Origin: Candidatus Omnitrophota bacterium
GTDB taxonomy: Bacteria > Omnitrophota > Gorgyraeia > Gygaellales > JAQTUX01
NCBI GenBank assembly: GCA_028707125.1
Contig: JAQTUX010000001.1
Span: 269,639-333,638 of the forward strand
DNA: 64,000 bases
Direction of reading: 5' to 3'
In this document: piece after piece, positions 1 through 64,000 of the stretch
Position numbering within the stretch: position 1 is the stretch's first letter
Layout: every line of letters starts with the position of its first letter
Notes under the pieces: model-generated
Told to the model about the DNA's origin: nothing
The model's database searches: none
Seen by the model: the letters and a program-made list of their open reading frames with translations, nothing else
Made by a program: the position numbers and the translations under genes

Positions 1-2
1 TA

Positions 3-3000
3 GAGCTGTTTACCGACGACCCGGGGCTTTCAGGCGCGATAGGCGGCGGCGCGGCTACGCAGGAAAGCAGCGGCATCTATCCTCCGGGCCAGGGCTGGAA
101 CACCAACGGCAGCCAGGCAACGGTTACGATGTACACCACAGGCACATACGCGTCAACCGCTCCCCAAAACCGTTCGTATAAGGTGCAGATAGATACGGCA
201 GGCAATACATTTTCCTGGTGGTATATGGACGATACCACCAACTGGACGAATACCGTCGGCGGCAGCGCAGTGGCAATGTCCACCAATTCCGCGGGCACTG
301 ACTTAAACGCCGGGGTCAAGGTGTATTTCAGCGCGGCATCAGGCACTGCCAACGACAGCTGGTATTTCTCCGCCTCAAACGGGACCGCCTATGGCGGGTA
401 TGATTCCTATGCCCAGACAGCCGCCTATACCGCGGGCGAAACAAGGATTTACAAGGACGGGGACCCGTTTTCTCCATATTACAACAAGATGGTATTCCAG
501 AGCGGGGCGACCAAGGTTACCCTTGACCAGCTGGCAGGCACTGTCGCCACCAACGCCACCATCTATAATCCCGCTATTGTCGGCGCCAACTCAGGCGGGC
601 TTACGATGTACAGTTCGGGAAGCTATACCGGTTCCGAGAGCCGCGCGTATCAGGTAAAGATCTCTTCGCAGGGTGTTGCCGGCACAAGCTCTGATAAGTT
701 CCAGTTTAAATACGGCGTCAATGACTGGGGCCCGGTAGGCGGCACAAGCATAACCGGCTCGCAGCAGTCCTTAGGCGACGGTATTTTTATCAGTTTTTCC
801 GAGAGCAACTACACTAACGACGGCACGATCACAGGCGGCAGCTCCTCAAATCCCGACCAGTGGAGCTTTAACGTTGTCGCCGGCTCAACCTCTACCAGCG
901 CCGGCGGCTGGACGGATTCTGGTACAGATGTGTACAGCTCCGCGGTAACCGACAATGTCGCCATTGGTACCACTGTTCCCGGCGGATACAAGTTGAATGT
1001 CAGCGGCACAGCCAACGCCACCACCTTGACAGAAGGCACAAACGCCGTGCCCAACGCAACCGACCACCTCGGCTTCTTTGCCGCAACCACCTCAGCGCAG
1101 CTTGCCGGAGTGCTATCGGATGAAACCGGCTCAGGTGGTGTCGCAGTATTCGCCACATCCCCTACAATCGCCACTCCCATTATTTCAACCTCTGCCACAG
1201 TTCCTCTGGTTATAGGCGGCAGCGCGACCACCAGCGATCTTTCCCTTCAGACCACTTCAGCCGCTGGTGAGGCAGGCGCGGATATGCATTTCCTCGTCGG
1301 CAATAACGGACAGACAGAGGCGATGACCATACTTAATTCCGGCTACGTGGGCATCGGCTCAACTGTCCCCACAGCAGCCCTGGACATAAACGGCAATATC
1401 CAGGTCTCTGGTACCATCACCGGCACCGTTGCCACAGCAGGCGGCTGGACAGACGCGGGCACATCTATGTATCCGACCAATGTGGACGATAACGTGGCCA
1501 TAGGCACAACAGACCCCGGCTCCTACGACTTGAATGTCGCGGGCACAGCCAATATGGGCACTCTATCCATAGGCGGCACTGCAGTCACAGCCAGCGCGAC
1601 AGAACTCAACTTCGTTGACGGGGTAACATCAGCCATTCAGACACAGCTTGATTCAAAGAGCGCGGCAAGCGACACACTTACTGGTTTAGTCCAGTCCACT
1701 GCCGCGGGCACAAGCTACATTACGGGCGGCTCTGTCGGCATCGGGACGACGAGTCCTCAATATTTGCTTGATGTAGACAAATCAGCCACAGGAAACTATA
1801 TTGCTCATATAAAGAATAGCGGGACTGCATCTTACGGGCTTTTTATAGAAGCCGGGACTGATACGGGTGATTATATTGTGAGCGTGGCAAGTAAGACAGG
1901 AAGTAACAAATTTGTAATAAGGGGTGACGGCAACGTCGGTATCGGCACGGTTGCACCAACCGCGCTATTGGACGTCAACGGCACTGCCAATGTTAACACG
2001 CTTTCAATAGGCGACACTACGATCACCCCCACGGCAGCAGAGCTCAACTTCGTAGACGGGGTAACATCAGCCATCCAGACACAGCTTGACGCAAAGGTGG
2101 GCACAAGCACCGCCTTCATAGGCGACGTCACCGGCGCCTACAACGCCACAGTTGTCGGCAACGACTCCCACGACCACACTGCCTCTACCATCTCCGGCCT
2201 GGGCGTCTCTGACTTCACTTCAGCCGCTATCTCCCAGTGGACCAATGACTCCAACTTCATCACCGCGGCAAGCACCATCACAGGGCTCATCCAGTCCACA
2301 GCCGCAGGCACCTCCTACATCACAGGCGGGAGCGTTGGGATAGGCACAGCAGTGCCGGGTGGTAAACTTGATATTTACGCTGACCAAAGCACCGAATACG
2401 CGTTGGTGGCGAGAAACACCGCCGACGCCAACCAGATTACGCATGCCTTTGACGCCAGCGCCGGCAATGCCCTTTTTAGATTGTGGGATGTTAATGGAGG
2501 TTTGAATGTTAATCTAGCTGCCAGTGGAAACAGCTATCTTAACGGCGGCAACGTCGGCATCGGGACGGCAGTGCCGGGTAGCGCATTAGAGGTCCAGGGA
2601 AATGTAACGCTTAACGACCGTTTGATTATGAGCGGTGATAGTATTGGCGCAACTGTTGATACAGCATACAACACGATTAAGGGCGCCATAGGGCCAACTA
2701 TAAACGGCCTAACATTAACCGGGGCATTAGTAGATTCTAACTTTTCAGACGATAATGCAAATATTACAAATGTGTATGGGTTAAAAATAGCAACTGCGGT
2801 TACGGGTCAGTATACTACAACTAATGCCTATGGATTATATGTAGACCAACCCACAGGTGCTACAAATAATTATGGCGCATATATAAACGGCAACCTCATT
2901 GTCTCCGGCACCATCACAGGAACAGTTGCCGCGGCCGGCGGCTGGACAGACGCGGGCACATCTCTCTACAACACCGAGCTGACTGACAAGGTAGGCATAG

Positions 3001-6000
3001 GCACTGCCACTCCTTCCCAGCTCCTGGACGTCAACGGCATTGCTAATGTGAACACGCTCTCCATAGGCGATACCACCGTTACATCCACTGCGGCAGAATT
3101 GAACATATTAGACGGCGTAACAGCCACCGCAACCGAGCTCAACTATGTTGACGGCGTAACATCAGCCATACAAACACAGCTGAACGCCAAGGTAGGTACA
3201 GCCACTTCATTCTCAGGAGACGTGACCGGCGCCTACAACGCCACAGTTGTCGGCAACGACTCCCACGACCACACCGCCTCAACCATCTCAGGGTTAGGCG
3301 TCTCTGACTTCACTTCAGCCGCCATCTCCCAGTGGACCAATGACTCCAACTTCATCACCGCTGCCTCTACCATCACTGGACTGATCCAGTCCACAGCCGC
3401 AGGCACAAGTTACATCACAGGCGGGGATGTAGGCATCGGGACTGCAGTGCCGGGAGAGAAACTTCATGTTTACAAAGAAAGTTTAACTGATAATAGTCAG
3501 GCAAAATTACTCAAGTTAGAAGGGAAGTTTAATGATGCTAGCATAGATAGCGATGATGTAATAGGAATTTCAGTAAAGGCGGTTAACTCTAGTGGGGGAT
3601 CCGGAGAGAATATGATTATTGGTGGCTCATGGGGAGGATCAGCGGTCAATACTTTATTAGCAGTAGATGGCGGCAACGTCGGCATCGGGACGACGGTGCC
3701 CGCGGCGAAATTGCATGTCTCGGCCCCGGCGGTTATTGCCGGCGGGTTTTATTCGGTCGCGGCAAATGACGCTGACGCGGATATCTGGGGTATTTCAACG
3801 ACCTATTATCCATCTCATGGAACAGCAGCCAACCAGTGGGGTATCAAGTGGCAGTCCACGCCGAACGCATTCTCTTTTGTGGGGAATGGCAGCGAGAAAT
3901 TAAACATCGATGTGGATACGGCAGGGCATATTTCGATGGTCGTGAACGGCGGCAACGTCGGCATCGGCTCAGCCGTGCCAGTTGCGAAACTTGATGTTGT
4001 CGGGACTGCCGAAGTGGACGGCCTCTCCATAGGCGGTACAGCAGTCACTCCCACCGCGGCTGAACTCAACTACGTTGACGGCGTAACCTCTGCCATACAG
4101 ACACAGCTTGACGCCAAGGTAGGCACAGCCACTTCGTTCTCAGGCGACGTGACCGGCGCCTACAACGCCACAGTTGTCGGCAACGACTCCCACGACCACA
4201 CTACCTCTACCATATCAGGGCTGGGTGTTGCTGACTTCTCCTCAGCCAACATCTCCCAGTGGACCAATGACTCCGGATATTTCAATACCAGTAACGACGG
4301 CGCAGGCAGCGGTTTGGACGCGGATATGGTGGATGGGTTGCATCCTACGCAATTCTTCAACGCCCACGGTCAGAATCACGGCACATATACGGACTTCAAT
4401 ACGCCTACAGATTTTGGATTTAGATACATTGTGGGTACCACAAACGGCCCTGGCATAGCCGGCGCAAGCCAATACTATAATCTTGGCATAGGGTTAGGTA
4501 ATGATTATGCCTATACAAGTTACGCTATGCAACTGGCGATTCCGAGAAACTTAAGCACTCCATATATATCTGTGAGATATAGAGAGAATGGAGCTTGGGG
4601 GTCGTGGTATAAGATTTATGCCGGATATGCTGATACCGCGGCCGCGCTTTCCAGCATGAACATCAGTCAGTTTACCAATAATTCCGGTTACTTTAATACT
4701 AGTAATGACGGCGCGGGAAGCGGCCTGGATGCTGACCTGCTGGACGGCCAAAGCAGCGCTTATTATATGACTGCCGCAACCGACAATTGGGTGAATACGA
4801 CCGGGGACACGATGAGCGGGAATCTGTATTTCAATAATTATGGGCTGGGAGTCATCGGCACCTATAGTGATATAAGATATCAGGGCGTATTTGCCATGGG
4901 CGATGCTTATAAGCTCGCTCTGGACGGTACGACATCAGGGACTTTATATGGCATTGCCTGGACCCATAGCAATATCGGAGGCCAATCCAAGGCGGGGTTA
5001 AGTCATCAGGCATTGTTTATGACAAATGGCGTGACTCAGACAGCAATAGGAACGGGTATATGGACGCTTGGCGGCTATACGCAAAGCGGGACAAGCACGA
5101 ATGCTTTTATGGGCAGCGTCGGCATCGGCACAGTGGCGCCGGGAGCGAAGCTGCATGTGACAAGCGCCAATACCGGAGCAGGGTTGTTGAGGTTGGATAA
5201 TACCGGTGGTTCAGCCGGGGATGTAAACGGGGTAGATTTTTATCATAATAACGGAACGTATTTACAGGCGTTTATACGCGATGAGATTCTGAGCAGCTGG
5301 CCCACGAAATTACATTTCGGCGTTGCCTCAACGAGCAACAACGCCGCGACAAAGATGACCATACAGGGGTCAAACGGCTACGTGGGCATCGGCACAGTGA
5401 GCCCGGCGGCGCATCTTCAGGTCGGCACAGGCACTCCCGGCTCTGCCACAGGCGCGGGCGACCTGTATGTGGCAAGCGACCTCGAGGTTGATTCCACCGC
5501 CTATCTTGACCTGGACGCGCGGGTAGGCCGCGACTTTATCGGCACAGCCGCCACTTCGTATATGTATATGACCGGCACGCTCACGGTTGACCTGGACAAC
5601 GACAACAATGGTACGGACAAGTTTTCTATAAGGGACGGCGGCAATACCGAGATATTCTACGTGAATGAAGATAACGGAGGCGGAGGCAATGTTGTGGCAA
5701 AGGGAGTCACCGAAGGCTCATACATAGGGTTATTCAAGGGCTTGGGTTCGCTTCCGGGCTACGGCTCCAGCCGTTATCCGACGCTGAAGACGGATTACTC
5801 CTACTTGTATTTCTCCGTTGCCGGCGCGTACTCCGCGTATATGGGCTCTAACGGCGTCCTGACCGCCCAATCCAGCCGCGAGAAGAAGGAGAACTTTAAG
5901 GAGCTTGACTTTGATAATGTCCTGGCAAAGATTGATAAAATGCCGGTTATGGAGTGGAACTACAAGAACGAAGAAGATTCCATAAAGCACATCGGCCCGT

Positions 6001-6179
6001 TTGCCGAGGATTTCCACGCGCTTTTCGGACTGAACGGCACCGATAATACAATGATCGGCCACAGCGACCCTCCGGGCGTTGCCCTCGCCGGCGTAAAAGG
6101 GCTGTATAGGAAGGTGAAGGAGCAGGAGAGGGTGATTGAAGAGCTGGAGACAAGGATAGCGGCGTTGGAGAAGAAGTAA
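3..6179 (+). CDS. Giant Gly/Thr/Ser/Ala-rich fibre-like surface protein (5'-partial; frame open to window start), C-terminal intramolecular chaperone / peptidase S74-like auto-processing domain
   Basis: Single >2000-aa ORF with no stop back to nt 3. Recurring motifs GGWTD(A/S)GT, NVGIGT(A/T)xP, AAELN(F/Y)VDGVTSAIQTQLDAKVGT. C-terminal SSREKKENFKELDFDNVLAKIDKMPVMEWNYK...HIGPFAEDFHALFGL plus coiled-coil tail is typical of tail-fibre/endosialidase C-terminal chaperone domains. Confidence 0.75.
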   Translation, partial: ELFTDDPGLSGAIGGGAATQESSGIYPPGQGWNTNGSQATVTMYTTGTYASTAPQNRSYKVQIDTAGNTFSWWYMDDTTNWTNTVGGSAVAMSTNSAGTDLNAGVKVYFSAASGTANDSWYFSASNGTAYGGYDSYAQTAAYTAGETRIYKDGDPFSPYYNKMVFQSGATKVTLDQLAGTVATNATIYNPAIVGANSGGLTMYSSGSYTGSESRAYQVKISSQGVAGTSSDKFQFKYGVNDWGPVGGTSITGSQQSLGDGIFISFSESNYTNDGTITGGSSSNPDQWSFNVVAGSTSTSAGGWTDSGTDVYSSAVTDNVAIGTTVPGGYKLNVSGTANATTLTEGTNAVPNATDHLGFFAATTSAQLAGVLSDETGSGGVAVFATSPTIATPIISTSATVPLVIGGSATTSDLSLQTTSAAGEAGADMHFLVGNNGQTEAMTILNSGYVGIGSTVPTAALDINGNIQVSGTITGTVATAGGWTDAGTSMYPTNVDDNVAIGTTDPGSYDLNVAGTANMGTLSIGGTAVTASATELNFVDGVTSAIQTQLDSKSAASDTLTGLVQSTAAGTSYITGGSVGIGTTSPQYLLDVDKSATGNYIAHIKNSGTASYGLFIEAGTDTGDYIVSVASKTGSNKFVIRGDGNVGIGTVAPTALLDVNGTANVNTLSIGDTTITPTAAELNFVDGVTSAIQTQLDAKVGTSTAFIGDVTGAYNATVVGNDSHDHTASTISGLGVSDFTSAAISQWTNDSNFITAASTITGLIQSTAAGTSYITGGSVGIGTAVPGGKLDIYADQSTEYALVARNTADANQITHAFDASAGNALFRLWDVNGGLNVNLAASGNSYLNGGNVGIGTAVPGSALEVQGNVTLNDRLIMSGDSIGATVDTAYNTIKGAIGPTINGLTLTGALVDSNFSDDNANITNVYGLKIATAVTGQYTTTNAYGLYVDQPTGATNNYGAYINGNLIVSGTITGTVAAAGGWTDAGTSLYNTELTDKVGIGTATPSQLLDVNGIANVNTLSIGDTTVTSTAAELNILDGVTATATELNYVDGVTSAIQTQLNAKVGTATSFSGDVTGAYNATVVGNDSHDHTASTISGLGVSDFTSAAISQWTNDSNFITAASTITGLIQSTAAGTSYITGGDVGIGTAVPGEKLHVYKESLTDNSQAKLLKLEGKFNDASIDSDDVIGISVKAVNSSGGSGENMIIGGSWGGSAVNTLLAVDGGNVGIGTTVPAAKLHVSAPAVIAGGFYSVAANDADADIWGISTTYYPSHGTAANQWGIKWQSTPNAFSFVGNGSEKLNIDVDTAGHISMVVNGGNVGIGSAVPVAKLDVVGTAEVDGLSIGGTAVTPTAAELNYVDGVTSAIQTQLDAKVGTATSFSGDVTGAYNATVVGNDSHDHTTSTISGLGVADFSSANISQWTNDSGYFNTSNDGAGSGLDADMVDGLHPTQFFNAHGQNHGTYTDFNTPTDFGFRYIVGTTNGPGIAGASQYYNLGIGLGNDYAYTSYAMQLAIPRNLSTPYISVRYRENGAWGSWYKIYAGYADTAAALSSMNISQFTNNSGYFNTSNDGAGSGLDADLLDGQSSAYYMTAATDNWVNTTGDTMSGNLYFNNYGLGVIGTYSDIRYQGVFAMGDAYKLALDGTTSGTLYGIAWTHSNIGGQSKAGLSHQALFMTNGVTQTAIGTGIWTLGGYTQSGTSTNAFMGSVGIGTVAPGAKLHVTSANTGAGLLRLDNTGGSAGDVNGVDFYHNNGTYLQAFIRDEILSSWPTKLHFGVASTSNNAATKMTIQGSNGYVGIGTVSPAAHLQVGTGTPGSATGAGDLYVASDLEVDSTAYLDLDARVGRDFIGTAATSYMYMTGTLTVDLDNDNNGTDKFSIRDGGNTEIFYVNEDNGGGGNVVAKGVTEGSYIGLFKGLGSLPGYGSSRYPTLKTDYSYLYFSVAGAYSAYMGSNGVLTAQSSREKKENFKELDFDNVLAKIDKMPVMEWNYKNEEDSIKHIGPFAEDFHALFGLNGTDNTMIGHSDPPGVALAGVKGLYRKVKEQERVIEELETRIAALEKK
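2030..2345 (+). repeat. Intragenic long repeat copy A (~300 bp, near-identical to copies at ~3125-3440 and ~4050-4270; shorter relative at ~1595-1665)
   Basis: Long DNA stretches re-occur almost verbatim, e.g. caccggcgcctacaacgccacagttgtcggcaacgactcccacgaccaca...cccagtggaccaatgactccaacttcatcacc. Encodes the repeated AAELNFVDGVTSAIQTQLDAKVGT...SHDHTASTISGLGVSDFTSAAISQWTNDSNFITAASTITGLIQSTAAGTSYITGG module. Confidence 0.8.
3125..3440 (+). repeat. Intragenic long repeat copy B
   Basis: Same module as 2030-2345 with a few substitutions. Confidence 0.8.
4050..4270 (+). repeat. Intragenic long repeat copy C (shorter)
   Basis: AAELNYVDGVTSAIQTQLDAKVGTATSFSGDVTGAYNATVVGNDSHDHTTSTISGLGVADFSSANISQWTNDS at protein level; DNA near-identical to copy B. 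Confidence 0.75.
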
Positions 6180-6187
6180 GACCAAAA

Positions 6188-6308
6188 GCGTATATCAGAT
6201 TATCAGTGTGTCAGTTAGAGTTTATCAGTTTATCAGAATATCAGAGAGAATGACCAATGTCCAATTTACCAATGACGAATGAAATCACAATGACTCAAAT
6301 CCCAAATA
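6188..6308 (+). repeat. Left arm of long imperfect inverted repeat; contains a tandem tatcag hexamer array at 6191-6246 and overlaps the 5' end of the four-helix-bundle ORF
   Basis: gcgtatatcagattatcag...tcagttagag...tatcagaatatcagaga...ttaccaatgacgaatgaaatcacaatgactcaaatcccaaata matches the reverse complement of 6656-6769 (ctgcgtatatcagaacatcag...tcagttagag...aattaccaaatcccaatgacgaatgaatgtccaaatcccaatacccaa). Confidence 0.7.
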
Positions 6309-6655
6309 GAAAGTATGATTTGCGGGAGAGAACTGCTAAATTTGGAGAAAACATAGTTAATTTCGCGAAGAGCATACCTGAAAATAGTGTGAATAGGCCA
6401 TTAATAAGTCAGCTAGTAAGGGCAGGTACGAGCGTAGGAGCTAATTATTGTGAAGCAGACGATGCCTCAACAAGGAAGGACTTCTTTTACAAAATTGGGA
6501 CCTGTAGGAGAGAATCAAAAGAGTCTAAGCATTGGCTTAGGATGATAACGACTGCTGTGCCTTCTTTGAAGGCTGAAGCCGAACTGTTCTTAAACGAGGC
6601 TCAAGAGTTAAATTTGATATTTTCCGCCATTATTAATAGGGCCGGAAAACGTTAA
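6257..6655 (+). CDS. Four-helix-bundle protein (23S rRNA intervening-sequence protein family, TIGR02436-like)
   Basis: 132 aa. KYDLRERTAKFGENIVNFAKSIPENSVNRPLISQLVRAGTSVGANYCEADDASTRKDFFYKIGTCRRESKESKHWL matches the family hallmarks (sQL.RA.tSvgaN..Ea....kDF..k..i...E..Et..WL). True start may be one of several in-frame Met (6257-6290). Confidence 0.75.
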   Translation: MSNLPMTNEITMTQIPNRKYDLRERTAKFGENIVNFAKSIPENSVNRPLISQLVRAGTSVGANYCEADDASTRKDFFYKIGTCRRESKESKHWLRMITTAVPSLKAEAELFLNEAQELNLIFSAIINRAGKR

Positions 6656-6769
6656 TTGGGTATTGGGATTTGGACATTCATTCGTCATTGGGATTTGGTA
6701 ATTGTGGCTTAAGCTGATATACCGTTCTCTGATGTTCTCTAACTGATAAACTGATGTTCTGATATACGC
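6656..6769 (+). repeat. Right arm of inverted repeat flanking the four-helix-bundle gene
   Basis: Reverse complement aligns with 6188-6308 (see left arm). Confidence 0.7.
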
Positions 6770-6850
6770 AGTTAACCCTGATAACCTTTACTTATCCGTA
6801 ACCATAACCGATAAACGTAACCCAATACCCGTTCCCTCCCTAGATTTTCA

Positions 6851-6879
6851 TTGTAAAAGCCGCGAAAATATGATATAAA
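6851..6879 (+). promoter_or_regulatory. Candidate sigma70-like promoter (TTGTAA-N17-TATAAA) ahead of the ABC-transporter/rSAM super-operon
   Basis: ttgtaa aagccgcgaaaatatga tataaa, about 55 nt upstream of the 6933 start codon in the only sizeable AT-rich intergenic gap. Confidence 0.3.
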
Positions 6880-6932
6880 ATCAGTTATACACCGAGTCCC
6901 GAGCCCTCCCAGCAGGAGACAATTAATACAAG

Positions 6933-7709
6933 ATGTCCGGTTATTTTCTGAGGCTAATCAAGGCGCGGCATATTCTGCGAAGCATGGTCCTGAAGAACTT
7001 GAAGGACAAATATGTCGGCTCAACACTGGGTATCTTCTGGGCGGTGATAAACCCCCTGTTGATCATGTCGGCCGTATCCTTTGTTTTCACTCAGGTGATG
7101 CAAACCCCGATACGGCGCTACCCGCTGCTGGTATTAAGCGCCTACCTTCCCTGGAATTTCTTCGTTAACTCCGCCACTGAAAGCGCCGCCTGCATAAGGC
7201 AGAATCAAGGCATACTCTCTCAATACACCATCCCCCGCGAGGCCATACCCGTATCAGTCGCGCTCGCCGATTTCCTGAACTTTTTATTCGGATTCGCGGC
7301 GATGCTGCCGATATTCATCTTCATGAACAGGGGGGCCGCGGGATGCCTGTGGCTGCTGCCTTTGGTAATGGCCCTGCATCTGGCATTCACCGTCGGGATC
7401 TCCTTATTGTTCAGCATCATCAATATATATTTCAGGGATTTTTCCCAGCTCCTGGGAGTGGGAATGCTGTTCTGGTTCTGGGTCACGCCGGTCTTCTACA
7501 CCCTGGAGATGATGCCTGCCGGCCTTCGCGGGGCATTCCTGGCCAACCCCGCCACATGCTATACGGTTATTTACAGGGAATTATTATATAACGGCCGCTG
7601 CGGCGGCATATCCATGTGGGTATTGGCCGTTATCTTCGCTTTGGCGAGTTTGGCGGGTGGATACATCTTATTTGCCGCCAAAGAAAAGGATATCCTCAAG
7701 CATATTTAG
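6933..7709 (+). CDS. ABC-2 type polysaccharide/glycan export permease (Wzm/TagG-like)
   Basis: 258 aa, 6 predicted TM helices, ABC-2 permease signature region. Stop immediately followed by the ATPase gene start. Confidence 0.75.
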   Translation: MSGYFLRLIKARHILRSMVLKNLKDKYVGSTLGIFWAVINPLLIMSAVSFVFTQVMQTPIRRYPLLVLSAYLPWNFFVNSATESAACIRQNQGILSQYTIPREAIPVSVALADFLNFLFGFAAMLPIFIFMNRGAAGCLWLLPLVMALHLAFTVGISLLFSIINIYFRDFSQLLGVGMLFWFWVTPVFYTLEMMPAGLRGAFLANPATCYTVIYRELLYNGRCGGISMWVLAVIFALASLAGGYILFAAKEKDILKHI

Positions 7710-10421
7710 ATGATAACGCTGGAAGACGTTTGGCTGAAATACAGGATAGCGTTCAAGGAAGGCGCGAGGGCCGTTTGCGAGGATTTCTGGGCGCTTAAGG
7801 GCATAGACCTGAATGTCGGCAAGGGAGAGTGTTTCGCGGTCATCGGAGAGAACGGCTCAGGCAAGACCACGCTCCTGAGGGTGATCAGCGGCATGCTAAT
7901 GCCTGACAAGGGCAGGGTGCGCCTGGGAGGAAGGGTCGCCGGGCTTATGGAGATACAGGCCGGTTTCCATCCTGAACTGACCGGCAGGGAGAATATCTAC
8001 AATATCTCGGCGCTTTCAGGCCTGAGCGCCGATGAGACAGGCGCCTGTTACGCGGACATGGTTGAGTTTGCCGCCATCGGCAGGTTCATCAACGCCCCGG
8101 TAAAGACATACTCCCAGGGCATGCTTGTGCGCCTTGCCTTTGCCATAGCCATACACGCGCGCACCGACATATTGCTGGTTGACGACATATTCGCGGTAGG
8201 CGATATTTATGCCCGGCGCAAGTGCATTAATAAGATGTTTGAGCTGAAGGATAAGGGCCTGACCATTATTTTTGTTTCTCATGACCTGGATATTGCCAGG
8301 CGGCTGTGTAAAAGAGGCGTGCTGCTCAGGGAAGGCAGGGTTATCAGGGCCGGTTCAATAGACGGACTCGTCAGTTATTATCTTGAGACGGTAGGCAATA
8401 AGGAAGGTATAGCCCTGCTGCAAAAAGGGCGGCTGGCAATTATTTTTAATAACGGCAAGCTGATCATCAGGTGGAACGACTCCGCTCTTACCAAGGGCGC
8501 GGCCGGGCATACGGTGATGAGCTCTTCGGGCAGGACATATCAGTCAGATACCGCCTCCTGGATTATCCGGCAGCCGGCGGCAGCCGATGAGATCGTTGCC
8601 GTAGGCAGGTGGCCGGATATGCCGGCTGAGCTTATCTGGAAGATACGCTGCCGCGGCGAAAAGGAATTCAGCTGGGATGTAACTCTGCAGGCGCGCGCAC
8701 AGGCCCGGATAGAGGATTACACGGCCAGATTGATCCTGACCGACGAATACGAGGGCTGGTTTACATCGCAGGAGGAATACGTTTTTCCGGAGGCGTTCCT
8801 GCATGAGAACGAATGGCAGAGCCGCCGGATAGACGATCATCTTAACTGGCTGATAGGGTTAAAGACGGGAGCCGATAGCGGCGAAGGCCTGCCAACGCTT
8901 GTTTTAGACAGCTCAGGCGCGGATAAACAGGGCGCCTGCCAGATCGGCAATACCGGCATTGAGGCCTCTGCCAGAGGTATTCAGTTCAATTACGTTAATC
9001 CGGAACCAGAGCATGCCGCGGGCAGCTATAAGTTTTTTTCAACCGGCGTGAAGTTATTTGAGGAGCGGGACAGGCAGGATTTTGAATGTTATATGGCGCG
9101 GGCAAGGCAGGCCGGCAGGCGCAGGATCATCAGCCGCGGCCCGCTCGCCCTGTGTTGCGGGCAGCGCAAAATAGAGATTTTCCTGCGGGATGCGCTTTTA
9201 AGCAGCGGCGCGGGGCTGGATACGAAATTCATCTGGCAGGGCCGTACCTACAGCGCCGCCGGAGGTAACTGGTCCGTAGAAAAAGAAGGAGATAATTATC
9301 TTGTAGTTAATATCTTTTGGGGGCCCGAAGCGCCTTTTTTCCAGGTATGGAGAATGGAACTGCGGGATGAGTCCGCCATTTTCTGGCAGGCGGATATGGA
9401 AATAAGAGATGGGCTGGAGATCAGGAACAGGCAGGTTGAGCTTTTTCTCAGCGGCCGATATGACAGGTGGTTTACGCCTTCGGAAAACGGCGACTTTGGG
9501 GCAGTGGAAAAAAAAGGCAACACAGTCATACTAAGTAAATACATAAACGATTTTTCCGGCGTAGAACAGTCCTGCCTTATGCCGGCGGTTACCTTCGCCA
9601 ATCAAGACGGCCGCGCCAGAGTGTCGTATATTTCCCGGGGCCAGGACAAGGAATTAAATACGAAGCTGCATTATCTGGAGATAGATCCCGCCGCTGACGC
9701 GGCGCTTGAAGCAGGCAGGCACGCCTTTTTTAAGGGGGCCATAAGGATAGCGCCCAGGCAGGGACAAAAAGGCGTTGACGCGGTTGTCAATAATAACGGC
9801 GCGGCCGCGGCGATAAATTTTAACGGCGTTTCTCTGGATTTCAGGCACGGCAGGATGCGTCTTTTCTATGAAGGCGTTGAATTGACAAAAGGGCTGGGCC
9901 TTTACTCTGCGGTTTTGCATGAAGGCAACTGGCATGATTCTTCGCAGGGACTATGGAAGGTCGAGGCCTCGGACAGGGAAAGGTTCGTCGCCGTGGGCCG
10001 CTGGCCGTGGCTGCCTGTCAGGCAGGAATGGGAAGTAACGCTATTGGATGGCCGCGATATCATCTGGCGCATAACCAGGGATACCCGGGACGGCTTTGAT
10101 CCCGACAAGGAGCAGGTTAACCTGATGCTGTCGGATAATTACCGGGAGTGGTTTGTCCGGGAAAGGGCGCGGGGAAGGTTTCCCGAAGAGTTTGCCGAGC
10201 ATACCCGCGGCGGGTTCTGGGAGCGGTTATGGTCGGCGGCAGCGCAGTCGCCGGTCGGCGCCAAAGGGCCTGGGCTGCCGTCTGTCCTCCTGGACTGTTC
10301 AGAGAGCCCGGTTCCCGGCCGCCTGTGCATTGAGAACACGGACGCGTTATTCAAGGCCAGGGTCCTGCAGTGCGAATCGGCGCAGCAAAAACATTTTAGC
10401 GGAAAGATAAAGATATGCTGA
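7710..10421 (+). CDS. ABC transporter ATP-binding protein (Wzt/TagH-like) with ~650-aa C-terminal extension of repeated Trp-rich beta domains
   Basis: Walker A GENGSGKTTLLRVISG, signature-like YSQGMLVRLAFA, Walker B ILLVDD. C-terminal 650 aa carry three related ~110-aa units, e.g. VAVGRWPDMPAELIWKIRCRGEKEFSWDVTLQ...YEGWFT / FWGPEAPFFQVWRMELRDESAIFWQADMEIRD...YDRWFT / VAVGRWPWLPVRQEWEVTLLDGRDIIWRITRD...YREWFV. Confidence 0.8.
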   Translation: MITLEDVWLKYRIAFKEGARAVCEDFWALKGIDLNVGKGECFAVIGENGSGKTTLLRVISGMLMPDKGRVRLGGRVAGLMEIQAGFHPELTGRENIYNISALSGLSADETGACYADMVEFAAIGRFINAPVKTYSQGMLVRLAFAIAIHARTDILLVDDIFAVGDIYARRKCINKMFELKDKGLTIIFVSHDLDIARRLCKRGVLLREGRVIRAGSIDGLVSYYLETVGNKEGIALLQKGRLAIIFNNGKLIIRWNDSALTKGAAGHTVMSSSGRTYQSDTASWIIRQPAAADEIVAVGRWPDMPAELIWKIRCRGEKEFSWDVTLQARAQARIEDYTARLILTDEYEGWFTSQEEYVFPEAFLHENEWQSRRIDDHLNWLIGLKTGADSGEGLPTLVLDSSGADKQGACQIGNTGIEASARGIQFNYVNPEPEHAAGSYKFFSTGVKLFEERDRQDFECYMARARQAGRRRIISRGPLALCCGQRKIEIFLRDALLSSGAGLDTKFIWQGRTYSAAGGNWSVEKEGDNYLVVNIFWGPEAPFFQVWRMELRDESAIFWQADMEIRDGLEIRNRQVELFLSGRYDRWFTPSENGDFGAVEKKGNTVILSKYINDFSGVEQSCLMPAVTFANQDGRARVSYISRGQDKELNTKLHYLEIDPAADAALEAGRHAFFKGAIRIAPRQGQKGVDAVVNNNGAAAAINFNGVSLDFRHGRMRLFYEGVELTKGLGLYSAVLHEGNWHDSSQGLWKVEASDRERFVAVGRWPWLPVRQEWEVTLLDGRDIIWRITRDTRDGFDPDKEQVNLMLSDNYREWFVRERARGRFPEEFAEHTRGGFWERLWSAAAQSPVGAKGPGLPSVLLDCSESPVPGRLCIENTDALFKARVLQCESAQQKHFSGKIKIC

Positions 10422-13400
10422 AGGGCCTTTTATTTAATAACAGGAACAGGCGCGCGATAGAACGCGCCGGCATAAAAATAGATATTGATGAAGAGCGCCG
10501 CTTCAGGATCTACCATAACGGCAGCGAGCTCAGCAAGCTGCAGGGCATGCGCGTCTGTTTGTTTTCAGAGGGCAGATGGCACTATTTTCCCGCCAAAGAC
10601 AGTATCTTGAAGATAAGCAGGCCCGATGAAACCAGTTTTAGTTTGCGGCTTTACAATAGAACGCTGCCTGTTGTCCTGCATTGGGGAATGGAGCTGGGTG
10701 AGGGCAGCCGGTTGAAATGGAGCGTGGAATTAGAGCTAAAGGGGCCCATACGGCTGGATGCCGTGAAGGCCGTAGTGCTCCTCAGCCGTTCCTATAAAAG
10801 CTGGTTCTCTTATTCCGGCGCTAAAGAGGGCCTGTTCGCTGATAGCGCCGGAGAATTCCGGCAGGAGATCGGTATTGCCGATTCTGATTTTTTAAGCATT
10901 GGCGCGGACAGGCCGGAAATTGCCACGCTGCTGTTAAGGGCGGTTGATTCGCCTTTAAATGTTTCTTTGTGTAACACGGATGATCTGTCTTCCTCGCGTG
11001 AAGTTGATCTCTGCTGCAACGGGCAGAAGGAATTTTATGCCCCCGGCAGGCACTCTTGTTTTCAGGCGGTTATTGAACTCTGCGGGGATAAGTCCGCAGT
11101 AGAAAATATCATTCAGGATGTAAAAGGCAGAAAGAGGCGCGAAGAAGAAGAGGCGCTGCGTAAAAAGGAAGAGGAGCGCCTGGCGGAAGAAGAACAGCGC
11201 CGGCTAGAGGAAGAACGCCTGCGCCAGGAGGAACAAAGGCGCCTGGAAGAAGAGCGCCGAAAACAGGAAGAGCTCAAGCGCCTGGAAGAAGAGCGCCTGA
11301 GAATTGAGCGCGCGCGGGACCGGCAGCGGCGCACGCTTGAGGCGGGTGATTTCAGGATTTATTTTGACTACAATAACCGTTTCCATTTCTACCACAGGAA
11401 TGAGGAGTTTACCAAGGCGCATGGCCTGCATACGGGTATATTTTCAGAGGGCCGCTGGTATGGTTCGGCGGATTCAGAGGCCGCTATAGAGAATAGTGAG
11501 CCGGGTAGATTAAGGATCAATTTCAGGCACAGACATCTGCCCGTTATTCAATCCTGGGACCTGCGGTTAGATTCCGCGGGAGTAATCAGGTGGAGCGTTG
11601 ATATGCGGCTTGAGCAGCCGTTAAGGATAGAGCGCAGGAACGCCTGCCTGTTTTTGTCCCGCGCCTATGACAGGTGGCTTGCGCCTCCGGACGCGGGGGC
11701 GTTCCCCGCGGCATTCGGCCTGCAATGGCAGATGGCCAGCCCTTCGGAGAGCAGGCCGGGCTTTATAGGGCTGACGTCCGGGATGAAGCAGCTGCCGGGC
11801 ATAACATTAAAGGGCTCCGAAGACGGCGGCCGCCTGGCTGTTCATAACGCGGATATGGATGTCTCATCCCGCGTCCTTGAGGAGCGTTTTGAAGAGCGCG
11901 TAGAGTTTTACAAGGCAGGCGATTACTCTTTCTCGCGGGCGGTCATCCGGCTTTATAATGATAACGCGGCCATCGAGGGCGCGTTCAAAGAGGCGGAAGA
12001 AAAAGAGAACGCGCTCAGAGAGTTGCGCAAAGAGCGGCTGAGGCGCGCCGCCGGGCTAAGGCAGGGGAGAAAAGAATTTGAGGGGCTGCGCCTGCGCCCC
12101 GCGGCCTCGCGCGTCGTTATTTACGGCGATTCCCAGGGCCTGCACGATAAGATCAGCGGCGAGGCAGGCGGTTTTAACAGGGCCGTAGCGTGCATTAAGG
12201 CAGAAAGCGGCACAGCCGCGGTAGGTATCTCACGGTTTAATTTCTTCAAGATCCATGAGGTCGTCCAGTTCATCTCTACTTTGAGGAACGCGCGGATCGA
12301 TACGCGCCCTGTCTGCCTGCCGCTGTTTCCGGCAAGCGGTATTTACTCCAGTTTTCTTAATTACATAAAGGAGATCAAATCTCTCGTCGCAGGAAAGGGC
12401 ATCGAACTTTTCTTAAAAGACGTTGATCTGCTCAAACTCCTGCAGGCTGTGTCTTCGCAGTCCAATAGAGATAACGAGAGGGACCTGCTGCGGCTTCTGG
12501 GGCTGATAGCCGAGCATCCCTTTATCGGGCCGCAGACGCTGGTCCTCGACACAACGCATAAATGCAATACAAACTGCGCCCATTGCTGGATACACAACCC
12601 CCGCAGCAAGACGCCCCCCGCCGTGCTCGAATCAAAGATGGACGACCGCCTGTACAGGAAGATCATTGACGACGCGGCAGCCATTTTGAGCGACGAGGTC
12701 ATAATACAGGGCGACGGAGAGCCGCTTCTGGACGACCGCTTTATCGAGATGGCGCGTTACGCCAGGGACAAGGGGTTAAAGGTCCTGTTCTTTACCAACG
12801 GCATACTCCTGGATGAGGCGACGGCTAAATGCCTGATAGACCTGGAGGTCAATGAGATATTCTGCAGCCTGCCCGCCGGGACCGACCTGACCTACAGCTG
12901 GATAAATTCGCGGCAGTCAAAAGACACCTTCCACAGGATCGTCGGCAATCTGAAAAACCTGATCTCCCTGAGGAACGGCTCGGGCAGGCCCCTGCCGCTT
13001 TTGCAGATGACCCACGTGATACACAATATGAATTGCCATGAGATCGAGCAGATGTCCGCTGTTGACGCGGACATAGGCGCGGACAGGGCACGCTTCTACC
13101 TGGCCCGCCTTGACGAGAACATCGCGCATTTAAAGATACTATCTTCACAGGTAGAGGCGCTAAAGGCATCCCTGCGGAAGGCCGCCGCGTTGCTTAAAGA
13201 AAGCAAAATAGACCTGCAGGACAATATTTTTTTCCAGCTGGACAATTATCAGCCGGAGACCGGTTACTGGTCGCAGGGCCGTTTTCTTGAAACGGGCTGC
13301 CCGGTGGGGTGGTTTTTCGCGCTGATATTGGCTGGAGGAGAATTGAGCATGTGCTGCCATATGCGGGTGGTCGGGCGCCTGGGGGAAAGATCGCTGAGGG

Positions 13401-13588
13401 AGGCGTGGAATTCCCGGGAATACAACGATTACAGGGTCAAGGCCAAACATATGCGGGACAATATGGACGCGCGTTTCTCAAACGGCGTCAAGCTTTACGA
13501 TGATTTCTGCAATCATTGCGATACGCATCAGGTGATCTTAAGGATAAACGGCCTGCTGGAGCGATACGGGCTGAAGAAATTCTTATAA
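10415..13588 (+). CDS. Multidomain radical SAM/SPASM protein: Trp-rich domain - ER/K-rich single alpha-helix - Trp-rich domain - linker - radical SAM core - Cys-rich C-terminal (SPASM-like) domain
   Basis: CX3CX2C motif in LVLDTTHKCNTNCAHCWIHNP. C-terminal cysteines GCPVGW...MCCHM...FCNHCDTH. Two N-terminal domains (RWHYFP...LHWGMELGEGSRLKWSVELEL...YKSWFS; RWYGSA...QSWDLRLDSAGVIRWSVDMRL...YDRWLA) resemble the ABC ATPase tail repeats. Charged stretch EEEALRKKEEERLAEEEQRRLEEERLRQEEQRRLEEERRKQEELKRLEEERLRIERARDRQRR. Confidence 0.8.
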   Translation: MLKGLLFNNRNRRAIERAGIKIDIDEERRFRIYHNGSELSKLQGMRVCLFSEGRWHYFPAKDSILKISRPDETSFSLRLYNRTLPVVLHWGMELGEGSRLKWSVELELKGPIRLDAVKAVVLLSRSYKSWFSYSGAKEGLFADSAGEFRQEIGIADSDFLSIGADRPEIATLLLRAVDSPLNVSLCNTDDLSSSREVDLCCNGQKEFYAPGRHSCFQAVIELCGDKSAVENIIQDVKGRKRREEEEALRKKEEERLAEEEQRRLEEERLRQEEQRRLEEERRKQEELKRLEEERLRIERARDRQRRTLEAGDFRIYFDYNNRFHFYHRNEEFTKAHGLHTGIFSEGRWYGSADSEAAIENSEPGRLRINFRHRHLPVIQSWDLRLDSAGVIRWSVDMRLEQPLRIERRNACLFLSRAYDRWLAPPDAGAFPAAFGLQWQMASPSESRPGFIGLTSGMKQLPGITLKGSEDGGRLAVHNADMDVSSRVLEERFEERVEFYKAGDYSFSRAVIRLYNDNAAIEGAFKEAEEKENALRELRKERLRRAAGLRQGRKEFEGLRLRPAASRVVIYGDSQGLHDKISGEAGGFNRAVACIKAESGTAAVGISRFNFFKIHEVVQFISTLRNARIDTRPVCLPLFPASGIYSSFLNYIKEIKSLVAGKGIELFLKDVDLLKLLQAVSSQSNRDNERDLLRLLGLIAEHPFIGPQTLVLDTTHKCNTNCAHCWIHNPRSKTPPAVLESKMDDRLYRKIIDDAAAILSDEVIIQGDGEPLLDDRFIEMARYARDKGLKVLFFTNGILLDEATAKCLIDLEVNEIFCSLPAGTDLTYSWINSRQSKDTFHRIVGNLKNLISLRNGSGRPLPLLQMTHVIHNMNCHEIEQMSAVDADIGADRARFYLARLDENIAHLKILSSQVEALKASLRKAAALLKESKIDLQDNIFFQLDNYQPETGYWSQGRFLETGCPVGWFFALILAGGELSMCCHMRVVGRLGERSLREAWNSREYNDYRVKAKHMRDNMDARFSNGVKLYDDFCNHCDTHQVILRINGLLERYGLKKFL
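11140..11310 (+). repeat. 39-nt tandem coding repeats (x3-4) encoding the ER/K-rich helix
   Basis: gaagaacagcgccggctagaggaagaacgcctgcgccag / gaggaacaaaggcgcctggaagaagagcgccgaaaacag / gaagagctcaagcgcctggaagaagagcgcctgagaatt (11189-11305), preceded by a degenerate copy. Confidence 0.7.
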
Positions 13589-13593
13589 AAGAT

Positions 13594-15798
13594 ATGAAGA
13601 TATCATTGGTAAATCTGCCCTGGAGGAGTTTTGGCAGGGAGGGGGTGAGGGCTGGTTCCCGCTGGCCGCATTTGAAGGCCCGCTCGGAGAAAGAATATCT
13701 GCCTTTCCCCTTTTTTCTCGCCTACGCGGCGGCGCTGCTTAAAAAGAACGGATTTAACGCGCGGCTCATTGACGCCATCGCCAGCGGCCTGTCTTACAGG
13801 CGGTTTTCGCGCCGGATGCGCTCCAGCCGCCCCGACATCCTGGTCTGCGAGACGTCCACGGTGACCCTCAAGCATGACTTGCGGGTCCTGAAGGGCCTGG
13901 GGAGCAAGGCGGAGATCATCCTTTGCGGCCCGGATGTCAATATCCGCCGGCCGGATTTTCTCAGGGAGAACGGATTTATAAAATATGTGCTGTCCGGAGA
14001 ATATGAATTTACGCTCCTTGAACTGCTGCAGCATCTTGATGAGGGCCGCGGCCTTGATGAGGTAAAGGGGATCATATACCGCTCTAACGGCGGCGTGAAG
14101 ATCAATCCCGCGCGGCCCCTGGTTGACCTGGACCGCCTGCCCTGGCCTCTGCGCGAAGGCCTGCCGATGTCGCGTTACAACGATGCCCCGGGAGACATAC
14201 CCATACCGTCGGTGCAGATGATGGCCTCACGCGGCTGCCCGTTTCGCTGCAAGTTCTGCCTCTGGCCGCAGGTGATGTATCAGGGCAGCCATTACAGGGC
14301 CAGGAGCGTCGTGGACGTCGTTGATGAAATGGAATACCTGGTCAGGAATTCGGGATACAGGTCGGTCTATTTTGACGACGATACCTTTAACTGCGGCAAA
14401 GAAAGGATGCTCGGCCTCTGCGCTGAGATCAAGAAGAGGGGCCTGAATATCTTCTGGGCGATAATGGCAAGGGCCGACCTGATGGATGAGGAGATCCTGG
14501 TGAATATGAAAGAGGCGGGGTTGTTTGCCGTCAAATACGGCGTGGAATCCGCCGATAACTCCCTGTTGGACAATATCAATAAGGGTATGTCGCTTGAAAA
14601 AACAGAGGCCGTCATCAAGATGACCAGGGCGCTGGGCATCAAGACCCACCTGACCTTTACCCTGGGCCTTCCGGGAGAGACCAGGCAGACCATAAAAAAG
14701 ACGGTTGATTTCGCCTTAAAGGCCGATCCGGAATCGCTTCAGTTTTCCCTGGCTACGCCGTTTCCGGGAACGGAGTTCTACAGGGAGATGAAGGAGAACG
14801 GCCGGATAATCTCCGCTGATTGGGCAAGATACGATGGAAGCCGCAGCAGCGCGCTCGCCTATGACGATCTCTCCGCGGGCGAGCTTGAGCGCGCCATGAG
14901 GTCGGCTTACAGGCGGTGGGCAATGCACCGTTTGAAAAGGGCCCGTTTTGACCGATTGGGGCTAAAGGCGTATTGCCGCTATTCCCTTGTCAATTCAATA
15001 AATAGCAACGGAATTGTCATGACCGCTTATAAGGTTTCGCGGTTTGCTTTCAGGTACGCGCTTATGCACGTGAGGGAGGCGTTGGTGTCCTCGCCCCGTA
15101 AGATTGAAAACATCGCGCGGGAAAAGGGGTTGAAACTGGGAAGGATGTCCCTGGTCCCGGACGGCCGCGGCCTGAGTTTGTTCTGGGGCGGCCTCAAGTT
15201 GACCCGCGGACGCGGATTTTACAGCTTTCTAAATTTTGAAGGCGCGGATAACGGCAGCGACGGCGCGCTTAAATGGGACACGCAGAGGCCGGACGCGGGC
15301 AGCATTATATTGAGGCGCCTGTATGACGGCGCCGGCATTGAGGAGATATGGAAGATAACCGCGCTGGATGAAAAGCAGATCGGCTGGGACGTGGATATTG
15401 AAATAAAAAAAGAGACGGGTGTGCGGCAGGAAGATATCGGCCTGGCGCTTACGCGCAAATACCGCAAGTGGATAGAAGAATGGGGCGAGGGCAGGTTTCC
15501 CCCTTTGAACGATTACCGCGAAGTTGAGCTCAGGAACGCGCGCAGCGCCGTTGTCGGCGTAAGGGGCAGGAGGGCATTGAGGAATACTCTGCCCACGGTC
15601 CTGCTTGACCTGTCCGCCGGCAATAACGGTTTTCTCCCGTCGGTAGGGAACTCGGCAGAAGGGCATCACGGCCGCCTGCTCGGGGTCAGGCTCGCGCGAG
15701 GGGCCCGCGTCCGCAGATACGCCGCCGGAAGGCACAGGTTGTTGTCGGCCAGGATAAAGATAGTGGAAGAGGATTTCGCGAAGGGCGGGCGAAGATGA
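13594..15798 (+). CDS. B12-binding (class B) radical SAM protein with C-terminal Trp-rich domain
   Basis: N-terminal Rossmann-like B12-binding region (ISLVNLPW..., LIDAIASG, ILVCETS). Radical SAM MASRGCPFRCKFCLWP. C-terminal IWKITALDEKQIGWDVDIEIKKETGVRQEDIGLALTRKYRKWIEEW matches the Trp-rich domain. Start moved to the Met at 13594, just after the upstream stop (ORF track begins at 13516). Confidence 0.8.
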   Translation: MKISLVNLPWRSFGREGVRAGSRWPHLKARSEKEYLPFPFFLAYAAALLKKNGFNARLIDAIASGLSYRRFSRRMRSSRPDILVCETSTVTLKHDLRVLKGLGSKAEIILCGPDVNIRRPDFLRENGFIKYVLSGEYEFTLLELLQHLDEGRGLDEVKGIIYRSNGGVKINPARPLVDLDRLPWPLREGLPMSRYNDAPGDIPIPSVQMMASRGCPFRCKFCLWPQVMYQGSHYRARSVVDVVDEMEYLVRNSGYRSVYFDDDTFNCGKERMLGLCAEIKKRGLNIFWAIMARADLMDEEILVNMKEAGLFAVKYGVESADNSLLDNINKGMSLEKTEAVIKMTRALGIKTHLTFTLGLPGETRQTIKKTVDFALKADPESLQFSLATPFPGTEFYREMKENGRIISADWARYDGSRSSALAYDDLSAGELERAMRSAYRRWAMHRLKRARFDRLGLKAYCRYSLVNSINSNGIVMTAYKVSRFAFRYALMHVREALVSSPRKIENIAREKGLKLGRMSLVPDGRGLSLFWGGLKLTRGRGFYSFLNFEGADNGSDGALKWDTQRPDAGSIILRRLYDGAGIEEIWKITALDEKQIGWDVDIEIKKETGVRQEDIGLALTRKYRKWIEEWGEGRFPPLNDYREVELRNARSAVVGVRGRRALRNTLPTVLLDLSAGNNGFLPSVGNSAEGHHGRLLGVRLARGARVRRYAAGRHRLLSARIKIVEEDFAKGGRR

Positions 15799-17114
15799 AG
15801 AGCGGCTCACGCTGGGTGAAGTTCAGGGATAGGCTGAAAAACAGCGGCCTGAAGGATACGCTGAGGACGGCTATGCTGGAATTGAGGCCCGGGCGTTTTT
15901 TCGGGGATTATCTTGATGTGCTGGGGGTGCTGGACGGGCTGCACGCTTATAAAGGCCCGGAGTTCGCCCAGATAGACCTTACCAACGACTGTAATAATAA
16001 TTGTATCGGCTGCTGGTGCAATTCGCCGCTTCTCGGAGACAAAAGGATAAGGTCCGGTGATAAAAGGCGGACACTGTCCCTTAAAAGCGTGCTGAAACTT
16101 CTTGATGAGTTGTCCGCCATGGCCACGCGCCATATTTATTATGCCGGCGGCGGCGAACCGTTCATGCACCCCGATATTATGGAGATACTCAGATACACAA
16201 AGCGGAAAGGGTTTGTCTGTTACGTAAATACCAATTTTACCCTGCTTGACGAAGAGAAGATAAGGAAGATCGTAGATTTGAAGGTTGATCATCTGACCGT
16301 GAGTGTCTGGGCGGCAACGCCTGAGGCCTACTGCTTCACGCACCCCAACAAGGAGGGGGCGGATTTTCTGAGGATAAAGGAGATGCTTTCGCTGCTTAAC
16401 CGGATCAAGCGCGGATACCCGGTAGTCAAACTATACAATGTGATCTTCAATATGAATTACCATGAGCTTTCCGCCATGGTGGATCTTGCCGCGGACACGA
16501 ATTCAGAGGCGGTTGAATTCACGGTCATCGATACCATCCCCGGCAGGACGGATAAGTTGTTGTTGAACCCCCAAGAGCGCAGCGCGTTGTTGGAGGAATG
16601 CAGGAAGATTGAACAGCGCAGCGCGAACGCGCATCTTCGGCCGCGGCCGCAGATAATGAATTTGCGGCAGTTCGCGCGCCGGATCGAAAACGCGGCCTCC
16701 TCAAGCGCCGAATATGATTCAGATGTGATCGGCAGCATGCCTTGCTACGCCGGATGGGCGTTCACGAGGATACTGGCCGACGGCAGCGTGAATTCCTGCC
16801 TGAAATCCCACCGTTTCCCCGTGGGCAATATCCGCCAGGAGAGCTTCAAGAAGATATGGAACGACAGGCGCCAGAGGTATTTCAGAAGGAAGGCCTACCA
16901 TCTGGATAGATCGGACCCCTTTTTCAAGATCATAGGCAACGACCCTGATTCGGCAATGGGCTGCTATAAAAGCTGCGATAATCTCGGACATAACATGGAG
17001 ATGCACGGCAAGATGTCCGCTTTGAGCGCCCGCCAAAGAAGATGGCTTGAACGCGCGGCAGGGATCATGAAGTCAGGGCGCAGATATTACTACGGAATGG
17101 CCGGAGGTAAATAA
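15795..17114 (+). CDS. Radical SAM protein with Cys-rich C-terminal (twitch/SPASM-like) region
   Basis: IDLTNDCNNNCIGCWC (CX3CX2C); GGGEPFMHPD. C-terminal cysteines MPCYAGW...NSCLKSH...GCYKSCDN. Confidence 0.75.
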   Translation: MKSGSRWVKFRDRLKNSGLKDTLRTAMLELRPGRFFGDYLDVLGVLDGLHAYKGPEFAQIDLTNDCNNNCIGCWCNSPLLGDKRIRSGDKRRTLSLKSVLKLLDELSAMATRHIYYAGGGEPFMHPDIMEILRYTKRKGFVCYVNTNFTLLDEEKIRKIVDLKVDHLTVSVWAATPEAYCFTHPNKEGADFLRIKEMLSLLNRIKRGYPVVKLYNVIFNMNYHELSAMVDLAADTNSEAVEFTVIDTIPGRTDKLLLNPQERSALLEECRKIEQRSANAHLRPRPQIMNLRQFARRIENAASSSAEYDSDVIGSMPCYAGWAFTRILADGSVNSCLKSHRFPVGNIRQESFKKIWNDRRQRYFRRKAYHLDRSDPFFKIIGNDPDSAMGCYKSCDNLGHNMEMHGKMSALSARQRRWLERAAGIMKSGRRYYYGMAGGK

Positions 17115-18169
17115 TGGAAAAGCTGAAGCCCGGGTTCTGCTGCCCCGGGATAACCGATGACTGCATGCTGCGCTGCCGGATGTGCGACAAATGGAAGGCG
17201 GACAAGAACACCTACGGCAGGCCGCGCCCCACGCTCGAAGAGTGGAAGAGGGCGGCCACGCAGCTCAGGGAGCTGGTGGACGAGGGATTTGAGATAGATA
17301 TTGGTGGAGGAGAAGCCCTGCTGGTGGACTGGCTCTGGAGTTTTGTGCGGCATTGCGCGGACAGCGGTTTCAGGGCGACCATAGCCAGCAACGGATACCT
17401 GGTTGACGAGGAGATGGCCAGGAAGATCGCCGGCTCCGGGCTTTCCAGCATCATCTTTTCTTTGGACAGCTTGGACCACCGGGTCCATGATTATTGGCGC
17501 GGCAGGCAGGGCGTCTATGACCGGGTGATGCGGGCTATTGAGAATGTGGCGCGCTTTGCCCCTGATGTGCACATAGGCATTTGCAGCATCATAATGGAAA
17601 ATACCCTGGCAGGAATGGTCAAGCTGGCTAAATGGGTAAACAAGGACCCGCGGCTTAAATCGGCCTATTATATGGTGCCGATGCAGCCCAACAATACTTA
17701 CTGGGGCAAGGATGGTTTTGATAAATACTGGTTTAAGTCAAAGGAATACGGATTCTATTGGCCGCAGAATACCGCTAAGGTATTAAAGGTCATAGATGAG
17801 CTTATCCGCAGGCGCCGGGCAGGAGAGTTGATCGGGAATACCGTTGTCCAGCTTGAGGCCTATAAGAATTATCTGGCGCATCCGGAGCGTTTCGTGAAAA
17901 CCGCCCCCTGTAATCTTGACCGCGCCCTGCACATCAGTTCTGTGGGAGATATATTTTTATGTTATAACTGGCCGTCCCTGGGCAACATCAGGAATAAGGA
18001 AGACGACCTGCGCGAGATCTGGTTCTCGGAAAAGGCCGAGGCAGCAAGAAAGAATATCAGGGAATGCAGGGAAAACTGTCATTTCCTGTTGAACTGTTTC
18101 TTTGAAGGGGATTACCCCTTTACCACGGTGGATGAACATAAGCAGGCGTCAATTTTAGAAAAGACATGA
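17114..18169 (+). CDS. Small MoaA/twitch-like radical SAM paralog 1
   Basis: PGFCCPGITDDCMLRCRMCDKW; IGGGEALL; ASNGYLVDEEMARKIAGSGL; FSLDSLDHRVHDYWRGRQG; C-terminal CRENCHFLLNC. Confidence 0.8.
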   Translation: MEKLKPGFCCPGITDDCMLRCRMCDKWKADKNTYGRPRPTLEEWKRAATQLRELVDEGFEIDIGGGEALLVDWLWSFVRHCADSGFRATIASNGYLVDEEMARKIAGSGLSSIIFSLDSLDHRVHDYWRGRQGVYDRVMRAIENVARFAPDVHIGICSIIMENTLAGMVKLAKWVNKDPRLKSAYYMVPMQPNNTYWGKDGFDKYWFKSKEYGFYWPQNTAKVLKVIDELIRRRRAGELIGNTVVQLEAYKNYLAHPERFVKTAPCNLDRALHISSVGDIFLCYNWPSLGNIRNKEDDLREIWFSEKAEAARKNIRECRENCHFLLNCFFEGDYPFTTVDEHKQASILEKT

Positions 18170-19176
18170 TCGTGAAGCCGAAATTCTGCTGCGTGGCGGC
18201 TACGGATTACTGTATGCTGCGCTGTAAAATGTGCAATAAATGGCAGGAGAGGTCCCCCCGGCCCGACGAGGTCCCTTCCCTGGATGAGTGGAAGAACTTT
18301 ATCGCCGCTTTCAGGGAGCTGGTGGACGAGGGTTTTGAGATGGATTTCGGCGGCGGCGAGGCGTTGTCGCTGCCGGGCATCCTGGAACTTGTAAAATTCG
18401 CCAAGGGCAGGGGCTTCCGTACCACCCTTGCCTCCAATGGCTATCTTATAGATAAAGAGATGTCCAGAAGGATAGCCGACTCCGGCCTTGATGCGGTCAG
18501 CCTGTCTCTGGACAGCCCTTATCCTGAAGTCCACGATAAGATGCGCGGCGTAGAAGGTGTTTATCAGCGCGTAATGGCCGCGCTGGATAATCTCTCTTTA
18601 TATTCCCCTTCAACCAGAAAGGGCCTTTGCTGCATAATTATGAATGAAAATATGGACAGTTTGATACGGCTGGCTGATATGGCTGATAAAGACCCCCGCG
18701 TTGACTGGCTTTATTTTATGTCGGTGGTCCAGCCCAATTACAGCGGCCCGCTGGACAGCGCCTGGCGCGATGAATACAGCTATCTTTGGCCGCGGGATAC
18801 CAGGCGGCTGCAAGACATAATAGATGAGTTGATACGCAGGAAGGCTGACGGCTCAAAGGTGAGCAACCGGCCCGAGCACCTGCGCGCCTACAAGGCCTAT
18901 TTCGCCGACCCAAAGACGTTTGTGAACAAGGCGAAGTGTATCGTGGGCGGGGCGGCGATAAGTGTGAATACCTACGGCTTCATTCAGCTTTGTTTTTTCA
19001 TGGATTTTATCGGCAACATCAGGAAGGATGATATCCGCAAACTCTGGTATTCTCAGGGCGCGGAGTCGGTAAGAGGCAAGGTAGGCGCCTGCAAGGCCAA
19101 TTGCCATCTGCTTCTTAATTGCTGTTATATAGAAGACGATCCCGAGTTATATTCCGTAAATAATGAAAGCCGTTAG
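18166..19176 (+). CDS. Small MoaA/twitch-like radical SAM paralog 2
   Basis: PKFCCVAATDYCMLRCKMCNKW; GGGEALSLP; ASNGYLIDKEMSRRIADSGL; C-terminal CKANCHLLLNC. Confidence 0.8.
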   Translation: MIVKPKFCCVAATDYCMLRCKMCNKWQERSPRPDEVPSLDEWKNFIAAFRELVDEGFEMDFGGGEALSLPGILELVKFAKGRGFRTTLASNGYLIDKEMSRRIADSGLDAVSLSLDSPYPEVHDKMRGVEGVYQRVMAALDNLSLYSPSTRKGLCCIIMNENMDSLIRLADMADKDPRVDWLYFMSVVQPNYSGPLDSAWRDEYSYLWPRDTRRLQDIIDELIRRKADGSKVSNRPEHLRAYKAYFADPKTFVNKAKCIVGGAAISVNTYGFIQLCFFMDFIGNIRKDDIRKLWYSQGAESVRGKVGACKANCHLLLNCCYIEDDPELYSVNNESR

Positions 19177-20449
19177 ATTCTGGCTTGTGTCGCTATTTGC
19201 CGCCGCCGTATTGCTGGAGGCGGTATTAAGGGTTTCCGGGTCCGCGTATGCCGGGGCTCATTGGTTGAGGCAGGGCCTGTCAAGAGGCAGCCAGGGCAGG
19301 CCTTTTACCGTACTTTGCCTTGGTGATTCTTTTACCTTCGGCGTAGGCGCCGCCGCCAAAGACAGCTATCCGGCGCAATTGCAGCGGATGCTGCAGGGCA
19401 ACGGAGAGAAAGGATTCCTGATAATTAACGGCGGACGGCTGGCGAATACTTCTTCTCTGCTCCTGGAAAATCTGCGCTCCGACCTGGATACTTACAGGCC
19501 GGACTTGCTGGTGATCATGGTCGGCTGTAATAATTATTGGAATCTCCGCGGCAGCAGCTATTTCCATCTCAAGGGCGAAGGCGCGGGATTCCGGCAGAAA
19601 CTGGACAGCGTAATGAGCAACCTGCGTTTCTACCAGGCATGTAAGATAGGTTATTTGAATCTGAAGTCAAGATTGAATAACCGGCGCAGGCAGCCGGATA
19701 TTGCCGGCGTCCCCGATATGAAGGCGCGGCGGATAGACCCTGACGCTGACCGGCTGGTGGTGGAAGCGCAGAAGCTATACGAAACAGGCGAGTACGCGCT
19801 TTCAAGAGAAAAGTTGGACGAGGCGCTGGCGAGGGACGAATTCAGCCACCGCGCCCATTTCTTGTCGGCCATGCTGCTGAATATAGAAGGCAATGATACG
19901 GCGGCAAGGGATGAGCTCTGGCGGTCTCTTCAGGCGGCCAGGGAAACCGGCGAATGGGACGGCGGTTTCTTTTGCAATATTATTAATATTTGTTTACGGA
20001 TTGAGAAAGACATCCCCGCGCAGCGAAGGCAGTTGTCAAAGATGAGGGAGTTCGCGGCGCTGCACGCGCCGCCCGATAAGAAACAGGATATCCTTTCGCT
20101 CTTGGACGCGAAGGCAGGGCTGTTGGATGATAATAGCGATATGTATGAGGTCGCGAGGTTTGATATCGGACGGGTCGCCGGCCTGGCAAGGCAGCGTGGC
20201 TGCGCGGTCATACTCCAGACATACCCGGCAAAAAGCGATCTGAATTCAATGTTAAGACGGGTGAGCAAAGAATACGGCCTTGTTCTGGCAGATAATGAAT
20301 TATTCTTTGAAGAGAGAGGCAGAGAAGGCCCGTTAGGGGATCTTTTCGTGGCTGACGGCCACTGTTCAGCTGCCGGGTATAATTTGATCGCCGCAAACGT
20401 CTACGCGGCATTAGCCGATAATGGCTATATCAAAAATGCGAAAAGATAA
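19163..20449 (+). CDS. Membrane-anchored SGNH/GDSL-family hydrolase with inserted TPR-like helical domain (paralog 1)
   Basis: N-terminal TM helix. Block I LCLGDSFTFGVGAA; block III LLVIMVGCNNYWN; block V FVADGHCSAAGY. Central helical region with TPR-like periodicity. Confidence 0.7.
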   Translation: MKAVRFWLVSLFAAAVLLEAVLRVSGSAYAGAHWLRQGLSRGSQGRPFTVLCLGDSFTFGVGAAAKDSYPAQLQRMLQGNGEKGFLIINGGRLANTSSLLLENLRSDLDTYRPDLLVIMVGCNNYWNLRGSSYFHLKGEGAGFRQKLDSVMSNLRFYQACKIGYLNLKSRLNNRRRQPDIAGVPDMKARRIDPDADRLVVEAQKLYETGEYALSREKLDEALARDEFSHRAHFLSAMLLNIEGNDTAARDELWRSLQAARETGEWDGGFFCNIINICLRIEKDIPAQRRQLSKMREFAALHAPPDKKQDILSLLDAKAGLLDDNSDMYEVARFDIGRVAGLARQRGCAVILQTYPAKSDLNSMLRRVSKEYGLVLADNELFFEERGREGPLGDLFVADGHCSAAGYNLIAANVYAALADNGYIKNAKR

Positions 20450-21443
20450 TACCGCCTGCGTTCCACGTTATTGCTGCTGGGTGATAAATTACCGCTGTAT
20501 GCTCAGGTGCAAGATGTGCCATATCTGGAATACCGATTATGATCCGGCGCAGGAAACGACCATGGAGCAGAAGAAGCGGCTGGTGAGCTCGTTGAAGGGC
20601 GTGGTGGAGCCGGGTTTTGAATTTCATCTTTCAGGGGGCGAGCCCTTGATCAGCGAAGGCATACTGGAGCTGGTGGATTTTATCGCCGATCAGGGCTATA
20701 AGACAAACCTGGTTACCAACGCCTTCCTCATTGACGAGAGAATGGCGCGGGATATTGCCGCGTCTTCTCTGGGGACCCTGACCATTTCCCTGGACGGGAT
20801 AAAAGCCGAGACGCACGATTTTATCAGGGGCGTAAACGGCAGTTACGAGAGGATAATGAAGGCGATCGGATATGTTGATAAATTCAGGAAAGGCGATGCG
20901 CCGCGCATTTCTATCCTGACCACAATTATGGAGCGCAATATTGATGAGCTTTTGCGATTAGCGGATTGGGTGCAGAGCGACAGGCGGCTGGAGATGATCA
21001 GCTTTCAGGCCATAACCCAGCCGTTCTGCGAGGAGGCGGATCAGGCCTGGTTTACAAGGGAGAAAAACCGCGCGCTCTGGCCGCAGGACGCGGAAAAGAC
21101 AGCGGCCGTTATGGATAAATTGGAGCAGCTGAAGCGGCAGGGCCGCAAGATCGGCAACCACCCGGACCACTTCCGCCATTTCGGGGAATATTTCAGATCG
21201 CCCGATACGTTCTTGAAGAAGATAAAATGCAACCTCGGCGATTATGAGTTCCACATTGACCCATACGGCAAGGTCTTCTTCTGTTGCCTGGTTGAACCCA
21301 TCGGCAATATCAAGTCAGACGATACGGCGAATATCTGGTTTACTCCCAATACCGCCAGGATCAGGCAGGAGGTTTATAACTGCCGTCGTAATTGCCATAT
21401 CATGATCAACTGTTTCTATGAAGAAGAGAAATCCGCTGCTTGA
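20421..21443 (+). CDS. Small MoaA/twitch-like radical SAM paralog 3
   Basis: PRYCCWVINYRCMLRCKMCHIW; LSGGEPLI; VTNAFLIDERMARDIAASSL; ISLDGIKAETHDFIRGVNG; CRRNCHIMINC. Confidence 0.8.
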   Translation: MAISKMRKDNTACVPRYCCWVINYRCMLRCKMCHIWNTDYDPAQETTMEQKKRLVSSLKGVVEPGFEFHLSGGEPLISEGILELVDFIADQGYKTNLVTNAFLIDERMARDIAASSLGTLTISLDGIKAETHDFIRGVNGSYERIMKAIGYVDKFRKGDAPRISILTTIMERNIDELLRLADWVQSDRRLEMISFQAITQPFCEEADQAWFTREKNRALWPQDAEKTAAVMDKLEQLKRQGRKIGNHPDHFRHFGEYFRSPDTFLKKIKCNLGDYEFHIDPYGKVFFCCLVEPIGNIKSDDTANIWFTPNTARIRQEVYNCRRNCHIMINCFYEEEKSAA

Positions 21444-22488
21444 TTTATTATTTCCGGGAAAGATGAGGCCTGCTCCGGCATTCTGCCTTCTGGTCGTCTC
21501 CAAGGCATGCACGTTCAGATGCAAGATGTGCAATATGTGGAAGAGCGCTGGGCGCAAGATAGACAGGAAGGAGCTTACGCTTGATGAGATAAAGGGCTTT
21601 GTGGATGACCTGAGGAATGTCACCACCGAGCCGATATTTATCCACCTCATCGGAGGCGAGGCGTTGTTGAGGAAAGACCTGATGGAGATCATCGCCTACA
21701 TCAGGAAAAGGGGATTCAACGCCTCTATCACGACAAACGGATATTATATAGACGAGGAGATGGCCGGGAGGATCGTGGCCTCGGGCCTTACCGGCATATT
21801 CCTATCCCTGGACGGTTATAAGGAACAGACCCATGATTATCTCCGCGGAGTTGAAGGCAGCTACAAAAAGGTGATGGATGCCATAGAGCTGCTGGACCGG
21901 TATCGCGGGACCGATAAGTCCAACCGGCTGAGTATAGGGATCACCACGACGTTGATGAATAGAAATCTGGATGAGGCGCTTGATCTGGAGCGATGGGCAA
22001 ACGCCAACGACAAGATAAACGATTTTTTCATCAACGCCTGCCTGCAGCCGTTTGACTGCGACGGCTATGAGCGCGACTGGTATAAGAACAGCAAGAACAG
22101 CGATGTCTGGCCGCAGGATATAGCTAATGCCTGCGATGTCCTGGAAGAGTTGGCGCTGCTTAAGGAAAAAGGGCATAAGATCTGCAACCCCCCTGAACAG
22201 CTGCGCCTGGTAAAGGAGTACTTCCGCAATCCCTACAGGTTCATTCACGACAGCCGGCTGAAATGCCCGAGGGGAGACCTGGCGCCGGAGATAAACGCCT
22301 ACGGAGACATAAATATGTGTTTTTATATGGAGCCGCTCGCCAACATCAGGGACAGGAAATTTTCCGAGGTCTGGTCTTCCCGGATGATGGATAAGGCCAG
22401 AGAAGAGATCAACAGCTGCAAAAAGGACTGCGATATCGTAGTCAACTGTTTCTACAAAATAGAGAATATAGCCGATAGCCGTGCTTAA
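21418..22488 (+). CDS. Small MoaA/twitch-like radical SAM paralog 4
   Basis: PAFCLLVVSKACTFRCKMCNMW; IGGEALL; TTNGYYIDEEMAGRIVASGL; LSLDGYKEQTHDYLRGVEG; CKKDCDIVVNC. Confidence 0.8.
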   Translation: MKKRNPLLDLLFPGKMRPAPAFCLLVVSKACTFRCKMCNMWKSAGRKIDRKELTLDEIKGFVDDLRNVTTEPIFIHLIGGEALLRKDLMEIIAYIRKRGFNASITTNGYYIDEEMAGRIVASGLTGIFLSLDGYKEQTHDYLRGVEGSYKKVMDAIELLDRYRGTDKSNRLSIGITTTLMNRNLDEALDLERWANANDKINDFFINACLQPFDCDGYERDWYKNSKNSDVWPQDIANACDVLEELALLKEKGHKICNPPEQLRLVKEYFRNPYRFIHDSRLKCPRGDLAPEINAYGDINMCFYMEPLANIRDRKFSEVWSSRMMDKAREEINSCKKDCDIVVNCFYKIENIADSRA

Positions 22489-23479
22489 TAAGAAAGAGAA
22501 AATAGCCGCGCCAAGGACCTGCCTTCTGACGGTCACCAACCAATGCTGCCTGCGCTGCCGTATGTGCCGGCTTTGGAAGCTGGATACCATAAAAGACGAA
22601 GTAAACATTGAGGATTGCCGAAAATTCGTTGATGCGCTAGGCGGCTTCGGCCCGGGCCCCATGGAGGTGCACCTTATCGGCGGAGAGGCGCTGACCAAAA
22701 ATGGCATATTTGATCTTATCCGGCATATCAGCGCCAAAGGGTGGCGCACTGTAATGACCTCTTCAGGATATACCATAGACGAGCCGACAGCGCGGGCGCT
22801 GGTTGAGGCGGGCTTAAGCATGTTGAACTTGTCGCTGGAGAGTATGGATCCTTCGGTCCACGACCACTTAAGGGGGCAGGGCGGTTGTTTCAGCCGCCTT
22901 ATGGAGGCGATCCGGCATCTGGGCAGGCATAAGAATGATTCTTTTAAGCTGGGCATTAATTCCGTTATTTCCGCGGCCAATCTGGAAGATATCGCTGAGT
23001 TAGCAGAGTGGGTGCAGGGTAACGACATCCTGGATTCCATTTATTTTATGGCGGTTATGCGGCCTTTCGGCTCAGGGGCGGATTGGGATTGGTTTAAGCA
23101 GGAGGAATACCGCCATTTGTGGCCTTCAGACCCGGCAGGCGCAGGTCGCGTTCTGGACCGGCTTATCCGTTTAAAGGAAGGCGGCTCCTCTAAAATAGAA
23201 AATCCCGCCGGACAGCTGGAGTCGTTTAAGTCATATTTCCGCGACCCGTCCCATTTTATAAGATCCAACCGCTGCAATGTTTCGGAACAGGCGGTTAACG
23301 TCAACGCAGTAGGCGATATGTATATCTGTTTCTTCATGGAAAAACTCGGCAATATCAGGACCGACAACGTCGTTGAACTCTGGTATTCGGAAAAGGCCGA
23401 TGAGATACGCAGAAAGATGCGCGCCTGCAGGAGCAACTGCGAGCTGGTAGTGAACTGCTATTATGAAAATGAGCGTTAA
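22481..23479 (+). CDS. Small MoaA/twitch-like radical SAM paralog 5
   Basis: PRTCLLTVTNQCCLRCRMCRLW; IGGEALT; LSLESMDPSVHDHLRGQGG; CRSNCELVVNC. Confidence 0.8.
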   Translation: MLNKKEKIAAPRTCLLTVTNQCCLRCRMCRLWKLDTIKDEVNIEDCRKFVDALGGFGPGPMEVHLIGGEALTKNGIFDLIRHISAKGWRTVMTSSGYTIDEPTARALVEAGLSMLNLSLESMDPSVHDHLRGQGGCFSRLMEAIRHLGRHKNDSFKLGINSVISAANLEDIAELAEWVQGNDILDSIYFMAVMRPFGSGADWDWFKQEEYRHLWPSDPAGAGRVLDRLIRLKEGGSSKIENPAGQLESFKSYFRDPSHFIRSNRCNVSEQAVNVNAVGDMYICFFMEKLGNIRTDNVVELWYSEKADEIRRKMRACRSNCELVVNCYYENER

Positions 23480-24455
23480 AAAACCGGATTCCTGCTCCAT
23501 AGTCCTTCTTACAAATTGTCTCCTGAAGTGCAGGATGTGCCGGATGTGGAAGTCAACTGATGATCCGATGCGGGTCTCCACACAGCAGTGGAAGGCGTTT
23601 ATAAGTTCGCTTGACGGCCTGCTGGGAGGCCCGCGGGAACTTGTTTTCAGCGGAGGCGAGCCGCTGCTCAGGAAGGACATCCTGGAACTGATCAGGTTCG
23701 GGACGGACAAGGGCTTTAAGACGCTTATGCCTTCCAACGGCTATCTTATAGACGGGGATATGGCAAGGCGCATAGCCGATTCCGGCCTGAAAGAGATATT
23801 TATCTCGCTGGACAGCGTTGATCATGAAACGCACGACTTTTTAAGGGGCGTTGACGGCGCGCACAAAAGGGCGATGTCGGCATTTGACAATCTGCGCAAG
23901 CACTGCCCCGGCCTGAAAATAGGGATAATAACGGTGATATCGGGGCGCAATTATGCCGAAGTTGCCGGGGTGGCCAGATGGGTAAAGGATACCGGTTTTA
24001 TAAGCGGCGTATATTTTCAGGCCGTCGCAAAGCCGTTTTTTGCCACGTTAGGCGATGATTGGTACAGGCAGGAGCCCTACGCGTTACTCTGGCCCGGGGA
24101 TACCGCGAAGATGCTTTCCGCCATCGACGAGCTTATAGCGATGAGAAAATCGGGTTTTCCCATCCATAATTTCCCGCTTCAGCTGGAGATATTCAAGGCG
24201 TATTTTCAGGACCCGCAGAAACGCGCCAGAAGGTCAAGGTGTTATGCCGGCGACTATGTGGTCAATCTTAATCCCGCGGGAGACATATCTCTGTGCTGCT
24301 TTATGGAGCCGTTGGGCAATATAAGCAGCGACGACATCGGAGAGTTATGGTTTTCCCAAAAGGCGCAGGGTATGAGGCAGAGGATGCGTGAATGCGATGT
24401 CAATTGCAATAACATGGTAAATTGTTTCTTTAAAGAAGACGAGGAGGCCGGATGA
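23463..24455 (+). CDS. Small MoaA/twitch-like radical SAM paralog 6
   Basis: PDSCSIVLLTNCLLKCRMCRMW; SGGEPLL; PSNGYLIDGDMARRIADSGL; ISLDSVDHETHDFLRGVDG; CDVNCNNMVNC. Confidence 0.8.
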   Translation: MKMSVKKPDSCSIVLLTNCLLKCRMCRMWKSTDDPMRVSTQQWKAFISSLDGLLGGPRELVFSGGEPLLRKDILELIRFGTDKGFKTLMPSNGYLIDGDMARRIADSGLKEIFISLDSVDHETHDFLRGVDGAHKRAMSAFDNLRKHCPGLKIGIITVISGRNYAEVAGVARWVKDTGFISGVYFQAVAKPFFATLGDDWYRQEPYALLWPGDTAKMLSAIDELIAMRKSGFPIHNFPLQLEIFKAYFQDPQKRARRSRCYAGDYVVNLNPAGDISLCCFMEPLGNISSDDIGELWFSQKAQGMRQRMRECDVNCNNMVNCFFKEDEEAG

Positions 24456-25522
24456 AGCCGGGCAGCAGGGATTCTTTTTTCAGCCGGCTTAAGGAGCGGA
24501 TAGAAAAGACCGGCTCAGGAACGGGCAAGCCGTTTTTCTGCGACTTATTGATCTCGGAAAAATGCAATTCCCGCTGCAGGACATGTTATTTCTGGAAGAA
24601 TGGCATAGAGGAGCGTTTGACGCTTGAGGAATGCAAGGGCTTTATCAGCGGCTTGAGCGGCCTGGCGGCGGCGCCTTTTGAGATAAACCTGGGAGGCGGC
24701 GAACCGCTGTTGAATGAAGGCATTCTGGAGCTGGTTAAGCATTGCCGCCGGCTTGGTTTGCAGCCGACAATATCCACTAACGCGATGTTGATAGACGGAG
24801 ATATGGCCAGAAGGTTGTCGGAGAGCGGGCTGCACAGATTAAGCCTGTCCTTAAAGGGATTTAGTGAAAAGACGCACGATTTTCTCACTGGCGTAGACGG
24901 CTCATACCGTAAGTTTATGGCCGCGCTTGAACACCTGAGGCGGTATTGGCGGGGCAAGGATCTAAATATCCATACAATTATATTGGAACAGAATCTTGAT
25001 GAAATAATCGGGCTTACGGAATGGGTAAATAAAGACGATCTTTTTACCGGCATAGCTTTCCAGGCGCTTTCCCAGCCCTTCCGCACTGATCAGGTTGATA
25101 ACTGGCATACAGGCGGTGAATACAGCTATCTCTGGCCCGGGGACAGCCATAAAGTCAATTCCGTGTTAGACGCGTTAGTAGAATTTAAGTCGTCGGGTTA
25201 CCGCATCCTGAACCCGCTGCCTCAACTGCTGATCTATAAGAGGTATTATCAGGATCCCGGGGCATTCGCCCGGGTGCACCGTTGTAATTCCGGTGATTAT
25301 ATTTTTAATGTCAACGTGCTGGGGCTGGTGCATCTTTGCTGCTTTATGCAGCCCATCGGAAATATAAATAAGAGCGATATTAAGGCGATATGGCATTCCA
25401 GAGAGGCGGCCTCAACAAGAGAGGCGATGCATAACTGCCAGAAGAGCTGTAACAACATCTTGAACTGTTATTTTCAGGAAGAAGGCGATGAAGGCGCGGG
25501 AAGCGACGCTGAAAAGCTGTGA
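24452..25522 (+). CDS. Small MoaA/twitch-like radical SAM paralog 7
   Basis: PFFCDLLISEKCNSRCRTCYFW; LGGGEPLL; CQKSCNNILNC. Confidence 0.8.
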   Translation: MKPGSRDSFFSRLKERIEKTGSGTGKPFFCDLLISEKCNSRCRTCYFWKNGIEERLTLEECKGFISGLSGLAAAPFEINLGGGEPLLNEGILELVKHCRRLGLQPTISTNAMLIDGDMARRLSESGLHRLSLSLKGFSEKTHDFLTGVDGSYRKFMAALEHLRRYWRGKDLNIHTIILEQNLDEIIGLTEWVNKDDLFTGIAFQALSQPFRTDQVDNWHTGGEYSYLWPGDSHKVNSVLDALVEFKSSGYRILNPLPQLLIYKRYYQDPGAFARVHRCNSGDYIFNVNVLGLVHLCCFMQPIGNINKSDIKAIWHSREAASTREAMHNCQKSCNNILNCYFQEEGDEGAGSDAEKL

Positions 25523-26531
25523 TCTGATACTTACGCATTGCTGCAACTTGCGGTGCAAGATGTGCTATTTATGGGACCGCCGTGAGTACGGCAATAAAGA
25601 AGGGCAGTTGGGCTTAGAAGAGTGGAAACGTTTCATCGATGCCCTTGTCCCCTTTTCCGGAAAGGAGCCGATACGCCTGCATTTCGGGGGCGGTGAGCCA
25701 TTTTTGAAAAAAGGTATTTTAGGCCTTGTAAAACACAGCAGCCGGAGGGGATTTACCACGATGACCACCTCCAACGGGTTCCTGCTTGATAAGGGAATGG
25801 CGCGTAAAATAGCCGATTCGGGGTTGTCGCATATAACCCTGTCTTTAGACAGCATGGATGAGCGGGTCCATGACTATATACGCGGGACCAGGGGCAGCCA
25901 TTCCAGGGTCTTGAGGGCGATCGATGTGCTTAGCAGGCAACGCGGGCGCCCGACTATCGGGATAAATTGCATAATTTCGGACATAACACTGGATAGCGTC
26001 ATCCCTATGGCGGAATGGGCCATCAATGACGACAGGATTTCCGGCATTATATTCCAGGCGGTTGTCCAGCCGTATGAGACGGCGCCCGATGAGGCCTGGT
26101 ATGAACAGGAGAGGTTCGGGGAGCTTTGGCCTCGTGACGGCGGGAAGGTCGGCTCTGTGCTTGAAAAGCTTATCGCTTTAAAGATCCGGGCGCGCGCGGA
26201 TAGAGGCATAGGCGGGGGCGACGGCGATAAGATAAGCAATCCCGTATCCCAGATATCCGCTTTCGCAGAGTATTTCCGCCATCCACGGGAGTTTATACAC
26301 AACAGGCCCTGTCCGCTGGATAGTTCTTCGCTGCTTGTGAATTGGTCCGGGGAGCTGCATTTATGCGGAATGCTGCAGCCGGTGGGCAACGTCAGGCGCC
26401 TTGACCTGAAAGATATTTTGTTCTCAGGGGCGGCCTCGGAAAGGCGGGAGGAGATAAGGTCATGCCGCAGGGGCTGCAATAATAAGGTCAATTGTTTTTT
26501 TAAAGAGGCCGTTGCCGATGATGGAAATTAA
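25488..26531 (+). CDS. Small MoaA/twitch-like radical SAM paralog 8
   Basis: LKSCDLILTHCCNLRCKMCYLW; FGGGEPFL; LSLDSMDERVHDYIRGTRG; CRRGCNNKVNC. Confidence 0.8.
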   Translation: MKAREATLKSCDLILTHCCNLRCKMCYLWDRREYGNKEGQLGLEEWKRFIDALVPFSGKEPIRLHFGGGEPFLKKGILGLVKHSSRRGFTTMTTSNGFLLDKGMARKIADSGLSHITLSLDSMDERVHDYIRGTRGSHSRVLRAIDVLSRQRGRPTIGINCIISDITLDSVIPMAEWAINDDRISGIIFQAVVQPYETAPDEAWYEQERFGELWPRDGGKVGSVLEKLIALKIRARADRGIGGGDGDKISNPVSQISAFAEYFRHPREFIHNRPCPLDSSSLLVNWSGELHLCGMLQPVGNVRRLDLKDILFSGAASERREEIRSCRRGCNNKVNCFFKEAVADDGN

Positions 26532-27498
26532 AAAACCGATATTCTGCGATATAGGGATCACCGAAAGATGCATGTTCAGGTGCAGGATGTGCAGGTTCTG
26601 GGAGACAGCGGAGAACAGGCCGGAGCTCTCAGGCCGGCAGTGGATAGAGTTTATAGGGTCGCTTAAGGAATCCTGGGGAAACGATATCAGATTGCATTTT
26701 GCCGGAGGGGAGCCGTTATTAAAGGATGGTTTTCTGGATATATTGGACTTCGCCAATGATGCCGGCTTCAGGACTTTTATCGTGACCAATGGCTTTCTTA
26801 TGGATGAGAACATCGCCGGCCGGCTAACGCGTTCCGGCACGGAAGGCATCACGATCTCTCTGGATAGCCTGGACGCGCAAACACATGACTTCCTGAGGGG
26901 CACCAGAGGGGCCCATAGGCAGGCAATAACGGCGATCGGCCATTTAAGGGAAAAAGGCGCCAAAGGCATAACCGTACTCGCGGTGATCATGGGCTATAAT
27001 CTCGGCCATATAATAGAGCTTGCCGATTGGGCGCAGGCCAATGAGCATATAAGCTCCATATATTTCCAGGCGATATCGCAGCCCATTGCCACGGCTAAAG
27101 ACAGCCGGTGGTATGAGAAGGAAGAATTCAGCTGTCTCTGGCCCGGCGACCTGGCGCGCCTTGACTCCGTGATCGAGCGGCTGGCAGATTATAAAAGACG
27201 GGGGTATAAGATATCCAATTCAATAAGCCAATTGGAGATGTTCAAAACATATTTCCGGCAGCCTGAGAGGTTGTTTGAAGGCATGGTGTGCACACAGGGC
27301 GACTACGTGATCTATATCCGCCCCGGGGGCGATGTCCTGCTTTGCGGCTCTATGGCCCCCATCGGGAATGTGAGAGAAAACAGTATAAAAGACCTTTGGG
27401 ATTCCCCTGAGGCTTCCTTGAGGAGGGAGCAGATCCACAATTGCCAGGAGGCCTGCCTTAACGTGATAAATTGTTTCGTAGACAAAGATCTGCCTTAG
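26512..27498 (+). CDS. Small MoaA/twitch-like radical SAM paralog 9
   Basis: PIFCDIGITERCMFRCRMCRFW; AGGEPLL; ISLDSLDAQTHDFLRGTRG; CQEACLNVINC. Confidence 0.8.
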   Translation: MPMMEIKKPIFCDIGITERCMFRCRMCRFWETAENRPELSGRQWIEFIGSLKESWGNDIRLHFAGGEPLLKDGFLDILDFANDAGFRTFIVTNGFLMDENIAGRLTRSGTEGITISLDSLDAQTHDFLRGTRGAHRQAITAIGHLREKGAKGITVLAVIMGYNLGHIIELADWAQANEHISSIYFQAISQPIATAKDSRWYEKEEFSCLWPGDLARLDSVIERLADYKRRGYKISNSISQLEMFKTYFRQPERLFEGMVCTQGDYVIYIRPGGDVLLCGSMAPIGNVRENSIKDLWDSPEASLRREQIHNCQEACLNVINCFVDKDLP

Positions 27499-28494
27499 TT
27501 GATTATGCGCGCCGCTTACGATAGACCGCGTTTTTGCGACCTCGTCGTCACGGAGAACTGCATGTTGAGATGCCGGATGTGCAGGATGTGGCAGAGCAGG
27601 GCCGGAGGCGATGAGCTGCCCGTCGACGCATGGAAAGGGTTTATCGATTCCTTCGCGGATTTCGCGGGCGGCAATGCCCAGGTGCAGTTTGTCGGGGGAG
27701 AGCCGCTGCTTAAAAACGGGATAACAGGCCTTATCAGCCATGCCCGCAGCAGGGGGCTGGCAACCACCATGACCACCAATGCCTATCTTTTAGACGGGAA
27801 GGCATCCGGTGATATCGCGCTTTCAGGGTTGGGCACGCTGGTCCTGTCGCTGGACAGCCTGAAGGCGCAGGTCCACGATTTTCTGCGGGGACAGGCAGGC
27901 GTCTACGCGAGGGTAATGGCGGCACTGGATTTCTTCAGCAGGCACAAGGATGATCGCCCCCGCCTGCATATAGTCACCACCATAATGCAGCCGGATTTAG
28001 ACGGTGTCCTGGAGCTTGCCGAATGGGCAGAGGCCAACAGGGCGATAGACGCCATAAGTTTTCAGGCGGTGATGCAGCCATTTTTCATGCCGCCGGATGA
28101 TGCCTGGCATGAGAGAGAAGAGTTTGCCTTATTATGGCCGAAGGATGCGGAAAAAATTGACGAGGTCATGGACGGGCTTATACGCCGTAAACGTTCCGGT
28201 TTTAAGATAACCAACCCCGCGGCGCAGTTTGAGGTTTTCCGGTCTTATTTCAAAGACCCCCGGAGATTTGTGAAGGCCTCAAGATGCAATCTGGGGTATG
28301 ACTCGCTGACGGTGAATACGGCAGGCGGCATATTCCTGTGTAATTCAATGGAGCCCATAGGGAATATACGCGACGGGGCGGATATCGCGGAGTTATGGCA
28401 TTCAGAGAAGGCCGAACTCGTAAGGAAGCAGATCGGCGACTGCCGCCGCAACTGCAAGCTTATGATCAACTGTTTTTTTGACGATGAAGGATAA
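27499..28494 (+). CDS. Small MoaA/twitch-like radical SAM paralog 10
   Basis: PRFCDLVVTENCMLRCRMCRMW; VGGEPLL; LSLDSLKAQVHDFLRGQAG; CRRNCKLMINC. Confidence 0.8.
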   Translation: MIMRAAYDRPRFCDLVVTENCMLRCRMCRMWQSRAGGDELPVDAWKGFIDSFADFAGGNAQVQFVGGEPLLKNGITGLISHARSRGLATTMTTNAYLLDGKASGDIALSGLGTLVLSLDSLKAQVHDFLRGQAGVYARVMAALDFFSRHKDDRPRLHIVTTIMQPDLDGVLELAEWAEANRAIDAISFQAVMQPFFMPPDDAWHEREEFALLWPKDAEKIDEVMDGLIRRKRSGFKITNPAAQFEVFRSYFKDPRRFVKASRCNLGYDSLTVNTAGGIFLCNSMEPIGNIRDGADIAELWHSEKAELVRKQIGDCRRNCKLMINCFFDDEG

Positions 28495-30640
28495 TACCGA
28501 CGAATTCCAGCTGCACAAATTGATCCAGGCCCATCTTCAGGCCGGGGAATACGGCCCGGCCAGGGAGGCCTGCCGCCGGCTCTTGAAGATCAGGCCCTCA
28601 AGCATAGCCGCGCACCAGGAACTGGGCAACATACATCTTGAGGAAGGCGATCCTGCCGGGTCAATAAAATATTTCCGGAAGTCCCTGCGGCTGTGCGCGC
28701 GGCAGGGCGGCGGGGACGGGCCGTTAAATGTTTATATAAGGGAATCATATATCAATATGGGCCGGGCATATCTATCGATGAAAAAGTACGGCCGGGCGGT
28801 CAAGATGTTGAAGAAGGCGCTTGAATTAGCGCCGCGGGAGGAGAGGATATACAGATTCCTCGCCTCGGCATACCTTGAGGCGAAAGATTATGATGCGGCG
28901 GTAGATACCGCAGCCGGCCGTTTCAAATCCGCGGGAAAGATCAAGGCCTGCCAGGCGCAGGCCCGGATAAAGATGCTGCGCATCCCCAATTTTTACGGGC
29001 CCGATATCTTTTCCACGGAGATGAATTCCATTATGCTGCCGCCTCTGGCGCTGGGGAATATTGTCTCTTATGTCAGATCACGGGGGATCCCTATGGACCA
29101 GGACGATCTGCATATAAAAATACATCACGATAATTATTTCGGCGGCGGAGAGGAAAAGATAGACGAAGAGGTCTTCTTTGACGCCTCCAGGGTGGCCGGA
29201 TACGCCGGGGGAAACAGCGATCCGCTGATAGAAGGGATCATGGAAAGGGTATGCCGCAAAACCGGCATTGAAGGATACAGGATAATCCTTTTTTCTTTAG
29301 ACAGCTGTTCCATGAACGACAGCCATGCCTTGTTCGCCGTCTGCCTGGCAAGGTATCTAAAGAAGGTCTATGGCCCGATAATAATTTTAGGCGGGCTGAA
29401 TTATTTCCTGGACTTAACGCGCAAGATCGGCTGCCCGCGTTCGGACATAGATCATATAATAGGCAATGAAGGGGAGGAGGTTGTGGCAGAGTTGCTGGCT
29501 TCCTTATTGGATAACAAGGCATATTCAGGCACGGGCAGACAGGAGGGCGAGGGGGCCATTTATTCCCTGAAGGTCCCCGCTCCGGTAATGCCGGATTTTG
29601 AGGGGCTGCCCATTGACAAGTACCGCTATCGCGGCCTAAGGAGCGATTATTGCCCGGACGATGCGTTGAGCCGGGAAATAAAAGAATTCAACGATTCCCG
29701 GACATTGCTTCTGCCTTTCAGGTTCATAAAGGGCTGCACCAATAAATGTATATTTTGCGCCAGCTCCGCCGGCGGGCTGATCCATGTGGCGCCGCCCGCG
29801 GTCGCGGCCGAATGGCTCAAGCAGCTTCAGGAAAGATACGACCCGACAGGGTACCTTTTTCTTAACGATACTTTAAATATCTCCAAGAAATACGTTGACC
29901 GGTTTTGCGAAGAGGTGATAAAAAGAAAGATCGGGGCCCGCTGGTCTGATTGCGCGCGGGTGGACCGGCTGGATAAAGAATCCATATACAAAATGGCTGA
30001 AGCAGGATGCGTGCGGCTGGTATTCGGGATGGAGACCGCCAGCAGGCGGCTGCTGAAATATATCAATAAAGAAATAGACCTGGCCCAGCTGGAAAAGGCG
30101 CTTTACTGGGCTGACAAGGCCGGCATCTGGACAGGGGTGGAGATAATCAGCGGCCTGCCTTATGAGAAGGAAAGAGATGTCGAAGAGACGATCTCTTTCC
30201 TAAAACGCAACAGAGAGCATATTGACGCCTTTTACTATAACGCCTTTAATATAAAGGACACCTCCGCCATACGAGCGCACCCTGAAAAATACGGCATAAC
30301 CAATATATTTGAGCTATCCAGTTACGAAGAAGGGTTTTCCACATTTGTCAAATACGGCTTTGATGAAACGGGCGGACTGAAGTGGCCGGAGAAGAGGAGG
30401 CAGGTGGTCTCCAGTTTTAATAAGGTCATAGATGCCTTGGGGAGGCCTCCTTTTCCGGAACACGAATATGAAAGTTTTCTATTTTTCCTCTATTCCAAGT
30501 ACGCCGACAAGAGGGCCATAAGGGACATCTTTTATTCTGTAGGCAGGCACAAGAACGCATGCCTTGAGCTTTTCAGGAAGGCGAAGAGGAACGATCGGCA
30601 GCCCGGGCAAGCAGCCGAGAGGACACTGGTTTATGGTTGA
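28478..30640 (+). CDS. TPR-repeat / B12-binding-domain / radical SAM fusion protein (paralog A)
   Basis: N-terminal ~150 aa TPR-like (AHQELGNIHLEEGDPAGSIKYFRKSL..., YGRAVKMLKKALELAP). Middle Rossmann-like B12-binding region. Radical SAM FIKGCTNKCIFCASS. Start could be 28484 (Met two codons in). Confidence 0.75.
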   Translation: MTMKDNTDEFQLHKLIQAHLQAGEYGPAREACRRLLKIRPSSIAAHQELGNIHLEEGDPAGSIKYFRKSLRLCARQGGGDGPLNVYIRESYINMGRAYLSMKKYGRAVKMLKKALELAPREERIYRFLASAYLEAKDYDAAVDTAAGRFKSAGKIKACQAQARIKMLRIPNFYGPDIFSTEMNSIMLPPLALGNIVSYVRSRGIPMDQDDLHIKIHHDNYFGGGEEKIDEEVFFDASRVAGYAGGNSDPLIEGIMERVCRKTGIEGYRIILFSLDSCSMNDSHALFAVCLARYLKKVYGPIIILGGLNYFLDLTRKIGCPRSDIDHIIGNEGEEVVAELLASLLDNKAYSGTGRQEGEGAIYSLKVPAPVMPDFEGLPIDKYRYRGLRSDYCPDDALSREIKEFNDSRTLLLPFRFIKGCTNKCIFCASSAGGLIHVAPPAVAAEWLKQLQERYDPTGYLFLNDTLNISKKYVDRFCEEVIKRKIGARWSDCARVDRLDKESIYKMAEAGCVRLVFGMETASRRLLKYINKEIDLAQLEKALYWADKAGIWTGVEIISGLPYEKERDVEETISFLKRNREHIDAFYYNAFNIKDTSAIRAHPEKYGITNIFELSSYEEGFSTFVKYGFDETGGLKWPEKRRQVVSSFNKVIDALGRPPFPEHEYESFLFFLYSKYADKRAIRDIFYSVGRHKNACLELFRKAKRNDRQPGQAAERTLVYG

Positions 30641-32054
30641 CGGCAATAACGAGACAGGGATCCTTCTGGTGCAGTCCCCGCCCTGGGGCGTTTATGCCCC
30701 GCCGCTGGGGATCGCCTACCTTTCCGCTTTTCTTAGGTCCGGCAGGCCGGGCGCGATGATATACGACTTGAATATGGAGATATTCCGCGGCTGTCCCGAA
30801 CGGATCAGGGCAAAATGGGATACGGGAGATTTTGAGTTCTGGGCATCCGGAAAGGCGGCGCAGGAGTTACGGGGGTCATTGGACGGGCTGGCGGAGGGGA
30901 TAATTTCTTACGGCGCCTCCGTGATCGGGTTTTCCGCAACTTTTGCCTCCGCGCCGTTTCTGAACGCGTTTATCCCCATGCTCAGGAAAAAGTCGGACAG
31001 GAAGTTGACGATCATAGTCGGCGGCGGCGGCGCCAGCTATGCCCAGACACGGTCGTTATTTACCGACGGCACGATCGATTATTTTGTGATCGGAGAAGGA
31101 GAGCGCGTTTTATCCGATTTGTTGGCTGAGATACGCGGGGGCGGCTTTAACAGCGCTCCGGCGGGTTGCATAAGCTGGAAGGATGTATCCGGCAGCCACG
31201 CCGTCTGTATAGCGGCGGACAAAAACAATACCGATATCAACACAATACCGTTTCCTACCTTTGAGGAATTTGACTTGAGTTATTACACTCAGGACGACCT
31301 TATCCCGCTCATAACCAGCCGCGGCTGCATACGTAATTGTATCTTCTGCTGCGATTCACCGCTGAAGAGGCCTTATCGCTGCCGCCGGCCGCGGGCGGTA
31401 GCGGATGAGATGGCTTATCATGTGAAGCGATACAAAAGAAAAAGATTTGAATTCAGCGACCTGTTGATAAACGGAGACCTGGGCTTCCTGGATGAGCTCT
31501 GCGACTGCCTGATCGCCATGGATATGGGAGTCGCCTGGGGCGGCCAGGCGACCATCAGAAGAGATATGGGCCGCGGCTTGTTGGGTAAAATGAAGGCAGC
31601 CGGCTGCGGAGGGTTGACATTCGGTGTTGAAAGTTGCTCCGACAGGGTGCTGGAGCTGATAGGCAAGGGCGTCAGCGCCGCGGACATCCGCAGGGGCCTG
31701 GCGCGGGCAAAGGATTCCGGCATGCAGGTAGAGATAAACCTTATCGTCGGCTTTCCCGGGGAGGCAGAGGAAGATATTGATGAGACGATAGATTTCATAA
31801 GGAAGAACGCGCCGTCCATTGATAAGATAAACAGCCTGAATATCTGCACCATAGGCCCCGGCACGCATATTTATGAGCATCTTCAGGACTATAATATAGA
31901 TAAGGATATGATAACGGACTGGTATGCCTGGTTCACCAGGGATATGTCCAATACGCTTGAGGTGAGGATGGCAAGGCACCGCCGGATATTATCGCTTTGT
32001 TCGGAATTGAACCTCGCGCCCGCCTGGCAGAATGTGAAAAAGAGCGATGTTTAA
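30633..32054 (+). CDS. B12-binding (class B) radical SAM protein
   Basis: ILLVQSPPWGVYAPPLGIAYL (B12-binding domain N-terminus); radical SAM TSRGCIRNCIFCCDS; GVESCSDRVLELIGKG. Start set at the Met at 30633, just before the upstream stop (ORF track begins at 30564). Confidence 0.8.
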   Translation: MVDGNNETGILLVQSPPWGVYAPPLGIAYLSAFLRSGRPGAMIYDLNMEIFRGCPERIRAKWDTGDFEFWASGKAAQELRGSLDGLAEGIISYGASVIGFSATFASAPFLNAFIPMLRKKSDRKLTIIVGGGGASYAQTRSLFTDGTIDYFVIGEGERVLSDLLAEIRGGGFNSAPAGCISWKDVSGSHAVCIAADKNNTDINTIPFPTFEEFDLSYYTQDDLIPLITSRGCIRNCIFCCDSPLKRPYRCRRPRAVADEMAYHVKRYKRKRFEFSDLLINGDLGFLDELCDCLIAMDMGVAWGGQATIRRDMGRGLLGKMKAAGCGGLTFGVESCSDRVLELIGKGVSAADIRRGLARAKDSGMQVEINLIVGFPGEAEEDIDETIDFIRKNAPSIDKINSLNICTIGPGTHIYEHLQDYNIDKDMITDWYAWFTRDMSNTLEVRMARHRRILSLCSELNLAPAWQNVKKSDV

Positions 32055-33357
32055 AAAGGCGCTTTCTTTTATATTTATCACGCTCTCTACCATCTTTTTA
32101 TTAGAGGCAGGCCTTAGATCCGGCGGATACCTTGTTCTGAAGTTTAACCCGCCCTCGCAAAGCGGCCGCCTGAAACAAGGGGGAGAAACAGTCATTCTTT
32201 GTTTGGGGGATTCTTTTACCTTCGGAGTAGGCGCCGCCTATCAGGATAGCTATCCGCGGCAGCTGGAAGGCATGCTTAAGGAGAGGTTCCCCCGGAAGTC
32301 CATCAAGGTTTATAATCTGGGTATCCCCGGGAGTAATTCCTCGCAGCTTGAGAGCGGGCTTCAACGGGATATCGATAAATACCATCCGGACCTGGTAATA
32401 GTCATGTCCGGACGCAATGATATCTGGAATATGGCCGGAGCCGGCAGGCCGGTTTTTTTACTGAGCGGATCGCGTTTATATAAATTGATAAAGGCCGCGC
32501 AGGCAAATATAGCGGCCAAGATGAGAAAGATTGAGGAAAATGAACGCGCCTTAGCGCCGAGAAAGGCGCCGCCGGAGGCAAGCCGGTTGATTACGCAGGG
32601 CCATGACTTGAAGGAGCAAGGAAGGTATGATCTGGCGAAGGAGTGTTTTCTTGAGGCGCTGCGTATCGACCCGGGCAATCCCGACGCCAACCGGCAACTG
32701 GGCACTATTTATAGAGAGGGGGCGGAATACGAGCTGGCTGAGAAGTGTTTGACTGAAGCGGTGAGGCAGGGTTATGGCGGGGATGGGAATATCTATGTGG
32801 AATTGGGTATGGTCCACAGGATACAGAACAGGCCCGGGTTGGTCCGGGAGGAGTTAAGGCGGGCATTGGTGGACCCGCGCGCGGCAGCGCTTGCCTTTAT
32901 TGAATTTCAGCAGACCTGTGCCGACAGCAGCGAGTTTTATAAAGAGATGGAGGCCTTCAGCGCGGGGCTTAAGGACAGGGGGAGTCGCAGGATGATCAAG
33001 GCCATGATAGCATTGCACAGGGACAAAGAGGCGATAGCGGCAATAATGCGCGATAACTTCCTGAAGATATATAAGGCCTGCAGGGATAACGGTGTCGGGC
33101 TGATATTGCAGACATATCCGGAAACGGAGAACGTAGCGGAAGGTGTAAGGCATATAGCCGATAGATACGATATCCCCACGGTGGACAACCATCTGGTATT
33201 TGAGAAAGAATTGAATGGCCGCGATAGAAGGGAGTTTTTTGTAAGCGATGACCATTGCAATGCCGAGGGGTACCGGCTTATCGCGGAGGGCGTATACGAG
33301 GCCATGATCAGGGAAGGGATGATTGATGATACCGTCGCCATCGCCGCAAAAAATTAA
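32047..33357 (+). CDS. Membrane-anchored SGNH/GDSL-family hydrolase with TPR-like insert (paralog 2)
   Basis: N-terminal TM; ILCLGDSFTFGVGAAYQDSYP; LVIVMSGRNDIWN; FVSDDHCNAEGY; central TPR-like region (ECFLEALRIDPGNPDANRQLGTIYREGAEYELAEKCLTEAV). Confidence 0.7.
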   Translation: MFKKALSFIFITLSTIFLLEAGLRSGGYLVLKFNPPSQSGRLKQGGETVILCLGDSFTFGVGAAYQDSYPRQLEGMLKERFPRKSIKVYNLGIPGSNSSQLESGLQRDIDKYHPDLVIVMSGRNDIWNMAGAGRPVFLLSGSRLYKLIKAAQANIAAKMRKIEENERALAPRKAPPEASRLITQGHDLKEQGRYDLAKECFLEALRIDPGNPDANRQLGTIYREGAEYELAEKCLTEAVRQGYGGDGNIYVELGMVHRIQNRPGLVREELRRALVDPRAAALAFIEFQQTCADSSEFYKEMEAFSAGLKDRGSRRMIKAMIALHRDKEAIAAIMRDNFLKIYKACRDNGVGLILQTYPETENVAEGVRHIADRYDIPTVDNHLVFEKELNGRDRREFFVSDDHCNAEGYRLIAEGVYEAMIREGMIDDTVAIAAKN

Positions 33358-34357
33358 CGAGCCAAAGAGTTGCGTCATACTGCTCACTCTTGGATGCGTT
33401 CTAAGATGCAGGATGTGCCATCTCTGGAAGAACGACGAGGCAGGGATAAAAAAGCCCGGCCTGCAGGACTGGAAGGATTTTATTTCTTCCATAAACAGGC
33501 CGCGGGATCCCGAATTTACGGTCATATTCGGCGGAGGAGAGCCGATGCTGTTTCCCGATACCCTGATAGAGTTGATCCGCTTCTGCCGCGCAAGAGGATT
33601 CAGGACCTCTCTGGCGACAAGCGGATATTTCATAGATGAAGCAATGGCTAAACGCCTGGCAGATTCAGGGTTAAACTATATAGCCCTTACTTTATACAGT
33701 TTAAATGAAAAGACCCATAATTTTTTGCGCGGTATGCCCGACAGCTATGACAAGCTCATACGGGCGATCGGCTATCTTGCCGGACAGCGCGCCTCTCTCG
33801 AAACAGCCATAGACACCGTGATCATGGCGCCTAATCTGGGAGAGGTCTTAGAATTGGCGGATTGGGTAAAGGGCGACGGAAGGATATCTTCCGTTTTCTT
33901 CCAGTCGGTTGTGCAGCCGTTCCATACGCCGGCGCTGGAAGAGTGGTATAAGTCAGGGGAATACGGATTCTTATGGCCAAAGGACGCCGCTCAGGTGGAT
34001 TCCGTCATTGACGGATTGATAGAAAGGAAGGAGCGCCTGGGGGAGGGAAGGGGCAGGATCAATAATCCCGTTTCGCAGCTTAAACTTTTCAAGGCCTATT
34101 TCAGGGACCCGCGCAAGTTTATAAAACGTTACTCCTGCAACGTTATTAATGACAGCGCCTTTACCGTGTCTCCCGACGGAGGAGTGAATCTTTGCCCGTA
34201 TATGAAGCCCATCGGCAATATACGCGGCGGCTCCCTGCGCGATATCTGGCATTCGCAGGAGGCGCTGGCCAGGCGGGATGATATAGCGCGGTGTAAAAAG
34301 AACTGCCACCACATAATCAATTGCTGGTATGAGGAAGAAAAGGCGGTATGTGCTTAG
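33323..34357 (+). CDS. Small MoaA/twitch-like radical SAM paralog 11
   Basis: PKSCVILLTLGCVLRCRMCHLW; GGGEPML; ATSGYFIDEAMAKRLADSGL; CKKNCHHIINC. Confidence 0.8.
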   Translation: MMIPSPSPQKINEPKSCVILLTLGCVLRCRMCHLWKNDEAGIKKPGLQDWKDFISSINRPRDPEFTVIFGGGEPMLFPDTLIELIRFCRARGFRTSLATSGYFIDEAMAKRLADSGLNYIALTLYSLNEKTHNFLRGMPDSYDKLIRAIGYLAGQRASLETAIDTVIMAPNLGEVLELADWVKGDGRISSVFFQSVVQPFHTPALEEWYKSGEYGFLWPKDAAQVDSVIDGLIERKERLGEGRGRINNPVSQLKLFKAYFRDPRKFIKRYSCNVINDSAFTVSPDGGVNLCPYMKPIGNIRGGSLRDIWHSQEALARRDDIARCKKNCHHIINCWYEEEKAVCA

Positions 34358-36402
34358 ATAGTGAAAACGGCCATATAATATCCGGCAACCGGTATCTGGA
34401 CAGAAAGAAATACAGCCGGGCGCTGGAAGAATTCAATAAGGCGCTGGATGCTGACCCGCGCAACGAATACGCCTATCAGGGGCTGGGGCATCTATATCTG
34501 CAGCAGGGAAAATATGAGCAGGCATTAGAGGCATTCCGGAAGGGGCTGCGGATCAACAGCCGGAATCAGTATATACATCAGGGTTTAGGGTATATATACC
34601 TGGAACAGGGCTCATATGATGCTGCAGAGCGGGAGTTTGAGGTGACCCTGCGGCTGGGCGGAGATAATATGTTCGCCCGTAGGATGCTGGGATATATCTA
34701 TAAGAGAAAGGGAAAGGACGAGGCGGCGGCGTCGGAATTCATAAAGGCGACGGAATTATATCTGGGAAGAGAGGAAAATAATAAAAGGCCGGCTTCGGGA
34801 GACGGCCGCCGGGATTGGAAGGTCAAGCTGTTAAGGATGCCCGGCTTTCCCGACGAAAATGATATCGGCGGCAGGCAGCTGAATTACTGCCTGCTACCGC
34901 CTCTGGCGCTGGGCTGCCTTACCGGTTTTCTGAGGCAGAACGGGTTTGATATCGATCAGGATGACCTGAACATAAAGATCCATTACGATAATAAATATTG
35001 CGATGACGCCGGAGATAAGGTAGATATCTCCGTTTTTTACGATGAGGGCAGGATACTGAGGTGGCTGCGGGAAGGAGGAGACGGGTATTTAGATTCGGTT
35101 ATGGAGGCAGTCGGGCGCAAGACAGGGTTGAGCGGATACCCGGTCGTCTTATTGTCGCTGCCCGCGTTTTTCAATAATTCCGGCTGTCTTATGTTCACCC
35201 TGGCGCTGGCAAGATTCCTCAAGAATAGACACAATCCCGTCCTGGTTTTAGGGGGAGCCAATCAATCGGTTGAATTGTTGAGCAAGTATGACAGGCGTGA
35301 CATAGATTTTGTGATCTACGGTGACGGAGAGGTGGCGCTGCTTGAACTACTTGGGGCCATAAGACAGGATGCCGACCCCGGGGAGTGCCTGTATTCCTGC
35401 GTTAAAGAAGAGGGCAGGTTTATGGCAACAGAGGTCCATCCTCCGCTTAAGCCGGATTTTTCCGGACTGCCCATGGACAAATACAGGCATGAGGGGACGC
35501 TGCTTCTTTTGTTTAAGTTTATCAAGGGATGCGCCCATGAATGCGTTTTCTGCCCTGAATCCACAAACAGACTGGTTTATGTTTTGAAGCCGGAGAAGGC
35601 AGCCGGTTATTTAAAAGAGCTTCAGGAAAAATACAACCCCACAGGATTTTTCTTCTTAAGCGATACCATAAATATCTCCAGGGGTTTCCTTAATGAGTTT
35701 TGTGATGAGATAATCGGCAGCGGAACGGACATACTCTGGACCGACAGCGCGCGCGCGGACAACCTGGACAGGGATACGCTTTTTAAGATGCGCCGCGCCG
35801 GATGCATACGCCTGGTCTTCGGCATGGAGACGGCCAGCCCGGGATTGTTGAGGTATGTGGACAAGCGCATCAGTTTAAGGCGGCTGGAAGATGTATTGAG
35901 ATGGGCTGATGAGGCCGGGATATGGACGGGGGTGGAGATAATCTGCGGCCTGCCGCACGAGAAAGAAAGAGATGTTGACGAGACGGTATCCTTTTTGAAC
36001 AGGAACAAGGAGTTTATAAACAGCGCGTATTTTAATCAATTCGGCCTCAGGGACGGCAGCGTGCTTATGCGCAGCCCGGAAAGGTTCGGGATTGAAAATA
36101 TAAAAGAGATATGCCAATACGCGGACGGGGAATTTACCTATTTTCATAAATACGGATACGACGAGACAGGCGGCCTTCAATGGCAGGAAAAGAAGAGGCA
36201 GATCATTGCCGCGCATAAAAAGCTCATTAATAATACCTGCTGGCAGAGCGCCTTTCCCATCTATGAGTTTGAGCATGTTTTGTTTTCGCTTTATTCCAGG
36301 TTCGCTGATAAAAAGGCGGTTTCCGGCATATTCAATGAGATGCTGAAAGAGAGGAATTATCAGAGGCAACAATCTACAGACCATGCCAAAGCGCGGTATT
36401 AA
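34348..36402 (+). CDS. TPR-repeat / B12-binding-domain / radical SAM fusion protein (paralog B)
   Basis: N-terminal TPRs (YAYQGLGHLYLQQGKYEQALEAFRKGLRINSRNQYIHQGLGYIYLEQGSYDAAEREF). FIKGCAHECVFCPEST. Shares long collinear similarity with 28478-30640 (e.g. GIWTGVEIICGLPHEKERDVDETVSFLNRNKE). Confidence 0.75.
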   Translation: MCLDSENGHIISGNRYLDRKKYSRALEEFNKALDADPRNEYAYQGLGHLYLQQGKYEQALEAFRKGLRINSRNQYIHQGLGYIYLEQGSYDAAEREFEVTLRLGGDNMFARRMLGYIYKRKGKDEAAASEFIKATELYLGREENNKRPASGDGRRDWKVKLLRMPGFPDENDIGGRQLNYCLLPPLALGCLTGFLRQNGFDIDQDDLNIKIHYDNKYCDDAGDKVDISVFYDEGRILRWLREGGDGYLDSVMEAVGRKTGLSGYPVVLLSLPAFFNNSGCLMFTLALARFLKNRHNPVLVLGGANQSVELLSKYDRRDIDFVIYGDGEVALLELLGAIRQDADPGECLYSCVKEEGRFMATEVHPPLKPDFSGLPMDKYRHEGTLLLLFKFIKGCAHECVFCPESTNRLVYVLKPEKAAGYLKELQEKYNPTGFFFLSDTINISRGFLNEFCDEIIGSGTDILWTDSARADNLDRDTLFKMRRAGCIRLVFGMETASPGLLRYVDKRISLRRLEDVLRWADEAGIWTGVEIICGLPHEKERDVDETVSFLNRNKEFINSAYFNQFGLRDGSVLMRSPERFGIENIKEICQYADGEFTYFHKYGYDETGGLQWQEKKRQIIAAHKKLINNTCWQSAFPIYEFEHVLFSLYSRFADKKAVSGIFNEMLKERNYQRQQSTDHAKARY

Positions 36403-37993
36403 AGTCATAAGATTGCCCGGTTTTTTCAAGAAGCGGCAATTCTCTTCAGGGCCGAATTGCTGCCTGATACCTCCTTTGGGACTGGGGCTTATCAGCGCGC
36501 ACCTTCGCTCCAAAGATATGCCGGTAGAGCAGGCGGATCTCAATATTGAGATCCATCACAATAATTACTATTCCGATTCAGCCGCGGACAAGATTGATAC
36601 CGAGGTATTTTTTGACCTGCCGCGCGTAGAGAGATACGCGCTTGGCGGCAGCGATCAATATATAGATTCTATTATGGACAGGGCAGCCGGTAAGGCCGGG
36701 GTGGGCCAGGGGCAGTTTATGCTTCTTTCTCTGCCGGACAATATCGAGAATGAAACAAACCTTTCTTTCGCGCTGGCCTTTACGCGTTTTATCAAAGACC
36801 GATACGGCACCATAAACATATTGGGCGGGCAGGGGCCGTGGCTGGGCCATATGCGTTCCCGGTATGGCTGCCGAAATATAGATCATATCCTGCGCGGCGA
36901 CGGCGAATACCTTCTTGACCGGATTTTTGACGCGCCGGAAGCGGGCCCCGCGTTCTCCGGCGGGCCGTATCTGTCGGTTGAAGACGGCGGCAAGGTGATA
37001 ACTTCAAATAAGATATGCAGGCCGATCAAACCCGATTTCTCCGGCCTGCCCATGGACAAATACAGGTCCAGGCAGGAGGTGCTGGAGCATCCGCGGGAGC
37101 TTGGGGGTTTAATGGATGAATTCCAGAAAAATGGGGCGTTGCTTTTGCCGTACAGGTTTATCAGGGGATGCCCCTTTGAGTGCATCTTTTGTGTTTCCTC
37201 AACCCAGAGTTTAAGCCACGCGCTTTCTCCGGCGGAGATCGCCGGGCACCTGGAGTCCATGCAGGAACAATACCGGCCGGACGGGTTCTTCTTTTTGAAC
37301 GATACCATAAATATATCCAGGAAGTTCATAAATGAATTGTGCGATGAGATATTAAACCGCGGGCTTAAGGTCTTGTGGAGCGACTGCGCCAGGGCGGACA
37401 ACCTGGACAGGGACACGCTTTTTAAGATGCGCCGCGCCGGATGCATACGCCTGATCTTCGGGATGGAGACGGCCAGCCCCCGTTTGCTGAAGTACATAAA
37501 TAAACGGGTGGACCTGGCGCAGCTGGAGAACGTCCTGCGCTGGTCTGATGAGGCCGGCATCTGGACCGGGGTTGAGGTGATCTGCGGTTTCCCCCACGAG
37601 CGGGAGGAAGACATACGGGCCACGATCTCGTTCCTGAATAAAAATGAGGAATATATCAACCGCGTGTACCTGAATCATTTTGACCTGAGGCAGGGCAGCA
37701 TGCTTTACGATTCTCCCCGGAAATACGGCCTGAAGCGGGTCATTGAAGTCAATCAATGCACGCAGAGGGATTTCAGCAGTTATGTTCAGTTTGGCTTTGA
37801 CGAAGACGGGGGGCTGGCCTGGGAAGAAAAAGAGAGGCAGATGGAGCGTTCCCTGGGAATGGTCCGGGACAGCTGCGCGCGGGGCTCGAGGTTTTTTACA
37901 GACGAGCATCTTTTATTTTTTCTTTATTCCAGGTTCAGCGATAAGGAGAGGATAAGATCCATTTATCTCAAGATCCTCAAACAGGAGGGGTGA
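36383..37993 (+). CDS. B12-binding radical SAM protein (paralog of the C-terminal two-thirds of 34348/28478, no TPR)
   Basis: FIRGCPFECIFCVSSTQS; RAGCIRLIFGMETASPRLLKYINKRVDLAQLENVLRWSDEAGIWTGVEVICGFPHEREED is almost identical in pattern to the upstream gene. Confidence 0.8.
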   Translation: MPKRGIKVIRLPGFFKKRQFSSGPNCCLIPPLGLGLISAHLRSKDMPVEQADLNIEIHHNNYYSDSAADKIDTEVFFDLPRVERYALGGSDQYIDSIMDRAAGKAGVGQGQFMLLSLPDNIENETNLSFALAFTRFIKDRYGTINILGGQGPWLGHMRSRYGCRNIDHILRGDGEYLLDRIFDAPEAGPAFSGGPYLSVEDGGKVITSNKICRPIKPDFSGLPMDKYRSRQEVLEHPRELGGLMDEFQKNGALLLPYRFIRGCPFECIFCVSSTQSLSHALSPAEIAGHLESMQEQYRPDGFFFLNDTINISRKFINELCDEILNRGLKVLWSDCARADNLDRDTLFKMRRAGCIRLIFGMETASPRLLKYINKRVDLAQLENVLRWSDEAGIWTGVEVICGFPHEREEDIRATISFLNKNEEYINRVYLNHFDLRQGSMLYDSPRKYGLKRVIEVNQCTQRDFSSYVQFGFDEDGGLAWEEKERQMERSLGMVRDSCARGSRFFTDEHLLFFLYSRFSDKERIRSIYLKILKQEG

Positions 37994-38991
37994 TGGCCGC
38001 TGGCAATCCCCGTTTTTGCGATATCGTGGTCTCCAACCGGTGCCTGCTCAGGTGCAGGATGTGCAAGTCCTGGCAGTGCGGGCCTCAATCAAACGAGATT
38101 ACTCTTTCGGAGGCAAAGCGGTTCGTAGAGGGGCTTTCCGAATTTGTCAAGGAGCCCCTGGAAATAAACGTGATGGGCGGAGAGCCGTTATGGAAGGATT
38201 GGTGCCTGGACCTCTGCGCCTTTATTTCCAAAAAGGGCTTCAGGTCCATAATTTCCACAAATGCCTACCTTATAGACGAAGATATGGCAAGGCGCATAGC
38301 GGATTCGGGGTTGAACGTGCTGGCGATCTCGCTGGAAAGCCTGAATCCGGCGACGCATAATTTCTTAAGGGGCAGGGAAGATGTATTCTCCAGGGTGATG
38401 AAGGGCATAGAGAACATCCGCAGGTTCTGCGGCCCGGACCTGACAGTCACCATCCTCACCATAATAATGGAGAGGAATTTAAGCGAGATAATCGAGCTGA
38501 CGGAATGGGTGAACAGCGACAGGTTGTTCCAGAACATCTCTTTTCTGGCACTGCTGGAAACAGGCCTGGTAGAGGACAGGAATGGATGGTTCAGAAGCCC
38601 GGTGTACAAGGAGCTTTGGCCGCAGGACACGGAGAAGCTTTACCGCCTCATAGATGAATTAAAGGAGAAAAGAACGCGGGGTTACAAGATCTGGAATCCG
38701 CTTTCGCAGCTGGACGCGTTCAAAGATTATTATACCGAGCCGGAGCGGTTTATGAGAGAGACGCAATACCGCGTTCATGATTATATAATAGATTTAGATG
38801 AGAACGGCATTATCTACCTTAGCGGAGAGGCCCTGGGCAACATCAGGGATGATAATGTGCGGGGACTCTGGTTTTCAGATAAGGCGCAGGCGATCAGGGA
38901 GAAGATCGATGCGCGCGGCCCGGGGAAGAGGTGCTGCGTTATTAACTTTGTCTGCGCCTTCCCGCAGGACAGTGAATATGCCAAACGATAA
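37990..38991 (+). CDS. Small MoaA/twitch-like radical SAM paralog 12 (divergent C-terminus)
   Basis: PRFCDIVVSNRCLLRCRMCKSW; MGGEPLW; ISLESLNPATHNFLRGRED. C-terminus is GKRCCVINFVCAFPQD instead of CX3CX5C. Confidence 0.75.
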   Translation: MMAAGNPRFCDIVVSNRCLLRCRMCKSWQCGPQSNEITLSEAKRFVEGLSEFVKEPLEINVMGGEPLWKDWCLDLCAFISKKGFRSIISTNAYLIDEDMARRIADSGLNVLAISLESLNPATHNFLRGREDVFSRVMKGIENIRRFCGPDLTVTILTIIMERNLSEIIELTEWVNSDRLFQNISFLALLETGLVEDRNGWFRSPVYKELWPQDTEKLYRLIDELKEKRTRGYKIWNPLSQLDAFKDYYTEPERFMRETQYRVHDYIIDLDENGIIYLSGEALGNIRDDNVRGLWFSDKAQAIREKIDARGPGKRCCVINFVCAFPQDSEYAKR

Positions 38992-39961
38992 ATCCCATAT
39001 GATTGGAAGGCCGAAATTCTGCGTTATAGAGGTATCGCATAGATGCATGTTCCGCTGCAAGATGTGCAACTACGGAGTATCCGCGCCCGAGCCGGAGGTC
39101 AGCGTCGGAGAACTGATAGGATACGTATCGTCATTCAAGGATTTTGTGAACACGCCTTTTGAGATAAACATCTCCGGCGGAGAGCCGCTTTTAAAAGAGG
39201 GCGCGCTGGAATTGCTGGGGTTCATCAGCGGCCTGGGATTTAACAGCTCCATGGCCACCAACGCCTATTTGATCAACAGGGAAAACGCCAGGCGCCTGGC
39301 GGATTCAGGGGTGGGGGTTGTCCCCATATCCTTGGACAGTTTAGATGGGCGCGTCCACGACTACCTTAGAGGAAAGGATGGGGCGCATAAGAACGCCATG
39401 GATGCCTTAAATTATTTTATGGAATACAGGGGCAGATTGAGGGGGGTGGTTATCCAGTCGATCATCATGGAGCCGACGCTGGATGGGCTGGTGGAGCTTG
39501 CCGGATGGGCCGATCAAAGGGACATCTCGGTATCATTTATGGCGGTAATGCGGCCGAATATGGTCCCTGTTGATTTAAGATGGCATGAAAGAGAGGAGTT
39601 CAGCTTTCTCTGGCCGAAGGATACCGCTAAAGCGCATTCCGTCATTGATAAGCTGATAGAAATGAAACAGTCGGGCTGCCGCGTAGATACGCCTGTCGGC
39701 CAGTTGAGGCGTTTTAAGTCGTATTTCGCCGATCCGCTTCAGTTCGTAAGAAAGGCCAGCTGCGGCCTGGGCGAGGATATCGTCCATATAAATAACAAGG
39801 GCGACATTTACCTTTGCTGCGAGATGGAACCGATCGGTAACGTAAAAGACGCCGATATACGCTATACCTGGTTTTCGCCGAAAGCCGCGCGGGTCAGGCG
39901 GGAGATAAAAAAATGCCGGAGAAATTGCGCGGAGATGATAAACTGCTATCGGGAGGAGTGA
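38978..39961 (+). CDS. Small MoaA/twitch-like radical SAM paralog 13
   Basis: PKFCVIEVSHRCMFRCKMCNYG (conserved Trp replaced); SGGEPLL; ISLDSLDGRVHDYLRGKDG; CRRNCAEMINC. Start set at the Met at 38978 overlapping the upstream stop (ORF track begins at 38798). Confidence 0.75.
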   Translation: MPNDKSHMIGRPKFCVIEVSHRCMFRCKMCNYGVSAPEPEVSVGELIGYVSSFKDFVNTPFEINISGGEPLLKEGALELLGFISGLGFNSSMATNAYLINRENARRLADSGVGVVPISLDSLDGRVHDYLRGKDGAHKNAMDALNYFMEYRGRLRGVVIQSIIMEPTLDGLVELAGWADQRDISVSFMAVMRPNMVPVDLRWHEREEFSFLWPKDTAKAHSVIDKLIEMKQSGCRVDTPVGQLRRFKSYFADPLQFVRKASCGLGEDIVHINNKGDIYLCCEMEPIGNVKDADIRYTWFSPKAARVRREIKKCRRNCAEMINCYREE

Positions 39962-39965
39962 CGGC

Positions 39966-41636
39966 GTGAAGGCGGGGAAAATAAGCATTTTTTATAAAGA
40001 GCTAAGAAGCGCCTGCCCCAGGAATATAAAGGGGGTTTTCCGCAACCCGGGAAAGCTGCTGCGGTATGCCAGGGCATTTTTTAATTATGATATGGGGGCC
40101 GACGATAAGAACATGCGGCCTATGGATACGGCCAACGCATGCTGTTTATTCGGGGACTTTGAAGAGCTGCACGACAGGATCGCTGGCAGAGAAGGCGGCT
40201 ACAAAGATAAGATATCGAGCATCGGGTCCGCCTTGAGCCGGAAACAACCAGTGAAGATAAGCGTGGGGATATCGCGTTATAACTTCGGGCGGCTGCATAA
40301 GGTCTGCGAGCATGGAATGGCGCTTTTGGGAGAGAAGGCGGATCTATCAGGGATCGGTCTTGAGGTCTTTCCCGTCAAGGACCTGCCGCAGAATTTCATC
40401 GCTTATATTGAGGCATTGAAGCAGCGCCTTGACCCGCAAAAAATAGAACTCGTTGTCCACGACAATGAGTTGATGGATATCCTCAAGACCGTGGGGCTGC
40501 ACGCGCGGGTAAACGACGAGCGGGAGAAGGACCTCCTGCGGCTTCTGGGGGTCATAAGCGAACAGGTATTTATCGGGCCGCAGACGATCGTCTTTGATCC
40601 CTATCACAGGTGCAATACCAGATGTAAACATTGCTGGGTGCATACGCCCGGGGTCAGCCATCCCGAGGAGTTCCTTGACCGCAAATTTGATTTTGAGATA
40701 TTCAAGCGGATTATAGACGATGCTTCGGAGATGAAGGTGGACGGCATCATCCTGCAGGGTGACGGCGAACCGCTGATATACGACAAGTTCATGCCCATGC
40801 TCAGATACGCCAAGTCCAGGGACCTGGGTGTCCTGTTTTTTACCAACGGCATCCTCCTTGATAAGGAAAAATCAAAAGAGGTGATAGACCTGGGGGTCAA
40901 TGAGATATACTGCAGCTTTCCCGCCGGGACAGCCGTTACCTACGAAAAGATATCCTCTGTGCAGCCGGCGGAAACATTTTATAAGGTCCGGGATAACCTC
41001 AAGAGCTTTATGTCGTTAAGAAGGGGGATGAATAAACCGCATCCGCGGCTTATCATCAGCCACGTAATACATAATATGAATTATCATGAATTGACGGAGA
41101 TGGCCGGGATGGACGCCGATATAGCGCCCGACGCGGTCAGGTTCTACCTTATAAGGCTGGACGTGATGAACAGGTTCCTCCAGCTTGAGCCCCGTCAGAT
41201 AGAGGAGATAAAAAGGCAGGTGCCGGAGATCTCCAGGATCTTGAAAGAAAAGAACATAGAGTTCGTGGATAATTTCGGTTTCCAGCTGAACAATTATGAT
41301 GAAAAGACCGGCGCCTGGTCCAAGGATTTCTTCCTGAGGCACGGCTGCAATATCGGCTGGTATTTCAACCTTATACCGGCGAGATACGATATGAGCTTCT
41401 GCTGCCACCTGCGGACCGTGGGATACGTTGACAGGCAGTCATTCAAGGATATCTGGAACTCGGTGGATTACTGGCGCTGGAGAAGGCAGGCGAAATATTT
41501 AAAAGACAATAAATACGCGAAATTCGCCAACGGGCAGGTTCTTTATGACGAACATTGCGACCATTGCGATAATCACCAGACGATAATAAGGAATTTACGG
41601 GAGATCAGGAAGTATGGTCTGGATAAATACTATTAA
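39966..41636 (+). CDS. Radical SAM/SPASM-like protein; paralog of the C-terminal ~550 aa of the 10415 gene (no Trp-rich domains)
   Basis: EKDLLRLLGVISEQVFIGPQTIVFDPYHRCNTRCKHCWVHTPG vs ERDLLRLLGLIAEHPFIGPQTLVLDTTHKCNTNCAHCWIHNP. C-terminal GCNIGWYFNLIP...SFCCHLRTVGYVDRQSFKDIWNS...HCDHCDNHQ parallels 10415. GTG start assumed. Confidence 0.75.
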   Translation: MKAGKISIFYKELRSACPRNIKGVFRNPGKLLRYARAFFNYDMGADDKNMRPMDTANACCLFGDFEELHDRIAGREGGYKDKISSIGSALSRKQPVKISVGISRYNFGRLHKVCEHGMALLGEKADLSGIGLEVFPVKDLPQNFIAYIEALKQRLDPQKIELVVHDNELMDILKTVGLHARVNDEREKDLLRLLGVISEQVFIGPQTIVFDPYHRCNTRCKHCWVHTPGVSHPEEFLDRKFDFEIFKRIIDDASEMKVDGIILQGDGEPLIYDKFMPMLRYAKSRDLGVLFFTNGILLDKEKSKEVIDLGVNEIYCSFPAGTAVTYEKISSVQPAETFYKVRDNLKSFMSLRRGMNKPHPRLIISHVIHNMNYHELTEMAGMDADIAPDAVRFYLIRLDVMNRFLQLEPRQIEEIKRQVPEISRILKEKNIEFVDNFGFQLNNYDEKTGAWSKDFFLRHGCNIGWYFNLIPARYDMSFCCHLRTVGYVDRQSFKDIWNSVDYWRWRRQAKYLKDNKYAKFANGQVLYDEHCDHCDNHQTIIRNLREIRKYGLDKYY

Positions 41637-42825
41637 TTCAATGCGCCGATCTAAGGAAAGAGCCGCCTCAATAGCCTTCGGCATAGTGTTGTTTTTTCTG
41701 CTCCTTGAGCTTGGCATGCGCGCGGGAGCGGCCCTGCTGGCGTATTCGCAGGAACACAGGAACATAGTTTCCTTAAGGCAGAAACATACCTGCCGCATCG
41801 TCTGCCTTGGAGAGTCCACGACAGCCGGAGGGATGTATTCTTATCCGGCGCGGCTGGAAGAAGTCCTGAACAACGCCGGCATAGGCAGGGAATTCAGCGT
41901 GATAAATAAGGGCGTAGTTGGGATAGATACATCGGGAATACTGGCTGGTTTAGACGGCGTCCTTGATAAATATGAGCCGGATATAGTGATCGCGATGATG
42001 GGGGCAAACGATGAGCGGCCGCACCTGCTCTTTCATGTTGATTCCGGTTCGACGATAGTGGATCTTCTCGCCGGCTTAAAGACCGTTAAGCTGGCAAGAA
42101 TGCTTTGGTTTAATATCAATAGCAGGATCAGGCCGCCGCGGGCCATAAGGTCCGCCACGGAAAACAGCACGGTATATTTTGACCTGGGCCAGTTTTACAG
42201 GGACCGCAGGGAATATGTGAAGGCGGAGGAGATGTTCAGGGCCGCCGCGCAGGAGAATACGGCTGATTACAGGCCCTATTTTGAGCTGGGCTGCCTCTAT
42301 AAGAAAAGAGGGGATTTTTCCGGAGCGGCGGGGATGTTCAAGAGGGCGATAGAATTGGAGCCGGACAATGACAGGGCCTACAGAGGCATCCTGGCCATAT
42401 ATAATGAATTATCCCTTTATGGAGACGGAAAGGAATACCTTGCCTTGCTGTTGGAAATGAAAAAGAGGCACTATCGACCTTCGGCTATCATTACTCTGAC
42501 GCCCAATAACTACCGTAAATTGAAGGAGGCCCTGGAGAAGAGAGGGATACTGTTGGTCTGCGCGCAATACCCGATGCGCAGCATCGAGCCGCTGGAGGAG
42601 ATATTCGGCTCCGGGGAGGGCGTGATCCTTGTTGATAATGAAAAGATATTTAAGGACGCGGTCCGATCGGGAGGTTATGACAGGTATTTTACCGATACCT
42701 TTGGCGGTGACTTCGGGCACTGCACGGCAGAGGGTAACCTGCTTCTGGCGAAGAACATAGCTGATGTGATCATGGCCAGGGTGTTTGATAAAAATGGCCG
42801 GCTCGCTTATCGCAAAACCCATTGA
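41614..42825 (+). CDS. Membrane-anchored SGNH-family hydrolase with TPR-like insert (paralog 3; GES variant of block I)
   Basis: TM N-terminus; RIVCLGESTTAGGMYSYP; IVIAMMGANDE; FGGDFGHCTAEGN; TPR-like YRPYFELGCLYKKRGDFSGAAGMFKRAIELEPDNDRAYRG. Confidence 0.65.
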   Translation: MVWINTINSMRRSKERAASIAFGIVLFFLLLELGMRAGAALLAYSQEHRNIVSLRQKHTCRIVCLGESTTAGGMYSYPARLEEVLNNAGIGREFSVINKGVVGIDTSGILAGLDGVLDKYEPDIVIAMMGANDERPHLLFHVDSGSTIVDLLAGLKTVKLARMLWFNINSRIRPPRAIRSATENSTVYFDLGQFYRDRREYVKAEEMFRAAAQENTADYRPYFELGCLYKKRGDFSGAAGMFKRAIELEPDNDRAYRGILAIYNELSLYGDGKEYLALLLEMKKRHYRPSAIITLTPNNYRKLKEALEKRGILLVCAQYPMRSIEPLEEIFGSGEGVILVDNEKIFKDAVRSGGYDRYFTDTFGGDFGHCTAEGNLLLAKNIADVIMARVFDKNGRLAYRKTH

Positions 42826-42983
42826 CAGGGACAGCGGCCGCTATAGAATAAAATATACGTAGCAGAAAGGAAGGATGCGTTTTATACTGACGGTATTATT
42901 AACGATCGCGGCTTTGGGCATGGATTGTTTCCTGTGGCTGCTTAAGAGGATCAAAAAAATATGCGTTTTCCCCGGGGGGTAAG

Positions 42984-44177
42984 ATGAACATCCTGATGGT
43001 CCATCCTCATGATCTGTTCTCGGCGTCCGAACCTTGGACCATACGCATTGTTTCCATCGCCAGGGAATTTGTTAAAAGCGGCCACGGGGTAAAGCTGGTA
43101 TATTTTCCGCTGGAATGGGAAGGCCGTAGGCCGCGTAAACTTGGCCCCCATATTGACTGCTATCCCTTTTGCCGCAGGTCCGGCCCGCATATTTTAGCCG
43201 CCAATACCCTGCGCCTGTCAAAGTTAGCGGCCTGGGCGGATATCGTGCATTTTCAGAAGTGCTTCCATCAAGCGTCTATCCCCAGCATTATCGCGGCCCT
43301 GTTGAATAACAAGCCGCTTCATTATGATTGGGATGATTGGGAGGCCAAGATCTATGAGATCTCCACGCGGCCGGGTTTCTTAAGCTGCCTCATCCGGAAT
43401 TTCCTGGGTGCCCTTGAGGCATTTATCCCGCGGATAGTTGATACGGTGTCCGTTGCCAGCCGTAGATTAGAAATAGAGTGCAGGCGCCTGGGGGTAGGGC
43501 CGGACAGGATATTTGAGGCCCATGTCGGCGCAGATATTGACAGGTTCCGCCCCGATATTTCGGGTTCGGCGGTAAGGCGGCGCTATAATATAGGCAAGCC
43601 GCTTGTTTTGTATCTCGGCCAGCTTCACGGCGGCCAGTATGCCGAACTGTTCATCAGGTCCGCGGCAAAGATAACCCGCGGTTCCGGCCAGGACGCCGTG
43701 TTCATGATAGCGGGCGACGGATACCGGCGGCGGGAATTGGAAGAGCTCAGCCGCGGCCTGCGGCTTAACGGAAGCATGATCTTTACCGGGCCGGTCCCCC
43801 ATAGCGATGTCCCCGAATACATCGCCGCCTCCGACATATGCGTCGCCTGCTTTGAGAAGAACGACGTTACCTTGTGCAAGAGCCCTCTTAAGATAGCCGA
43901 ATATATGGCTTCGGGAAAGGCGATAGTCACCAGCGATGTGGGAGAGGCGCCGCGCATGGTAGGGCAGGCGGGGTTGATCACGGCCCCGGGAGACCCTGAT
44001 TCGTTAGCCGAGGGGATATTAAAGCTTCTGAGGCGGGAGGGTCTAAGGAAAGAGATGGCTTCGCGCAGCCGCCTGAGGGCGGAAGAGAAGTATAATTGGG
44101 CTGTAACGGCAGCGAATCTGATGCGGGCATACGGGAAGGCGGCGCGGATAAAAGGCCGCAAGGGAGGAAGGTCCTGA
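42984..44177 (+). CDS. Glycosyltransferase family 4 (GT-B, GT1-like)
   Basis: C-terminal EYMASGKAIVTSDVGEAPRMV (E-X7-E region); two-Rossmann layout; HVGADIDRFRP. Confidence 0.7.
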   Translation: MNILMVHPHDLFSASEPWTIRIVSIAREFVKSGHGVKLVYFPLEWEGRRPRKLGPHIDCYPFCRRSGPHILAANTLRLSKLAAWADIVHFQKCFHQASIPSIIAALLNNKPLHYDWDDWEAKIYEISTRPGFLSCLIRNFLGALEAFIPRIVDTVSVASRRLEIECRRLGVGPDRIFEAHVGADIDRFRPDISGSAVRRRYNIGKPLVLYLGQLHGGQYAELFIRSAAKITRGSGQDAVFMIAGDGYRRRELEELSRGLRLNGSMIFTGPVPHSDVPEYIAASDICVACFEKNDVTLCKSPLKIAEYMASGKAIVTSDVGEAPRMVGQAGLITAPGDPDSLAEGILKLLRREGLRKEMASRSRLRAEEKYNWAVTAANLMRAYGKAARIKGRKGGRS

Positions 44178-44179
44178 CA

Positions 44180-46561
44180 ATGAATACTACCGTTAAAACG
44201 CGGAGGCCGGCGGAAAGGATCATTTTCGCGGCCATCCTGCTTCTTATAATAACCGTGCCTTTGATCTTCAGCGGCAAAACCAGCCAGATATACGGGCTTA
44301 TCAAGATCGCCGCCATGGAATTCCTGCTTATCCTGCTTACGGGCCTTTGGGTCTTTAAGATGAACCGCAGGGGGGATTTTAAGATCATTTTTACTCCGGC
44401 AGGTATACCTTTGTTGATCTTCTCCCTTATTTGCGCGTTATCACTTTTGCGCGCCATAAATCTGCGGGAAGGGATAGTGCATCTGGCGCAGGTTTTATCT
44501 TACGTCGCCCTTTTCTTCATAGTAGTAAATAATATTGAATCTAAAAAAGAGGTCTCGCTGATAGTTAACGCCGCGATCTTGACGGCATTTTTGAGTTGTA
44601 TCTACAGCATGTACCGCGACCAGGGCCCTTATCTGTTTACCGCCATACGCCAGACATATATATCTACCTTCGGCCATCCGGTATTCTTCGCTCAGTTCCT
44701 GGGGCTTGTCGCGCCTGTGTGCCTGGCGGTTTTTCTGCAGAGCAAAAGCCTCCGGTCCAAACTATGCAGCGGCATCGCCCTGGCCACGCTCTTCTTCTTT
44801 TTATTATTGACCAAGGCAAGGGGGGCGTGGCTTGGCCTCATATGCGCCTCGCTTGTTGTCATTTTCATCCCGGCGGTTATGCATAAAGAGCGCAGATATA
44901 GATTCTTCCGCTTCATCCCCTGGAAAAGCATAGGCATATTCCTTCTTTGCCTTTTACTGCTTTTTTCCGGCCTGTCCGTATTCGCCCATTTCCGCGTCTG
45001 GCATAAGGAGATGGTAGAGCGTTTTTATTCGGCATTCAGCCTTTCCCATGTAACCAACGTAATGCGCGTTGAGGTATGGAAGAATACCTGGCAGATGATC
45101 ATGGGCAGCCGTTTATCAGGGGTGGGCGCGGGGAATTTTCCCGTTATTTATCCTGCTTACCGCAGCGTGGCCGAGATCTCGATCACGCCGGAAGGCAGGA
45201 CGTATTTAAGCGCCCATAACGATTACCTGCAGGTCCTGGCTGAGACGGGGATATTCGGCCTGGCCTGTTTTATGTTCATTATTTATTCTTTATTCAGAAT
45301 GGGCATATCTGTCCTGAAGAAGACCGGGGACAGGGACCTGTATTATATAACTCTGGGTATCCTGGGCGCGATCAGCGTGATCCTCGTGTACGCGCTTTTT
45401 AACCCTTCTTTTCAGATCCCTTCCACGGGAATGATATTCTGGCTTTGGGCGGGGTTGCTCGGCGTATTATACAAGAAGGAGTGCCTGTCCGCGCGCGAAG
45501 AGGCAGCTCCGAAGCCGAAGGGCCCTCTGGCCCAAAGCGCGATACTGGCGGTTACCTCAGCCGCGGCCATATATCTGGCCGCGCTGCTGATCAGGCATTT
45601 TGCCGCCGACTTATATTTTACCAAGGCAAGAGCATATAGAGAATCGGGGAGAGGGCTGGAGGCGATAAGTATCCTGGAAAGGTCCGCCCTGCTTTATCCC
45701 GGTAATTACGAAGCATATTTTTTGCTGGGGAACTATTACCAGGAACTGGAAAGGTTTAATGAGGCGTTCGCCCAGTATGAGGCCGCCCTGGAATTGCATC
45801 CGTACCAACCGATCGTTTTTAATAATCTGGGGACGGTATATTTTAAGACAGGGCAGTATCAGAAATCTGCCGTGGCCTTTAACAGGGCGGTAGACCTTAA
45901 TCCCCGCTACTTCGGGGCGTATTACAATCTTTATCTGGCCTATAACGCGATGGGGCAGCAGGAGAAGGCCCAGGAGTGCATACGCCTGATCTATGAGTTA
46001 AAGCCCGATTTCCTGGGCGGGATGTATATGGATCAGGAACAGTATGATGCCGCGATCGTGGCCTATGCCGCGGCTATTGAGAAGGATCCCGGAAATTACG
46101 GAGCGCATTTTAATCTGGGCCTGACCTATAAGATGAAGGGCCTGGATGATGAAGCGGCCGATGAATTCAGGAAGGCGATCGCGCTTAAGCCGGACCACGT
46201 GGGGGCTTACCGCAATCTGGGATTTCTGTTGTTTAAGAGTTTCAAAAGATATGATGAGGCAATAGAGATCCATAAGAAGCTGCTGGCCTTGGTGCCGGTG
46301 GATATAGAAGGCCACCTGAACCTCGGCCTGCTGTATACGGAGTCGGGAGATCACGCGCTCGCGGAACAGGAATTCAGGAAAATAATCGGGCTTAATCCTT
46401 ATTACGGCAAGGCCCATACCGCGCTGGCGGCGCTGTACCGCAGGCGGAATGATTTAGACGCTGCGGTCAGGGCGCTCAAGGAGGCGCTGGCGATAAGCCC
46501 GGAATCCTCCGAAATAAAAGTGATGCTGAACGATATTTATAAAGAAAAATTAATGCGGTAG
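44180..46561 (+). CDS. Wzy_C / O-antigen ligase family membrane protein (ligase or O-oligosaccharyltransferase-like) with C-terminal TPR domain
   Basis: About 11 TM helices; Wzy_C hallmark AHNDYLQVLAETGIFGLACFMFIIY. C-terminal ~350 aa has at least 8 TPRs (YFLLGNYYQELERFNEAFAQYEAALELHPY..., AYRNLGFLLF...). Start set at the Met at 44180, three nt after the upstream stop (ORF track begins at 44096). Confidence 0.8.
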   Translation: MNTTVKTRRPAERIIFAAILLLIITVPLIFSGKTSQIYGLIKIAAMEFLLILLTGLWVFKMNRRGDFKIIFTPAGIPLLIFSLICALSLLRAINLREGIVHLAQVLSYVALFFIVVNNIESKKEVSLIVNAAILTAFLSCIYSMYRDQGPYLFTAIRQTYISTFGHPVFFAQFLGLVAPVCLAVFLQSKSLRSKLCSGIALATLFFFLLLTKARGAWLGLICASLVVIFIPAVMHKERRYRFFRFIPWKSIGIFLLCLLLLFSGLSVFAHFRVWHKEMVERFYSAFSLSHVTNVMRVEVWKNTWQMIMGSRLSGVGAGNFPVIYPAYRSVAEISITPEGRTYLSAHNDYLQVLAETGIFGLACFMFIIYSLFRMGISVLKKTGDRDLYYITLGILGAISVILVYALFNPSFQIPSTGMIFWLWAGLLGVLYKKECLSAREEAAPKPKGPLAQSAILAVTSAAAIYLAALLIRHFAADLYFTKARAYRESGRGLEAISILERSALLYPGNYEAYFLLGNYYQELERFNEAFAQYEAALELHPYQPIVFNNLGTVYFKTGQYQKSAVAFNRAVDLNPRYFGAYYNLYLAYNAMGQQEKAQECIRLIYELKPDFLGGMYMDQEQYDAAIVAYAAAIEKDPGNYGAHFNLGLTYKMKGLDDEAADEFRKAIALKPDHVGAYRNLGFLLFKSFKRYDEAIEIHKKLLALVPVDIEGHLNLGLLYTESGDHALAEQEFRKIIGLNPYYGKAHTALAALYRRRNDLDAAVRALKEALAISPESSEIKVMLNDIYKEKLMR

Positions 46562-46567
46562 GTCGAT

Positions 46568-47398
46568 ATGTGCGTGAGCGTATATATCCCCGCGTACAAC
46601 GCGCAGGGCAGCATAGAAAAGAGCGTCAGGTCCATATTGAGCCAGTCCTGCCCCATAGATGAGATAATGGTCATAGACGACGGCTCCACCGACCGGACAG
46701 CGCAGATCGCCGCCGGCCTCGGCGTAAAGGTGATCCGCCATAGCCGGAACAGGGGGATCGCGGCGTCCCGTAATACCGCCCTCAAGGCCGTAAAGAGCGA
46801 GTTTGCCGCCTCCATAGACGCGGATTGCGTCGCCGAGAGCCGTTGGCTGGAGAAATGCCTGCGCCATTTTAACGACCCCGGCATCGCCGGCGTGGGAGGG
46901 GCAATGGCAGAGAGCGGGCGTTCTCTGCCGGACAGGTGGCGGGCGGTAAACCTGCGGCAAAACAATTGGAAAGGCGCTGACAGCGCGGTCCCTTTTCTTG
47001 CCGGCTGCAATACCGTGTACAGAAGAAGGGCGCTGTTGGATGCGGGGTTGTTCGACGAGAGGTTCAGGTCGCATCATGAGGACAGCGATATGGGCCGGCG
47101 CCTGCGCGAGAAAGGGGCTGTTTTACGTTATCTGCCGCATGCCATGGTCACGCATATAAAGGAAGATACGCTTTATTCGGTGATGAGGTCATGCTGGGGG
47201 TTCAGGCATAAGGCGGCGCCGCAGACATTGGCGGCGTTTACCGGAGATATCCTTGCCGATTGCAGGCATTACGTTTCAATTGTGCTCAGGGATGTCCGGA
47301 ACAGGGAATTGCGCCTTTTGCCGATAGACCTTGCATATTTATTTTTTCAGGCGTATTTTTCAATGAAATATTTCGCGCGGCAAGGCCGCATTAAATAA
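46568..47398 (+). CDS. Glycosyltransferase family 2
   Basis: VSVYIPAYNAQGSIEKSVRSILSQSCPIDEIMVIDDGSTDRT; DADCV motif. Confidence 0.8.
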   Translation: MCVSVYIPAYNAQGSIEKSVRSILSQSCPIDEIMVIDDGSTDRTAQIAAGLGVKVIRHSRNRGIAASRNTALKAVKSEFAASIDADCVAESRWLEKCLRHFNDPGIAGVGGAMAESGRSLPDRWRAVNLRQNNWKGADSAVPFLAGCNTVYRRRALLDAGLFDERFRSHHEDSDMGRRLREKGAVLRYLPHAMVTHIKEDTLYSVMRSCWGFRHKAAPQTLAAFTGDILADCRHYVSIVLRDVRNRELRLLPIDLAYLFFQAYFSMKYFARQGRIK

Positions 47399-48378
47399 TG
47401 ACAGCCAAACCGTTAGTGTCTTTATTGATCGTCAATTACAACGGGCGGCAGCTTCTTCCCGCTTTATTTTCTTCCATTGAGCGCCTTGATTATCCCCGGG
47501 AAAGGCTGGAGGTTATTTTTGTGGACGATAATTCAAGCGACGCATCGGTCGCCTTTCTGCGCGATAAATACCCCGGCATAAAAATAATCGAGAACAGGAA
47601 GAAGCTGGGCCCGGCCGGAGCAAGGAACGCGGGCATGCTTCGGGCGCGGGGAGAGTTTGTGGCCACGCTGGATAACGATGTGGTCCTTGACCCTGGCTGG
47701 CTGAAGCCGCTGGTGGAATTCATGCAAGGCGACGCGAACACGGGGGCCTGCGCTTCAAAACTGCTTTTTTATGACGATAAAGAGGTCATCAACGGAGCCG
47801 GAGGCATCGTGAACATATACGGCGACGGGATGGACAGAGGCATATTCCAGAAGGATTCAGGCCAGTATGATAAGCCCGAGCGGGTATTCTTTGCCTGTTC
47901 CGCGGCAATGCTGCTGCGCAGGAGCGTTATTGAGCGGATCGGCCTCTTTGACGGGGATTATTTTTATCTATATGAAGACCTGGATTATTGCTGGAGGATA
48001 AACCTGGCGGGATCCAAGGTCGTCTATGTCCCTTCCGCGGCCGCATACCACGGGTTTTCCCGGACGATGAAAAGGGATACCCTGCGGGTAAAATACCTCC
48101 TTGAGAAAAACCGGCTTACGACGCTCCTGAAAAATTACAGCTTATGGACGCTGGCGCGCCTTTCCGCGGGGCTGTTAAGGCACAGGTTTAGAAAGGCGTC
48201 TCTGCCCAGGGAGGGAGGGCATCCGGCCCTGGTCCTGTTCGCCGTCGGTTTAACCGCCTGGCTGTGGAATATCGCCAACGCGGGGCGGATCATTAAAAAG
48301 CGCTTATGGGTACAACGGCATGTGAGGAAGATAGGCGATCGCGAGATCGCCCGTCTAATGTGCGATGGAGCGATTTAA
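47398..48378 (+). CDS. Glycosyltransferase family 2
   Basis: VSLLIVNYNGRQLLPALFSSIERLDYPRERLEVIFVDDNSSDAS; LDNDVV; YLYEDLDYCWR. Confidence 0.8.
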   Translation: MTAKPLVSLLIVNYNGRQLLPALFSSIERLDYPRERLEVIFVDDNSSDASVAFLRDKYPGIKIIENRKKLGPAGARNAGMLRARGEFVATLDNDVVLDPGWLKPLVEFMQGDANTGACASKLLFYDDKEVINGAGGIVNIYGDGMDRGIFQKDSGQYDKPERVFFACSAAMLLRRSVIERIGLFDGDYFYLYEDLDYCWRINLAGSKVVYVPSAAAYHGFSRTMKRDTLRVKYLLEKNRLTTLLKNYSLWTLARLSAGLLRHRFRKASLPREGGHPALVLFAVGLTAWLWNIANAGRIIKKRLWVQRHVRKIGDREIARLMCDGAI

Positions 48379-49492
48379 GGACATAAAAGTAGCGATAGTC
48401 CACGATTATTTAAATCAATACGGCGGCGCGGAAAGATGCCTGGAGATATTCCACCGGCTGTTTCCCCGCGCCCCGGTATTTACGCTGTTATACGACAAAG
48501 ACGCGCTTCCTCAATACAGGGATTGGGATATCAGGACGTCTTTTATCCAGGGCATCCCTTTTGCCGGGCGTTCATACAGGAATTTTATGTGGCTTTTTCC
48601 GCTGGCGATGAGGCGCCTTGACTTGAAGGGGTTTGACCTTATCTTGAGCAGTACTCACGCCTGGGGCAAGGGCATAAGGACAGGGCAGGGCAGCTGCCAC
48701 ATCTGTTTTTGCCTTACCCCCATAAGGTATTTCTGGGATCTATATGATGAGTACAGGCGCAATTACCACTTTAGCCCGCTTATGCGCCTGAGCCTGCCCT
48801 TGTTTGTCAACTCTATCCGCAGATGGGACCTTAAAATGTCGCGGCAGGTAGATTATTTTATCGCTATATCCAAGGTGGTATCCGGCAGGATACGCAGGTT
48901 CTATGCGAGAGAGTCATCTGTAATATACCCTTCTATTGACACCTCTTTTTTTTCCCCCTCCAACACCGGCGCAGACGGCGGCTATTATTTAAGCGTGTGC
49001 CGCCTGAAGGAATACAAGCGCGTGGACCTGATAGTAGAGGCGTTCAACCGCCTGAAATTGCCGCTGAAGGTCGCGGGCAGCGGGGAAATGGCCGCGAGAT
49101 TAAAAAGGAACGCCGGGCCCAATATAGAGTTTGTGGGCCCGGTGTACGGCAACGGCCTGCGCGATCTTTATCAGGGCTGCCGGGCGCTGGTCTTCGCCGC
49201 CAATGAGGACTTTGGGCTGGTGCCGCTTGAGGCCCAGGCCTGCGGACGGCCTGTGATCGCCTTTGCCGGGGGCGGGGCGCTGGAGACGGTTATTGAAGGG
49301 GTGACGGGCACGTTTTTCCGGGAGCAGGACGCGCGGTCGTTGATAGAGGCGGTTACCAGGTTCCAGCGGATGAGATTTGATGCCGCCGCGATACGCCGGA
49401 ATGCCGCGCGTTTTGACAACGCCAGATTTGAGACGGAATTCCTGGATTTTGTATATAAGCGGTACGAAGAATTCAACAGGGCAAAGGCATAG
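48365..49492 (+). CDS. Glycosyltransferase family 4
   Basis: KVAIVHDYLNQYGGAERCLE; EDFGLVPLEAQACGRPVIAFAGGGALETV. Confidence 0.8.
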   Translation: MERFKDIKVAIVHDYLNQYGGAERCLEIFHRLFPRAPVFTLLYDKDALPQYRDWDIRTSFIQGIPFAGRSYRNFMWLFPLAMRRLDLKGFDLILSSTHAWGKGIRTGQGSCHICFCLTPIRYFWDLYDEYRRNYHFSPLMRLSLPLFVNSIRRWDLKMSRQVDYFIAISKVVSGRIRRFYARESSVIYPSIDTSFFSPSNTGADGGYYLSVCRLKEYKRVDLIVEAFNRLKLPLKVAGSGEMAARLKRNAGPNIEFVGPVYGNGLRDLYQGCRALVFAANEDFGLVPLEAQACGRPVIAFAGGGALETVIEGVTGTFFREQDARSLIEAVTRFQRMRFDAAAIRRNAARFDNARFETEFLDFVYKRYEEFNRAKA

Positions 49493-49494
49493 CG

Positions 49495-50121
49495 ATGCGA
49501 AGGCCATATCTATTGATCAAAAGATCCGCCGATATAATCGCCGCCTCAGTGCTCCTGTTGCTGTTTTCCCCGTTATTTATAATACTGGGCCTGTTGATCG
49601 GCATGGATTCCGGCGCCCCTGTTTTTTTCAGGCAGACGAGGATAGGCAGGAACGGACGGAGGTTTAACATCTATAAATTCAGGACAATGCGCGAAGGCGC
49701 GGACAGATCGCAGGATCAATATGCCGATCTTAATGAATGGCCGCGGCCTTTATTCAAGGTCCGCAATGACCCGCGCCTTACCCGCATAGGCGCGCTCTTG
49801 CGCGACACGAATTTAGACGAGCTGCCGCAGCTGCTCAATGTTTTAAAGGGCGATATGAGCCTTATCGGGCCCCGCCCCTTTCAGGCAAACGAGGTGGATC
49901 TTTCCGACCGGCGGCAGCGCGGGCGCCTGGAGATCCTGCCCGGCATGGTCTCGCTGTGGCACGTGTCGGGCCAATACAGGCAGGGTATGAGTTTTGACGA
50001 GTGGATGGAGAGCGACCTGCGCTACGCAAGGGATATTTCTTTGTTTCTGGACGCGCAGATCCTGTTGAGGACTATCAGGATGTTAGGCCGGCACATTATT
50101 TTGAAGTTTTCCCTACGCTGA
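49495..50121 (+). CDS. Undecaprenyl-phosphate sugar phosphotransferase (bacterial sugar transferase, WbaP C-terminal-domain type; initiating enzyme)
   Basis: [57 protein letters not shown]; [21 protein letters not shown]. Confidence 0.8.
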
Positions 50122-50134
50122 TAATCAACACATT

Positions 50135-51283
50135 ATGATAAGCAGGGCTTGGAAGGTATTTTTATTGCTGTTGGGCGTAAAGGCCCTTACTCTAGGGCAG
50201 AAATGCGTCATCCCCGCCGTATACGCGATGGAGAAGATCCATCTTAGCAAGCCCGGAGAACGCAAGGTCCTTTCATCCGATGTTGCCGTAGTCAAAGGCA
50301 TGGATATAGGCGCCTTGACCAGGCGCGCGATAGACCTGATCGGCGGCATGAAGTCAATAGTCAGGAAGGGGGACAAGGTCTTCATAAAACCGAATTATGT
50401 CACAGGGGGCCTCGACGGGCACGACCCCGTGGCTGCAGGCGAGATAGCCCACCCGGCTGTGGTGGCGGCGGTTGCCGAGGAATGCGTAAAGGCGGGGGCC
50501 AGAGAGGTGGTCATCGGAGAATGGGTTGAGCGGCCGGTAGCGATAAACTTCGGCGGCAGGGAGGGCAGGGAAGGGGCGCAGGTAAAGCACAGGATAGACC
50601 TGCTGAACAAGAAATACGGGAATAAGATCTATCTTGTCAATCTGATGAACCGCACTTCGTATTTCAAGTATGTGCCTTCGCAGACCTCGCTCAGGTTCTT
50701 AGCCATACCTAACCTGGTCGCCGAGGCAGATGTGATTATTTCGATACCTTCCCTGAAGACGCATCATAAACCCTGCCCGGTCAGCTTGGGGATGAAGAAT
50801 TTTATGGGGATCATGCCTTCCATCTTTTACGGCGAGCCGCGCAGGAAACTCCATGAGGCGGGCGTACACCAGATCATCGTAGATATCAATAATGCGCTTA
50901 AACCTGACCTGGTTGTTGTTGACGGCAGCTTCGGCATGGAAGGCAGAGGGGCTTCTGTTTTTCTGGGAGGGGAACCGGTTGACGTCAGCAAGCGCATCGG
51001 AGGATACCTTGTGATCGCGGGCACGGATCCAGTTGCCACCGATGCCACGGCAACGCGTATTATATCCAGAAACTGGACGCCTGTTCCGGAAGCCGGCGTG
51101 CTGGGCGCGCCCTGGTATGTGCATCATATCAGGATGGCCCATGAACAGGGGTTAGGCAACATAGGCGCCGATCTCATAAATATCAAAGGGGACACTTCTC
51201 TGGAAGGCGTATCCATGAATTGGAAACAGTCGGATGACGGGGTGTATCCGGAAAGGCCGGGCGATAAATATGAAGCGTGGTAG
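50135..51283 (+). CDS. DUF362-family protein
   Basis: VAVVKGMDIGALTRRAIDLIGGMKSIVRKGDKVFIKPNYV...SLKTHH pattern typical of DUF362. Confidence 0.5.
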   Translation: MISRAWKVFLLLLGVKALTLGQKCVIPAVYAMEKIHLSKPGERKVLSSDVAVVKGMDIGALTRRAIDLIGGMKSIVRKGDKVFIKPNYVTGGLDGHDPVAAGEIAHPAVVAAVAEECVKAGAREVVIGEWVERPVAINFGGREGREGAQVKHRIDLLNKKYGNKIYLVNLMNRTSYFKYVPSQTSLRFLAIPNLVAEADVIISIPSLKTHHKPCPVSLGMKNFMGIMPSIFYGEPRRKLHEAGVHQIIVDINNALKPDLVVVDGSFGMEGRGASVFLGGEPVDVSKRIGGYLVIAGTDPVATDATATRIISRNWTPVPEAGVLGAPWYVHHIRMAHEQGLGNIGADLINIKGDTSLEGVSMNWKQSDDGVYPERPGDKYEAW

Positions 51284-52211
51284 AAGGGCCGGACTGGCCG
51301 TTCTTTTCGCGGCCGCCCTGTCCAATTGCCTTGTTTTCGCCGGCGATCGCGGGTTGGTCAGGCATGCCGTTGAGGCAAAGGGGGGCTGGGAAAGGGGGAT
51401 AGTCTTAAAAAGGGCGGTGTTGTTGACGGATAAGAACAACGCCGGCGCTGCCATAGATTTTGAAGTGCCTGTTGACGGAGATTATCAGCTTTACGCTTAT
51501 GTTTATCACAACTGGAGGAAGTATACGCCGTTCATTCATTTTGAAGCGCGGGATGCGGCAGGGGTTTTGCATGCCGGCTATATGTTTTTTGAGCATTGCT
51601 GGTATCTGGACAAAAGCCAGCCGGGCAGATGGCTGATGCATTCTCCCAACGCCATGCCGTTTTGGCGGCTGCCTAAGGGCAGGCTTTCCTTGCGTTTCCG
51701 GGCTACGGGCAGGGATTCCATGTGGGATCAGGATGATTCCGGAATGGAAGGCGTCATTGCTTTGGAGACATTGATATTGGTCCCGGTATCGGACGGCTTC
51801 TCCGCAAGCCCCATGGACCCGGAGTTCTTGCAGGGAGGGGCGCGGGATATGGTATATTCTGAAGACCACGGAACAGGGATAGCCGTGATCTCAGAAAACA
51901 AAGTTTCTTATCGGGGGATCAAGCTCCCGGTATCGGGAAACTACGCGGCGCTGTTCTCGCTCTATTCGCAGGGGCCCTATAAGCTTGAGGTGTCGTTCAG
52001 CAAAGGCGGAGTTGATCGGAACTTTATCATTGAAGATCAGGCCGCTTCATCTTTATGGCGAAACGCGGTCTCCGGCCAGTTTTATATCGAGGCCGGAGAT
52101 TATACCGTGGGGTTAAGAGATATGTCCGGATCAGCTGCCGGTAATGGAATGGCGGTCGACTACTTTATTCTTATGCCGTTGCCGAAGGAGGCGCATGGAG
52201 AGTTTGAATGA
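51270..52211 (+). CDS. Secreted protein with two tandem beta-sandwich (CBM-like) repeats, function unknown
   Basis: Signal peptide MKRGRRAGLAVLFAAALSNCLVFAG. Two related halves (DGDYQLYAYVYHNW... / SGNYAALFSLYSQG...EAGDYTVGL). Start set at the Met at 51270, shortly before the upstream stop (ORF track begins at 51234). Confidence 0.45.
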   Translation: MKRGRRAGLAVLFAAALSNCLVFAGDRGLVRHAVEAKGGWERGIVLKRAVLLTDKNNAGAAIDFEVPVDGDYQLYAYVYHNWRKYTPFIHFEARDAAGVLHAGYMFFEHCWYLDKSQPGRWLMHSPNAMPFWRLPKGRLSLRFRATGRDSMWDQDDSGMEGVIALETLILVPVSDGFSASPMDPEFLQGGARDMVYSEDHGTGIAVISENKVSYRGIKLPVSGNYAALFSLYSQGPYKLEVSFSKGGVDRNFIIEDQAASSLWRNAVSGQFYIEAGDYTVGLRDMSGSAAGNGMAVDYFILMPLPKEAHGEFE

Positions 52212-53067
52212 CCAGATCAGATCCATAAAGAAGCGTATGCGGGCAGTACCAGGTTTAGTTATAGATAACTTTGGCCTGTCTTCGCATCTTGGGAAGCGGC
52301 TTTCCCCGGGATGCCGCGCCTGCAAGGAGAACAAGTGGACGACCGTCTTTATCGGCAAGGCCTGTAATTGTTCATGCTATTTCTGCCCTCAGCCGCATAA
52401 AAAGCCGGCCCTGGGAAGCAGGGAAGATAATGACGGTATGATCAGCACAAGTTTCTCAAGGGAATCTTTTGAGCATCTTTTAGTTAAGCTGAAGAACGCG
52501 GCCCATAACGGCTCCATACGCGCGGTGGGATACTCCGGAGGCGACCCCCTTCTTTATGCCGAAAGGATTATTTATTTTGCCGGAGAATTAAACGACTCCG
52601 CCCCATCTTTATATCAATATATTGAAACCAATGCCAGATCGCTGAACAAGAAAATGGCAGGGGAACTTCGCGGCGCCGGCATCAAAGAAATACGCTTTAA
52701 TCTTGCCGCCACGGATTATTCTCCGTCGATAATAAAGAAGATGAAATACGCGAGGAAGGCCATGCCTTTTCTGACGGTTATCCTTCCGGCGTTAAGGCAG
52801 ACGCCAAAAATGATCGCGAGGCATATCGGAGAATTTATTGACATCGGGGTAGACCAGATCACTTTATGCGAGATGGTCGTCAACAGCAACAATGAACGCT
52901 ATTTCAAAGGCGAGTCCTTTTACAGTATGGGTAATGAAGAAAGGTATCCGATTTTCAGCAGGCATGTGATATACGACGTTATGAGCACCGCCGCTAAAGA
53001 GAAGTGGCCAATTACCATTAACGAATGCTCCGCCTTGAATCATCAGAAACCCGGCCCGCTGTTCTAA
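52195..53067 (+). CDS. Small radical SAM protein (activase-like), extra upstream CXXC
   Basis: GCRACKENKWTTVFIGKACNCSCYFCPQP (CX3CX2C preceded by CXXC); GYSGGDPLL. Start set at the Met at 52195, just before the upstream stop (ORF track begins at 52144). Confidence 0.6.
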   Translation: MESLNDQIRSIKKRMRAVPGLVIDNFGLSSHLGKRLSPGCRACKENKWTTVFIGKACNCSCYFCPQPHKKPALGSREDNDGMISTSFSRESFEHLLVKLKNAAHNGSIRAVGYSGGDPLLYAERIIYFAGELNDSAPSLYQYIETNARSLNKKMAGELRGAGIKEIRFNLAATDYSPSIIKKMKYARKAMPFLTVILPALRQTPKMIARHIGEFIDIGVDQITLCEMVVNSNNERYFKGESFYSMGNEERYPIFSRHVIYDVMSTAAKEKWPITINECSALNHQKPGPLF

Positions 53068-53085
53068 GGGCCCGACAGGACTAAC

Positions 53086-54105
53086 GTGATACAGATCAAG
53101 CCAGAGCGGATAAAACGGCTGCGCGCGACGCTAGACGATATTTCTTACGATGTTATAAGCAGAGATGTCGGAGAGGCAGCGGCACACCGGCTTCCGGAAA
53201 AGATCAAGGTATTTATCGATCTTTTTGTTTTGGGTTCAAGTATCAAGCCGCCCTTGGTAAAAAAGGCCCTGGGAAGACAGTCCTTTGAGGATCTGTCGCG
53301 CCTTGGCCTTATCAGCTCTGATAAAGAGCGCGTAAAGCCCAAATACAGGATAAGGTCGTTTAATAATTATTACTTTTTATATGAAAAAGGCAGCAACAGG
53401 CATATAGATTTCGTGTACCTGGATCAGGATTCTTTTCATCTGGCTGAAAACCTTCCCTATAATTTCAAAGCTAAAAACGCGCTTGACCTGTGCACGGGAA
53501 GCGGCATACAGGCGGTCCTTTTATCAAAAACAGCCGAACGCGTCACCGCGGTTGAACTGTCTTCCAGAACCGCGGAGGTGGCGCGGTTTAATATCATATT
53601 GAACGGGCTTTCAAAGAAAGTATCGGTATTGCAGGGTGACATATACGCCCCCGTGGGCAGGCGCAGGTTCGACCTTATCGTTTCCAACCCGCCCTTTATG
53701 CCTGTGCCCGACAATATAACCTATCCGCTTTGCGGCAGGGGAGGAGAAGACGGGCTGCTGGTCAGCCGAAGGATAATCGACTCGTTGGACAAACATTTGA
53801 CCAGAAAAGGCCTGGCGGTCTTCTTAAGCATTACCTTTGGCGACAGATACGCCCCGTTTATCCTTAAGAACCTTGAATCTGCCGCCAAGAGGGATGATTT
53901 TGACGTTGACCTCATTTTATTCAGGCGCACCCCAAAACACTCCGAGATATCGGGAAGGGCGGCCACCTTGCGTAAAGATAACGGCGTAAACCCGCTGGAT
54001 GAGATGAGGCGGATCTACAAACAGGCGGGCGCTGACCACATTTACGTGTATCTTGTGAAGATTAAAAGGGGCAGCGGCTCTGTGAGGGTCATAGACCTAT
54101 GTTGA
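53086..54105 (+). CDS. Class I SAM-dependent methyltransferase with NPPF motif (HemK/PrmC-like N5-Gln / N6-amino methyltransferase family)
   Basis: Motif I ALDLCTGSGIQAV; motif IV FDLIVSNPPFMPV. GTG start assumed. Confidence 0.65.
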   Translation: MIQIKPERIKRLRATLDDISYDVISRDVGEAAAHRLPEKIKVFIDLFVLGSSIKPPLVKKALGRQSFEDLSRLGLISSDKERVKPKYRIRSFNNYYFLYEKGSNRHIDFVYLDQDSFHLAENLPYNFKAKNALDLCTGSGIQAVLLSKTAERVTAVELSSRTAEVARFNIILNGLSKKVSVLQGDIYAPVGRRRFDLIVSNPPFMPVPDNITYPLCGRGGEDGLLVSRRIIDSLDKHLTRKGLAVFLSITFGDRYAPFILKNLESAAKRDDFDVDLILFRRTPKHSEISGRAATLRKDNGVNPLDEMRRIYKQAGADHIYVYLVKIKRGSGSVRVIDLC

Positions 54106-54153
54106 AAGTCCTTATGCTTCAGTTATCCGTAACCGGCAGCGTTGTTTGATTAA

Positions 54154-55731
54154 ATGAATAAGGTACCCTATACAAAATCAATGTTCATCAAAGACATGCT
54201 TTTAAGCCGGAGAAAGCTGGCGGTTTATATCCATATACCGTTTTGCCGGCGCAAATGCGCGTATTGTTATTTCTTTTCGCGCGCCGGATCAACCCTGTCC
54301 GAACGAGACAGCTATATCCGAAAGGTATGCGATGAGCTGCGCATTTACAGCGAGGTATTCCGGAGGCGGCGCGACAGCATAGCGGCGGTGTACATAGGGG
54401 GCGGCAGTCCTTCTTTGCTTAATAAGAGGCAATTGAGATCCCTGTTGTCCTGCATAGATGAGGTTATAAGGCCGGCAGAATTCCCTTCCGTTAAACAGCT
54501 CACTGTGGAGGTGAACCCCGAGATGTTCGCGCGGCGGGAATGTGAGGAAAAACTGGCTATAATGAAGTCGTATTCGGTCAACCGCCTTAGTTTTGGCGTC
54601 CAGGCCTTTAACAATGCCGTGCTCAGAAAGAATGGGTGCATTCACCGCCTGTCGCATATATACAATGCGGTCAATAAGGCAACGCTTAACGGATTCAGTT
54701 ACAATATTGACCTGATGTTCGGCCTGCCGGGAAGCGATTTTGGGTCGTGCATTGATACCATATTTTCCGCGATAGGCATACTGCCGCCCCATATTCAGCT
54801 CAACGCCCCCATTCATTACGTGCGCGGCAACAGGCCGTCCGGCCGCGTGCTTAGCCCCGTAGCGCAGGGCCTGCTGGCCATGATCGCCAGGATACTGTTG
54901 TTGAAGCTGCGTTATGGCCATAGCCCGTACCGTTATTTAACAGAGCTTTCGTTAAAGCGCGATGACCTGAATGTATTTTCGCATCTCCAATGGACGGGGT
55001 CTTCAGACGTGATAGGGATCGGTTCTTCCGCGCGGTCAGTGTATATTAAACGCAATATTATCGCGCGGAATACGGCCGATACCCGCAAGTATTGCATGAG
55101 CGATAGGGAATTTACTTTTGACAAGGCGAACTTCAATTATAAGCGGCTGCTGAAGCAGGGAGTTATAGAAGAATTCTTTAAGGAGAGATTGATAAAACCG
55201 CCCCTGCCCCTGCGCCGTTGCGGCAAGGTTATTATACGCAAAAAGAGCGCGGCCTATGTTCTGGCAGTTTTAAAAGGCATAGAAAGCGAGGTCAACGGCT
55301 TAAGTGACGCGGCATTTTTCCATTACCGTCAGGCCATGGATATTATACCCGGTAATTCTCTCGCGTACTTTTGTATGGCTGACCTGTTCCTGCTCGAAGG
55401 CAGGCCCGGCCCGGCCCTGGAATATATCAGCGGCTTTCCCCTGAATAATAACAGCGCGCGGATGCTTTCAATCCTGTTCTTGCTGGCGAAGAATGCCGGA
55501 GAGGAAAGATGCGTAAGGATACTGGCAAAGAAACTAAAGGATGACGGGGTGGAAATTAACGGGCTGGATATAAGGCATTATCACTATGCAGGCCTTCGCC
55601 CTCCGATAAAGCGCATGCGCCGGCTATTTAAGGAGTGCAGAGCGCTGGCGCGGATGTGCGGGATGACATTAGATTTTAAAGATCCCCTTAAAAGGGAGCA
55701 TGAGGGATTAAAACTTATTAAATCATTATGA
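54154..55731 (+). CDS. HemN-like radical SAM protein with C-terminal helical (TPR-like) extension
   Basis: LAVYIHIPFCRRKCAYCYF; AAVYIGGGSPSLL; LSFGVQAFN are HemN/HemW-family hallmarks. Extra ~170 aa C-terminal helical region (FFHYRQAMDIIPGNSLAYFCMADLFLLEGRPGPALEY). Confidence 0.7.
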   Translation: MNKVPYTKSMFIKDMLLSRRKLAVYIHIPFCRRKCAYCYFFSRAGSTLSERDSYIRKVCDELRIYSEVFRRRRDSIAAVYIGGGSPSLLNKRQLRSLLSCIDEVIRPAEFPSVKQLTVEVNPEMFARRECEEKLAIMKSYSVNRLSFGVQAFNNAVLRKNGCIHRLSHIYNAVNKATLNGFSYNIDLMFGLPGSDFGSCIDTIFSAIGILPPHIQLNAPIHYVRGNRPSGRVLSPVAQGLLAMIARILLLKLRYGHSPYRYLTELSLKRDDLNVFSHLQWTGSSDVIGIGSSARSVYIKRNIIARNTADTRKYCMSDREFTFDKANFNYKRLLKQGVIEEFFKERLIKPPLPLRRCGKVIIRKKSAAYVLAVLKGIESEVNGLSDAAFFHYRQAMDIIPGNSLAYFCMADLFLLEGRPGPALEYISGFPLNNNSARMLSILFLLAKNAGEERCVRILAKKLKDDGVEINGLDIRHYHYAGLRPPIKRMRRLFKECRALARMCGMTLDFKDPLKREHEGLKLIKSL

Positions 55732-57464
55732 GGGCCAATTCAAATAACCTGATACTTGCCTCCGCGCTGATATTGGTCGTTATCGTCCGTTTTCAAGGTT
55801 TGGGCAGCGGGCTTCCTTTTCAGTTTGTCAGGGGCGAACCCATAGGCTTTACGGCAGCGCGCGTGCGGGGGCTGGATATAAAGTCAATGCGGGGCCGGTA
55901 TCCCAATTTCCTGCCGATAAGCATAAAGATCGCCGAAGGCGTATTGAGCTATCTAAAGCTGGATAAGCCGATCCTCGCCGCTTATGGACTTTCGCCCCGG
56001 GAAGAAAAAACGTCATTTTTCCTTTCTCAGATAATCTGCCGTTTTTATTCGGCTTTGTTCGGGATAATGGGGATCATCGCTGTATTTCTATTTTCTAAAC
56101 GGTATTTGTCATACACCGTGGGGCTCATTGCCGCGTTTCTGCTTTGCGTTCACCCGCTCCACTTTTTTTACTCCCATTTTGACACGCCCCATATCACGCA
56201 GTCATTTTTTATAATCCTGACCGCCTTTGCCGGATATAACGCGCTGCGAAGAATGAGTGTTGTTAACTTTCTGGCACTCGGCCTGGTTTCCGGCCTGACG
56301 GCTTCAACGCTGCAAAACGGCCTTCTGACATTACCCTTTTTCTGCTGGTTGTTTTTTTATTCTCAGAAGGGCAGGGCCTTTTCCGGGAAGGATTGGCGCC
56401 TTCTTTTTGCAGCGCTGGCGGCCTTCGGCTTATGCGCCCGCATGGTGGGTTATTCATCCGCGTCCACAGGGGGAGATTCGCTTCGTTTCGGTTTTCTCAC
56501 GAGCCCGGATATGCCGGCAATCGTCTTGAATAACGCGCACGAGATATTTTTAAGGGAGTTTGGATTCAAAGGGTTCCGGTTTATGGGATACATCTTGATG
56601 CGCACAAGCCCGGTTATGCTGCTGTTCGCCGTTTTCGGCGGCGTTATGATATTGCTTGACAAAAAAAGGCTTAAGTCGTATCTGCCTTTATTTGTGCTTT
56701 ATGGTCTGTTCATATTCGCTCACGGGACATATAATATGACCACAGAGCGTTATTTTACCGAACCGCTGCCGCTTATGGCGTTGTTGGCGGCGGAGACGGT
56801 CATATTTTTAAAAGAGCGGATAGTCCAGCGTTTCCCCATGAGGCGCGGATGGCTGGCGGCGTCTGTGCTGGTGGTTTTTATCGCTGCCCCCATGTGCCTT
56901 AGGGATGCCGGCATAAATAATTTCCTGAAAAGCAAGAGCACATATACGTTGCTATACGAATGGATGGTGGATCAACGACGGTCATTCGAAGGCAAAAGGG
57001 TGCTTTTTCTGACGAATGTCGGCATGCAGAATGAATCCCTGTTCTTTAAGGCGGCAGACATTATTTTTACCCACAGTAATGTATTTTCCGGAGACAGGCA
57101 AGGTCTGCTTAAGGCGGCTGCCGGGCAAAAGATAGATTATATTATTACTTCAGAATCGTCGTGTTCCTTGCAGCTGCGTGAGGGGGCCTTTCAGCTTCTG
57201 CCGGAGTTTCCTGGATTCGCCAAAATGATAAAGACATTTAACCCCTTAAGGAAGGCGCCTGTTTCAGCCGTGCCCATTCTTGAGGAATGCAGGCAGCTCG
57301 CCTATGAGGAGCGGCTTTACGGCGTGACATTGAAGCAGGATTATTTGTGCTCGGCGATGTTTTTTAGCGCCCTGAGCTATAATATGCACCTGTATTACAG
57401 GCACGCGGAGCGCCCCGGGCCGATGCTTGCCGTGTACAGGGTAACAGCGGAAGATAATGATTAA
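55728..57464 (+). CDS. Polytopic GT-C fold glycosyltransferase, ArnT/PMT_2 (GT39/GT83-like) family
   Basis: About 12 TM helices. LLCVHPLHFFYSHFDTPHITQ resembles the ArnT/PMT_2 HPPLYY-type first-loop motif. Large C-terminal soluble domain. Confidence 0.5.
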   Translation: MRANSNNLILASALILVVIVRFQGLGSGLPFQFVRGEPIGFTAARVRGLDIKSMRGRYPNFLPISIKIAEGVLSYLKLDKPILAAYGLSPREEKTSFFLSQIICRFYSALFGIMGIIAVFLFSKRYLSYTVGLIAAFLLCVHPLHFFYSHFDTPHITQSFFIILTAFAGYNALRRMSVVNFLALGLVSGLTASTLQNGLLTLPFFCWLFFYSQKGRAFSGKDWRLLFAALAAFGLCARMVGYSSASTGGDSLRFGFLTSPDMPAIVLNNAHEIFLREFGFKGFRFMGYILMRTSPVMLLFAVFGGVMILLDKKRLKSYLPLFVLYGLFIFAHGTYNMTTERYFTEPLPLMALLAAETVIFLKERIVQRFPMRRGWLAASVLVVFIAAPMCLRDAGINNFLKSKSTYTLLYEWMVDQRRSFEGKRVLFLTNVGMQNESLFFKAADIIFTHSNVFSGDRQGLLKAAAGQKIDYIITSESSCSLQLREGAFQLLPEFPGFAKMIKTFNPLRKAPVSAVPILEECRQLAYEERLYGVTLKQDYLCSAMFFSALSYNMHLYYRHAERPGPMLAVYRVTAEDND

Positions 57465-58497
57465 GATCACAGCGCCGTTTAACAGCAGGGATGAAGTGAA
57501 GATAATGGCCGGATACGGGGCGGATGAGCTTTACTGCGGCTATCTTGCGCCTGAGTGGGCCAGGCATTATTCAAACCTTGAATTTGAAAGAAAAGGGGGG
57601 GTGGAAAGCAATTTTACGGATTTGGACGAACTTAATAAATCGGTTGAGCTGGCGCACCGCTATAATATCCCTGTTTTTCTCGCCTTGAACGGGCTTTACG
57701 TAAGACATCAATATCCGCTCCTTTTGAAGATTATCGATAAACTCAGGCAGATTGATTTTGACGCCTTTATAGTCGCGGATATGGGCCTGATATTAACGCT
57801 GGTTGAGCGCGATATCGGCAAAAAGCTCCACATATCCACGGGAGGCACGGTATTCAATACGGACGCGGTGGGTTTCTACCGCAGGTTCTCTCCGGAGCGC
57901 GTCATTTTAGACCGTCAGCTTACAATCCGGCAGATCAGCGGACTGGTCAAGAGAAACCCGGGCGTGGATTTTGAGGCCTTCATTTTCAGTACGATCTGCG
58001 TTCACATAGACGGGTTTTGTACATTTATGCATTCATACGGCGCAAACAGGGAAGAAAGTATCGCGCACTGCTCAGGGCTGGATCCAAAGCTGTATTTCGC
58101 CACAACATACGATCCCGAGGCTTTTGAGGATGCCTGCTCTTTGCGCTACGCCGTTAAAGTTTATGAACAAGGTAGGGCGGCCAGCCGCAAAAATAATGTA
58201 ATGCCCGCTTTTTATAAACGTCAGATGGACGGTATGGCCTGCGGGATATGCGCGATGTACGACCTGAATAAGGCGGGGGTAAGGGCGGTCAAGGTGGTGG
58301 GAAGGCAGGTTGGCCGTATAAGACGGTTGAAGAGCGTGGAATTCGTCGCGCGGGCGCGCGCCTTATTGGATGCGGATCCCGCTATTAAACGGAAAGAATT
58401 TATTCGGCGCTGTAAAGATATGTATCGCGAAGTTTGGGAATATAAAGGCCGGTGCAAAGGGAACAACTGCTATCATCCTTCTTTTGCGCGCGATTAA
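57457..58497 (+). CDS. Peptidase U32-family protein (UbiU/RlhA/TrhP-like)
   Basis: MIKITAPFNSRDEVKIMAGYGADELYCGY...ELAHRYNIPVFLALNGL...DAFIVADMGLILTLVE follows the U32 N-terminal TIM-barrel pattern. Cys clusters STICVHIDGFC, CGICAMYD, CKGNNC. Confidence 0.65.
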   Translation: MIKITAPFNSRDEVKIMAGYGADELYCGYLAPEWARHYSNLEFERKGGVESNFTDLDELNKSVELAHRYNIPVFLALNGLYVRHQYPLLLKIIDKLRQIDFDAFIVADMGLILTLVERDIGKKLHISTGGTVFNTDAVGFYRRFSPERVILDRQLTIRQISGLVKRNPGVDFEAFIFSTICVHIDGFCTFMHSYGANREESIAHCSGLDPKLYFATTYDPEAFEDACSLRYAVKVYEQGRAASRKNNVMPAFYKRQMDGMACGICAMYDLNKAGVRAVKVVGRQVGRIRRLKSVEFVARARALLDADPAIKRKEFIRRCKDMYREVWEYKGRCKGNNCYHPSFARD

Positions 58498-58515
58498 AAC
58501 AAAGGGAACATCCGG

Positions 58516-59382
58516 ATGGAAAAAGCGGTTTATATAGCGGATAAAAGGCGGCTGAAGAGTTTGAAGAAGGGCGCGGCCACAAGGATCTATTTCGGGGCTG
58601 AGTTCTGCGAGCGGCTTATCCCTTCCATTGGGGAGTGCAGGGAGGTTATTTCCCGGGCGCGCGATAAAGGCATGGATTTCTCGCTGGTCACTCCTTATGT
58701 GACCGACACAGGTATCAGCCGCCTAAGGTGTTTATTCGATCTTATGTCCTGCCTGGATGTGCCCGTTGAGGTGATAGTGAATGATTGGGGTGTTTTGGGC
58801 CGGTTGCGTAATGAATATACCGGACTTGTGCCTGTTCTGGGGCGTCTTTTGACCAAGCAGAAGAGGGGGCCGCGCATAAGGCGGCTGCTGGAAAGGCGCC
58901 TTCCTTCAAAGATCATCCGGCCGAAAGAGCCGTCGCGGCAGGGCGCAATGATTATTGTCGCCGAGAAACTTCCTCCGGATACCGATTTTTATTACCGCGG
59001 TTCCAGTGTCACGAGCGTGCCCGTAATCCATAAATTTCTTAAAGAAAATAACGTATACAGGATCGAGATTGATAACCTTCTGCAGGGTATTTATCTGGAG
59101 ATGGAGAATTCAGGCATTTCGGTGTCCGTCTATACGCCCTACGCGTATATATCGACTACGATGTTCTGCCCTACTGTCGGCTGCGAACGGAAGAAAAAGC
59201 CGTTTTTAAGGGTGCGCCCCTGCGTGAAAGAATGCCGCAGGTACACATTCCGCCTGAGGCATAAAAGCATGCCGGAAGATATCATTTTAAAAGGGAACAC
59301 GCAATTTTACAAAAACGGCCTCGGCTCGATCAGAAAATTAGAGCAGGCAGGTATAGATCGTATAGTGTATCAGCAATTGTAA
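58516..59382 (+). CDS. Second U32-like protein (UbiV-like partner?)
   Basis: AATRIYFGAEFCERLIPS...ARDKGMDFSLVTPYV...VIVNDWGVL parallels the U32 N-terminal barrel. Cys-rich C-terminus MFCPTVGCERKK...RPCVKECRRY. Confidence 0.45.
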   Translation: MEKAVYIADKRRLKSLKKGAATRIYFGAEFCERLIPSIGECREVISRARDKGMDFSLVTPYVTDTGISRLRCLFDLMSCLDVPVEVIVNDWGVLGRLRNEYTGLVPVLGRLLTKQKRGPRIRRLLERRLPSKIIRPKEPSRQGAMIIVAEKLPPDTDFYYRGSSVTSVPVIHKFLKENNVYRIEIDNLLQGIYLEMENSGISVSVYTPYAYISTTMFCPTVGCERKKKPFLRVRPCVKECRRYTFRLRHKSMPEDIILKGNTQFYKNGLGSIRKLEQAGIDRIVYQQL

Positions 59383-59397
59383 TTTAAGGGTGGGGTT

Positions 59398-60798
59398 GTG
59401 ATCGTGACACGGATCAAACATAAGTTTTTCCTGATGTTCGGTGCTGTTTTAGTTTTCCTGCTCATGCTTGAGGTCGTATTTCGCATAGCGGGATTCATTC
59501 TGCTGTCGTTTCAGGAGAGGGATAACCCGGTTTTGCTGGATAAACAGGAGGAGCTCCGTATTGTGTGCCTGGGAGAGTCCACCACCGCCTTCGGCGGCAG
59601 GGATTCTTATCCTTATCAATTGCAGGAGGTCCTGAGCGCCAGGATCCCCGGGGTTAAATTCAAGGTCATCAACAAAGGCGTTGCCGGAGTTGATACGGCG
59701 TTTTTCCTTTCCAAACTTGATGAGAATTTGGCCAGATATAAGCCCGATATGGTCATTACGATGTTGGGGACCAACCAGAATGATAATTCAATGAAATTTG
59801 AGGAAACACTGAGATTCAGGATAAAGCTGCTGGTGTATGAAATCAAGGTCTATAAGATGGTACGCCTGCTTTTTGACAGGATGAGGGTTAAATCCCGCAA
59901 CCGCATCTACGATAGAATGTATATGCCGCCGAATGAGGCGGGCGCCGGAGTGGCCCCTGATAGCGACCGCGCATACACGGAGATGGGGTTTATGGAGAAA
60001 GAGCAGGGCCGCCGCATCAGGGCGCTGGGACATTTCAAAAAGGCGATCCGGATGAATCCTTCAAACAGCTGGGCGCGTGTCGGCCTGGCCATGGTTTATA
60101 AAGAGATGGGCAGATTGGATGAGGCAATAGGCGCGCTCAGGGCCGCTATAGAAATAAACCCTTTGAGCGAGGCAGGCAACAGGGAGCTGGCGTGGTGCCT
60201 AAAGAAACAAAAGAGGTATGATGAGGCGGGATCCATATATCAAAAGATCATTAAGGATATAAAACCGCAAAACGGCTTCCTGTATATGGAGGCGGGATTA
60301 TTTTATAAAGAGATGGGCAGGTACCCGGAGGCGATTTCCGCCTTTGAGCGCGGTTTTGAGCTTAACCCTGAGACGGAAAACTTCTACGGCGACCTCGCCT
60401 TTTGTTATGAGCAGGCCGGCAAAGACGACCTGGCAAAGAGGTGCTATAGTAAATTTAATAAGTCGCTTTACACAACTTATAACCCCGCCACGATCTACAA
60501 TTACAGGCAATTGCGTGACAGGATCCTGGCAAAAGGTATTTTGCTGGTTTGTATGCAATATCCGGTGCGTCCCGTGGAGCCGTTAAGGCGCATCCTTGAG
60601 GGGCGTGAAGTGGTCATCTTCGTTGATAACGAGCGGGTCTTCAAGATGGCGGTAGCCAGGGACGGCTATGAGGAGTATTTTTATGATAATTTCCGCGGCG
60701 ATTTCGGCCATTGTACCCGCAAGGGCAACCGGCTGCTTGCCGAAAACCTTGCCGGTGTGCTGGAAAGGGAATGTTTCCGGGAAAGGACGAAGATATGA
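59398..60798 (+). CDS. Membrane-anchored SGNH-family hydrolase with TPR-like insert (paralog 4; GES variant)
   Basis: TM N-terminus; RIVCLGESTTAFGGRDSYPY; MVITMLGTNQND; FRGDFGHCTRKGN; TPRs (YTEMGFMEKEQGRRIRALGHFKKAIRMNPSNSWARVGLAMVYKEMGRLDEAIGALRAAIEINP). GTG start assumed. Confidence 0.65.
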   Translation: MIVTRIKHKFFLMFGAVLVFLLMLEVVFRIAGFILLSFQERDNPVLLDKQEELRIVCLGESTTAFGGRDSYPYQLQEVLSARIPGVKFKVINKGVAGVDTAFFLSKLDENLARYKPDMVITMLGTNQNDNSMKFEETLRFRIKLLVYEIKVYKMVRLLFDRMRVKSRNRIYDRMYMPPNEAGAGVAPDSDRAYTEMGFMEKEQGRRIRALGHFKKAIRMNPSNSWARVGLAMVYKEMGRLDEAIGALRAAIEINPLSEAGNRELAWCLKKQKRYDEAGSIYQKIIKDIKPQNGFLYMEAGLFYKEMGRYPEAISAFERGFELNPETENFYGDLAFCYEQAGKDDLAKRCYSKFNKSLYTTYNPATIYNYRQLRDRILAKGILLVCMQYPVRPVEPLRRILEGREVVIFVDNERVFKMAVARDGYEEYFYDNFRGDFGHCTRKGNRLLAENLAGVLERECFRERTKI

Positions 60799-61784
60799 AT
60801 GTCGGATTGACGAACAGGTGTAATTTCAACTGTCCGTTTTGTTTTGCCAGGGACGCCATGTCCATCAGCAGGGCGATGAAGCAAGACAATGAGATCAGCA
60901 TGGACAGTATAAACAAGGTAATAAGATTCCTTAAAAAGTCGGGGCAGGATACCTTTAATATGATAGGCGGCGAGCCCACGCTGCATTCCAGGTTCAGGGA
61001 TATTTACGAGAAGATCGAGAATGAAGGCCTTGCCGTGTCGGTTTTTTCCAATGGCCTGATGCGCGAGGGCATAGCAGAGTTCCTCAGAGAAAGAAAAGGC
61101 CTCAGATGCGTCCTCATTAATATCCTTGAGCCGAGGCATTACACCAAGGAATTATGGGGCACGCTCAACAGGGCCCTGTCTGTGCTCAAGGATAAGGCCG
61201 TCCTGAGTTTCAGGATATACGAAACGGCCTTCAGGATCGATTTTCTCATTCCTTTGATCGACCGCTACGGCCTTTGCAGGGCAGTGAACCTGGCGCCGGC
61301 CTGCCCCAGCCTGAAAAGAAAAAACGTGTTTTTGCAAATAGAAGACCATAAACGGGTTTCCGCGAAGCTTCTGCGTTATTCATACAGGTTCCGGCAGCAC
61401 CGGATAAAGTGGTATTCCGATAACGGATTTATATATTGCGCCTTTACGCGTGAGCAGCTTAAGGGGCTGTACGCAAACACAGGGTTTATCCCGGCTTGCG
61501 TATGCCGCGCGCCCGTAGAGGTGGCGCCGAATCTTACGGTATTCAGGTGTTTCGGCATGGCGGAAAAATCCGACAGGGATATGAAGCTGACAGATTTCAG
61601 CGACCTGGCTTCGCTTGAGTGGTTTTTTGATAAAAAAACCTTTGTCTTGAAACGCGCCGGATTAAAGGACGAATGTCTCTACTGCGGCGATATGGAAAAG
61701 GGCAATTGCGACGGCGGCTGCGCGGTGCATATTATCAGAAGATTTCCGGGTTATAAGACGGCATCGGCACTGTATAAACAATGA
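60795..61784 (+). CDS. Radical SAM/SPASM-domain protein
   Basis: MNVGLTNRCNFNCPFCFARD; MIGGEPTL; C-terminal CVCRAP...FRCFG...CLYCGDMEKGNCDGGCAVH (SPASM-like Cys pattern). Start set at the Met at 60795, overlapping the upstream stop in ATGA (ORF track begins at 60711). Confidence 0.75.
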   Translation: MNVGLTNRCNFNCPFCFARDAMSISRAMKQDNEISMDSINKVIRFLKKSGQDTFNMIGGEPTLHSRFRDIYEKIENEGLAVSVFSNGLMREGIAEFLRERKGLRCVLINILEPRHYTKELWGTLNRALSVLKDKAVLSFRIYETAFRIDFLIPLIDRYGLCRAVNLAPACPSLKRKNVFLQIEDHKRVSAKLLRYSYRFRQHRIKWYSDNGFIYCAFTREQLKGLYANTGFIPACVCRAPVEVAPNLTVFRCFGMAEKSDRDMKLTDFSDLASLEWFFDKKTFVLKRAGLKDECLYCGDMEKGNCDGGCAVHIIRRFPGYKTASALYKQ

Positions 61785-62890
61785 TCGGGATAAACGTAAA
61801 CATAAACAGTTATTGTGATCTTGATTGTCCATACTGTTTCGGCAAGGAGTATATGCGCAGCAGCGCTCATAGGCTTGCCAGAAGCGAGATGACGTTTAAC
61901 GGATTCAGGAAGGCCGTTGATTTCCTGAGGAGGGCCAGGGTGAATATCTGCAATATAGGCGGAGGCGAGCCCACCCTGCATCCGAGATTCATTCAATTCG
62001 CCGCCTACGCCCTTTCGCAGGGCTGTTTTCCGGTACAGGTTTATACGAACGGCTTATTTTCCGAACGCGTCCGAGGCGCGCTGACAGATATTAAAGATAA
62101 AAGAAGATTATTCTTTCTTTGGAATATCAATCATCCGAAGTCATATTCAAAAGACAACTGGAGGCGGCTCAATGAGAACTTAAGCGTTATCGCCGCTCTG
62201 GGCACCTCCAGTTTCGGGGTAAACTTATATAAGAGACGGCAGGACCTGGATTATGTTTATGAATTAGCGGATAGATATTCGCCTTTGCAGCTGCGTTTAT
62301 GCGTTGCCCATCCGTCCGGTCCCGGGGCGCGCAATCGGTTTGTGGCAACCGGCGAAAGCCCGGCTGTGATAAAGGACGCCATGAAACTGATAAGGGGCCT
62401 GCGGCGTCGAGGGATGAGGGTTATATTTGACTGCGGCATAGTGCCTTGCCTGTTGAGTGATAAGGACCTCGGCTTCCTCACCAGGCACGGCGTTCATTTA
62501 GGCGCCTGCCGCAACCTCGCCGTGATAGGGCCCGATCTGAGCGTCTTTAATTGTTTTCAGAACGACAGCGTTACGGACAGGAGGACTCTTGGAGATTTTT
62601 CTTCTCTTCAGGAGATAGAAAAGCATCTTTCTGAAATAAGGTCGCGATTCGATATGGTCTTTCTTTTCAAGGAATGCCTGCGCTGTCCGATGTCGTGCGA
62701 CCTCGGATGCCTGGCTGAAAGGAAGATGATCGCCGCTGACTATGCCGGCTCCTTGCGGCGTACGCTCAAGAGGAAAGGCGCTGATCCCGGAGCCGGCCCG
62801 GCGATCGGGATGTTCCATTCCGGGCAGGAGAAAGAAGCCGGGGCGTATATTTACGGCAGCTCTTCCAGGGGCATTAAGGCCGGCAGATGA
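61781..62890 (+). CDS. Radical SAM/SPASM-domain protein
   Basis: NINSYCDLDCPYCFGKEYM; IGGGEPTL; C-terminal CLLSD...GACRNL...FNCFQ...CLRCPMSCDLGC. Confidence 0.75.
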   Translation: MIGINVNINSYCDLDCPYCFGKEYMRSSAHRLARSEMTFNGFRKAVDFLRRARVNICNIGGGEPTLHPRFIQFAAYALSQGCFPVQVYTNGLFSERVRGALTDIKDKRRLFFLWNINHPKSYSKDNWRRLNENLSVIAALGTSSFGVNLYKRRQDLDYVYELADRYSPLQLRLCVAHPSGPGARNRFVATGESPAVIKDAMKLIRGLRRRGMRVIFDCGIVPCLLSDKDLGFLTRHGVHLGACRNLAVIGPDLSVFNCFQNDSVTDRRTLGDFSSLQEIEKHLSEIRSRFDMVFLFKECLRCPMSCDLGCLAERKMIAADYAGSLRRTLKRKGADPGAGPAIGMFHSGQEKEAGAYIYGSSSRGIKAGR

Positions 62891-64000
62891 AGATGAAGCC
62901 CACATTCACGTTTATTTCCCTTTTCAATCAGCATGCCATCAGTTTAAGGCCGCTTTTGTCTGTCCTGGAAAACGCGGGATTCAGCACGAACGTTGTTTTC
63001 TTCAAGCGCAGGGAAGACCAGGGGCGTTTCACGCCTAAAGAGCTCGCCCTTCTTACGGCCGTGATTGATATGCTTAAGACCGATTACGTTATGATCTCGC
63101 TCGTCTCCGGGGCTTATCAGGCCGCCAAAGCAATATCCTTAAAGCTGCGGAAGGAAAAAAAGAGGCGGTTTATCGTCTGGGGCGGCGTGCATCCTACCCT
63201 GGCCCCTGAAGATTGCATTAGGTATGCCGATGCCGTGTGCATAGGGGAAGGTGAGGGGGCTGTCCTGGATCTGGCAAGGGAGTTTGCCACGGGCCCGTTA
63301 CGCAGAAAGACGATAAGAAACTTATGGGTCAGGGGCGGCGGAGACGGGGTCAAATGTAAGTTGCGCCCGCTTTGTGATCTAAACGCCATTCCGGCCTATA
63401 AACCCAGGGATAATATATACCTGATAAGCAACGACCGCATAGGCAGATATAGCGATGCCAGCGAACTGGTTATTATTTCAAGAGGATGCCCTTTTGAATG
63501 CGCCTTTTGCTGCAATGCGGCCGTCAGGGGTTTATACGGAAGGCCGAAGGGTTTTCACAGGGCGCTTACCGTTGAAAACGCGATCAAGGGCCTTTTAGAG
63601 ATGAAGTCCCGGGGGGTAAGGCGCCTTGTCTTCGTTGACCCGATATGGCCCTATAATGACATTGATATTATGAAGGAGTTTAAAAGGGATTATAAAAAGC
63701 ATGTCGGTCTCCCTTTTTCCTGCGCCGTGTACCCTACCATGGTAAACGAACATCTGGTGGAGGGGCTGGAGCAATGCGGCTGTAAGAGTTTATTTATGGG
63801 GATACAGAGCCCTTCGGAAGATGTGCGGCAGCTGTTCCGGCGGCCCTATTCCGATGACGCGGTCGTAAATGCCGCGCGCATTATCGATAAAAATAACATC
63901 ATCGGGATATACGATTTCATAGATAAGAACATATTTGAAGGGCCGGAGCATCTTTTGAGAAAGAAGCTGCTTATTGAGCGGCTGCCCGCCGGCTCCGTTA
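62887..64000 (+). CDS. B12-binding radical SAM protein (3'-partial, runs off window)
   Basis: FTFISLFNQHAISLRPL...YVMISLVSGAYQ...FIVWGGVHPTL (B12-binding fold); IISRGCPFECAFCCNAAV; MGIQSPSEDV. No stop before the window end. Confidence 0.75.
   Translation, partial: MKMKPTFTFISLFNQHAISLRPLLSVLENAGFSTNVVFFKRREDQGRFTPKELALLTAVIDMLKTDYVMISLVSGAYQAAKAISLKLRKEKKRRFIVWGGVHPTLAPEDCIRYADAVCIGEGEGAVLDLAREFATGPLRRKTIRNLWVRGGGDGVKCKLRPLCDLNAIPAYKPRDNIYLISNDRIGRYSDASELVIISRGCPFECAFCCNAAVRGLYGRPKGFHRALTVENAIKGLLEMKSRGVRRLVFVDPIWPYNDIDIMKEFKRDYKKHVGLPFSCAVYPTMVNEHLVEGLEQCGCKSLFMGIQSPSEDVRQLFRRPYSDDAVVNAARIIDKNNIIGIYDFIDKNIFEGPEHLLRKKLLIERLPAGSV

Follow-up and report, generated by a model that had tools for sequence, protein, structure and literature searches.

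The window considered here is the whole stretch of Omnitrophota DNA that was analysed, 64,000 nucleotides in length. Within it three adjacent genes encode an ABC ATPase (7710-10421), a radical SAM (rSAM) protein with a SPASM domain (10415-13588) and a B12-rSAM protein (13594-15798). The gap between the upstream permease gene and the ATPase gene is 0 nt. The ATPase and rSAM-SPASM genes share a 7-nt overlap, and the rSAM genes follow the exporter directly, in reading frames that overlap or are closely spaced. The features of the locus are collected in Table 1.

Table 1. Features of the exporter and of the first two rSAM genes, in window coordinates
Feature	Position	Strand	Residues	Basis or remark
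ABC-2 type permease, Wzm-like	6933..7709	+		PF01061 ABC2_membrane E 1e-10; directly abuts the ATPase gene
NBD of ABC ATPase, Wzt/TagH-like	7710..8381	+	1-224	PF00005 at residues 29-160
ABC tail unit 1, first-position class	8382..9074	+	225-455	
ABC tail unit 2, middle class	9075..9779	+	456-690	hmmsearch alignment 462-690
ABC tail unit 3, last-position class	9780..10418	+	691-903	hmmsearch alignment 691-903
rSAM-SPASM unit 1	10415..11119	+	1-235	hmmsearch; ABC-only HMM
Glu/Arg/Lys-rich linker between rSAM-SPASM units	11120..11314	+	~236-300	translation RKRREEEEALRKKEEERLAEEEQRRLEEERLRQEEQRRLEEERRKQEELKRLEEERLRIERARDRQRR
rSAM-SPASM unit 2	11315..12004	+	301-530	hmmsearch; ABC-only HMM
rSAM-SPASM catalytic part: Radical SAM core and SPASM domain	12551..13453	+	713-849; 962-1013	PF04055 E 2.6e-12; PF13186 E 3.8e-7
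B12-binding and radical SAM catalytic part, HpnJ/BchE-like	13594..15093	+	1-500	PF02310 at residues 40-143; PF04055 at residues 212-374
B12-rSAM C-terminal unit	15094..15795	+	501-734	

The closest PDB match of the NBD is the Aquifex aeolicus Wzt (8dku/7k2t, E 4e-61), so the original prediction of a Wzt-type ATPase holds. This alignment pairs residues 20-240 of the query with residues 29-252 of the chain and stops at residue 240, the point at which a canonical CBD (carbohydrate-binding domain) would follow; unit 1 begins at residue 225-226. Other PDB matches are TarH (E 5e-46) and TagH (E 4e-39). The top NCBIfam matches of the NBD are TagH and Wzt/RfbE, both under their equivalog cut-offs. The permease has a weak likeness to the galactan Wzm/RfbD and KpsM models, also under their cut-offs. 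An NBD nearest to Wzt and TagH together with an adjoining ABC-2 permease makes this an exporter of the Wzm/Wzt-TagGH kind (type V). Its cluster also holds glycan assembly genes, as that of a type V exporter should. They run on the same strand from 42984 to 57464 in the order GT4, GT2, GT2, GT4, Bac_transf (a phosphoglycosyl transferase), Wzy_C-TPR and PMT_2 (a GT-C gene), which makes two GT4 and two GT2 genes. Of the window's rSAM genes, which number about 25, only the first two carry the module discussed below. The second of these, the B12-rSAM gene, has HpnJ as its top NCBIfam match at 272 bits, below the cut-off of 577 bits.

Number, homology and extent of the units

BLASTP and hmmsearch find six homologous units across the three genes. 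Three are in the ABC tail, two are at the N-terminus of the rSAM-SPASM protein and one is at the C-terminus of the B12-rSAM protein. These are the copy numbers that had been read from the sequence beforehand, in the same genes. No seventh copy emerged when the whole window was scanned in six frames, the other rSAM genes and the GT-C gene included. Any two of the six share 21-30% identity and score 30-102 bits. Shuffled controls score 14-15 +/- 2-3 bits with a maximum of 24.6. The best ABC-to-enzyme pairs that were compared with shuffles reach 61-69 bits, and the weakest pair of any kind so compared, the B12-rSAM unit against rSAM-SPASM unit 1, still reaches 34 bits; the shuffle test extends down to this value, and the lowest pairs of all (30-32 bits) lie outside it.

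A further line of evidence is an HMM trained on just the three ABC units. It detects rSAM-SPASM unit 1 at E 1e-11, rSAM-SPASM unit 2 at E 7e-21 and the B12-rSAM unit at E 3e-17, with E-values scaled to 1.84e9 sequences. The claim that one domain family is common to the exporter ATPase and two rSAM enzymes is thus confirmed. Judged by these sequence comparisons, the homology between the ABC-borne and the enzyme-borne units is secure.

The original prediction did less well on size. It gave the unit as about 110 aa, which is two-fold too small. Alignments, HMM envelopes and models all describe a single continuous domain of about 215-235 aa, and the 110 aa correspond to its best-conserved N-terminal half. 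At about 225 aa each, the three ABC units make up the 679-aa extension of the ATPase. The units are rich in Trp (1.7-4.2%, against 0.9% in the NBD). The Trp-rich motif by which they had been recognised is real in that alignment A1 has the invariant columns W86, W98, L119, Y123, W126 and F135. Taken as a strict regular expression it is matched by just 2 units, and in a relaxed form by 5.

Distribution of the family and its gene cassette

With the ABC tail as a single query, one related Omnitrophota locus was found. A word-index search with the six-unit alignment gave no matches, which was a limit of its sensitivity, since an exhaustive HMMER search then found 637 representatives. All of the named ones are Omnitrophota. 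This is a new domain family of about 225 aa that was not annotated before, and its 637 representatives are left blank by current annotation. Literature searches found no description of this architecture.

Proteins of the family have 1-8 units. The units are fused mainly to Wzt-like ATPases. Among the best 150 of the 637 members, 86 join an ABC NBD to 2-7 units, and in about 16 the partner is an rSAM or B12-rSAM enzyme. At least 6 of the same 150 are confirmed fusions to PMT_2 (GT-C) glycosyltransferases, with 3 more of similar architecture; a crude Kyte-Doolittle count of transmembrane segments gave inconsistent numbers for the PMT_2 fusions. One is fused to a sulfatase with an N-terminal signal or anchor. 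These partners imply that the module moves among proteins of glycoconjugate pathways, on both sides of the membrane. In two proteins, P0008 and P0101, ABC_tran, units, Radical_SAM and SPASM stand on a single polypeptide. Such chains and the GT-C and sulfatase fusions strengthen the link of exporter, rSAM enzymes and glycan pathway.

The gene order recurs as well. It runs permease, ABC ATPase with units, rSAM with N-terminal units, rSAM with a C-terminal unit, and then a battery of rSAM genes. This order is kept where the ABC tails are 40% identical (loci L003/L004 and L002) and also where they are only 22% identical (L005/L006). Individual units are conserved by position too. ABC tail unit 2 is orthologous to the second unit of L002 and L003 (179-188 bits). 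Unit 3, which extends to the C-terminus, is orthologous to the last unit of L002, L003 and L005 (101-182 bits), and the last-position class is kept (79/82).

It is worth considering whether each enzyme unit has a cognate unit in the ABC tail. Within the window the best scores pair ABC unit 1 with the B12-rSAM unit, ABC unit 2 with rSAM-SPASM unit 2 and ABC unit 3 with rSAM-SPASM unit 1, and this is partly the same in L003 and L005. Family-wide, the enzyme-borne units have no consistent preferred ABC position or class. One-to-one pairs were therefore dropped, and there is no sign of a ligand specificity shared by pairs.

Fold and comparison with known domains

The structural models show a galactose-mutarotase-like beta-supersandwich for the predicted fold of the units. 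The best structural matches are aldose-1-epimerases and domains of GH174, GH38, GH97 and PL proteins. A check for a carbohydrate-type fold had been proposed with the original prediction, and the outcome is favourable, as the fold is found overwhelmingly in carbohydrate-active proteins. It also occurs in YidC P1, in the chloroplast NDH subunit PnsB2 and in a PBCV-1 capsid protein. Sequence identity to the mutarotase-like structural matches is 3-13%.

We compared the units with a mutarotase-like set made up of aldose-1-epimerases, the accessory domains of GH38, GH97, GH36, GH2, GH94, GH174 and PL8-like lyases, OpgG/OpgD and YidC P1. The units have the beta-supersandwich of this superfamily, but by sequence they do not belong to a described family of the clan. 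Four isolated units have no Pfam-A match at E<=10, the galactose mutarotase-like clan included. No NCBIfam match covers the units, and a PDB sequence search with the A1 profile returned only a chance match (E 1.7). The units also differ from galactose mutarotase-like domains in that no His or acid is conserved in more than 60% of them, and in forming tandem arrays on an ABC NBD and on rSAM proteins, a context absent among the listed matches. Conservation over 369 units falls on aromatic and polar residues (W, W, W, Y, F, T, R, N, Q, S). In HMM columns the residues conserved family-wide are T37, W52, W60, Q83, W85, Y122, W125, F134, P165, N182 and R190. No conserved column is a His, and of the acids D reaches 56% and E 58% at best. 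Such a pattern would fit a binding site rather than an active site of the mutarotase type. The Trp, Tyr and Phe may also be conserved just as part of the domain core.

The textbook example of a transporter that inspects its polymer with a C-terminal binding domain is the Wzt-type exporter. To our knowledge only one type of such a domain, the jelly-roll, has been characterised. The Wzt carbohydrate-binding domain (CBD) is a jelly-roll that dimerises by C-terminal strand exchange; it recognises the O-antigen cap and functions even in trans (PMC9445017). The units resemble the Wzt_C domains of E. coli O9a, Raoultella terrigena and Aquifex aeolicus in lying directly after the NBD hinge, and the ATPase resembles Wzt in partnering an ABC-2 permease within a glycan cluster. 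By analogy the units may also recognise a lipid-linked polymer before export, as the Wzt CBD does (PMC9445017). They are nevertheless a different domain. Each is a supersandwich of about 225 aa rather than a strand-exchange jelly-roll dimer, there are three tandem copies (2-7 across the ABC fusions) rather than one, and unlike the Wzt CBD the module also occurs on rSAM enzymes, GT-C transferases and a sulfatase. The tail is much larger than the Wzt CBD, as had been noted; it has 679 aa in three units, whereas Aquifex Wzt, a chain of 404 residues, has one CBD. Pfam's Wzt_C (PF14524) has no match in the full ATPase at E<=0.01 and none in four isolated units at E<=10. Membership in Wzt_C, which had been suggested as a check, is rejected by both sequence and fold. 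The interpretation offered with the original prediction survives in its shared family, its Wzt-like ATPase and its sugar-type fold, and fails in the kinship to Wzt_C and in the unit size. The CBD position of Wzt is here held by a tandem array of a different, unannotated family with the fold of sugar enzymes.

Function of the module

We argue, with modest confidence, that the units on balance form a module that recognises a glycan without catalysis, takes the place of the Wzt CBD and is common to the exporter and its tailoring enzymes. In favour are the homology of ABC and enzyme units, the Wzt-like NBD, the glycan genes of the cluster, the fusion partners, the recurring gene order and the aromatic and polar conservation. 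Points against are the occurrence of the fold in proteins such as YidC P1, the presence of the module on only 2 of the roughly 25 rSAM genes, the reputation of SPASM-type rSAM enzymes as peptide or cofactor maturases, and the missing preference of enzyme-borne units for any one ABC class. The six units would be copies of a single family, and the three that follow the NBD hinge would do there what the jelly-roll CBD does in characterised Wzt. We infer that the ligand is a glycan, presumably the lipid-linked glycan of the cluster, that the units bind it rather than catalyse a reaction on it, and that this binding has a gating or promoting effect on export. In the two rSAM enzymes that carry it, the module would play the part that the RiPP recognition element (RRE) has in rSAM enzymes acting on peptides. 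Its task would be to retain the polymer at the catalytic site and to keep the enzyme and its substrate close to the exporter. One module on both exporter and rSAM enzymes is suggestive of a physical coupling between the export and the tailoring of one surface polymer, which would take place at the cytoplasmic face of the membrane. The likeness to the RRE is one of function only, in that a substrate-recruiting domain would in both cases have been added to an rSAM-SPASM core. The RRE is small, a winged-helix domain with a leader peptide as its ligand, whereas the module is a large beta-sandwich with a carbohydrate-associated fold that is common to the exporter.

The units could instead be docking or scaffold modules. 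Enzyme units would then pair with ABC tail units or with each other, and build a metabolon of rSAM enzymes and transporter that makes no contact with the substrate. The presence of the same module on a transporter and on two enzymes encoded beside it agrees with this. The covalent fusion of rSAM to the ABC tail in P0008 and P0101 is the expected evolutionary outcome of docking, and the ABC units in first and in last position each fall into a class of their own, as they would with fixed protein contacts (to the NBD, possibly for dimerisation). Protein-contact uses of the fold that do not involve sugar also exist in YidC P1 and NDH PnsB2. However, the signal- or anchor-bearing sulfatase and the GT-C glycosyltransferases that carry the module could not easily attach to an NBD tail in the cytoplasm, and the enzyme-borne units have no consistent partner class among the ABC units. 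The polar and aromatic residues are conserved in all classes, which points to one small ligand for all of them rather than to a variety of protein partners. We consider docking in place of glycan binding unlikely. The two are not mutually exclusive, so a docking role is compatible with glycan recognition.

It is more doubtful still that the units bind something other than a glycan, such as a polyprenyl-pyrophosphate carrier, another lipid or a peptide, and that the rSAM battery acts on a lipid or RiPP-like peptide exported by the ABC-2 transporter. Going by NCBIfam matches, the usual role of SPASM rSAM enzymes is the maturation of peptides or cofactors, and the B12-rSAM protein is nearest to HpnJ, BchE and lipid-modifying B12-rSAM families. 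ABC-2 transporters do export lipids and peptides, and YidC P1 shares the fold and is not a sugar binder. Against this, the NBD is nearest to Wzt and TagH and not to peptide or lipid exporters. Glycosyltransferases, a phosphoglycosyl transferase, Wzy_C and GT-C lie in the same strand run, and elsewhere the module is fused to glycan enzymes. HpnJ itself acts on a sugar moiety of a hopanoid. The idea that the operon encodes a RiPP precursor was rejected, as the genes abut or overlap and leave no intergenic gaps, and no conserved or precursor-like small ORFs were found; a 47-aa ORF of L003 has no counterpart in this window. Least probable of all, in our view very improbable, is that the units are themselves enzymes (mutarotase, epimerase, lyase or hydrolase-like) which modify the sugar polymer. 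The top structural matches do include aldose-1-epimerases and the GH174, GH38, GH97 and PL domains, but in most of the GH, GP and PL matches the mutarotase-like domain is accessory and not catalytic. Identity to these structures is low (4-12%), no Pfam family of the clan matches at E<=10, and no His, Glu or Asp is conserved above about 58% across the 369 units. Arrays of 2-8 tandem copies per protein are typical of binding modules, not of catalysts.

If glycan recognition is the correct reading, the module would give a direct handle on a heavily radical-SAM-modified surface polymer of the uncultured and partly host-dependent Omnitrophota. It would also be sequence-based evidence that SPASM and B12 rSAM enzymes work on polysaccharide. 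We tentatively put forward a further possibility, that this module is specific to the Omnitrophota lineage and, through its fusion to the exporter, to rSAM or B12-rSAM enzymes and to GT-C transferases, organises an assembly line. The roughly 25 rSAM enzymes would tailor a lipid-linked polysaccharide at the transporter, and export would occur only once the tandem modules recognise the finished modifications. These would then be the first substrate-recognition domains common to a polysaccharide exporter and radical SAM tailoring enzymes, and a bacterial surface glycan would be the site of a radical chemistry that is very large and unexplored. It must be noted that the two units of the rSAM-SPASM protein are not contiguous. 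The linker between them is probably a spacer formed by a single alpha-helix.

One domain in the exporter tail and two radical SAM enzymes

Four tightly packed genes encode an ABC-2 permease, an ABC ATPase, a radical SAM (rSAM)-SPASM protein and a B12-binding rSAM protein (see the table of features). The sole Pfam match in the ATPase is ABC_tran at residues 29-160, which leaves ~680 residues unannotated. Pfam likewise leaves blank residues 1-700 in the rSAM-SPASM protein and residues from about 450 to 734 in the B12-rSAM. BLASTP comparisons of the three proteins and of segments cut from them identify six units here that all resemble one another, and scanning the entire 64-kb window in six frames adds no further copy. 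This is the 3+2+1 distribution of the original prediction. The unit pairs have 21-30% identity and score 30-102 bits, and most alignments extend for about 200 residues or longer. Shuffled controls for four of the pairs, whose real scores are 34-69 bits, give 14-15 +/- 2-3 bits with a maximum of 24.6. Three ABC-to-enzyme pairs in this comparison score 61-69 bits, and the B12-rSAM unit scores 34 bits against the first rSAM-SPASM unit. An HMM built solely from the three ABC units detects the three enzyme-borne units with E-values of 1e-11, 7e-21 and 3e-17, scaled to 1.84e9 sequences.

W86, W98, L119, Y123, W126 and F135 are invariant in the alignment of the six units. These are the positions of the motif that had been read from the sequence, [RF]W ... 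W-x-[VI] ... L ... Y-x-x-WF. The domain had been put at ~110 aa, but it is twice as long, about 225 aa, and the motif marks its conserved core. Three such units explain the 679-aa ABC tail. The two rSAM-SPASM units are separated by a highly charged Glu/Arg/Lys repeat linker that looks like a single-alpha-helix (ER/K) spacer. Comparable ER/K-rich leaders precede the units in five family proteins (P0120, P0135, P0136, P0138 and P0145).

Features of the window and of related loci (nucleotides, or residues where stated)
Feature	Position	Strand	Remark
Gly/Thr/Ser/Ala-rich repetitive protein	129-6179		2016 aa
23S rRNA-intervening-sequence family protein (PF05635)	6257-6655		132 aa; between repetitive protein and permease genes
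ABC-2 permease	6933-7709	+	
ABC ATPase	7710-10421	+	903 aa
ABC ATPase units	residues 225-455, 456-690, 691-903		
rSAM-SPASM protein	10415-13588	+	1057 aa; 7-nt overlap with ATPase gene
rSAM-SPASM units	residues 1-235, 301-530		
Inter-unit linker	11120-11314		rSAM-SPASM residues ~236-300
B12-binding rSAM protein	13594-15798	+	734 aa; catalytic part 13594-15093
B12-rSAM unit	residues 501-734		
rSAM genes	10415-42000, 52144-62890		about 25
GDSL/SGNH hydrolase + TPR proteins	19163-20449, 32047-33357, 41614-42825, 59398-60798		four paralogues, interspersed among rSAM genes and later
PMT_2 (GT-C) glycosyltransferase	55728-57464		no units
L003 region with amine-oxidase-like gene	5655-9192		
L003 rSAM-SPASM orthologue	12789-16283		1164 aa, one gene
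L004 units-only protein	12789-14300		503 aa
L004 rSAM protein	14309-16282		657 aa
L005 region with amine-oxidase-like gene	2224-3513		
L005 triple-rSAM chain	10106-14005		1299 aa; three Radical_SAM+SPASM modules

A carbohydrate-associated fold in the position of the Wzt domain

Among solved structures the ATPase is closest to A. aeolicus Wzt (8dku/7k2t, E 4e-61), followed by TarH and TagH. TagH and Wzt/RfbE also rank top in NCBIfam, both under their equivalog cut-offs. Residues 20-240 align to Wzt residues 29-252, which are the nucleotide-binding domain (NBD) plus hinge helix. The alignment stops where the Aquifex linker and carbohydrate-binding domain (CBD) start (residue ranges from PMC9445017). 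In the Wzt proteins that have been characterised, the CBD is a jelly-roll and forms dimers by exchanging strands (PMC9445017).

The units are something else. AlphaFold2 models of ABC unit 1 (pLDDT 84.2, pTM 0.84) and the B12-rSAM unit (pLDDT 82.6, pTM 0.84) are both confident and all-beta, with about 19 strands in common order. Their structural matches include accessory domains of GH174, GH38, GH97, GH36 and GH2, polysaccharide lyases, glycoside phosphorylases, OpgG/D, YidC P1 and the NDH subunit PnsB2, at 3-13% sequence identity. Foldseek agrees with the other fold comparison. The predicted fold belongs with the galactose-mutarotase-like supersandwiches, and it matches no described sequence family: isolated units have no Pfam-A match even at E<=10, no NCBIfam match covers them, and no PDB chain matches by sequence. 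The expected link to carbohydrate-associated folds is borne out by these models. Membership in Wzt_C (PF14524) fails in both sequence and fold, and the Wzt CBD is absent from every structural match list. Since the Wzt CBD is a jelly-roll, the equivalent position is occupied here by another domain. The proposed likeness is in working, not in sequence or fold, and here the module is in tandem and shared with rSAM enzymes, where it can be likened to a recognition element. This is a new domain family, and no description of it was found among the papers searched. By analogy, the novelty would be a glycan ABC exporter whose putative substrate-recognition tail consists of tandem copies of a module that rSAM enzymes also carry.

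Distribution of the family and the role of the module

When 1.84 billion representative proteins are searched exhaustively with HMMER, 637 match at E<=1e-3, of which 274 reach E<=1e-30, with 1-8 units each. All organism-named members are Omnitrophota, as is the sole match in genome contigs. Among the best 150 of the 637, 86 have an ABC NBD with 2-7 units and about 16 are rSAM-SPASM or B12-rSAM fusions. PMT_2 (GT-C/GT39-like) proteins carry 2-4 C-terminal units in 6 Pfam-confirmed cases and 3 of similar architecture. One sulfatase has 2 units and an N-terminal hydrophobic signal/anchor. About 40 have units only, many of them fragments. Fusion to glycan-pathway proteins is recurrent.

The cassette is conserved too. 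Loci L003/L004 from other assemblies (ABC tail 40% identical) have the gene order and 3+2+1 distribution of the window. In L005/L006 (22% identical) the ATPase carries four units. A single N-terminal unit is present on the rSAM that follows, and a single C-terminal one on a later rSAM-like protein; further rSAM genes come next, including a triple-rSAM fusion. Given this chain, the battery can occur in fused form as well as in tandem genes. The rSAM-SPASM orthologue is one gene in L003 and split in the near-identical L004 contig. The split may stem from a frameshift or from assembly, or it may be natural and show that units can stand alone. Immediately before the permease, L003 and L005 both have a flavin amine-oxidase-like gene (PF01593/PF13450), and L003 adds a carbamoyltransferase and an SxtJ-like gene. 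No counterparts of these three were found among the window ORFs run through Pfam.

The best explanation, somewhat favoured, is that the module binds the lipid-linked glycan. Such binding would couple rSAM tailoring to export. The most conserved residues across 369 units are F, P, T, Y, W, W, W, G, R, N, Q, S and W (69-92%). Sugar-binding sites use aromatic plus polar residues, and some or all of these may be structural. One can imagine that the units are docking or scaffold modules for proteins. This main rival is unlikely, and it is compatible with glycan binding. Two proteins (P0008 and P0101, the latter's cluster having three members from different sources) join ABC_tran, units, Radical_SAM and SPASM in one polypeptide, which argues at least that this rSAM works at the transporter, whichever role the units have. 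A non-sugar ligand is less probable again. Catalysis by the units is the least probable, since there is no His among the most conserved positions and the best acids, D and E, reach 56-58%; such conservation does not resemble that of a mutarotase active site.

ABC-tail first units have another first unit as best cross-protein match in 72/79, and last units another last unit in 79/82. These position-specific classes suggest specialised roles: the first unit may, for example, contact the NBD, and the last might dimerise.

The radical SAM battery and its surroundings

About 21 consecutive rSAM genes follow downstream on the same + strand. Thirteen are paralogues of about 330-390 aa, mutually 30-44% identical, with SPASM in 12/13; the remainder include fusions to B12-binding or N-terminal TPR domains (28478, 34348). 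It had been claimed that the whole battery acts on the polysaccharide. This is an extrapolation, as only its first two genes carry units. The main run is followed by GT4, Wzy_C-TPR, GT2, GT2, GT4, a Bac_transf phosphoglycosyl transferase and DUF362, then four more rSAM genes, a methyltransferase and PMT_2. By its gene content this is an ABC-transporter-dependent glycan-assembly cluster in which the rSAM complement is extraordinary. The PMT_2 is unit-free here and its homologues in other Omnitrophota carry units, which implies exchange of the module among components of seemingly one pathway.

The nearest NCBIfam models to the B12-rSAM catalytic part are HpnJ (272 bits vs a cut-off of 577) and BchE. 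HpnJ has been linked to the ring contraction of an amino sugar carried on a hopanoid, and a sugar substrate would be consistent with this. The GDSL/SGNH-TPR proteins could act on the polymer by O-acyl transfer or as esterases. The repetitive protein just upstream of the exporter is tail-fibre or surface-fibre-like: it has long internal repeats and ends in a Peptidase_S74 domain ('chaperone of endosialidase'). Every substantial ORF in the window is on the + strand. Along nearly its entire length the GC skew is positive, and the cumulative skew climbs steadily from about 4 kb onward.

What the first reader, a model, noticed from the sequence alone, without database searches (positions are those of the whole stretch)
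10415..42825. Three repeated gene modules, each ending with a TM-anchored SGNH-TPR hydrolase
Gene order reads as iterated modules. Module A (10415-20449) is a large rSAM/SPASM with Trp-rich domains, a B12-rSAM, an rSAM/SPASM, two small rSAMs, then an SGNH-TPR. Module B (20421-33357) is eight small rSAMs, a TPR-B12-rSAM, a B12-rSAM, then an SGNH-TPR. Module C (33323-42825) is a small rSAM, a TPR-B12-rSAM, a B12-rSAM, two small rSAMs, a large rSAM/SPASM, then an SGNH-TPR. A fourth SGNH-TPR (59398) precedes the last rSAM/SPASM-SPASM-B12 trio. This modularity suggests segmental duplication of a cassette (MoaA-like rSAM + B12-rSAM + SGNH esterase/acyltransferase) followed by divergence. It could specify successive or alternative decorations of the same polymer.
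Basis: seen in the sequence. Interest (0 to 1): 0.75.

Follow-up and report, generated by a model that had tools for sequence, protein, structure and literature searches.

The report
Ordered radical-SAM battery in glycan operon
An uncultured Omnitrophota bacterium carries a sugar-polymer export operon holding 21 consecutive radical-SAM enzyme genes; their order is conserved across related genomes, so this is an old fixed array and not three duplicated modules, and its chemistry is unknown and probably new.

Summary
An independent assembly is 100% identical across both module junctions. The module-duplication reading fails.

- Each of the 13 small radical-SAM/SPASM paralogues has its own orthologue, 52-80% identical, in other Omnitrophota. 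Paralogues in the window are at most 45% identical.
- 151 of 157 orthologues in 15 loci keep the window's order.
- SGNH-TPR genes are accessory. They number 0-2 per locus, occupy five different slots, and are absent from five collinear loci.
- Component trees disagree: g23 pairs with g24, g05 with g27, g10 with g21, and g28 with g43.
- One block does behave as a unit. The g19-type TPR-B12 enzyme and the g21-type SGNH always occur together.

The array most likely tailors a glycan.

- It lies between Wzm/Wzt and glycosyltransferase genes.
- A new ~200-aa domain with a galactose-mutarotase-like fold is shared by Wzt, g05 and g06.
- Elsewhere Wzt and g05 are fused into one protein, and a Desulfatibacillum homologue is fused to a GT2.
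- The closest solved structure to a small paralogue is the sugar enzyme BlsE.
- No precursor peptide gene or peptide-recognition domain was found.

The product and the reactions remain unknown. I found no published description.

The parts
6933..7709 (+). g03, Wzm-type ABC-2 permease
   Evidence: PF01061 ABC2_membrane, E 1e-10. Six hydrophobic segments.
7710..10421 (+). g04, Wzt-type ABC ATPase with three copies of domain X (residues 228-441, 468-~680, 691-903) in place of the canonical Wzt_C domain
10415..13588 (+). g05, 2 x domain X + linker + radical-SAM/SPASM. Fused to Wzt in other Omnitrophota.
   Evidence: Pfam. Domain X at 8-207 and 302-498. P0127 (RKY36779.1, 1856 aa) aligns end to end with g04 and then g05.
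13516..15798 (+). g06, B12-class radical SAM (best NCBIfam model HpnJ, below cut-off) with a C-terminal domain X
   Evidence: Radical_SAM E 4e-23; B12-binding 22 bits. HpnJ 272 bits against a cut-off of 577. Domain X at 538-725. Own orthogroup, 100% support.
15795..17114 (+). g07, mid-size radical-SAM/SPASM
   Evidence: Pfam. Orthologues 49-60% identical, upstream of the g08 orthologue, in L001, L009, L010, L022 and L028.
17114..19176 (+). g08 and g09, small radical-SAM/SPASM paralogues; a sister pair
   Evidence: Pfam. 44% identical. Sister with 98% bootstrap.
19163..20449 (+). g10, membrane-anchored SGNH hydrolase with a TPR insertion (type found next to g11 in other loci)
   Evidence: Pfam. 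TM at residues 4-22. Clade with the SGNH genes next to g11 in L012, L016 and L022, 91% support.
20421..28494 (+). g11-g18, eight consecutive small radical-SAM/SPASM paralogues (35-43% identical to each other)
   Evidence: Pfam. All-vs-all BLAST. Each except g16 sits in its own orthogroup with 93-100% support. Order conserved across loci. g16 is lineage-specific.
28478..30640 (+). g19, TPR + B12-class-like radical SAM. Accessory gene that co-occurs with g21.
   Evidence: Pfam TPR + Radical_SAM, no B12-binding hit. Orthogroup 100%. Co-occurrence with g21 type.
30564..32054 (+). g20, B12-binding radical SAM
   Evidence: PF02310 39.9 bits + Radical_SAM. Orthogroup 100% and not sister to g24.
32047..33357 (+). 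g21, membrane-anchored SGNH hydrolase with a TPR insertion
   Evidence: Pfam. Invariant S56, N124, D401 and H403. Positional orthologues lie between g20 and g22 in 7 other loci.
33323..34357 (+). g22, small radical-SAM/SPASM
   Evidence: Pfam. Orthogroup 100%.
34348..37993 (+). g23 (TPR + B12-class-like rSAM) and g24 (same without TPR); a tandem sister pair
   Evidence: 46% identical. Sister with 91% support. One 119-nt stretch is 89% identical at DNA level (family D6).
37990..39961 (+). g25 (small rSAM lacking 3 of 5 auxiliary Cys) and g26 (small rSAM/SPASM; probable true start at 38978). One fused ORF in other genomes.
   Evidence: Fused 673-701-aa ORFs in L001, L013 and L020.
39966..41636 (+). 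g27, large radical-SAM/SPASM, paralogue of the g05 C-terminal half
   Evidence: 43% identical to g05 residues 556-1056. Orthologues 48-69% identical precede the GT4 gene in L001, L013, L015, L027 and L028.
41614..42825 (+). g28, membrane-anchored SGNH hydrolase with a TPR insertion
   Evidence: Pfam. TM at 17-35 after RRSKER. Clade with g43 and the SGNH genes between g14 and g15, 100%.
42984..50121 (+). g29-g34, glycan assembly genes: GT4, Wzy_C (ligase/polymerase-like) + TPR, GT2, GT2, GT4, and a Bac_transf phosphoglycosyl transferase
   Evidence: Pfam. The GT4 (g29) orthologue follows the g27 orthologue in L001, L013, L015, L027 and L028.
50135..59382 (+). g35-g42, further anaerobic tailoring genes: DUF362, an unknown, an rSAM, a HemK-like methyltransferase, a HemN/ChuW-like rSAM, a PMT_2 GT-C, and a UbiU-like U32 protein with a putative partner
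59398..60798 (+). g43, fourth membrane-anchored SGNH hydrolase with a TPR insertion
   Evidence: Pfam. TM at 6-24. 35% identical to g28.
60711..63999 (+). g44, g45 (radical SAM; SPASM not detected) and a truncated B12-binding radical SAM that runs off the window end

Best explanation
**What it is.** The region is one long operon of an uncultured Omnitrophota bacterium. It builds, tailors and exports a surface glycan by the ABC-transporter (Wzm/Wzt) route. Its core is an old, order-conserved array of 21 radical-SAM genes: 13 small BlsE-like SPASM paralogues, 3 larger SPASM enzymes and 5 B12-class enzymes. The array grew by one-gene-at-a-time tandem duplication before the sampled Omnitrophota lineages diverged. 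Each paralogue has since been kept as a distinct orthologue. The SGNH-TPR genes do not end modules. They are accessory genes of at least three old types that are gained, lost and moved within the array.

**Proposed mechanism (shown versus inferred).**
1. Inferred from family membership: a Bac_transf enzyme and GT2/GT4 enzymes assemble a polyprenyl-phosphate-linked glycan at the cytoplasmic face.
2. The link to the glycan pathway rests on domain sharing and fusions; the chemistry is inferred. The radical-SAM enzymes carry out oxygen-independent tailoring of sugar residues. The B12-class enzymes would do C-methylation or rearrangement. The SPASM-class enzymes would start from H-atom abstraction and do epimerisation, oxidation, decarboxylation or deoxygenation. 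Each paralogue would act at its own site.
3. Inferred: g05 and g06 reach the substrate or the exporter through the same mutarotase-like domain X that Wzt carries in triplicate, so tailoring is coupled to export.
4. Inferred: after export, the SGNH-TPR enzymes edit ester-linked groups on the glycan. They are anchored by one helix with the catalytic domain predicted outside the membrane. The Wzy_C-TPR protein then attaches the glycan to its acceptor.
For: **Evolutionary structure**
- Orthologues are 52-80% identical; window paralogues are at most 45% identical.
- Orthogroup bootstraps are 93-100% with unresolved nodes between orthogroups.
- 151 of 157 genes are collinear in 15 loci.
- SGNH genes occupy five slots or are absent.
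- The interval between g18 and g22 shows three nested states.

**Glycan link**
- The array is flanked by Wzm/Wzt and by GT4, Wzy_C, GT2, GT2, GT4 and Bac_transf genes.
- Natural fusions exist:
  - Wzt + X + g05-like rSAM/SPASM (P0127, P0204).
  - B12-rSAM + rSAM/SPASM + X (P0181).
  - GT-C (PMT_2) + X (P0136).
- Desulfatibacillum alkenivorans DSM 16219 has a GT2-linker-small-rSAM fusion. It sits beside GT4 genes, a Wzt with a canonical Wzt_C domain, and a sulfotransferase. A second genome has the same fusion at 71% identity.
- Homologue arrays lie beside Wzm/Wzt and GT genes in Aenigmatarchaeota, Woesearchaeota and other lineages. 27 of 43 loci of at least 15 kb carry homologues of the window's glycan genes.
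- Sequence hits in the PDB include the sugar enzymes DesII and BlsE.
- The radical-SAM motif starts at residue ~13-28, which leaves no room for a peptide-recognition domain.

**SGNH-TPR**
- Ser, Asn, Asp and His are invariant in 23 sequences.
- The nearest solved relatives are acetyl-xylan esterases.
- K/R residues precede the single TM segment.
Against: - No substrate or product is known, and all evidence is computational.
- SPASM enzymes are best known as peptide maturases. CteB is the best PDB sequence hit (1.6e-8).
- The best NCBIfam models for the B12-class genes include RiPP methyltransferases (ApyD, TIGR03975), though far below their cut-offs.
- Nothing distinguishes action on the lipid-linked polymer from action on soluble sugar precursors.
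- The trees are neighbour-joining with 100 bootstraps, not maximum likelihood.
- Loci extend only 10 kb to each side, so gene absences near locus ends are uncertain.
- The outward topology of the SGNH proteins rests on the positive-inside rule alone.
Confidence: 0.6

Rival explanations
1. Three or four modules arose by segmental duplication of a cassette (small rSAM + B12-rSAM + SGNH-TPR) and then diverged.
For: - The same four protein families recur along the locus, and an SGNH-TPR gene closes each block.
- g18-g19 and g22-g23 are both a small rSAM followed by a TPR-B12-like rSAM, each pair 39% identical to its counterpart.
- The g19-g20-g21 block behaves as a unit of presence and absence.
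Against: - Component trees are incongruent. g23+g24 are sisters (91%), and g20 is not sister to g24. g05 pairs with g27 (A-C), g10 with g21 (A-B), and g28 with g43 (C-D).
- Relationships among the small rSAMs are star-like; the only resolved pairs are g08+g09 (98%), which are neighbours, and g15+g25 (64%), which are not.
- The rSAM order is conserved in loci that lack every SGNH gene, such as L001, L013, L015 and L020. Elsewhere SGNH genes sit in other slots.
- There is no DNA-level segmental similarity.
Confidence: 0.05
2. The array matures a ribosomal peptide or protein, for example the giant fibre protein g01. SPASM enzymes would make cross-links or epimerise residues, and B12 enzymes would C-methylate, as in proteusin-type pathways. 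The glycan genes would be neighbours only.
For: - SPASM domains and TPR domains are typical of peptide-modifying systems.
- ApyD and TIGR03975 are among the best NCBIfam models for g19 and g20.
- A 2016-aa secreted-looking protein lies upstream.
Against: - The tightly packed operon has no small precursor ORF. Gaps within the array are 0-160 nt.
- There is no N-terminal peptide-recognition domain; the rSAM motif starts at residue ~13-28.
- g01 contains no Cys, and no g01 homologue was detected in any related locus.
- The known fusions are with Wzt and GT2, not with peptide-processing domains.
- All NCBIfam RiPP models score far below their cut-offs.
Confidence: 0.12
3. The enzymes act on soluble sugar precursors (nucleotide sugars or similar) before polymerisation. 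They would make a set of unusual monomers rather than tailor the lipid-linked polymer.
For: All characterised sugar-acting radical-SAM enzymes close to this family act on small molecules: BlsE, DesII, BtrN and AprD4 (PMC3715490).
Against: - The window has no nucleotidyltransferase, dehydratase or aminotransferase genes for sugar-nucleotide synthesis.
- g05 and g06 share a domain with the exporter's substrate-recognition region, and g05 is fused to Wzt elsewhere.
- Thirteen conserved paralogues would imply an implausibly large set of monomers.
Confidence: 0.15
4. The array tailors a membrane lipid (hopanoid-like, ether or ladderane-like lipid), which the ABC transporter then exports.
For: - The best NCBIfam model for g06 is HpnJ (272 bits).
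- A 'lipid biosynthesis B12-binding/radical SAM' model and the tetraether synthase Tes appear among weak hits.
Against: - All of these hits are far below their cut-offs (HpnJ cut-off 577; Tes 43 against 450).
- The window has no lipid backbone synthesis genes, whereas a full set of glycan assembly genes is present.
- The mutarotase-like domain X and the GT2 fusion point to carbohydrate.
Confidence: 0.05

Closest known systems
ABC-transporter-dependent O-antigen/glycan assembly (Wzm/Wzt; E. coli O9a, Klebsiella, Aquifex WzmWzt; PMC9445017, PMC3482155, PMC11231755)
   Same: - Wzm permease and Wzt ATPase.
- Phosphoglycosyl transferase, GT2/GT4 enzymes and a Wzy_C ligase-like protein.
- Wzt carries a C-terminal extension. 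In the model systems this extension recognises a chemically modified chain end.
   Different: - The extension is three copies of a new mutarotase-like domain, not the Wzt_C jelly-roll.
- The same domain is carried by two radical-SAM enzymes, one of which is fused to Wzt in other genomes.
- No known system contains a radical-SAM battery.
- No WbdD- or WbbB-type terminator was identified.
BlsE, cytosylglucuronate decarboxylase, and other sugar-acting radical-SAM enzymes (DesII, BtrN, AprD4)
   Same: - Similar size (~330 aa) with the radical-SAM motif at the very N-terminus.
- A C-terminal auxiliary Cys-rich domain and no peptide-recognition domain.
   Different: - Only 15% identity over the structural alignment.
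- Those enzymes act singly on small-molecule antibiotic precursors.
- Here 13 conserved paralogues sit in a polymer export operon.
SPASM-type RiPP maturases (CteB, SuiB, SkfB, AlbA, PqqE) and anSME
   Same: - Radical-SAM core plus a C-terminal SPASM-like Cys motif (CX12GX4C...).
   Different: - Only five conserved auxiliary Cys (CX12GX4C...CX3CX5C) instead of seven or eight.
- No RRE/PqqD domain and no precursor peptide gene.
- Fusion partners are Wzt and GT2.
Class B (cobalamin-dependent) radical-SAM enzymes: HpnJ, GenK, Fom3, PhpK, ApyD
   Same: - N-terminal B12-binding domain plus a radical-SAM core in g06, g20 and the last ORF.
- g06 scores 272 bits on the HpnJ model.
   Different: - No model reaches its cut-off.
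- g19 and g23 have N-terminal TPR domains, and g06 has a C-terminal domain X.
- The B12 domain is undetectable by Pfam in g19, g23 and g24.
Extracytoplasmic SGNH polysaccharide esterases and O-acetyltransferases (AlgX/AlgJ, PatB/Ape1, the OafB SGNH domain; acetyl-xylan esterase Axe2)
   Same: - Catalytic Ser/Asn/Asp/His blocks.
- Single-helix membrane anchoring with a predicted outward-facing domain.
- Association with a polysaccharide export locus.
- Axe2 is the nearest solved SGNH sequence.
   Different: - A TPR array of roughly 230-270 aa is inserted inside the SGNH fold.
- The window has no MBOAT or acyltransferase-3 partner to supply acyl groups.
- There are three or four paralogues per locus, in variable positions.

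Membership tests
   - B12 family: g23+g24 sister (91%); g20 is a separate orthogroup.
- g05 pairs with g27 (A-C).
- SGNH: g10 with g21, g28 with g43.
   - rSAM order is conserved (151/157) while SGNH genes vary in slot or are absent.
- Only the g19 and g21 pair flanking g20 behaves as a unit.
   Only motif-length matches of 41-141 nt at 60-89% identity.
ABC-transporter-dependent (Wzm/Wzt) glycan pathway | ABC-2 permease plus ABC ATPase pair of the Wzm/Wzt/TagGH type | tested here: met
   PF01061 and PF00005 match. The best NCBIfam models are TagH and Wzt/RfbE, below their equivalog cut-offs.
ABC-transporter-dependent (Wzm/Wzt) glycan pathway | Wzt C-terminal carbohydrate-binding domain (Pfam Wzt_C) | tested here: not met
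   g04 has no Wzt_C hit. Three domain X copies take its place. The Desulfatibacillum relative does carry Wzt_C.
ABC-transporter-dependent (Wzm/Wzt) glycan pathway | Initiating phosphoglycosyl transferase and cytoplasmic glycosyltransferases in the same locus | tested here: met
   Bac_transf E 5e-60; GT2 x2; GT4 x2.
ABC-transporter-dependent (Wzm/Wzt) glycan pathway | An exported polyprenyl-linked glycan product | not testable with these tools
   Requires biochemistry.
Radical-SAM/SPASM subfamily | CX3CX2C radical-SAM cluster motif | tested here: met
   C21, C25 and C28 are present in 103-104 of 104 family members.
Radical-SAM/SPASM subfamily | Full seven-Cys SPASM motif for two auxiliary clusters | tested here: inconclusive
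   - Pfam SPASM hits in 12 of 13, at 19-35 bits.
- Only five conserved C-terminal Cys, plus C13 in 81% of members.
- g25 lacks three of the five.
RiPP-maturing radical-SAM enzymes | N-terminal RRE/PqqD-like peptide-recognition domain or a separate RRE protein | tested here: not met
   The rSAM motif starts at residue ~13-28. No PqqD/RRE Pfam hit in any ORF.
RiPP-maturing radical-SAM enzymes | Adjacent precursor peptide gene | tested here: not met
   Genes overlap or abut. Only spurious ORFs of 20-30 aa lie in the 6180-6932 gap. A 47-aa ORF in L001 was not followed up.
Class B cobalamin-dependent radical SAM | N-terminal B12-binding (Rossmann) domain | tested here: inconclusive
   - Met for g20 (39.9 bits) and the last ORF (46.7 bits).
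- Sub-threshold for g06 (22.4 bits).
- Not detected in g19, g23 or g24, which align to g20 over that region at 26-27% identity.
SGNH/GDSL hydrolases | Catalytic Ser (block I), Asn (block III), Asp/His (block V) | tested here: met
   S56, N124, D401 and H403 are invariant in 23 sequences. Block II Gly was not examined. Lipase_GDSL_2 scores 33-76 bits.
Galactose-mutarotase-like carbohydrate-binding domains (domain X) | Supersandwich beta fold | tested here: met
Galactose-mutarotase-like carbohydrate-binding domains (domain X) | Binds carbohydrate | not testable with these tools
   Inferred only from the fold and from partner domains (Wzt, GT-C, rSAM in glycan loci).

The most novel reading that the evidence does not exclude
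A previously unrecognised way of diversifying glycans in anaerobes. More than 20 radical-SAM enzymes, kept in fixed order, would rewrite unactivated C-H positions of a lipid-linked polysaccharide at the polymer level, by C-methylation, epimerisation, deoxygenation or cross-linking. They would be physically coupled to the Wzm/Wzt exporter through a shared mutarotase-like recognition domain. The product would be a surface glycan with chemistry not seen in known polysaccharides.
Probability: 0.35. Interest if true: 0.9.

Novelty: new variant of a known kind. Interest (0 to 1): 0.72.

Why it matters
- Radical-SAM chemistry on sugars is known only for small-molecule natural products. A conserved battery wired to a polysaccharide exporter would extend it to cell-surface polymers and would predict unknown sugar structures.
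- Omnitrophota are ultra-small, probably host-dependent cells, so their surface is likely central to their lifestyle.
- The 13 paralogues, each with a clear orthogroup, form a natural series for studying how substrate or site specificity evolves in one enzyme scaffold.
- Domain X is a candidate new substrate-recognition module for Wzt transporters.
- For genome annotation, repeated domain patterns in a locus need not mean module duplication. Synteny with relatives settles the question.

Tried and rejected
- **Genome scan with g18 alone.** It found nothing because the patterns were too specific. It succeeded with an alignment of orthologues.
- **Word-indexed protein search with domain X.** It returned nothing. 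The exhaustive representative search found 624 proteins.
- **Search for more GT2-rSAM fusions.** A search with the Desulfatibacillum rSAM half gave 60 hits, none with a GT2 domain. The fusion is documented only in two Desulfatibacillum genomes.
- **Sequence search of domain X against the PDB.** Only chance nanobody hits.
- **Literature.** Searches combining Omnitrophota/Omnitrophica, radical SAM, SPASM, Wzt, polysaccharide, O-antigen and cobalamin found no description of this array.
- **Elusimicrobia radical-SAM clusters beside nitrogenase paralogues** (10.1101/765248). Considered and rejected, because no nitrogenase-like gene is in the window.
- **Strict co-occurrence of all SGNH-TPR genes with all TPR-B12-rSAM genes.** It does not hold: L015 has a TPR-B12 gene and no SGNH, and L011 and L017 show the reverse. 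Only the g19-type/g21-type pair is strictly linked.
- **Recent duplication.** Rejected by the DNA repeat scan.
- **Assembly artefact.** Rejected by two independent assemblies.

Full report
**1. What is in the sequence**

The whole 64-kb window is one + strand gene string with overlapping or abutting ORFs and steady positive GC skew. I numbered the ORFs g01-g45.

Pfam and NCBIfam scans give this gene order:

| Genes | Content |
|---|---|
| g01 | 2016-aa protein with a C-terminal endosialidase-chaperone domain |
| g03, g04 | Wzm, Wzt |
| g05 | large radical-SAM/SPASM |
| g06 | B12-class radical SAM |
| g07 | radical-SAM/SPASM |
| g08-g09 | small rSAM/SPASM |
| g10 | SGNH-TPR |
| g11-g18 | eight small rSAM/SPASM |
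| g19 | TPR-rSAM |
| g20 | B12-rSAM |
| g21 | SGNH-TPR |
| g22 | small rSAM/SPASM |
| g23 | TPR-rSAM |
| g24 | rSAM |
| g25-g26 | small rSAM |
| g27 | large rSAM/SPASM |
| g28 | SGNH-TPR |
| g29-g34 | GT4, Wzy_C-TPR, GT2, GT2, GT4, Bac_transf |
| g35-g42 | DUF362, an unknown, rSAM, HemK-like methyltransferase, HemN-like rSAM, PMT_2, UbiU-like U32 and a putative partner |
| g43 | SGNH-TPR |
| g44, g45, last ORF | rSAM, rSAM, truncated B12-rSAM |

That makes 21 radical-SAM genes inside the finding's range and 26 in the window.

Each SGNH-TPR protein has one N-terminal hydrophobic helix preceded by Lys/Arg. Two independent Logan assemblies reproduce the middle of the locus, including both 'module' junctions. 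L078 is 100% identical over 17,587 nt and L079 is 99.9% identical over 7,902 nt.

**2. Corrections to the description**

- The small enzymes are not MoaA-like. Across 104 family members the conserved residues are CX3CX2C at residues 21-28, GGE, five C-terminal Cys (CX12GX4C...CX3CX5C), and several Trp/Tyr.
- Pfam finds SPASM in 12 of 13 small enzymes.
- g25 has lost three auxiliary Cys. Its orthologues have too, and they are fused to the g26 orthologue in L001, L013 and L020.
- Pfam sees no B12 domain in g19, g23 or g24.
- In the SGNH proteins the TPR array is inserted between catalytic blocks III and V. Ser, Asn, Asp and His are invariant in 23 sequences.

**3. Test of the module-duplication idea**

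*Identity levels.* All-vs-all BLAST shows paralogue identities of 35-45% among the small enzymes.
- The best cross-module pairs do not follow the modules: g05-g27 link A and C, g10-g21 link A and B, and g28-g43 link C and a fourth block.
- g23 and g24 pair within C.

*Orthologues elsewhere.* Homologues of g18 are Candidatus Omnitrophota proteins of about 60% identity. That is well above any paralogue in the window.

*Synteny.* I fetched 74 loci from one-genome-per-species contigs plus five by exact look-up, and labelled their ORFs against the window genes.
- In 15 Omnitrophota loci, 151 of 157 radical-SAM genes with at least 45% identity lie in the window's order.
- L001 has orthologues of g07-g09, g11-g15, g17, g18, g20, g22, g24, g25+g26, g27 and the GT4 in the same order. 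It has no SGNH-TPR, no TPR-rSAM and no g16.

*Trees.* Neighbour-joining trees with 100 bootstraps gave the following.
- Every small paralogue with sampled orthologues falls in its own orthogroup, with 93-100% support (g08 74%).
- Nodes between orthogroups have 35% support or less. The exceptions are the neighbours g08+g09 (98%) and g15+g25 (64%).
- The B12 family splits into five orthogroups, with g23+g24 sister (91%) and g20 apart.
- SGNH-TPR genes form at least three types with preferred slots: the g21 type between g20 and g22, the g10 type next to g11, and the g28/g43 type between g14 and g15. They number 0-2 per locus.

*DNA level.* Repeats are only motif-length.

*Conclusion.* The array was built by single-gene tandem duplications before these lineages split. 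It has been kept in order since, and the SGNH genes are accessory.

One genuine unit exists. Between the g18 and g22 orthologues there are three nested states:
- nothing;
- g20 alone;
- TPR-rSAM(s) + g20 + SGNH.

The g19 type and the g21 type are always together: 8 of 8 loci counting the window, against 0 of 5. These loci are not phylogenetically independent.

**4. What the array acts on**

Several lines point to a glycan made by the ABC-transporter route.

a. *Context.* Wzm/Wzt lie upstream. Downstream are a full set of glycosyltransferases, a phosphoglycosyl transferase and a Wzy_C protein. The GT4 follows the g27 orthologue in several other loci.

b. *A shared ~200-aa domain, domain X, with no Pfam model.*
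- It occurs three times in the Wzt C-terminal extension, twice at the g05 N-terminus and once at the g06 C-terminus.
- Three of its nine invariant positions are Trp.
- In model systems the Wzt C-terminal domain recognises the modified end of the polymer (PMC9445017).

c. *Fusions.* An exhaustive profile search found 624 representative proteins with domain X.
- P0127 (RKY36779.1, Omnitrophota) is an end-to-end fusion of Wzt and g05 orthologues.
- P0204 is similar.
- P0181 fuses a B12-rSAM, an rSAM/SPASM and X.
- P0136 is a GT-C glycosyltransferase with three X copies.

d. *A cultured relative.* In Desulfatibacillum alkenivorans DSM 16219, the homologue of the small enzymes is the C-terminal part of a 724-aa protein.
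- Its N-terminus is a GT2, joined by a long charged linker.
- It sits beside another SPASM/rSAM gene, two GT4 genes, a Wzt with a canonical Wzt_C domain, and a sulfotransferase.
- A second Desulfatibacillum genome has the same fusion at 71% identity.

e. *Other lineages.* Smaller arrays sit beside Wzm/Wzt and GT genes in Aenigmatarchaeota, Woesearchaeota and other lineages. 27 of 43 loci of at least 15 kb contain homologues of the window's glycan genes.

g. *No peptide system.* There is no room for a peptide-recognition domain, and no precursor gene was found.

**5. Proposed mechanism and its limits**

Every step below is inferred; no reaction or product has been observed.

1. A lipid-linked glycan is assembled in the cytoplasm.
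2. The radical-SAM enzymes tailor it without oxygen. The B12 class would do C-methylation or rearrangement. The SPASM class would do chemistry started by H-atom abstraction.
3. g05 and g06 are coupled to the exporter through domain X.
4. Wzm/Wzt export the glycan.
5. Outward-facing SGNH-TPR enzymes edit ester groups. Their nearest solved relatives are acetyl-xylan esterases.
6. The Wzy_C-TPR protein attaches the glycan to its acceptor.

The downstream UbiU-like U32 protein with its putative partner, the HemN-like rSAM and the HemK-like methyltransferase fit a theme of oxygen-independent tailoring.

What is shown is the gene content, the conserved order, the shared domain, the fusions and the fold similarities. 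Every chemical step, the stage of action (polymer or precursor), and the topology of the SGNH proteins are inferences.

**6. Rivals**

| Rival | Why it falls short | Confidence |
|---|---|---|
| Peptide or protein maturation | No precursor gene, no recognition domain, wrong fusion partners. g01 has no Cys and was not found in any related locus. | 0.12 |
| Tailoring of soluble sugar precursors | Cannot be excluded, but fits the Wzt fusion poorly. | 0.15 |
| Lipid tailoring | Rests on sub-threshold HpnJ and Tes hits only. | 0.05 |

**7. Novelty**

Full-text searches found no description of this array, of domain X, or of Wzt-radical-SAM fusions. A recent Omnitrophota genome survey mentions radical SAM only as one Pfam domain within giant proteins.

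I rate this a new variant of a known kind: an ABC-transporter-dependent glycan locus with an unprecedented radical-SAM tailoring battery. If polymer-level radical tailoring coupled to export is confirmed, it would be a new category.

Noticed in passing
window 129-6179 (+): g01 is a 2016-aa protein with no Cys. It has repeated 'GGNVGIGT...' and 'AAELNFVDGVTSAIQTQLDAK' segments and a C-terminal Peptidase_S74 intramolecular-chaperone domain, like a tail-fibre or surface-fibre protein. It lies directly upstream of the export operon. No homologue was detected in the related loci, whose flanks are limited to 10 kb.
   Followed up: partly
window 37990-39961; L001 15089-17149; L013 12024-; L020 13449-: The g25 orthogroup has lost three of the five auxiliary-cluster Cys (positions 263, 281, 315 in g18 numbering). 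It is fused to the g26 orthologue as one 673-701-aa protein in other genomes. In the window the two are separate ORFs that overlap by 14 nt if g26 starts at 38978.
   Followed up: yes
L030 8792-10966 (Desulfatibacillum alkenivorans DSM 16219, NZ_FQZU01000001.1); L034 3697-5829: A GT2 glycosyltransferase, a charged coiled-coil-like linker and a small radical-SAM/SPASM form one protein in a cultured sulfate reducer. The gene sits beside a Wzt with Wzt_C and a sulfotransferase. The layout recalls the coiled-coil chain-length/terminator enzymes WbdD and WbbB, and the organism offers a tractable entry point.
   Followed up: partly
window 50135-59382 (+): A sub-cluster holds DUF362, an unknown membrane protein, a 307-aa rSAM, a HemK-like methyltransferase, a HemN/ChuW-like rSAM, a PMT_2 GT-C enzyme, a UbiU-like U32 protein (100 bits, below cut-off) and a 288-aa possible UbiV-like partner. 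This suggests oxygen-independent hydroxylation and methylation steps.
   Followed up: partly
window 35737-35855 vs 37376-37494: A 119-nt stretch is 89% identical between g23 and g24. That is far above their overall divergence (46% protein identity). It may reflect gene conversion or very strong constraint.
   Followed up: no
window 25488-26531 (g16): g16 is a lineage-specific extra paralogue. Clear orthologues appear only in the near-identical or closely related contigs (L003 84%, L005 47%). Most collinear loci go from g15 straight to g17. Conversely, many loci have two g08-like genes where the window has one.
   Followed up: partly
P0136 (1247 aa, ENA metagenome protein): Domain X also occurs three times at the C-terminus of a PMT_2-type GT-C glycosyltransferase. 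In that protein it would presumably face the periplasm, so the domain is not restricted to cytoplasmic proteins.
   Followed up: no
L035-L037 (Aenigmatarchaeota), L031 (Woesearchaeota), L029 ('Methanosarcinales' MAG), L072 (Elusimicrobia): Arrays of 2-10 homologous small rSAM/SPASM genes lie next to Wzm/Wzt, GT2 or Wzy_C-TPR genes in DPANN archaea and other phyla. This suggests either lateral spread or an old origin for the rSAM-glycan association.
   Followed up: partly
L001 626-769: A 47-aa ORF was called between the g07 and first g08 orthologues in GCA_028716965.1. The window has no counterpart, since g07 and g08 abut. It was not checked as a possible peptide.
   Followed up: no
window 6257-6655 (+): g02 is a 23S rRNA-intervening-sequence-type four-helix-bundle protein. 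It sits alone between the giant protein gene and the export operon, with the largest non-coding gap of the window (6656-6932) after it.
   Followed up: no

Follow-up and report, generated by a model that had tools for sequence, protein, structure and literature searches.

Class-B radical SAM genes with and without TPR repeats in a glycan-associated radical SAM array of Omnitrophota

Class-B radical SAM enzymes catalyze some of the hardest C–H functionalizations known, and few of them have an assigned substrate. In the 64-kb window analyzed here (the whole stretch of 64,000 nucleotides, from an Omnitrophota MAG), four such genes, termed A to D, stand close together, and a gene with tetratricopeptide (TPR) repeats is followed by one without them twice over. 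Are these two copies of one duplicated pair, in which a TPR-bearing scaffold assists a catalytic partner, or four enzymes with separate tasks, and on what substrate would they act?

The four genes and their surroundings

All four open reading frames are present on the forward strand where the initial annotation had placed them (28478, 30633, 34348 and 36383), with TPR repeats on the first and third and none on the second and fourth. Gene A (28484–30640; a TTG at 28478 opens the frame, but the ATG at 28484 is the likely start) encodes an N-terminal TPR region of ~160 aa, a putative B12-type Rossmann-like domain, a radical SAM core with the motif CTNKCIFC and a C-terminal domain; its repeats (28514–28909, ~residues 13–144) match TPR_1, TPR_2, TPR_8, TPR_12 and other Pfam TPR families above their cut-offs. 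Gene B (30633–32054), whose start overlaps the stop of gene A by 8 nt (ATGGTTGA), encodes a 473-aa class-B protein of another subfamily than the other three, with PF02310, PF04055 and the motif CIRNCIFC. Gene C (34348–36402) combines an N-terminal TPR region of ~155 aa (repeats at 34384–34749, ~residues 13–134, again above the cut-offs of Pfam TPR families) with a class-B radical SAM core (CAHECVFC), and gene D (36383–37993) encodes a related class-B protein (CPFECIFC); the Pfam scan found no TPR in B or D. In a homologue search, D proved 100% identical to an NCBI protein of a Candidatus Omnitrophica MAG, encoded on a 1.26-Mb contig. PF04055 scores 57–63 bits in all four proteins (cut-off 29.5) and contains a CX3CX2C motif in each, which places them in the radical SAM superfamily. 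[quoted passage not shown]

The four genes belong to a contiguous forward-strand array of 21 radical SAM and three GDSL(+TPR) genes (10415–42825), almost all of them overlapping, which is probably one transcription unit; a scan for promoters and terminators inside it returned matches at chance level. B and C are separated by a GDSL/SGNH hydrolase with TPR and an N-terminal membrane anchor (32047–33357, + strand) and a small SPASM-type radical SAM gene (33323–34357, + strand; 344 aa). The locus holds 26 radical SAM genes in total. Six of those in the window are of class-B type, the number counted at the outset: besides A to D, an HpnJ-like gene that heads the array (13594–15798, + strand, with an ORF also from 13516) and a gene cut by the window end (62887–64000, + strand).

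Directly upstream of the array lies a glycan-polymer exporter, consisting of an ABC-2 permease and a 903-aa TagH/Wzt-type ATPase (6933–10421, + strand; TagH score 172 bits, below the equivalog cut-off). The array is followed by a glycan assembly block (42984–50121, + strand) with GT1, an O-antigen-ligase-like Wzy_C protein with TPR, GT2, GT2, GT1 and a Bac_transf initiating transferase; PMT_2 also occurs in the window. Together, the domains PF01061, PF00005, PF02397 and PF04932, with two GT1 and two GT2, identify an ABC-transporter-dependent glycan locus of the O-antigen/teichoic-acid type. In relatives the array likewise ends beside a GT1 gene, and its association with GT1 and with the ABC-2 exporter has been conserved. 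A 2016-aa fiber-like protein is encoded at 129–6179. Neither these loci nor TPR-fused class-B radical SAM enzymes were found described in a full-text literature search.

Paralogy and gene order in relatives

Sequence comparison identifies A, C and D as old paralogues within one uncharacterized family, here called ACD (pairwise identity A–C 39%, A–D 44%, C–D 46%), and gene B as a member of a separate class-B subfamily (26–28% identity to the other three). The two groups form separate profiles with cross-scores of 115–190 bits each way, and gene A matches the ACD profile with 651 bits over residues 161–691. Gene B has at least 120 homologues, mostly from Omnitrophota, and nearly all full-length ones show PF02310 together with PF04055. 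The initial annotation had read A+B and C+D as a duplicated pair, which predicts that A is closest to C and B to D; B and D share 28% identity, however, against 46% for D and C and 44% for D and A, and we reject the duplication. The strings that it had listed as common to C and D are present (RRAGCIRLVFGMETASP / RRAGCIRLIFGMETASP and EAGIWTGVEIICG / EAGIWTGVEVICG).

Clades A and C are each recovered with 100% bootstrap, whereas the deeper order of the three clades is weakly backed (C+D 56%, A+C 21%); therefore an origin of D from C through loss of the TPR is not claimed here. Clades A, C and D and an Elusimicrobia clade share about 50 invariant positions, the three cluster cysteines among them. 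As the TPR clades A and C and the TPR-less clade D all retain them, neither the TPR-bearing nor the TPR-less copy is a degenerate scaffold, and the proposed split into scaffold and catalyst finds no support; neither partner shows the loss of catalytic or cluster residues that would mark a pseudoenzyme.

A clade-A TPR gene is followed directly by a B-type gene in all 10 contigs that hold clade A, and 10 of 11 B-type genes are preceded by clade A; B-type is the constant downstream partner of clade A. A C-clade gene adjoins D in about six of nine informative contigs, in either order (the window, L003, L001, L004, L014 and probably L006). The more usual neighbor of D is a SPASM radical SAM gene, which precedes it in eight of 10 contigs; in most related contigs this is an orthologue of the small SPASM gene, directly upstream and overlapping. 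The conserved Omnitrophota module runs TPR-ACD(A), B-type, GDSL-TPR, small SPASM, ACD(D), and TPR-ACD(C) is an optional further member. In five ACD-family-containing loci (L011, L012, L020, L022 and L024), no TPR-ACD gene lies within 10 kb of the B- or D-type genes. In the Elusimicrobia loci L005, L018 and L019 every copy carries TPR, and L005 holds a lone tandem TPR-ACD pair whose neighbors are housekeeping genes, none of them a glycan gene. Radical SAM clusters beside nitrogenase paralogues, described in a published study of Elusimicrobia, represent a different context.

Are adjacent genes obligate heteromers, A with B and C with D, in which the TPR subunit would recruit the substrate or the partner? 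The tandem arrangement of TPR-bearing and TPR-less genes is indeed conserved, and the constancy of A–B, the frequent contact of C with D and the isolated pair of L005 would all fit. Omnitrophota polypeptides, moreover, fuse two to five radical SAM modules and reach 1.5–2.3 kaa in some genomes, with two ACD-like modules (P0360, P0366, P0304), B plus SPASM (P0168) or ACD plus SPASM (P0352); such natural fusions favor physical association of neighboring radical SAM proteins in general. Yet no A–B or C–D fusion was found among these multi-module polypeptides, and the 8-nt overlap of A and B, like that of C and D, is uninformative for pairing, because almost every junction between 10415 and 42825 overlaps. 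The variable order of C and D, the SPASM gene as the usual overlapping neighbor of D, the loci whose B- or D-type genes have no TPR-ACD gene within 10 kb, the TPR on all Elusimicrobia copies and the complete set of catalytic invariants in both members of each pair also speak against strict pairs. Of the heteromeric complex suggested in the initial annotation, a general association of these proteins gains from the fusions, whereas obligate A–B and C–D pairs seem unlikely to us.

The cobalamin-type domain and possible chemistry

A B12-binding domain had been ascribed to all four proteins. For gene B it is detected directly (PF02310, 39.9 bits; cut-off 32.1), but A, C and D gave no PF02310 match at E ≤ 0.01 in the Pfam scan; within the window the threshold is passed only by gene B and the gene at 62887 (46.7 bits, together with PF04055), and the ORF at 13516 stays below it (22 bits). 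We nevertheless assign a B12-type domain to A, C and D, because of the predicted fold of D, PF02310 matches in 15 of 34 D-family members and the alignment of the B-type HMM across the N-terminal domains of A and C to that of B. In the AF2 model of D (pLDDT 89.9, pTM 0.90), the N-terminal domain is predicted as a five-strand Rossmann fold (strands 6–10, 48–52, 112–117, 144–149 and 168–171) with a hairpin at 197–208, a topology that agrees with the published description of class-1 cobalamin domains (PMC13331322). Class-B architecture is assigned to B through PF02310, to D through its modeled fold, and to A and C by homology alone.

Foldseek searches with this model gave full-length matches to MgmA (9ccb), the top one, and to AprD4, TsrM (6wte), OxsB (5ul4) and TokK (7kdx). 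TsrM, TokK, OxsB and MgmA share with D the Rossmann domain with terminal β-hairpin, the CX3CX2C barrel and the C-terminal domain (E 1e-13 to 1e-17, at only 13–16% identity), and the D-family profile aligns to TsrM, OxsB and TokK. In contrast to the class-1 structures, the ACD family adds a 60-aa helical insert between Rossmann strands 2 and 3; and for none of the characterized class-B enzymes did we find an N-terminal TPR such as that of A and C described.

S116, G148-G149 and D167 are invariant across all clades and N123, in the loop after strand 3, nearly so, a pattern that is compatible with cobalamin binding, though not proof of it. By sequence, the closest solved structure to both B and D is AprD4 (6fd2; radical SAM 1,2-diol dehydratase of apramycin biosynthesis, ~15% identity). 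Its domains are arranged in the same order and its substrate is a sugar, paromamine, but it has no TPR and relies on a reductase as partner, not on a radical SAM array. To our knowledge, AprD4 does not use cobalamin despite this architecture, and the architecture alone is therefore insufficient to establish cobalamin use by A to D. It is conceivable, but improbable in our judgment, that A, C and D carry their Rossmann domain as a similar relic and that these proteins catalyze dehydration, epimerization or rearrangement without cobalamin, a chemistry that could hold alongside any substrate. The AprD4 match, the missing PF02310 detection and the insert that breaks up the N-terminal domain would agree with such a relic; the retained S116, G148-G149, D167 and N123, the five-strand and hairpin topology of cobalamin-binding class-1 enzymes and the PF02310 matches among relatives argue against it. 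The Rfam scan found no cobalamin riboswitch, nor any other Rfam family, in the 64-kb window, and the cobalamin pathway is described as "present but not universal" across Omnitrophota (PMC10066038).

TPR repeats and candidate substrates

TPR repeats in these loci are not confined to class-B proteins: they are also fused to SPASM radical SAM proteins, GDSL hydrolases and a Wzy_C protein, and stand-alone TPR ORFs of 180 aa occur. Of the 120 closest homologues, 44 carry the TPR at the N-terminus and two at the C-terminus, while 69 have none. As the repeats join four enzyme classes and also stand alone, we regard them as a system-wide accessory rather than the mark of one partner. In exopolysaccharide machineries such as those of PelB, PgaA, BcsC and AlgK, enzymes that modify the glycan are docked by TPR modules; SGNH/GDSL and Wzy_C proteins of the window likewise bear TPR, but the TPRs of those systems are periplasmic or in the outer membrane, unlike those of A and C.

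We propose, with a probability of about one half, that A to D are four separate, catalytically competent tailoring enzymes of a TPR-organized multi-radical-SAM assembly, which would modify a glycan before its export by the ABC transporter. Each enzyme, with its cobalamin-type Rossmann domain, [4Fe-4S]/SAM core and C-terminal domain, would work through a 5′-deoxyadenosyl radical, with methylcobalamin most likely as methyl donor, and each would have its own target, an unactivated carbon of a lipid-linked glycan built in the cytoplasm, or of its sugars, ahead of Wzm/Wzt-type export. The TPRs would then be docking modules on a common partner or multi-enzyme assembly, not marks of a non-catalytic scaffold, and would also dock the SPASM proteins, the GDSL hydrolases and the Wzy_C protein. 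The glycan genes of the window and the sugar-acting AprD4 as closest solved relative point in this direction, as does the small SPASM protein, whose model (AF2 pLDDT 88) has the sugar-acting BlsE as best PDB fold match, with DesII also high. Class-B radical SAM enzymes that act on carbohydrate moieties have precedents in the sugar C-methylating GenK and GenD1 (aminoglycosides) and HpnJ (hopanoid side chain); they differ in serving small molecules of antibiotic or lipid pathways rather than ABC-transporter glycan loci. Against our proposal we count family scores below their cut-offs, the absence of PF02310 from A, C and D, the cobalamin question raised by AprD4, the marginal lead of BlsE, the absence of sugar-nucleotide genes from the window, the L005 pair without glycan genes and a cobalamin pathway that not all Omnitrophota have.

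A protein or peptide could be the substrate instead, with class-B enzymes C-methylating and SPASM enzymes cross-linking or epimerizing a ribosomal peptide, in the manner of RiPPs and proteusins, or else a large protein of the cell surface, for which the 2016-aa fiber-like protein would be an example. TPRs typically bind peptides, the top fold match of D, MgmA, methylates a protein, anSME, SkfB and SuiB fit the SPASM model almost as well as BlsE, and the Wzy_C-TPR protein and PMT_2 could be protein glycosylation enzymes. The best NCBIfam matches, moreover, are ApyD, PhpK, BchE and rSAM_ocin_1, two of which (ApyD and rSAM_ocin_1) are peptide-modifying RiPP families. These matches, however, lie at ~100 bits against cut-offs of 280–750 (at most 105–114 bits, against 750 for ApyD), and no curated cut-off was reached for any named class-B family (ApyD, PhpK, BchE, HpnJ, TIGR03975, TIGR04072 and MgmA/TIGR04014). 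Nor did Pfam and NCBIfam scans of 46 ORFs detect a small precursor-like ORF, a PqqD/RRE domain or a leader peptidase; because the genes overlap without intergenic gaps, the array has no room for a precursor ORF, and the sole small ORF (6257–6655) encodes a TIGR02436 four-helix-bundle protein. A RiPP precursor may be encoded elsewhere; still, with the conserved association of the array with GT1 and the ABC-2 exporter also against it, we hold protein or peptide tailoring to be rather doubtful. Far less probable still is the methylation or rearrangement of alkyl or polyprenyl chains, as for hopanoid-, ladderane- or tetraether-like lipids. Weak NCBIfam matches to HpnJ (13516, 272 bits; cut-off 577.6), to TIGR04072, "lipid biosynthesis B12-binding/radical SAM" (gene B, 91 bits), and to Tes (SPASM genes) could be read in that sense, but all fall below their cut-offs, and the window contains no fatty-acid, isoprenoid, squalene-hopene cyclase or glycerolipid genes.

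Going beyond glycan tailoring by A to D, one may speculate, quite tentatively, that Omnitrophota and some Elusimicrobia hypermodify a surface glycan or glycoprotein with a TPR-organized assembly of up to ~26 class-B and SPASM radical SAM proteins in fixed order. Many C-methyl or other radical modifications would make this the carbohydrate counterpart of proteusin-type hypermodification, with the couple of TPR-ACD and B-type enzymes as one station. PoyB/PoyC of the polytheonamide pathway and the TIGR03975 systems (gene B, 101 bits; cut-off 281.85) likewise direct several class-B and other radical SAM enzymes at one substrate; they differ in using few iterative enzymes, against 26 genes here, and in their precursor and leader-recognition elements, of which none was found in this locus.

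This analysis delineates the uncharacterized ACD family, in which TPR fusion is facultative, and the B-type subfamily as a fixed partner; both are conserved in loci of uncultured Omnitrophota that hold up to 26 radical SAM genes beside genes for the export and assembly of glycans. Should a surface glycan be the substrate, these ultra-small, possibly host-dependent bacteria would carry a polysaccharide with an unusually heavy load of radical modifications; should it be a protein, the loci would represent hypermodification of a new kind. The multi-module fusions and the strict A-then-B synteny supply concrete constructs for expression and complex prediction. Distant solitary homologues also occur in Myxococcota (L030), where DUF3050, MFS, ELP3-like and methyltransferase genes form an uninformative neighborhood.

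Kinship and gene order of the four rSAM genes

The window is a single long plus-strand gene train. The four radical SAM (rSAM) genes under study were all found on that strand at the coordinates assigned by the initial annotation: A (an ORF opening with TTG at 28478, with a likely ATG start at 28484, and ending at 30640), B (ATG 30633 to 32054), C (34348-36402) and D (36383-37993). All four match PF04055 (Pfam) and carry a canonical CX3CX2C motif; none has a TM segment; and TPR repeats well over the Pfam cut-offs lie within the N-terminal ~150 residues of both A and C. Between A/B and C/D are two further plus-strand genes, one for a GDSL/SGNH + TPR protein with a membrane anchor (32047-33357) and one for a small rSAM of the SPASM type (33323-34357).

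These genes had been read as a duplicated pair of TPR-bearing and TPR-less members. C and D do both contain the strings quoted as common to them, but pairwise alignment contradicts a pair duplication: A and C are 39% identical over ~690 residues, TPR region included; A-D and C-D identities are 44% and 46%; and B shares only 26-28% with any of the others. A, C and D form one family (ACD), and B belongs to a different one. An NJ tree of 63 ACD cores divides the Omnitrophota sequences among three groups: clade A, with 100% bootstrap and a TPR in every member; clade C, likewise at 100%, whose TPR varies greatly in length and is C-terminal once; and the TPR-less clade D, at 51%. The tree does not resolve the order in which they branch. 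A, C and D are old paralogues retained side by side; they did not arise by recent duplication of a two-gene unit.

D matches a protein encoded on a 1.26-Mb contig of a Candidatus Omnitrophica MAG at 100% identity. Relatives come almost entirely from Omnitrophota, Elusimicrobia and Endomicrobiales, the more distant ones from other phyla and some archaeal MAGs. Labeling the ORFs of 48 related loci with purpose-built HMMs revealed a recurrent module: (small TPR ORF), TPR-ACD clade A, B-type, GDSL(+TPR) and SPASM of ~345 aa, followed by ACD clade D, (TPR-ACD clade C), SPASM+TPR, SPASM, a ~565-aa SPASM protein and GT1. A B-type gene directly follows clade A in all ten clade-A contigs (the window, L001, L003, L004, L006, L007, L010, L014, L015 and L017), usually with an overlap of 8-17 nt, and clade A precedes 10 of 11 B-type genes, the exception being L011. 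The SPASM gene precedes D with a 4-nt overlap in 8/10 cases; C is inserted before D only in the window and L003, whereas L001, L004 and L014 have a C-clade gene after D instead. A-then-B is therefore a truly conserved couple whose members come from different subfamilies; C/D adjacency is frequent without a fixed order. Gene overlap was ruled out as a pair signal, because nearly all junctions in the 10415-42825 array overlap and an overlap carries no pair-specific information.

In L014, the D-clade gene (9983-11567) consists of two overlapping ORFs (231 and 315 aa), which points to a frameshift or sequencing error or else to a pseudogene in this MAG. Arrays of the window's type also occur on contigs recorded as Planctomycetia, Patescibacteria or Pacearchaeota (L008, L010, L020, L025 and L027), of which L008 and L010 share the same gene order; mis-binning or mislabeling is the likely cause, with horizontal transfer as the alternative. 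In the Elusimicrobia assembly GCA_020523885.1 (L005, 7151-12604), two tandem ACD-family genes of 902 and 867 aa bear long N-terminal extensions, with a clear TPR in the first and only a faint one in the second; their neighbors are housekeeping genes (HisG, tRNA synthetases, toxin-antitoxin genes), and no SPASM, GT or exporter gene lies within ~7 kb.

A divergent B12-type domain

Only B (39.9 bits) and the truncated gene at 62887 (46.7 bits) reach the threshold of PF02310, the B12-binding Pfam model; the gene at 13516 scores below threshold, and the Pfam scan reported no match for A, C or D. The N-terminal domain of B nevertheless aligns with the matching part of A, C and D (BLASTP; B-type HMM), PF02310 matches 15/34 D-family members (best 2.4e-10), and the D-family profile aligns with TsrM, OxsB and TokK across the B12-domain region. 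In an AF2 model of D (pLDDT 89.9, pTM 0.90), the N-domain comprises five parallel strands that lead into a beta-hairpin, a topology that PMC13331322 gives for cobalamin-dependent rSAMs of class 1. Pfam misses the domain because a ~60-residue helical insert lies between strands 2 and 3 of the model. Foldseek matched the whole model to MgmA, AprD4, TsrM, OxsB and TokK (E 1e-13 to 1e-17). Together, alignments and model indicate that A, C and D possess a B12-type domain in a divergent form.

AprD4, the best PDB sequence match for both B and D, has class-B architecture and is not known to use cobalamin. Such architecture is no proof of cobalamin use, and A-D may bind the cofactor; the six cobalamin-dependent rSAMs of the initial annotation are therefore better worded as six class-B-architecture rSAMs. 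Across Omnitrophota, a cobalamin pathway is present although not universal (PMC10066038). A-D would work as class-B rSAMs do, but no named family includes them; all of their NCBIfam equivalog scores are far under cut-off.

Division of labor, TPR domains and fused proteins

The proposed division into scaffold and catalyst finds no counterpart in conservation. Clades A, C and D and the Elusimicrobia clade, whether TPR-bearing or not, retain the 49 D-family-invariant positions and C263 with virtually no exceptions; among these positions are the cluster's three cysteines and, in the N-domain, S116, G148-G149 and D167. Neither member of a pair resembles a pseudoenzyme. Among the 120 closest homologues, the TPR is absent from 69, N-terminal in 44 and C-terminal in 2; it is facultative. 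TPR fusions also occur in SPASM rSAMs, GDSL hydrolases and the Wzy_C protein of these loci, and in one B-type relative (P0190); stand-alone TPR ORFs of ~180 aa lie directly upstream of clade A; and in a ~42-kb run of about 21 consecutive rSAM genes in Elusimicrobia (JAFGSA010000046.1; adjacent stretches L018 and L019), nearly all, four TPR-ACD genes included, carry their own N-terminal TPR. This distribution fits a putative system-wide docking module better than a mark of one pair member.

A profile search of 1.84 billion representatives recovered single polypeptides with several complete rSAM modules, each with its own CX3CX2C. Twelve (P0246, P0248, P0260, P0277, P0283, P0295, P0298, P0329, P0357, P0365, P0367 and P0374; 1.0-2.3 kaa) hold 2-5 modules, class-B and sometimes also SPASM: P0246 (2331 aa) joins one SPASM module to four B-type-like class-B modules, P0248 has four class-B modules, and P0277 combines one SPASM with three class-B modules, its cluster including an NCBI Candidatus Omnitrophota protein and occurring on several independent contigs. 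Others fuse two ACD-like modules (P0360, P0366 and P0304), B with SPASM (P0168) or ACD with SPASM (P0352). Such "Rosetta-stone" fusions support, as a general idea, physical cooperation of neighboring array rSAMs. No protein among them links clade A with B or clade C with D; a heteromeric complex of A-D is conceivable. The initial observation was partly right and its mechanistic reading only partly supported; what deserves attention is not so much "two pairs" as the conserved A-then-B station, the TPR-organized multi-rSAM array and the fused multi-module proteins. The literature searched yielded no account of TPR fusions to class-B rSAMs or of arrays of this kind.

The rSAM array and its glycan context

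The 64 kb hold 26 rSAM ORFs (CX3CX2C/PF04055) on one strand (10415-42825, 52144-55731 and 60711-64000), none reaching an NCBIfam family cut-off; 14 are paralogous ~330-aa SPASM-type genes in near-unbroken tandem, with mutual identities of 32-38%. The array is preceded by an ABC-2 permease and a TagH/Wzt-type ATPase of 903 aa (7710-10421); family matches of the ATPase are limited to its first ~230 residues, and its ~650-aa C-terminal extension could be a polymer-recognition domain. Downstream are GT1, Wzy_C + TPR, GT2, GT2, GT1 and a Bac_transf initiating transferase, and beyond these DUF362, more rSAMs, a methyltransferase, a PMT_2 glycosyltransferase and a U32 (UbiU-like) protein; in relatives, the array end likewise adjoins a GT1 gene. 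Four GDSL/SGNH + TPR proteins (19163-20449, 32047-33357, 41614-42825 and 59398-60798), each with a single N-terminal hydrophobic anchor and conserved in related loci, are scattered among the cytoplasmic rSAM genes.

In ABC-transporter-dependent pathways the polymer is finished in the cytoplasm, to our knowledge the sole compartment where rSAM enzymes can act. A model of a SPASM paralogue (pLDDT 88) has as its best PDB fold match BlsE (7vob), a sugar-nucleoside decarboxylase, with DesII also high. Because of the glycan gene context, cytoplasmic polymer completion, these fold matches and the co-occurrence of PF04055 and GT1 within one Pfam module ("sugar metabolism"), reported in a preprint on Omnitrophota giant proteins, we favor glycan tailoring as the putative role of the locus. 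A protein or peptide substrate is less favored: the peptide-modifying anSME, SkfB and SuiB match the SPASM model almost as well as BlsE, but neither a precursor-like ORF nor an RRE or leader peptidase turned up in family scans of the window ORFs. The window contains no lipid-synthesis genes, which makes a lipid role unlikely.

Just upstream of the exporter, the window encodes a surface protein of the fibre or tailspike kind (2016 aa; 129-6179) that ends in a Peptidase_S74 domain, an intramolecular chaperone of the endosialidase type, and is a possible target of glycosylation or modification; a 132-aa TIGR02436 "four helix bundle protein" (6257-6655) lies in the gap between this gene and the ABC transporter genes. 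In a scan of 27-44 kb, sigma-70-like sites within the array occurred at chance level; the best match (11/12), at 42822-42849, lies in the largest intergenic gap of that stretch (42825-42984), which separates the array from the glycosyltransferase block, and suggests two transcription units. The stretch 57457-59382 encodes a U32-family protein (UbiU/TrhP-like, 100 bits, under cut-off) and, after it, a 288-aa ORF that matches no family; the two could be an oxygen-independent hydroxylase pair within the locus.
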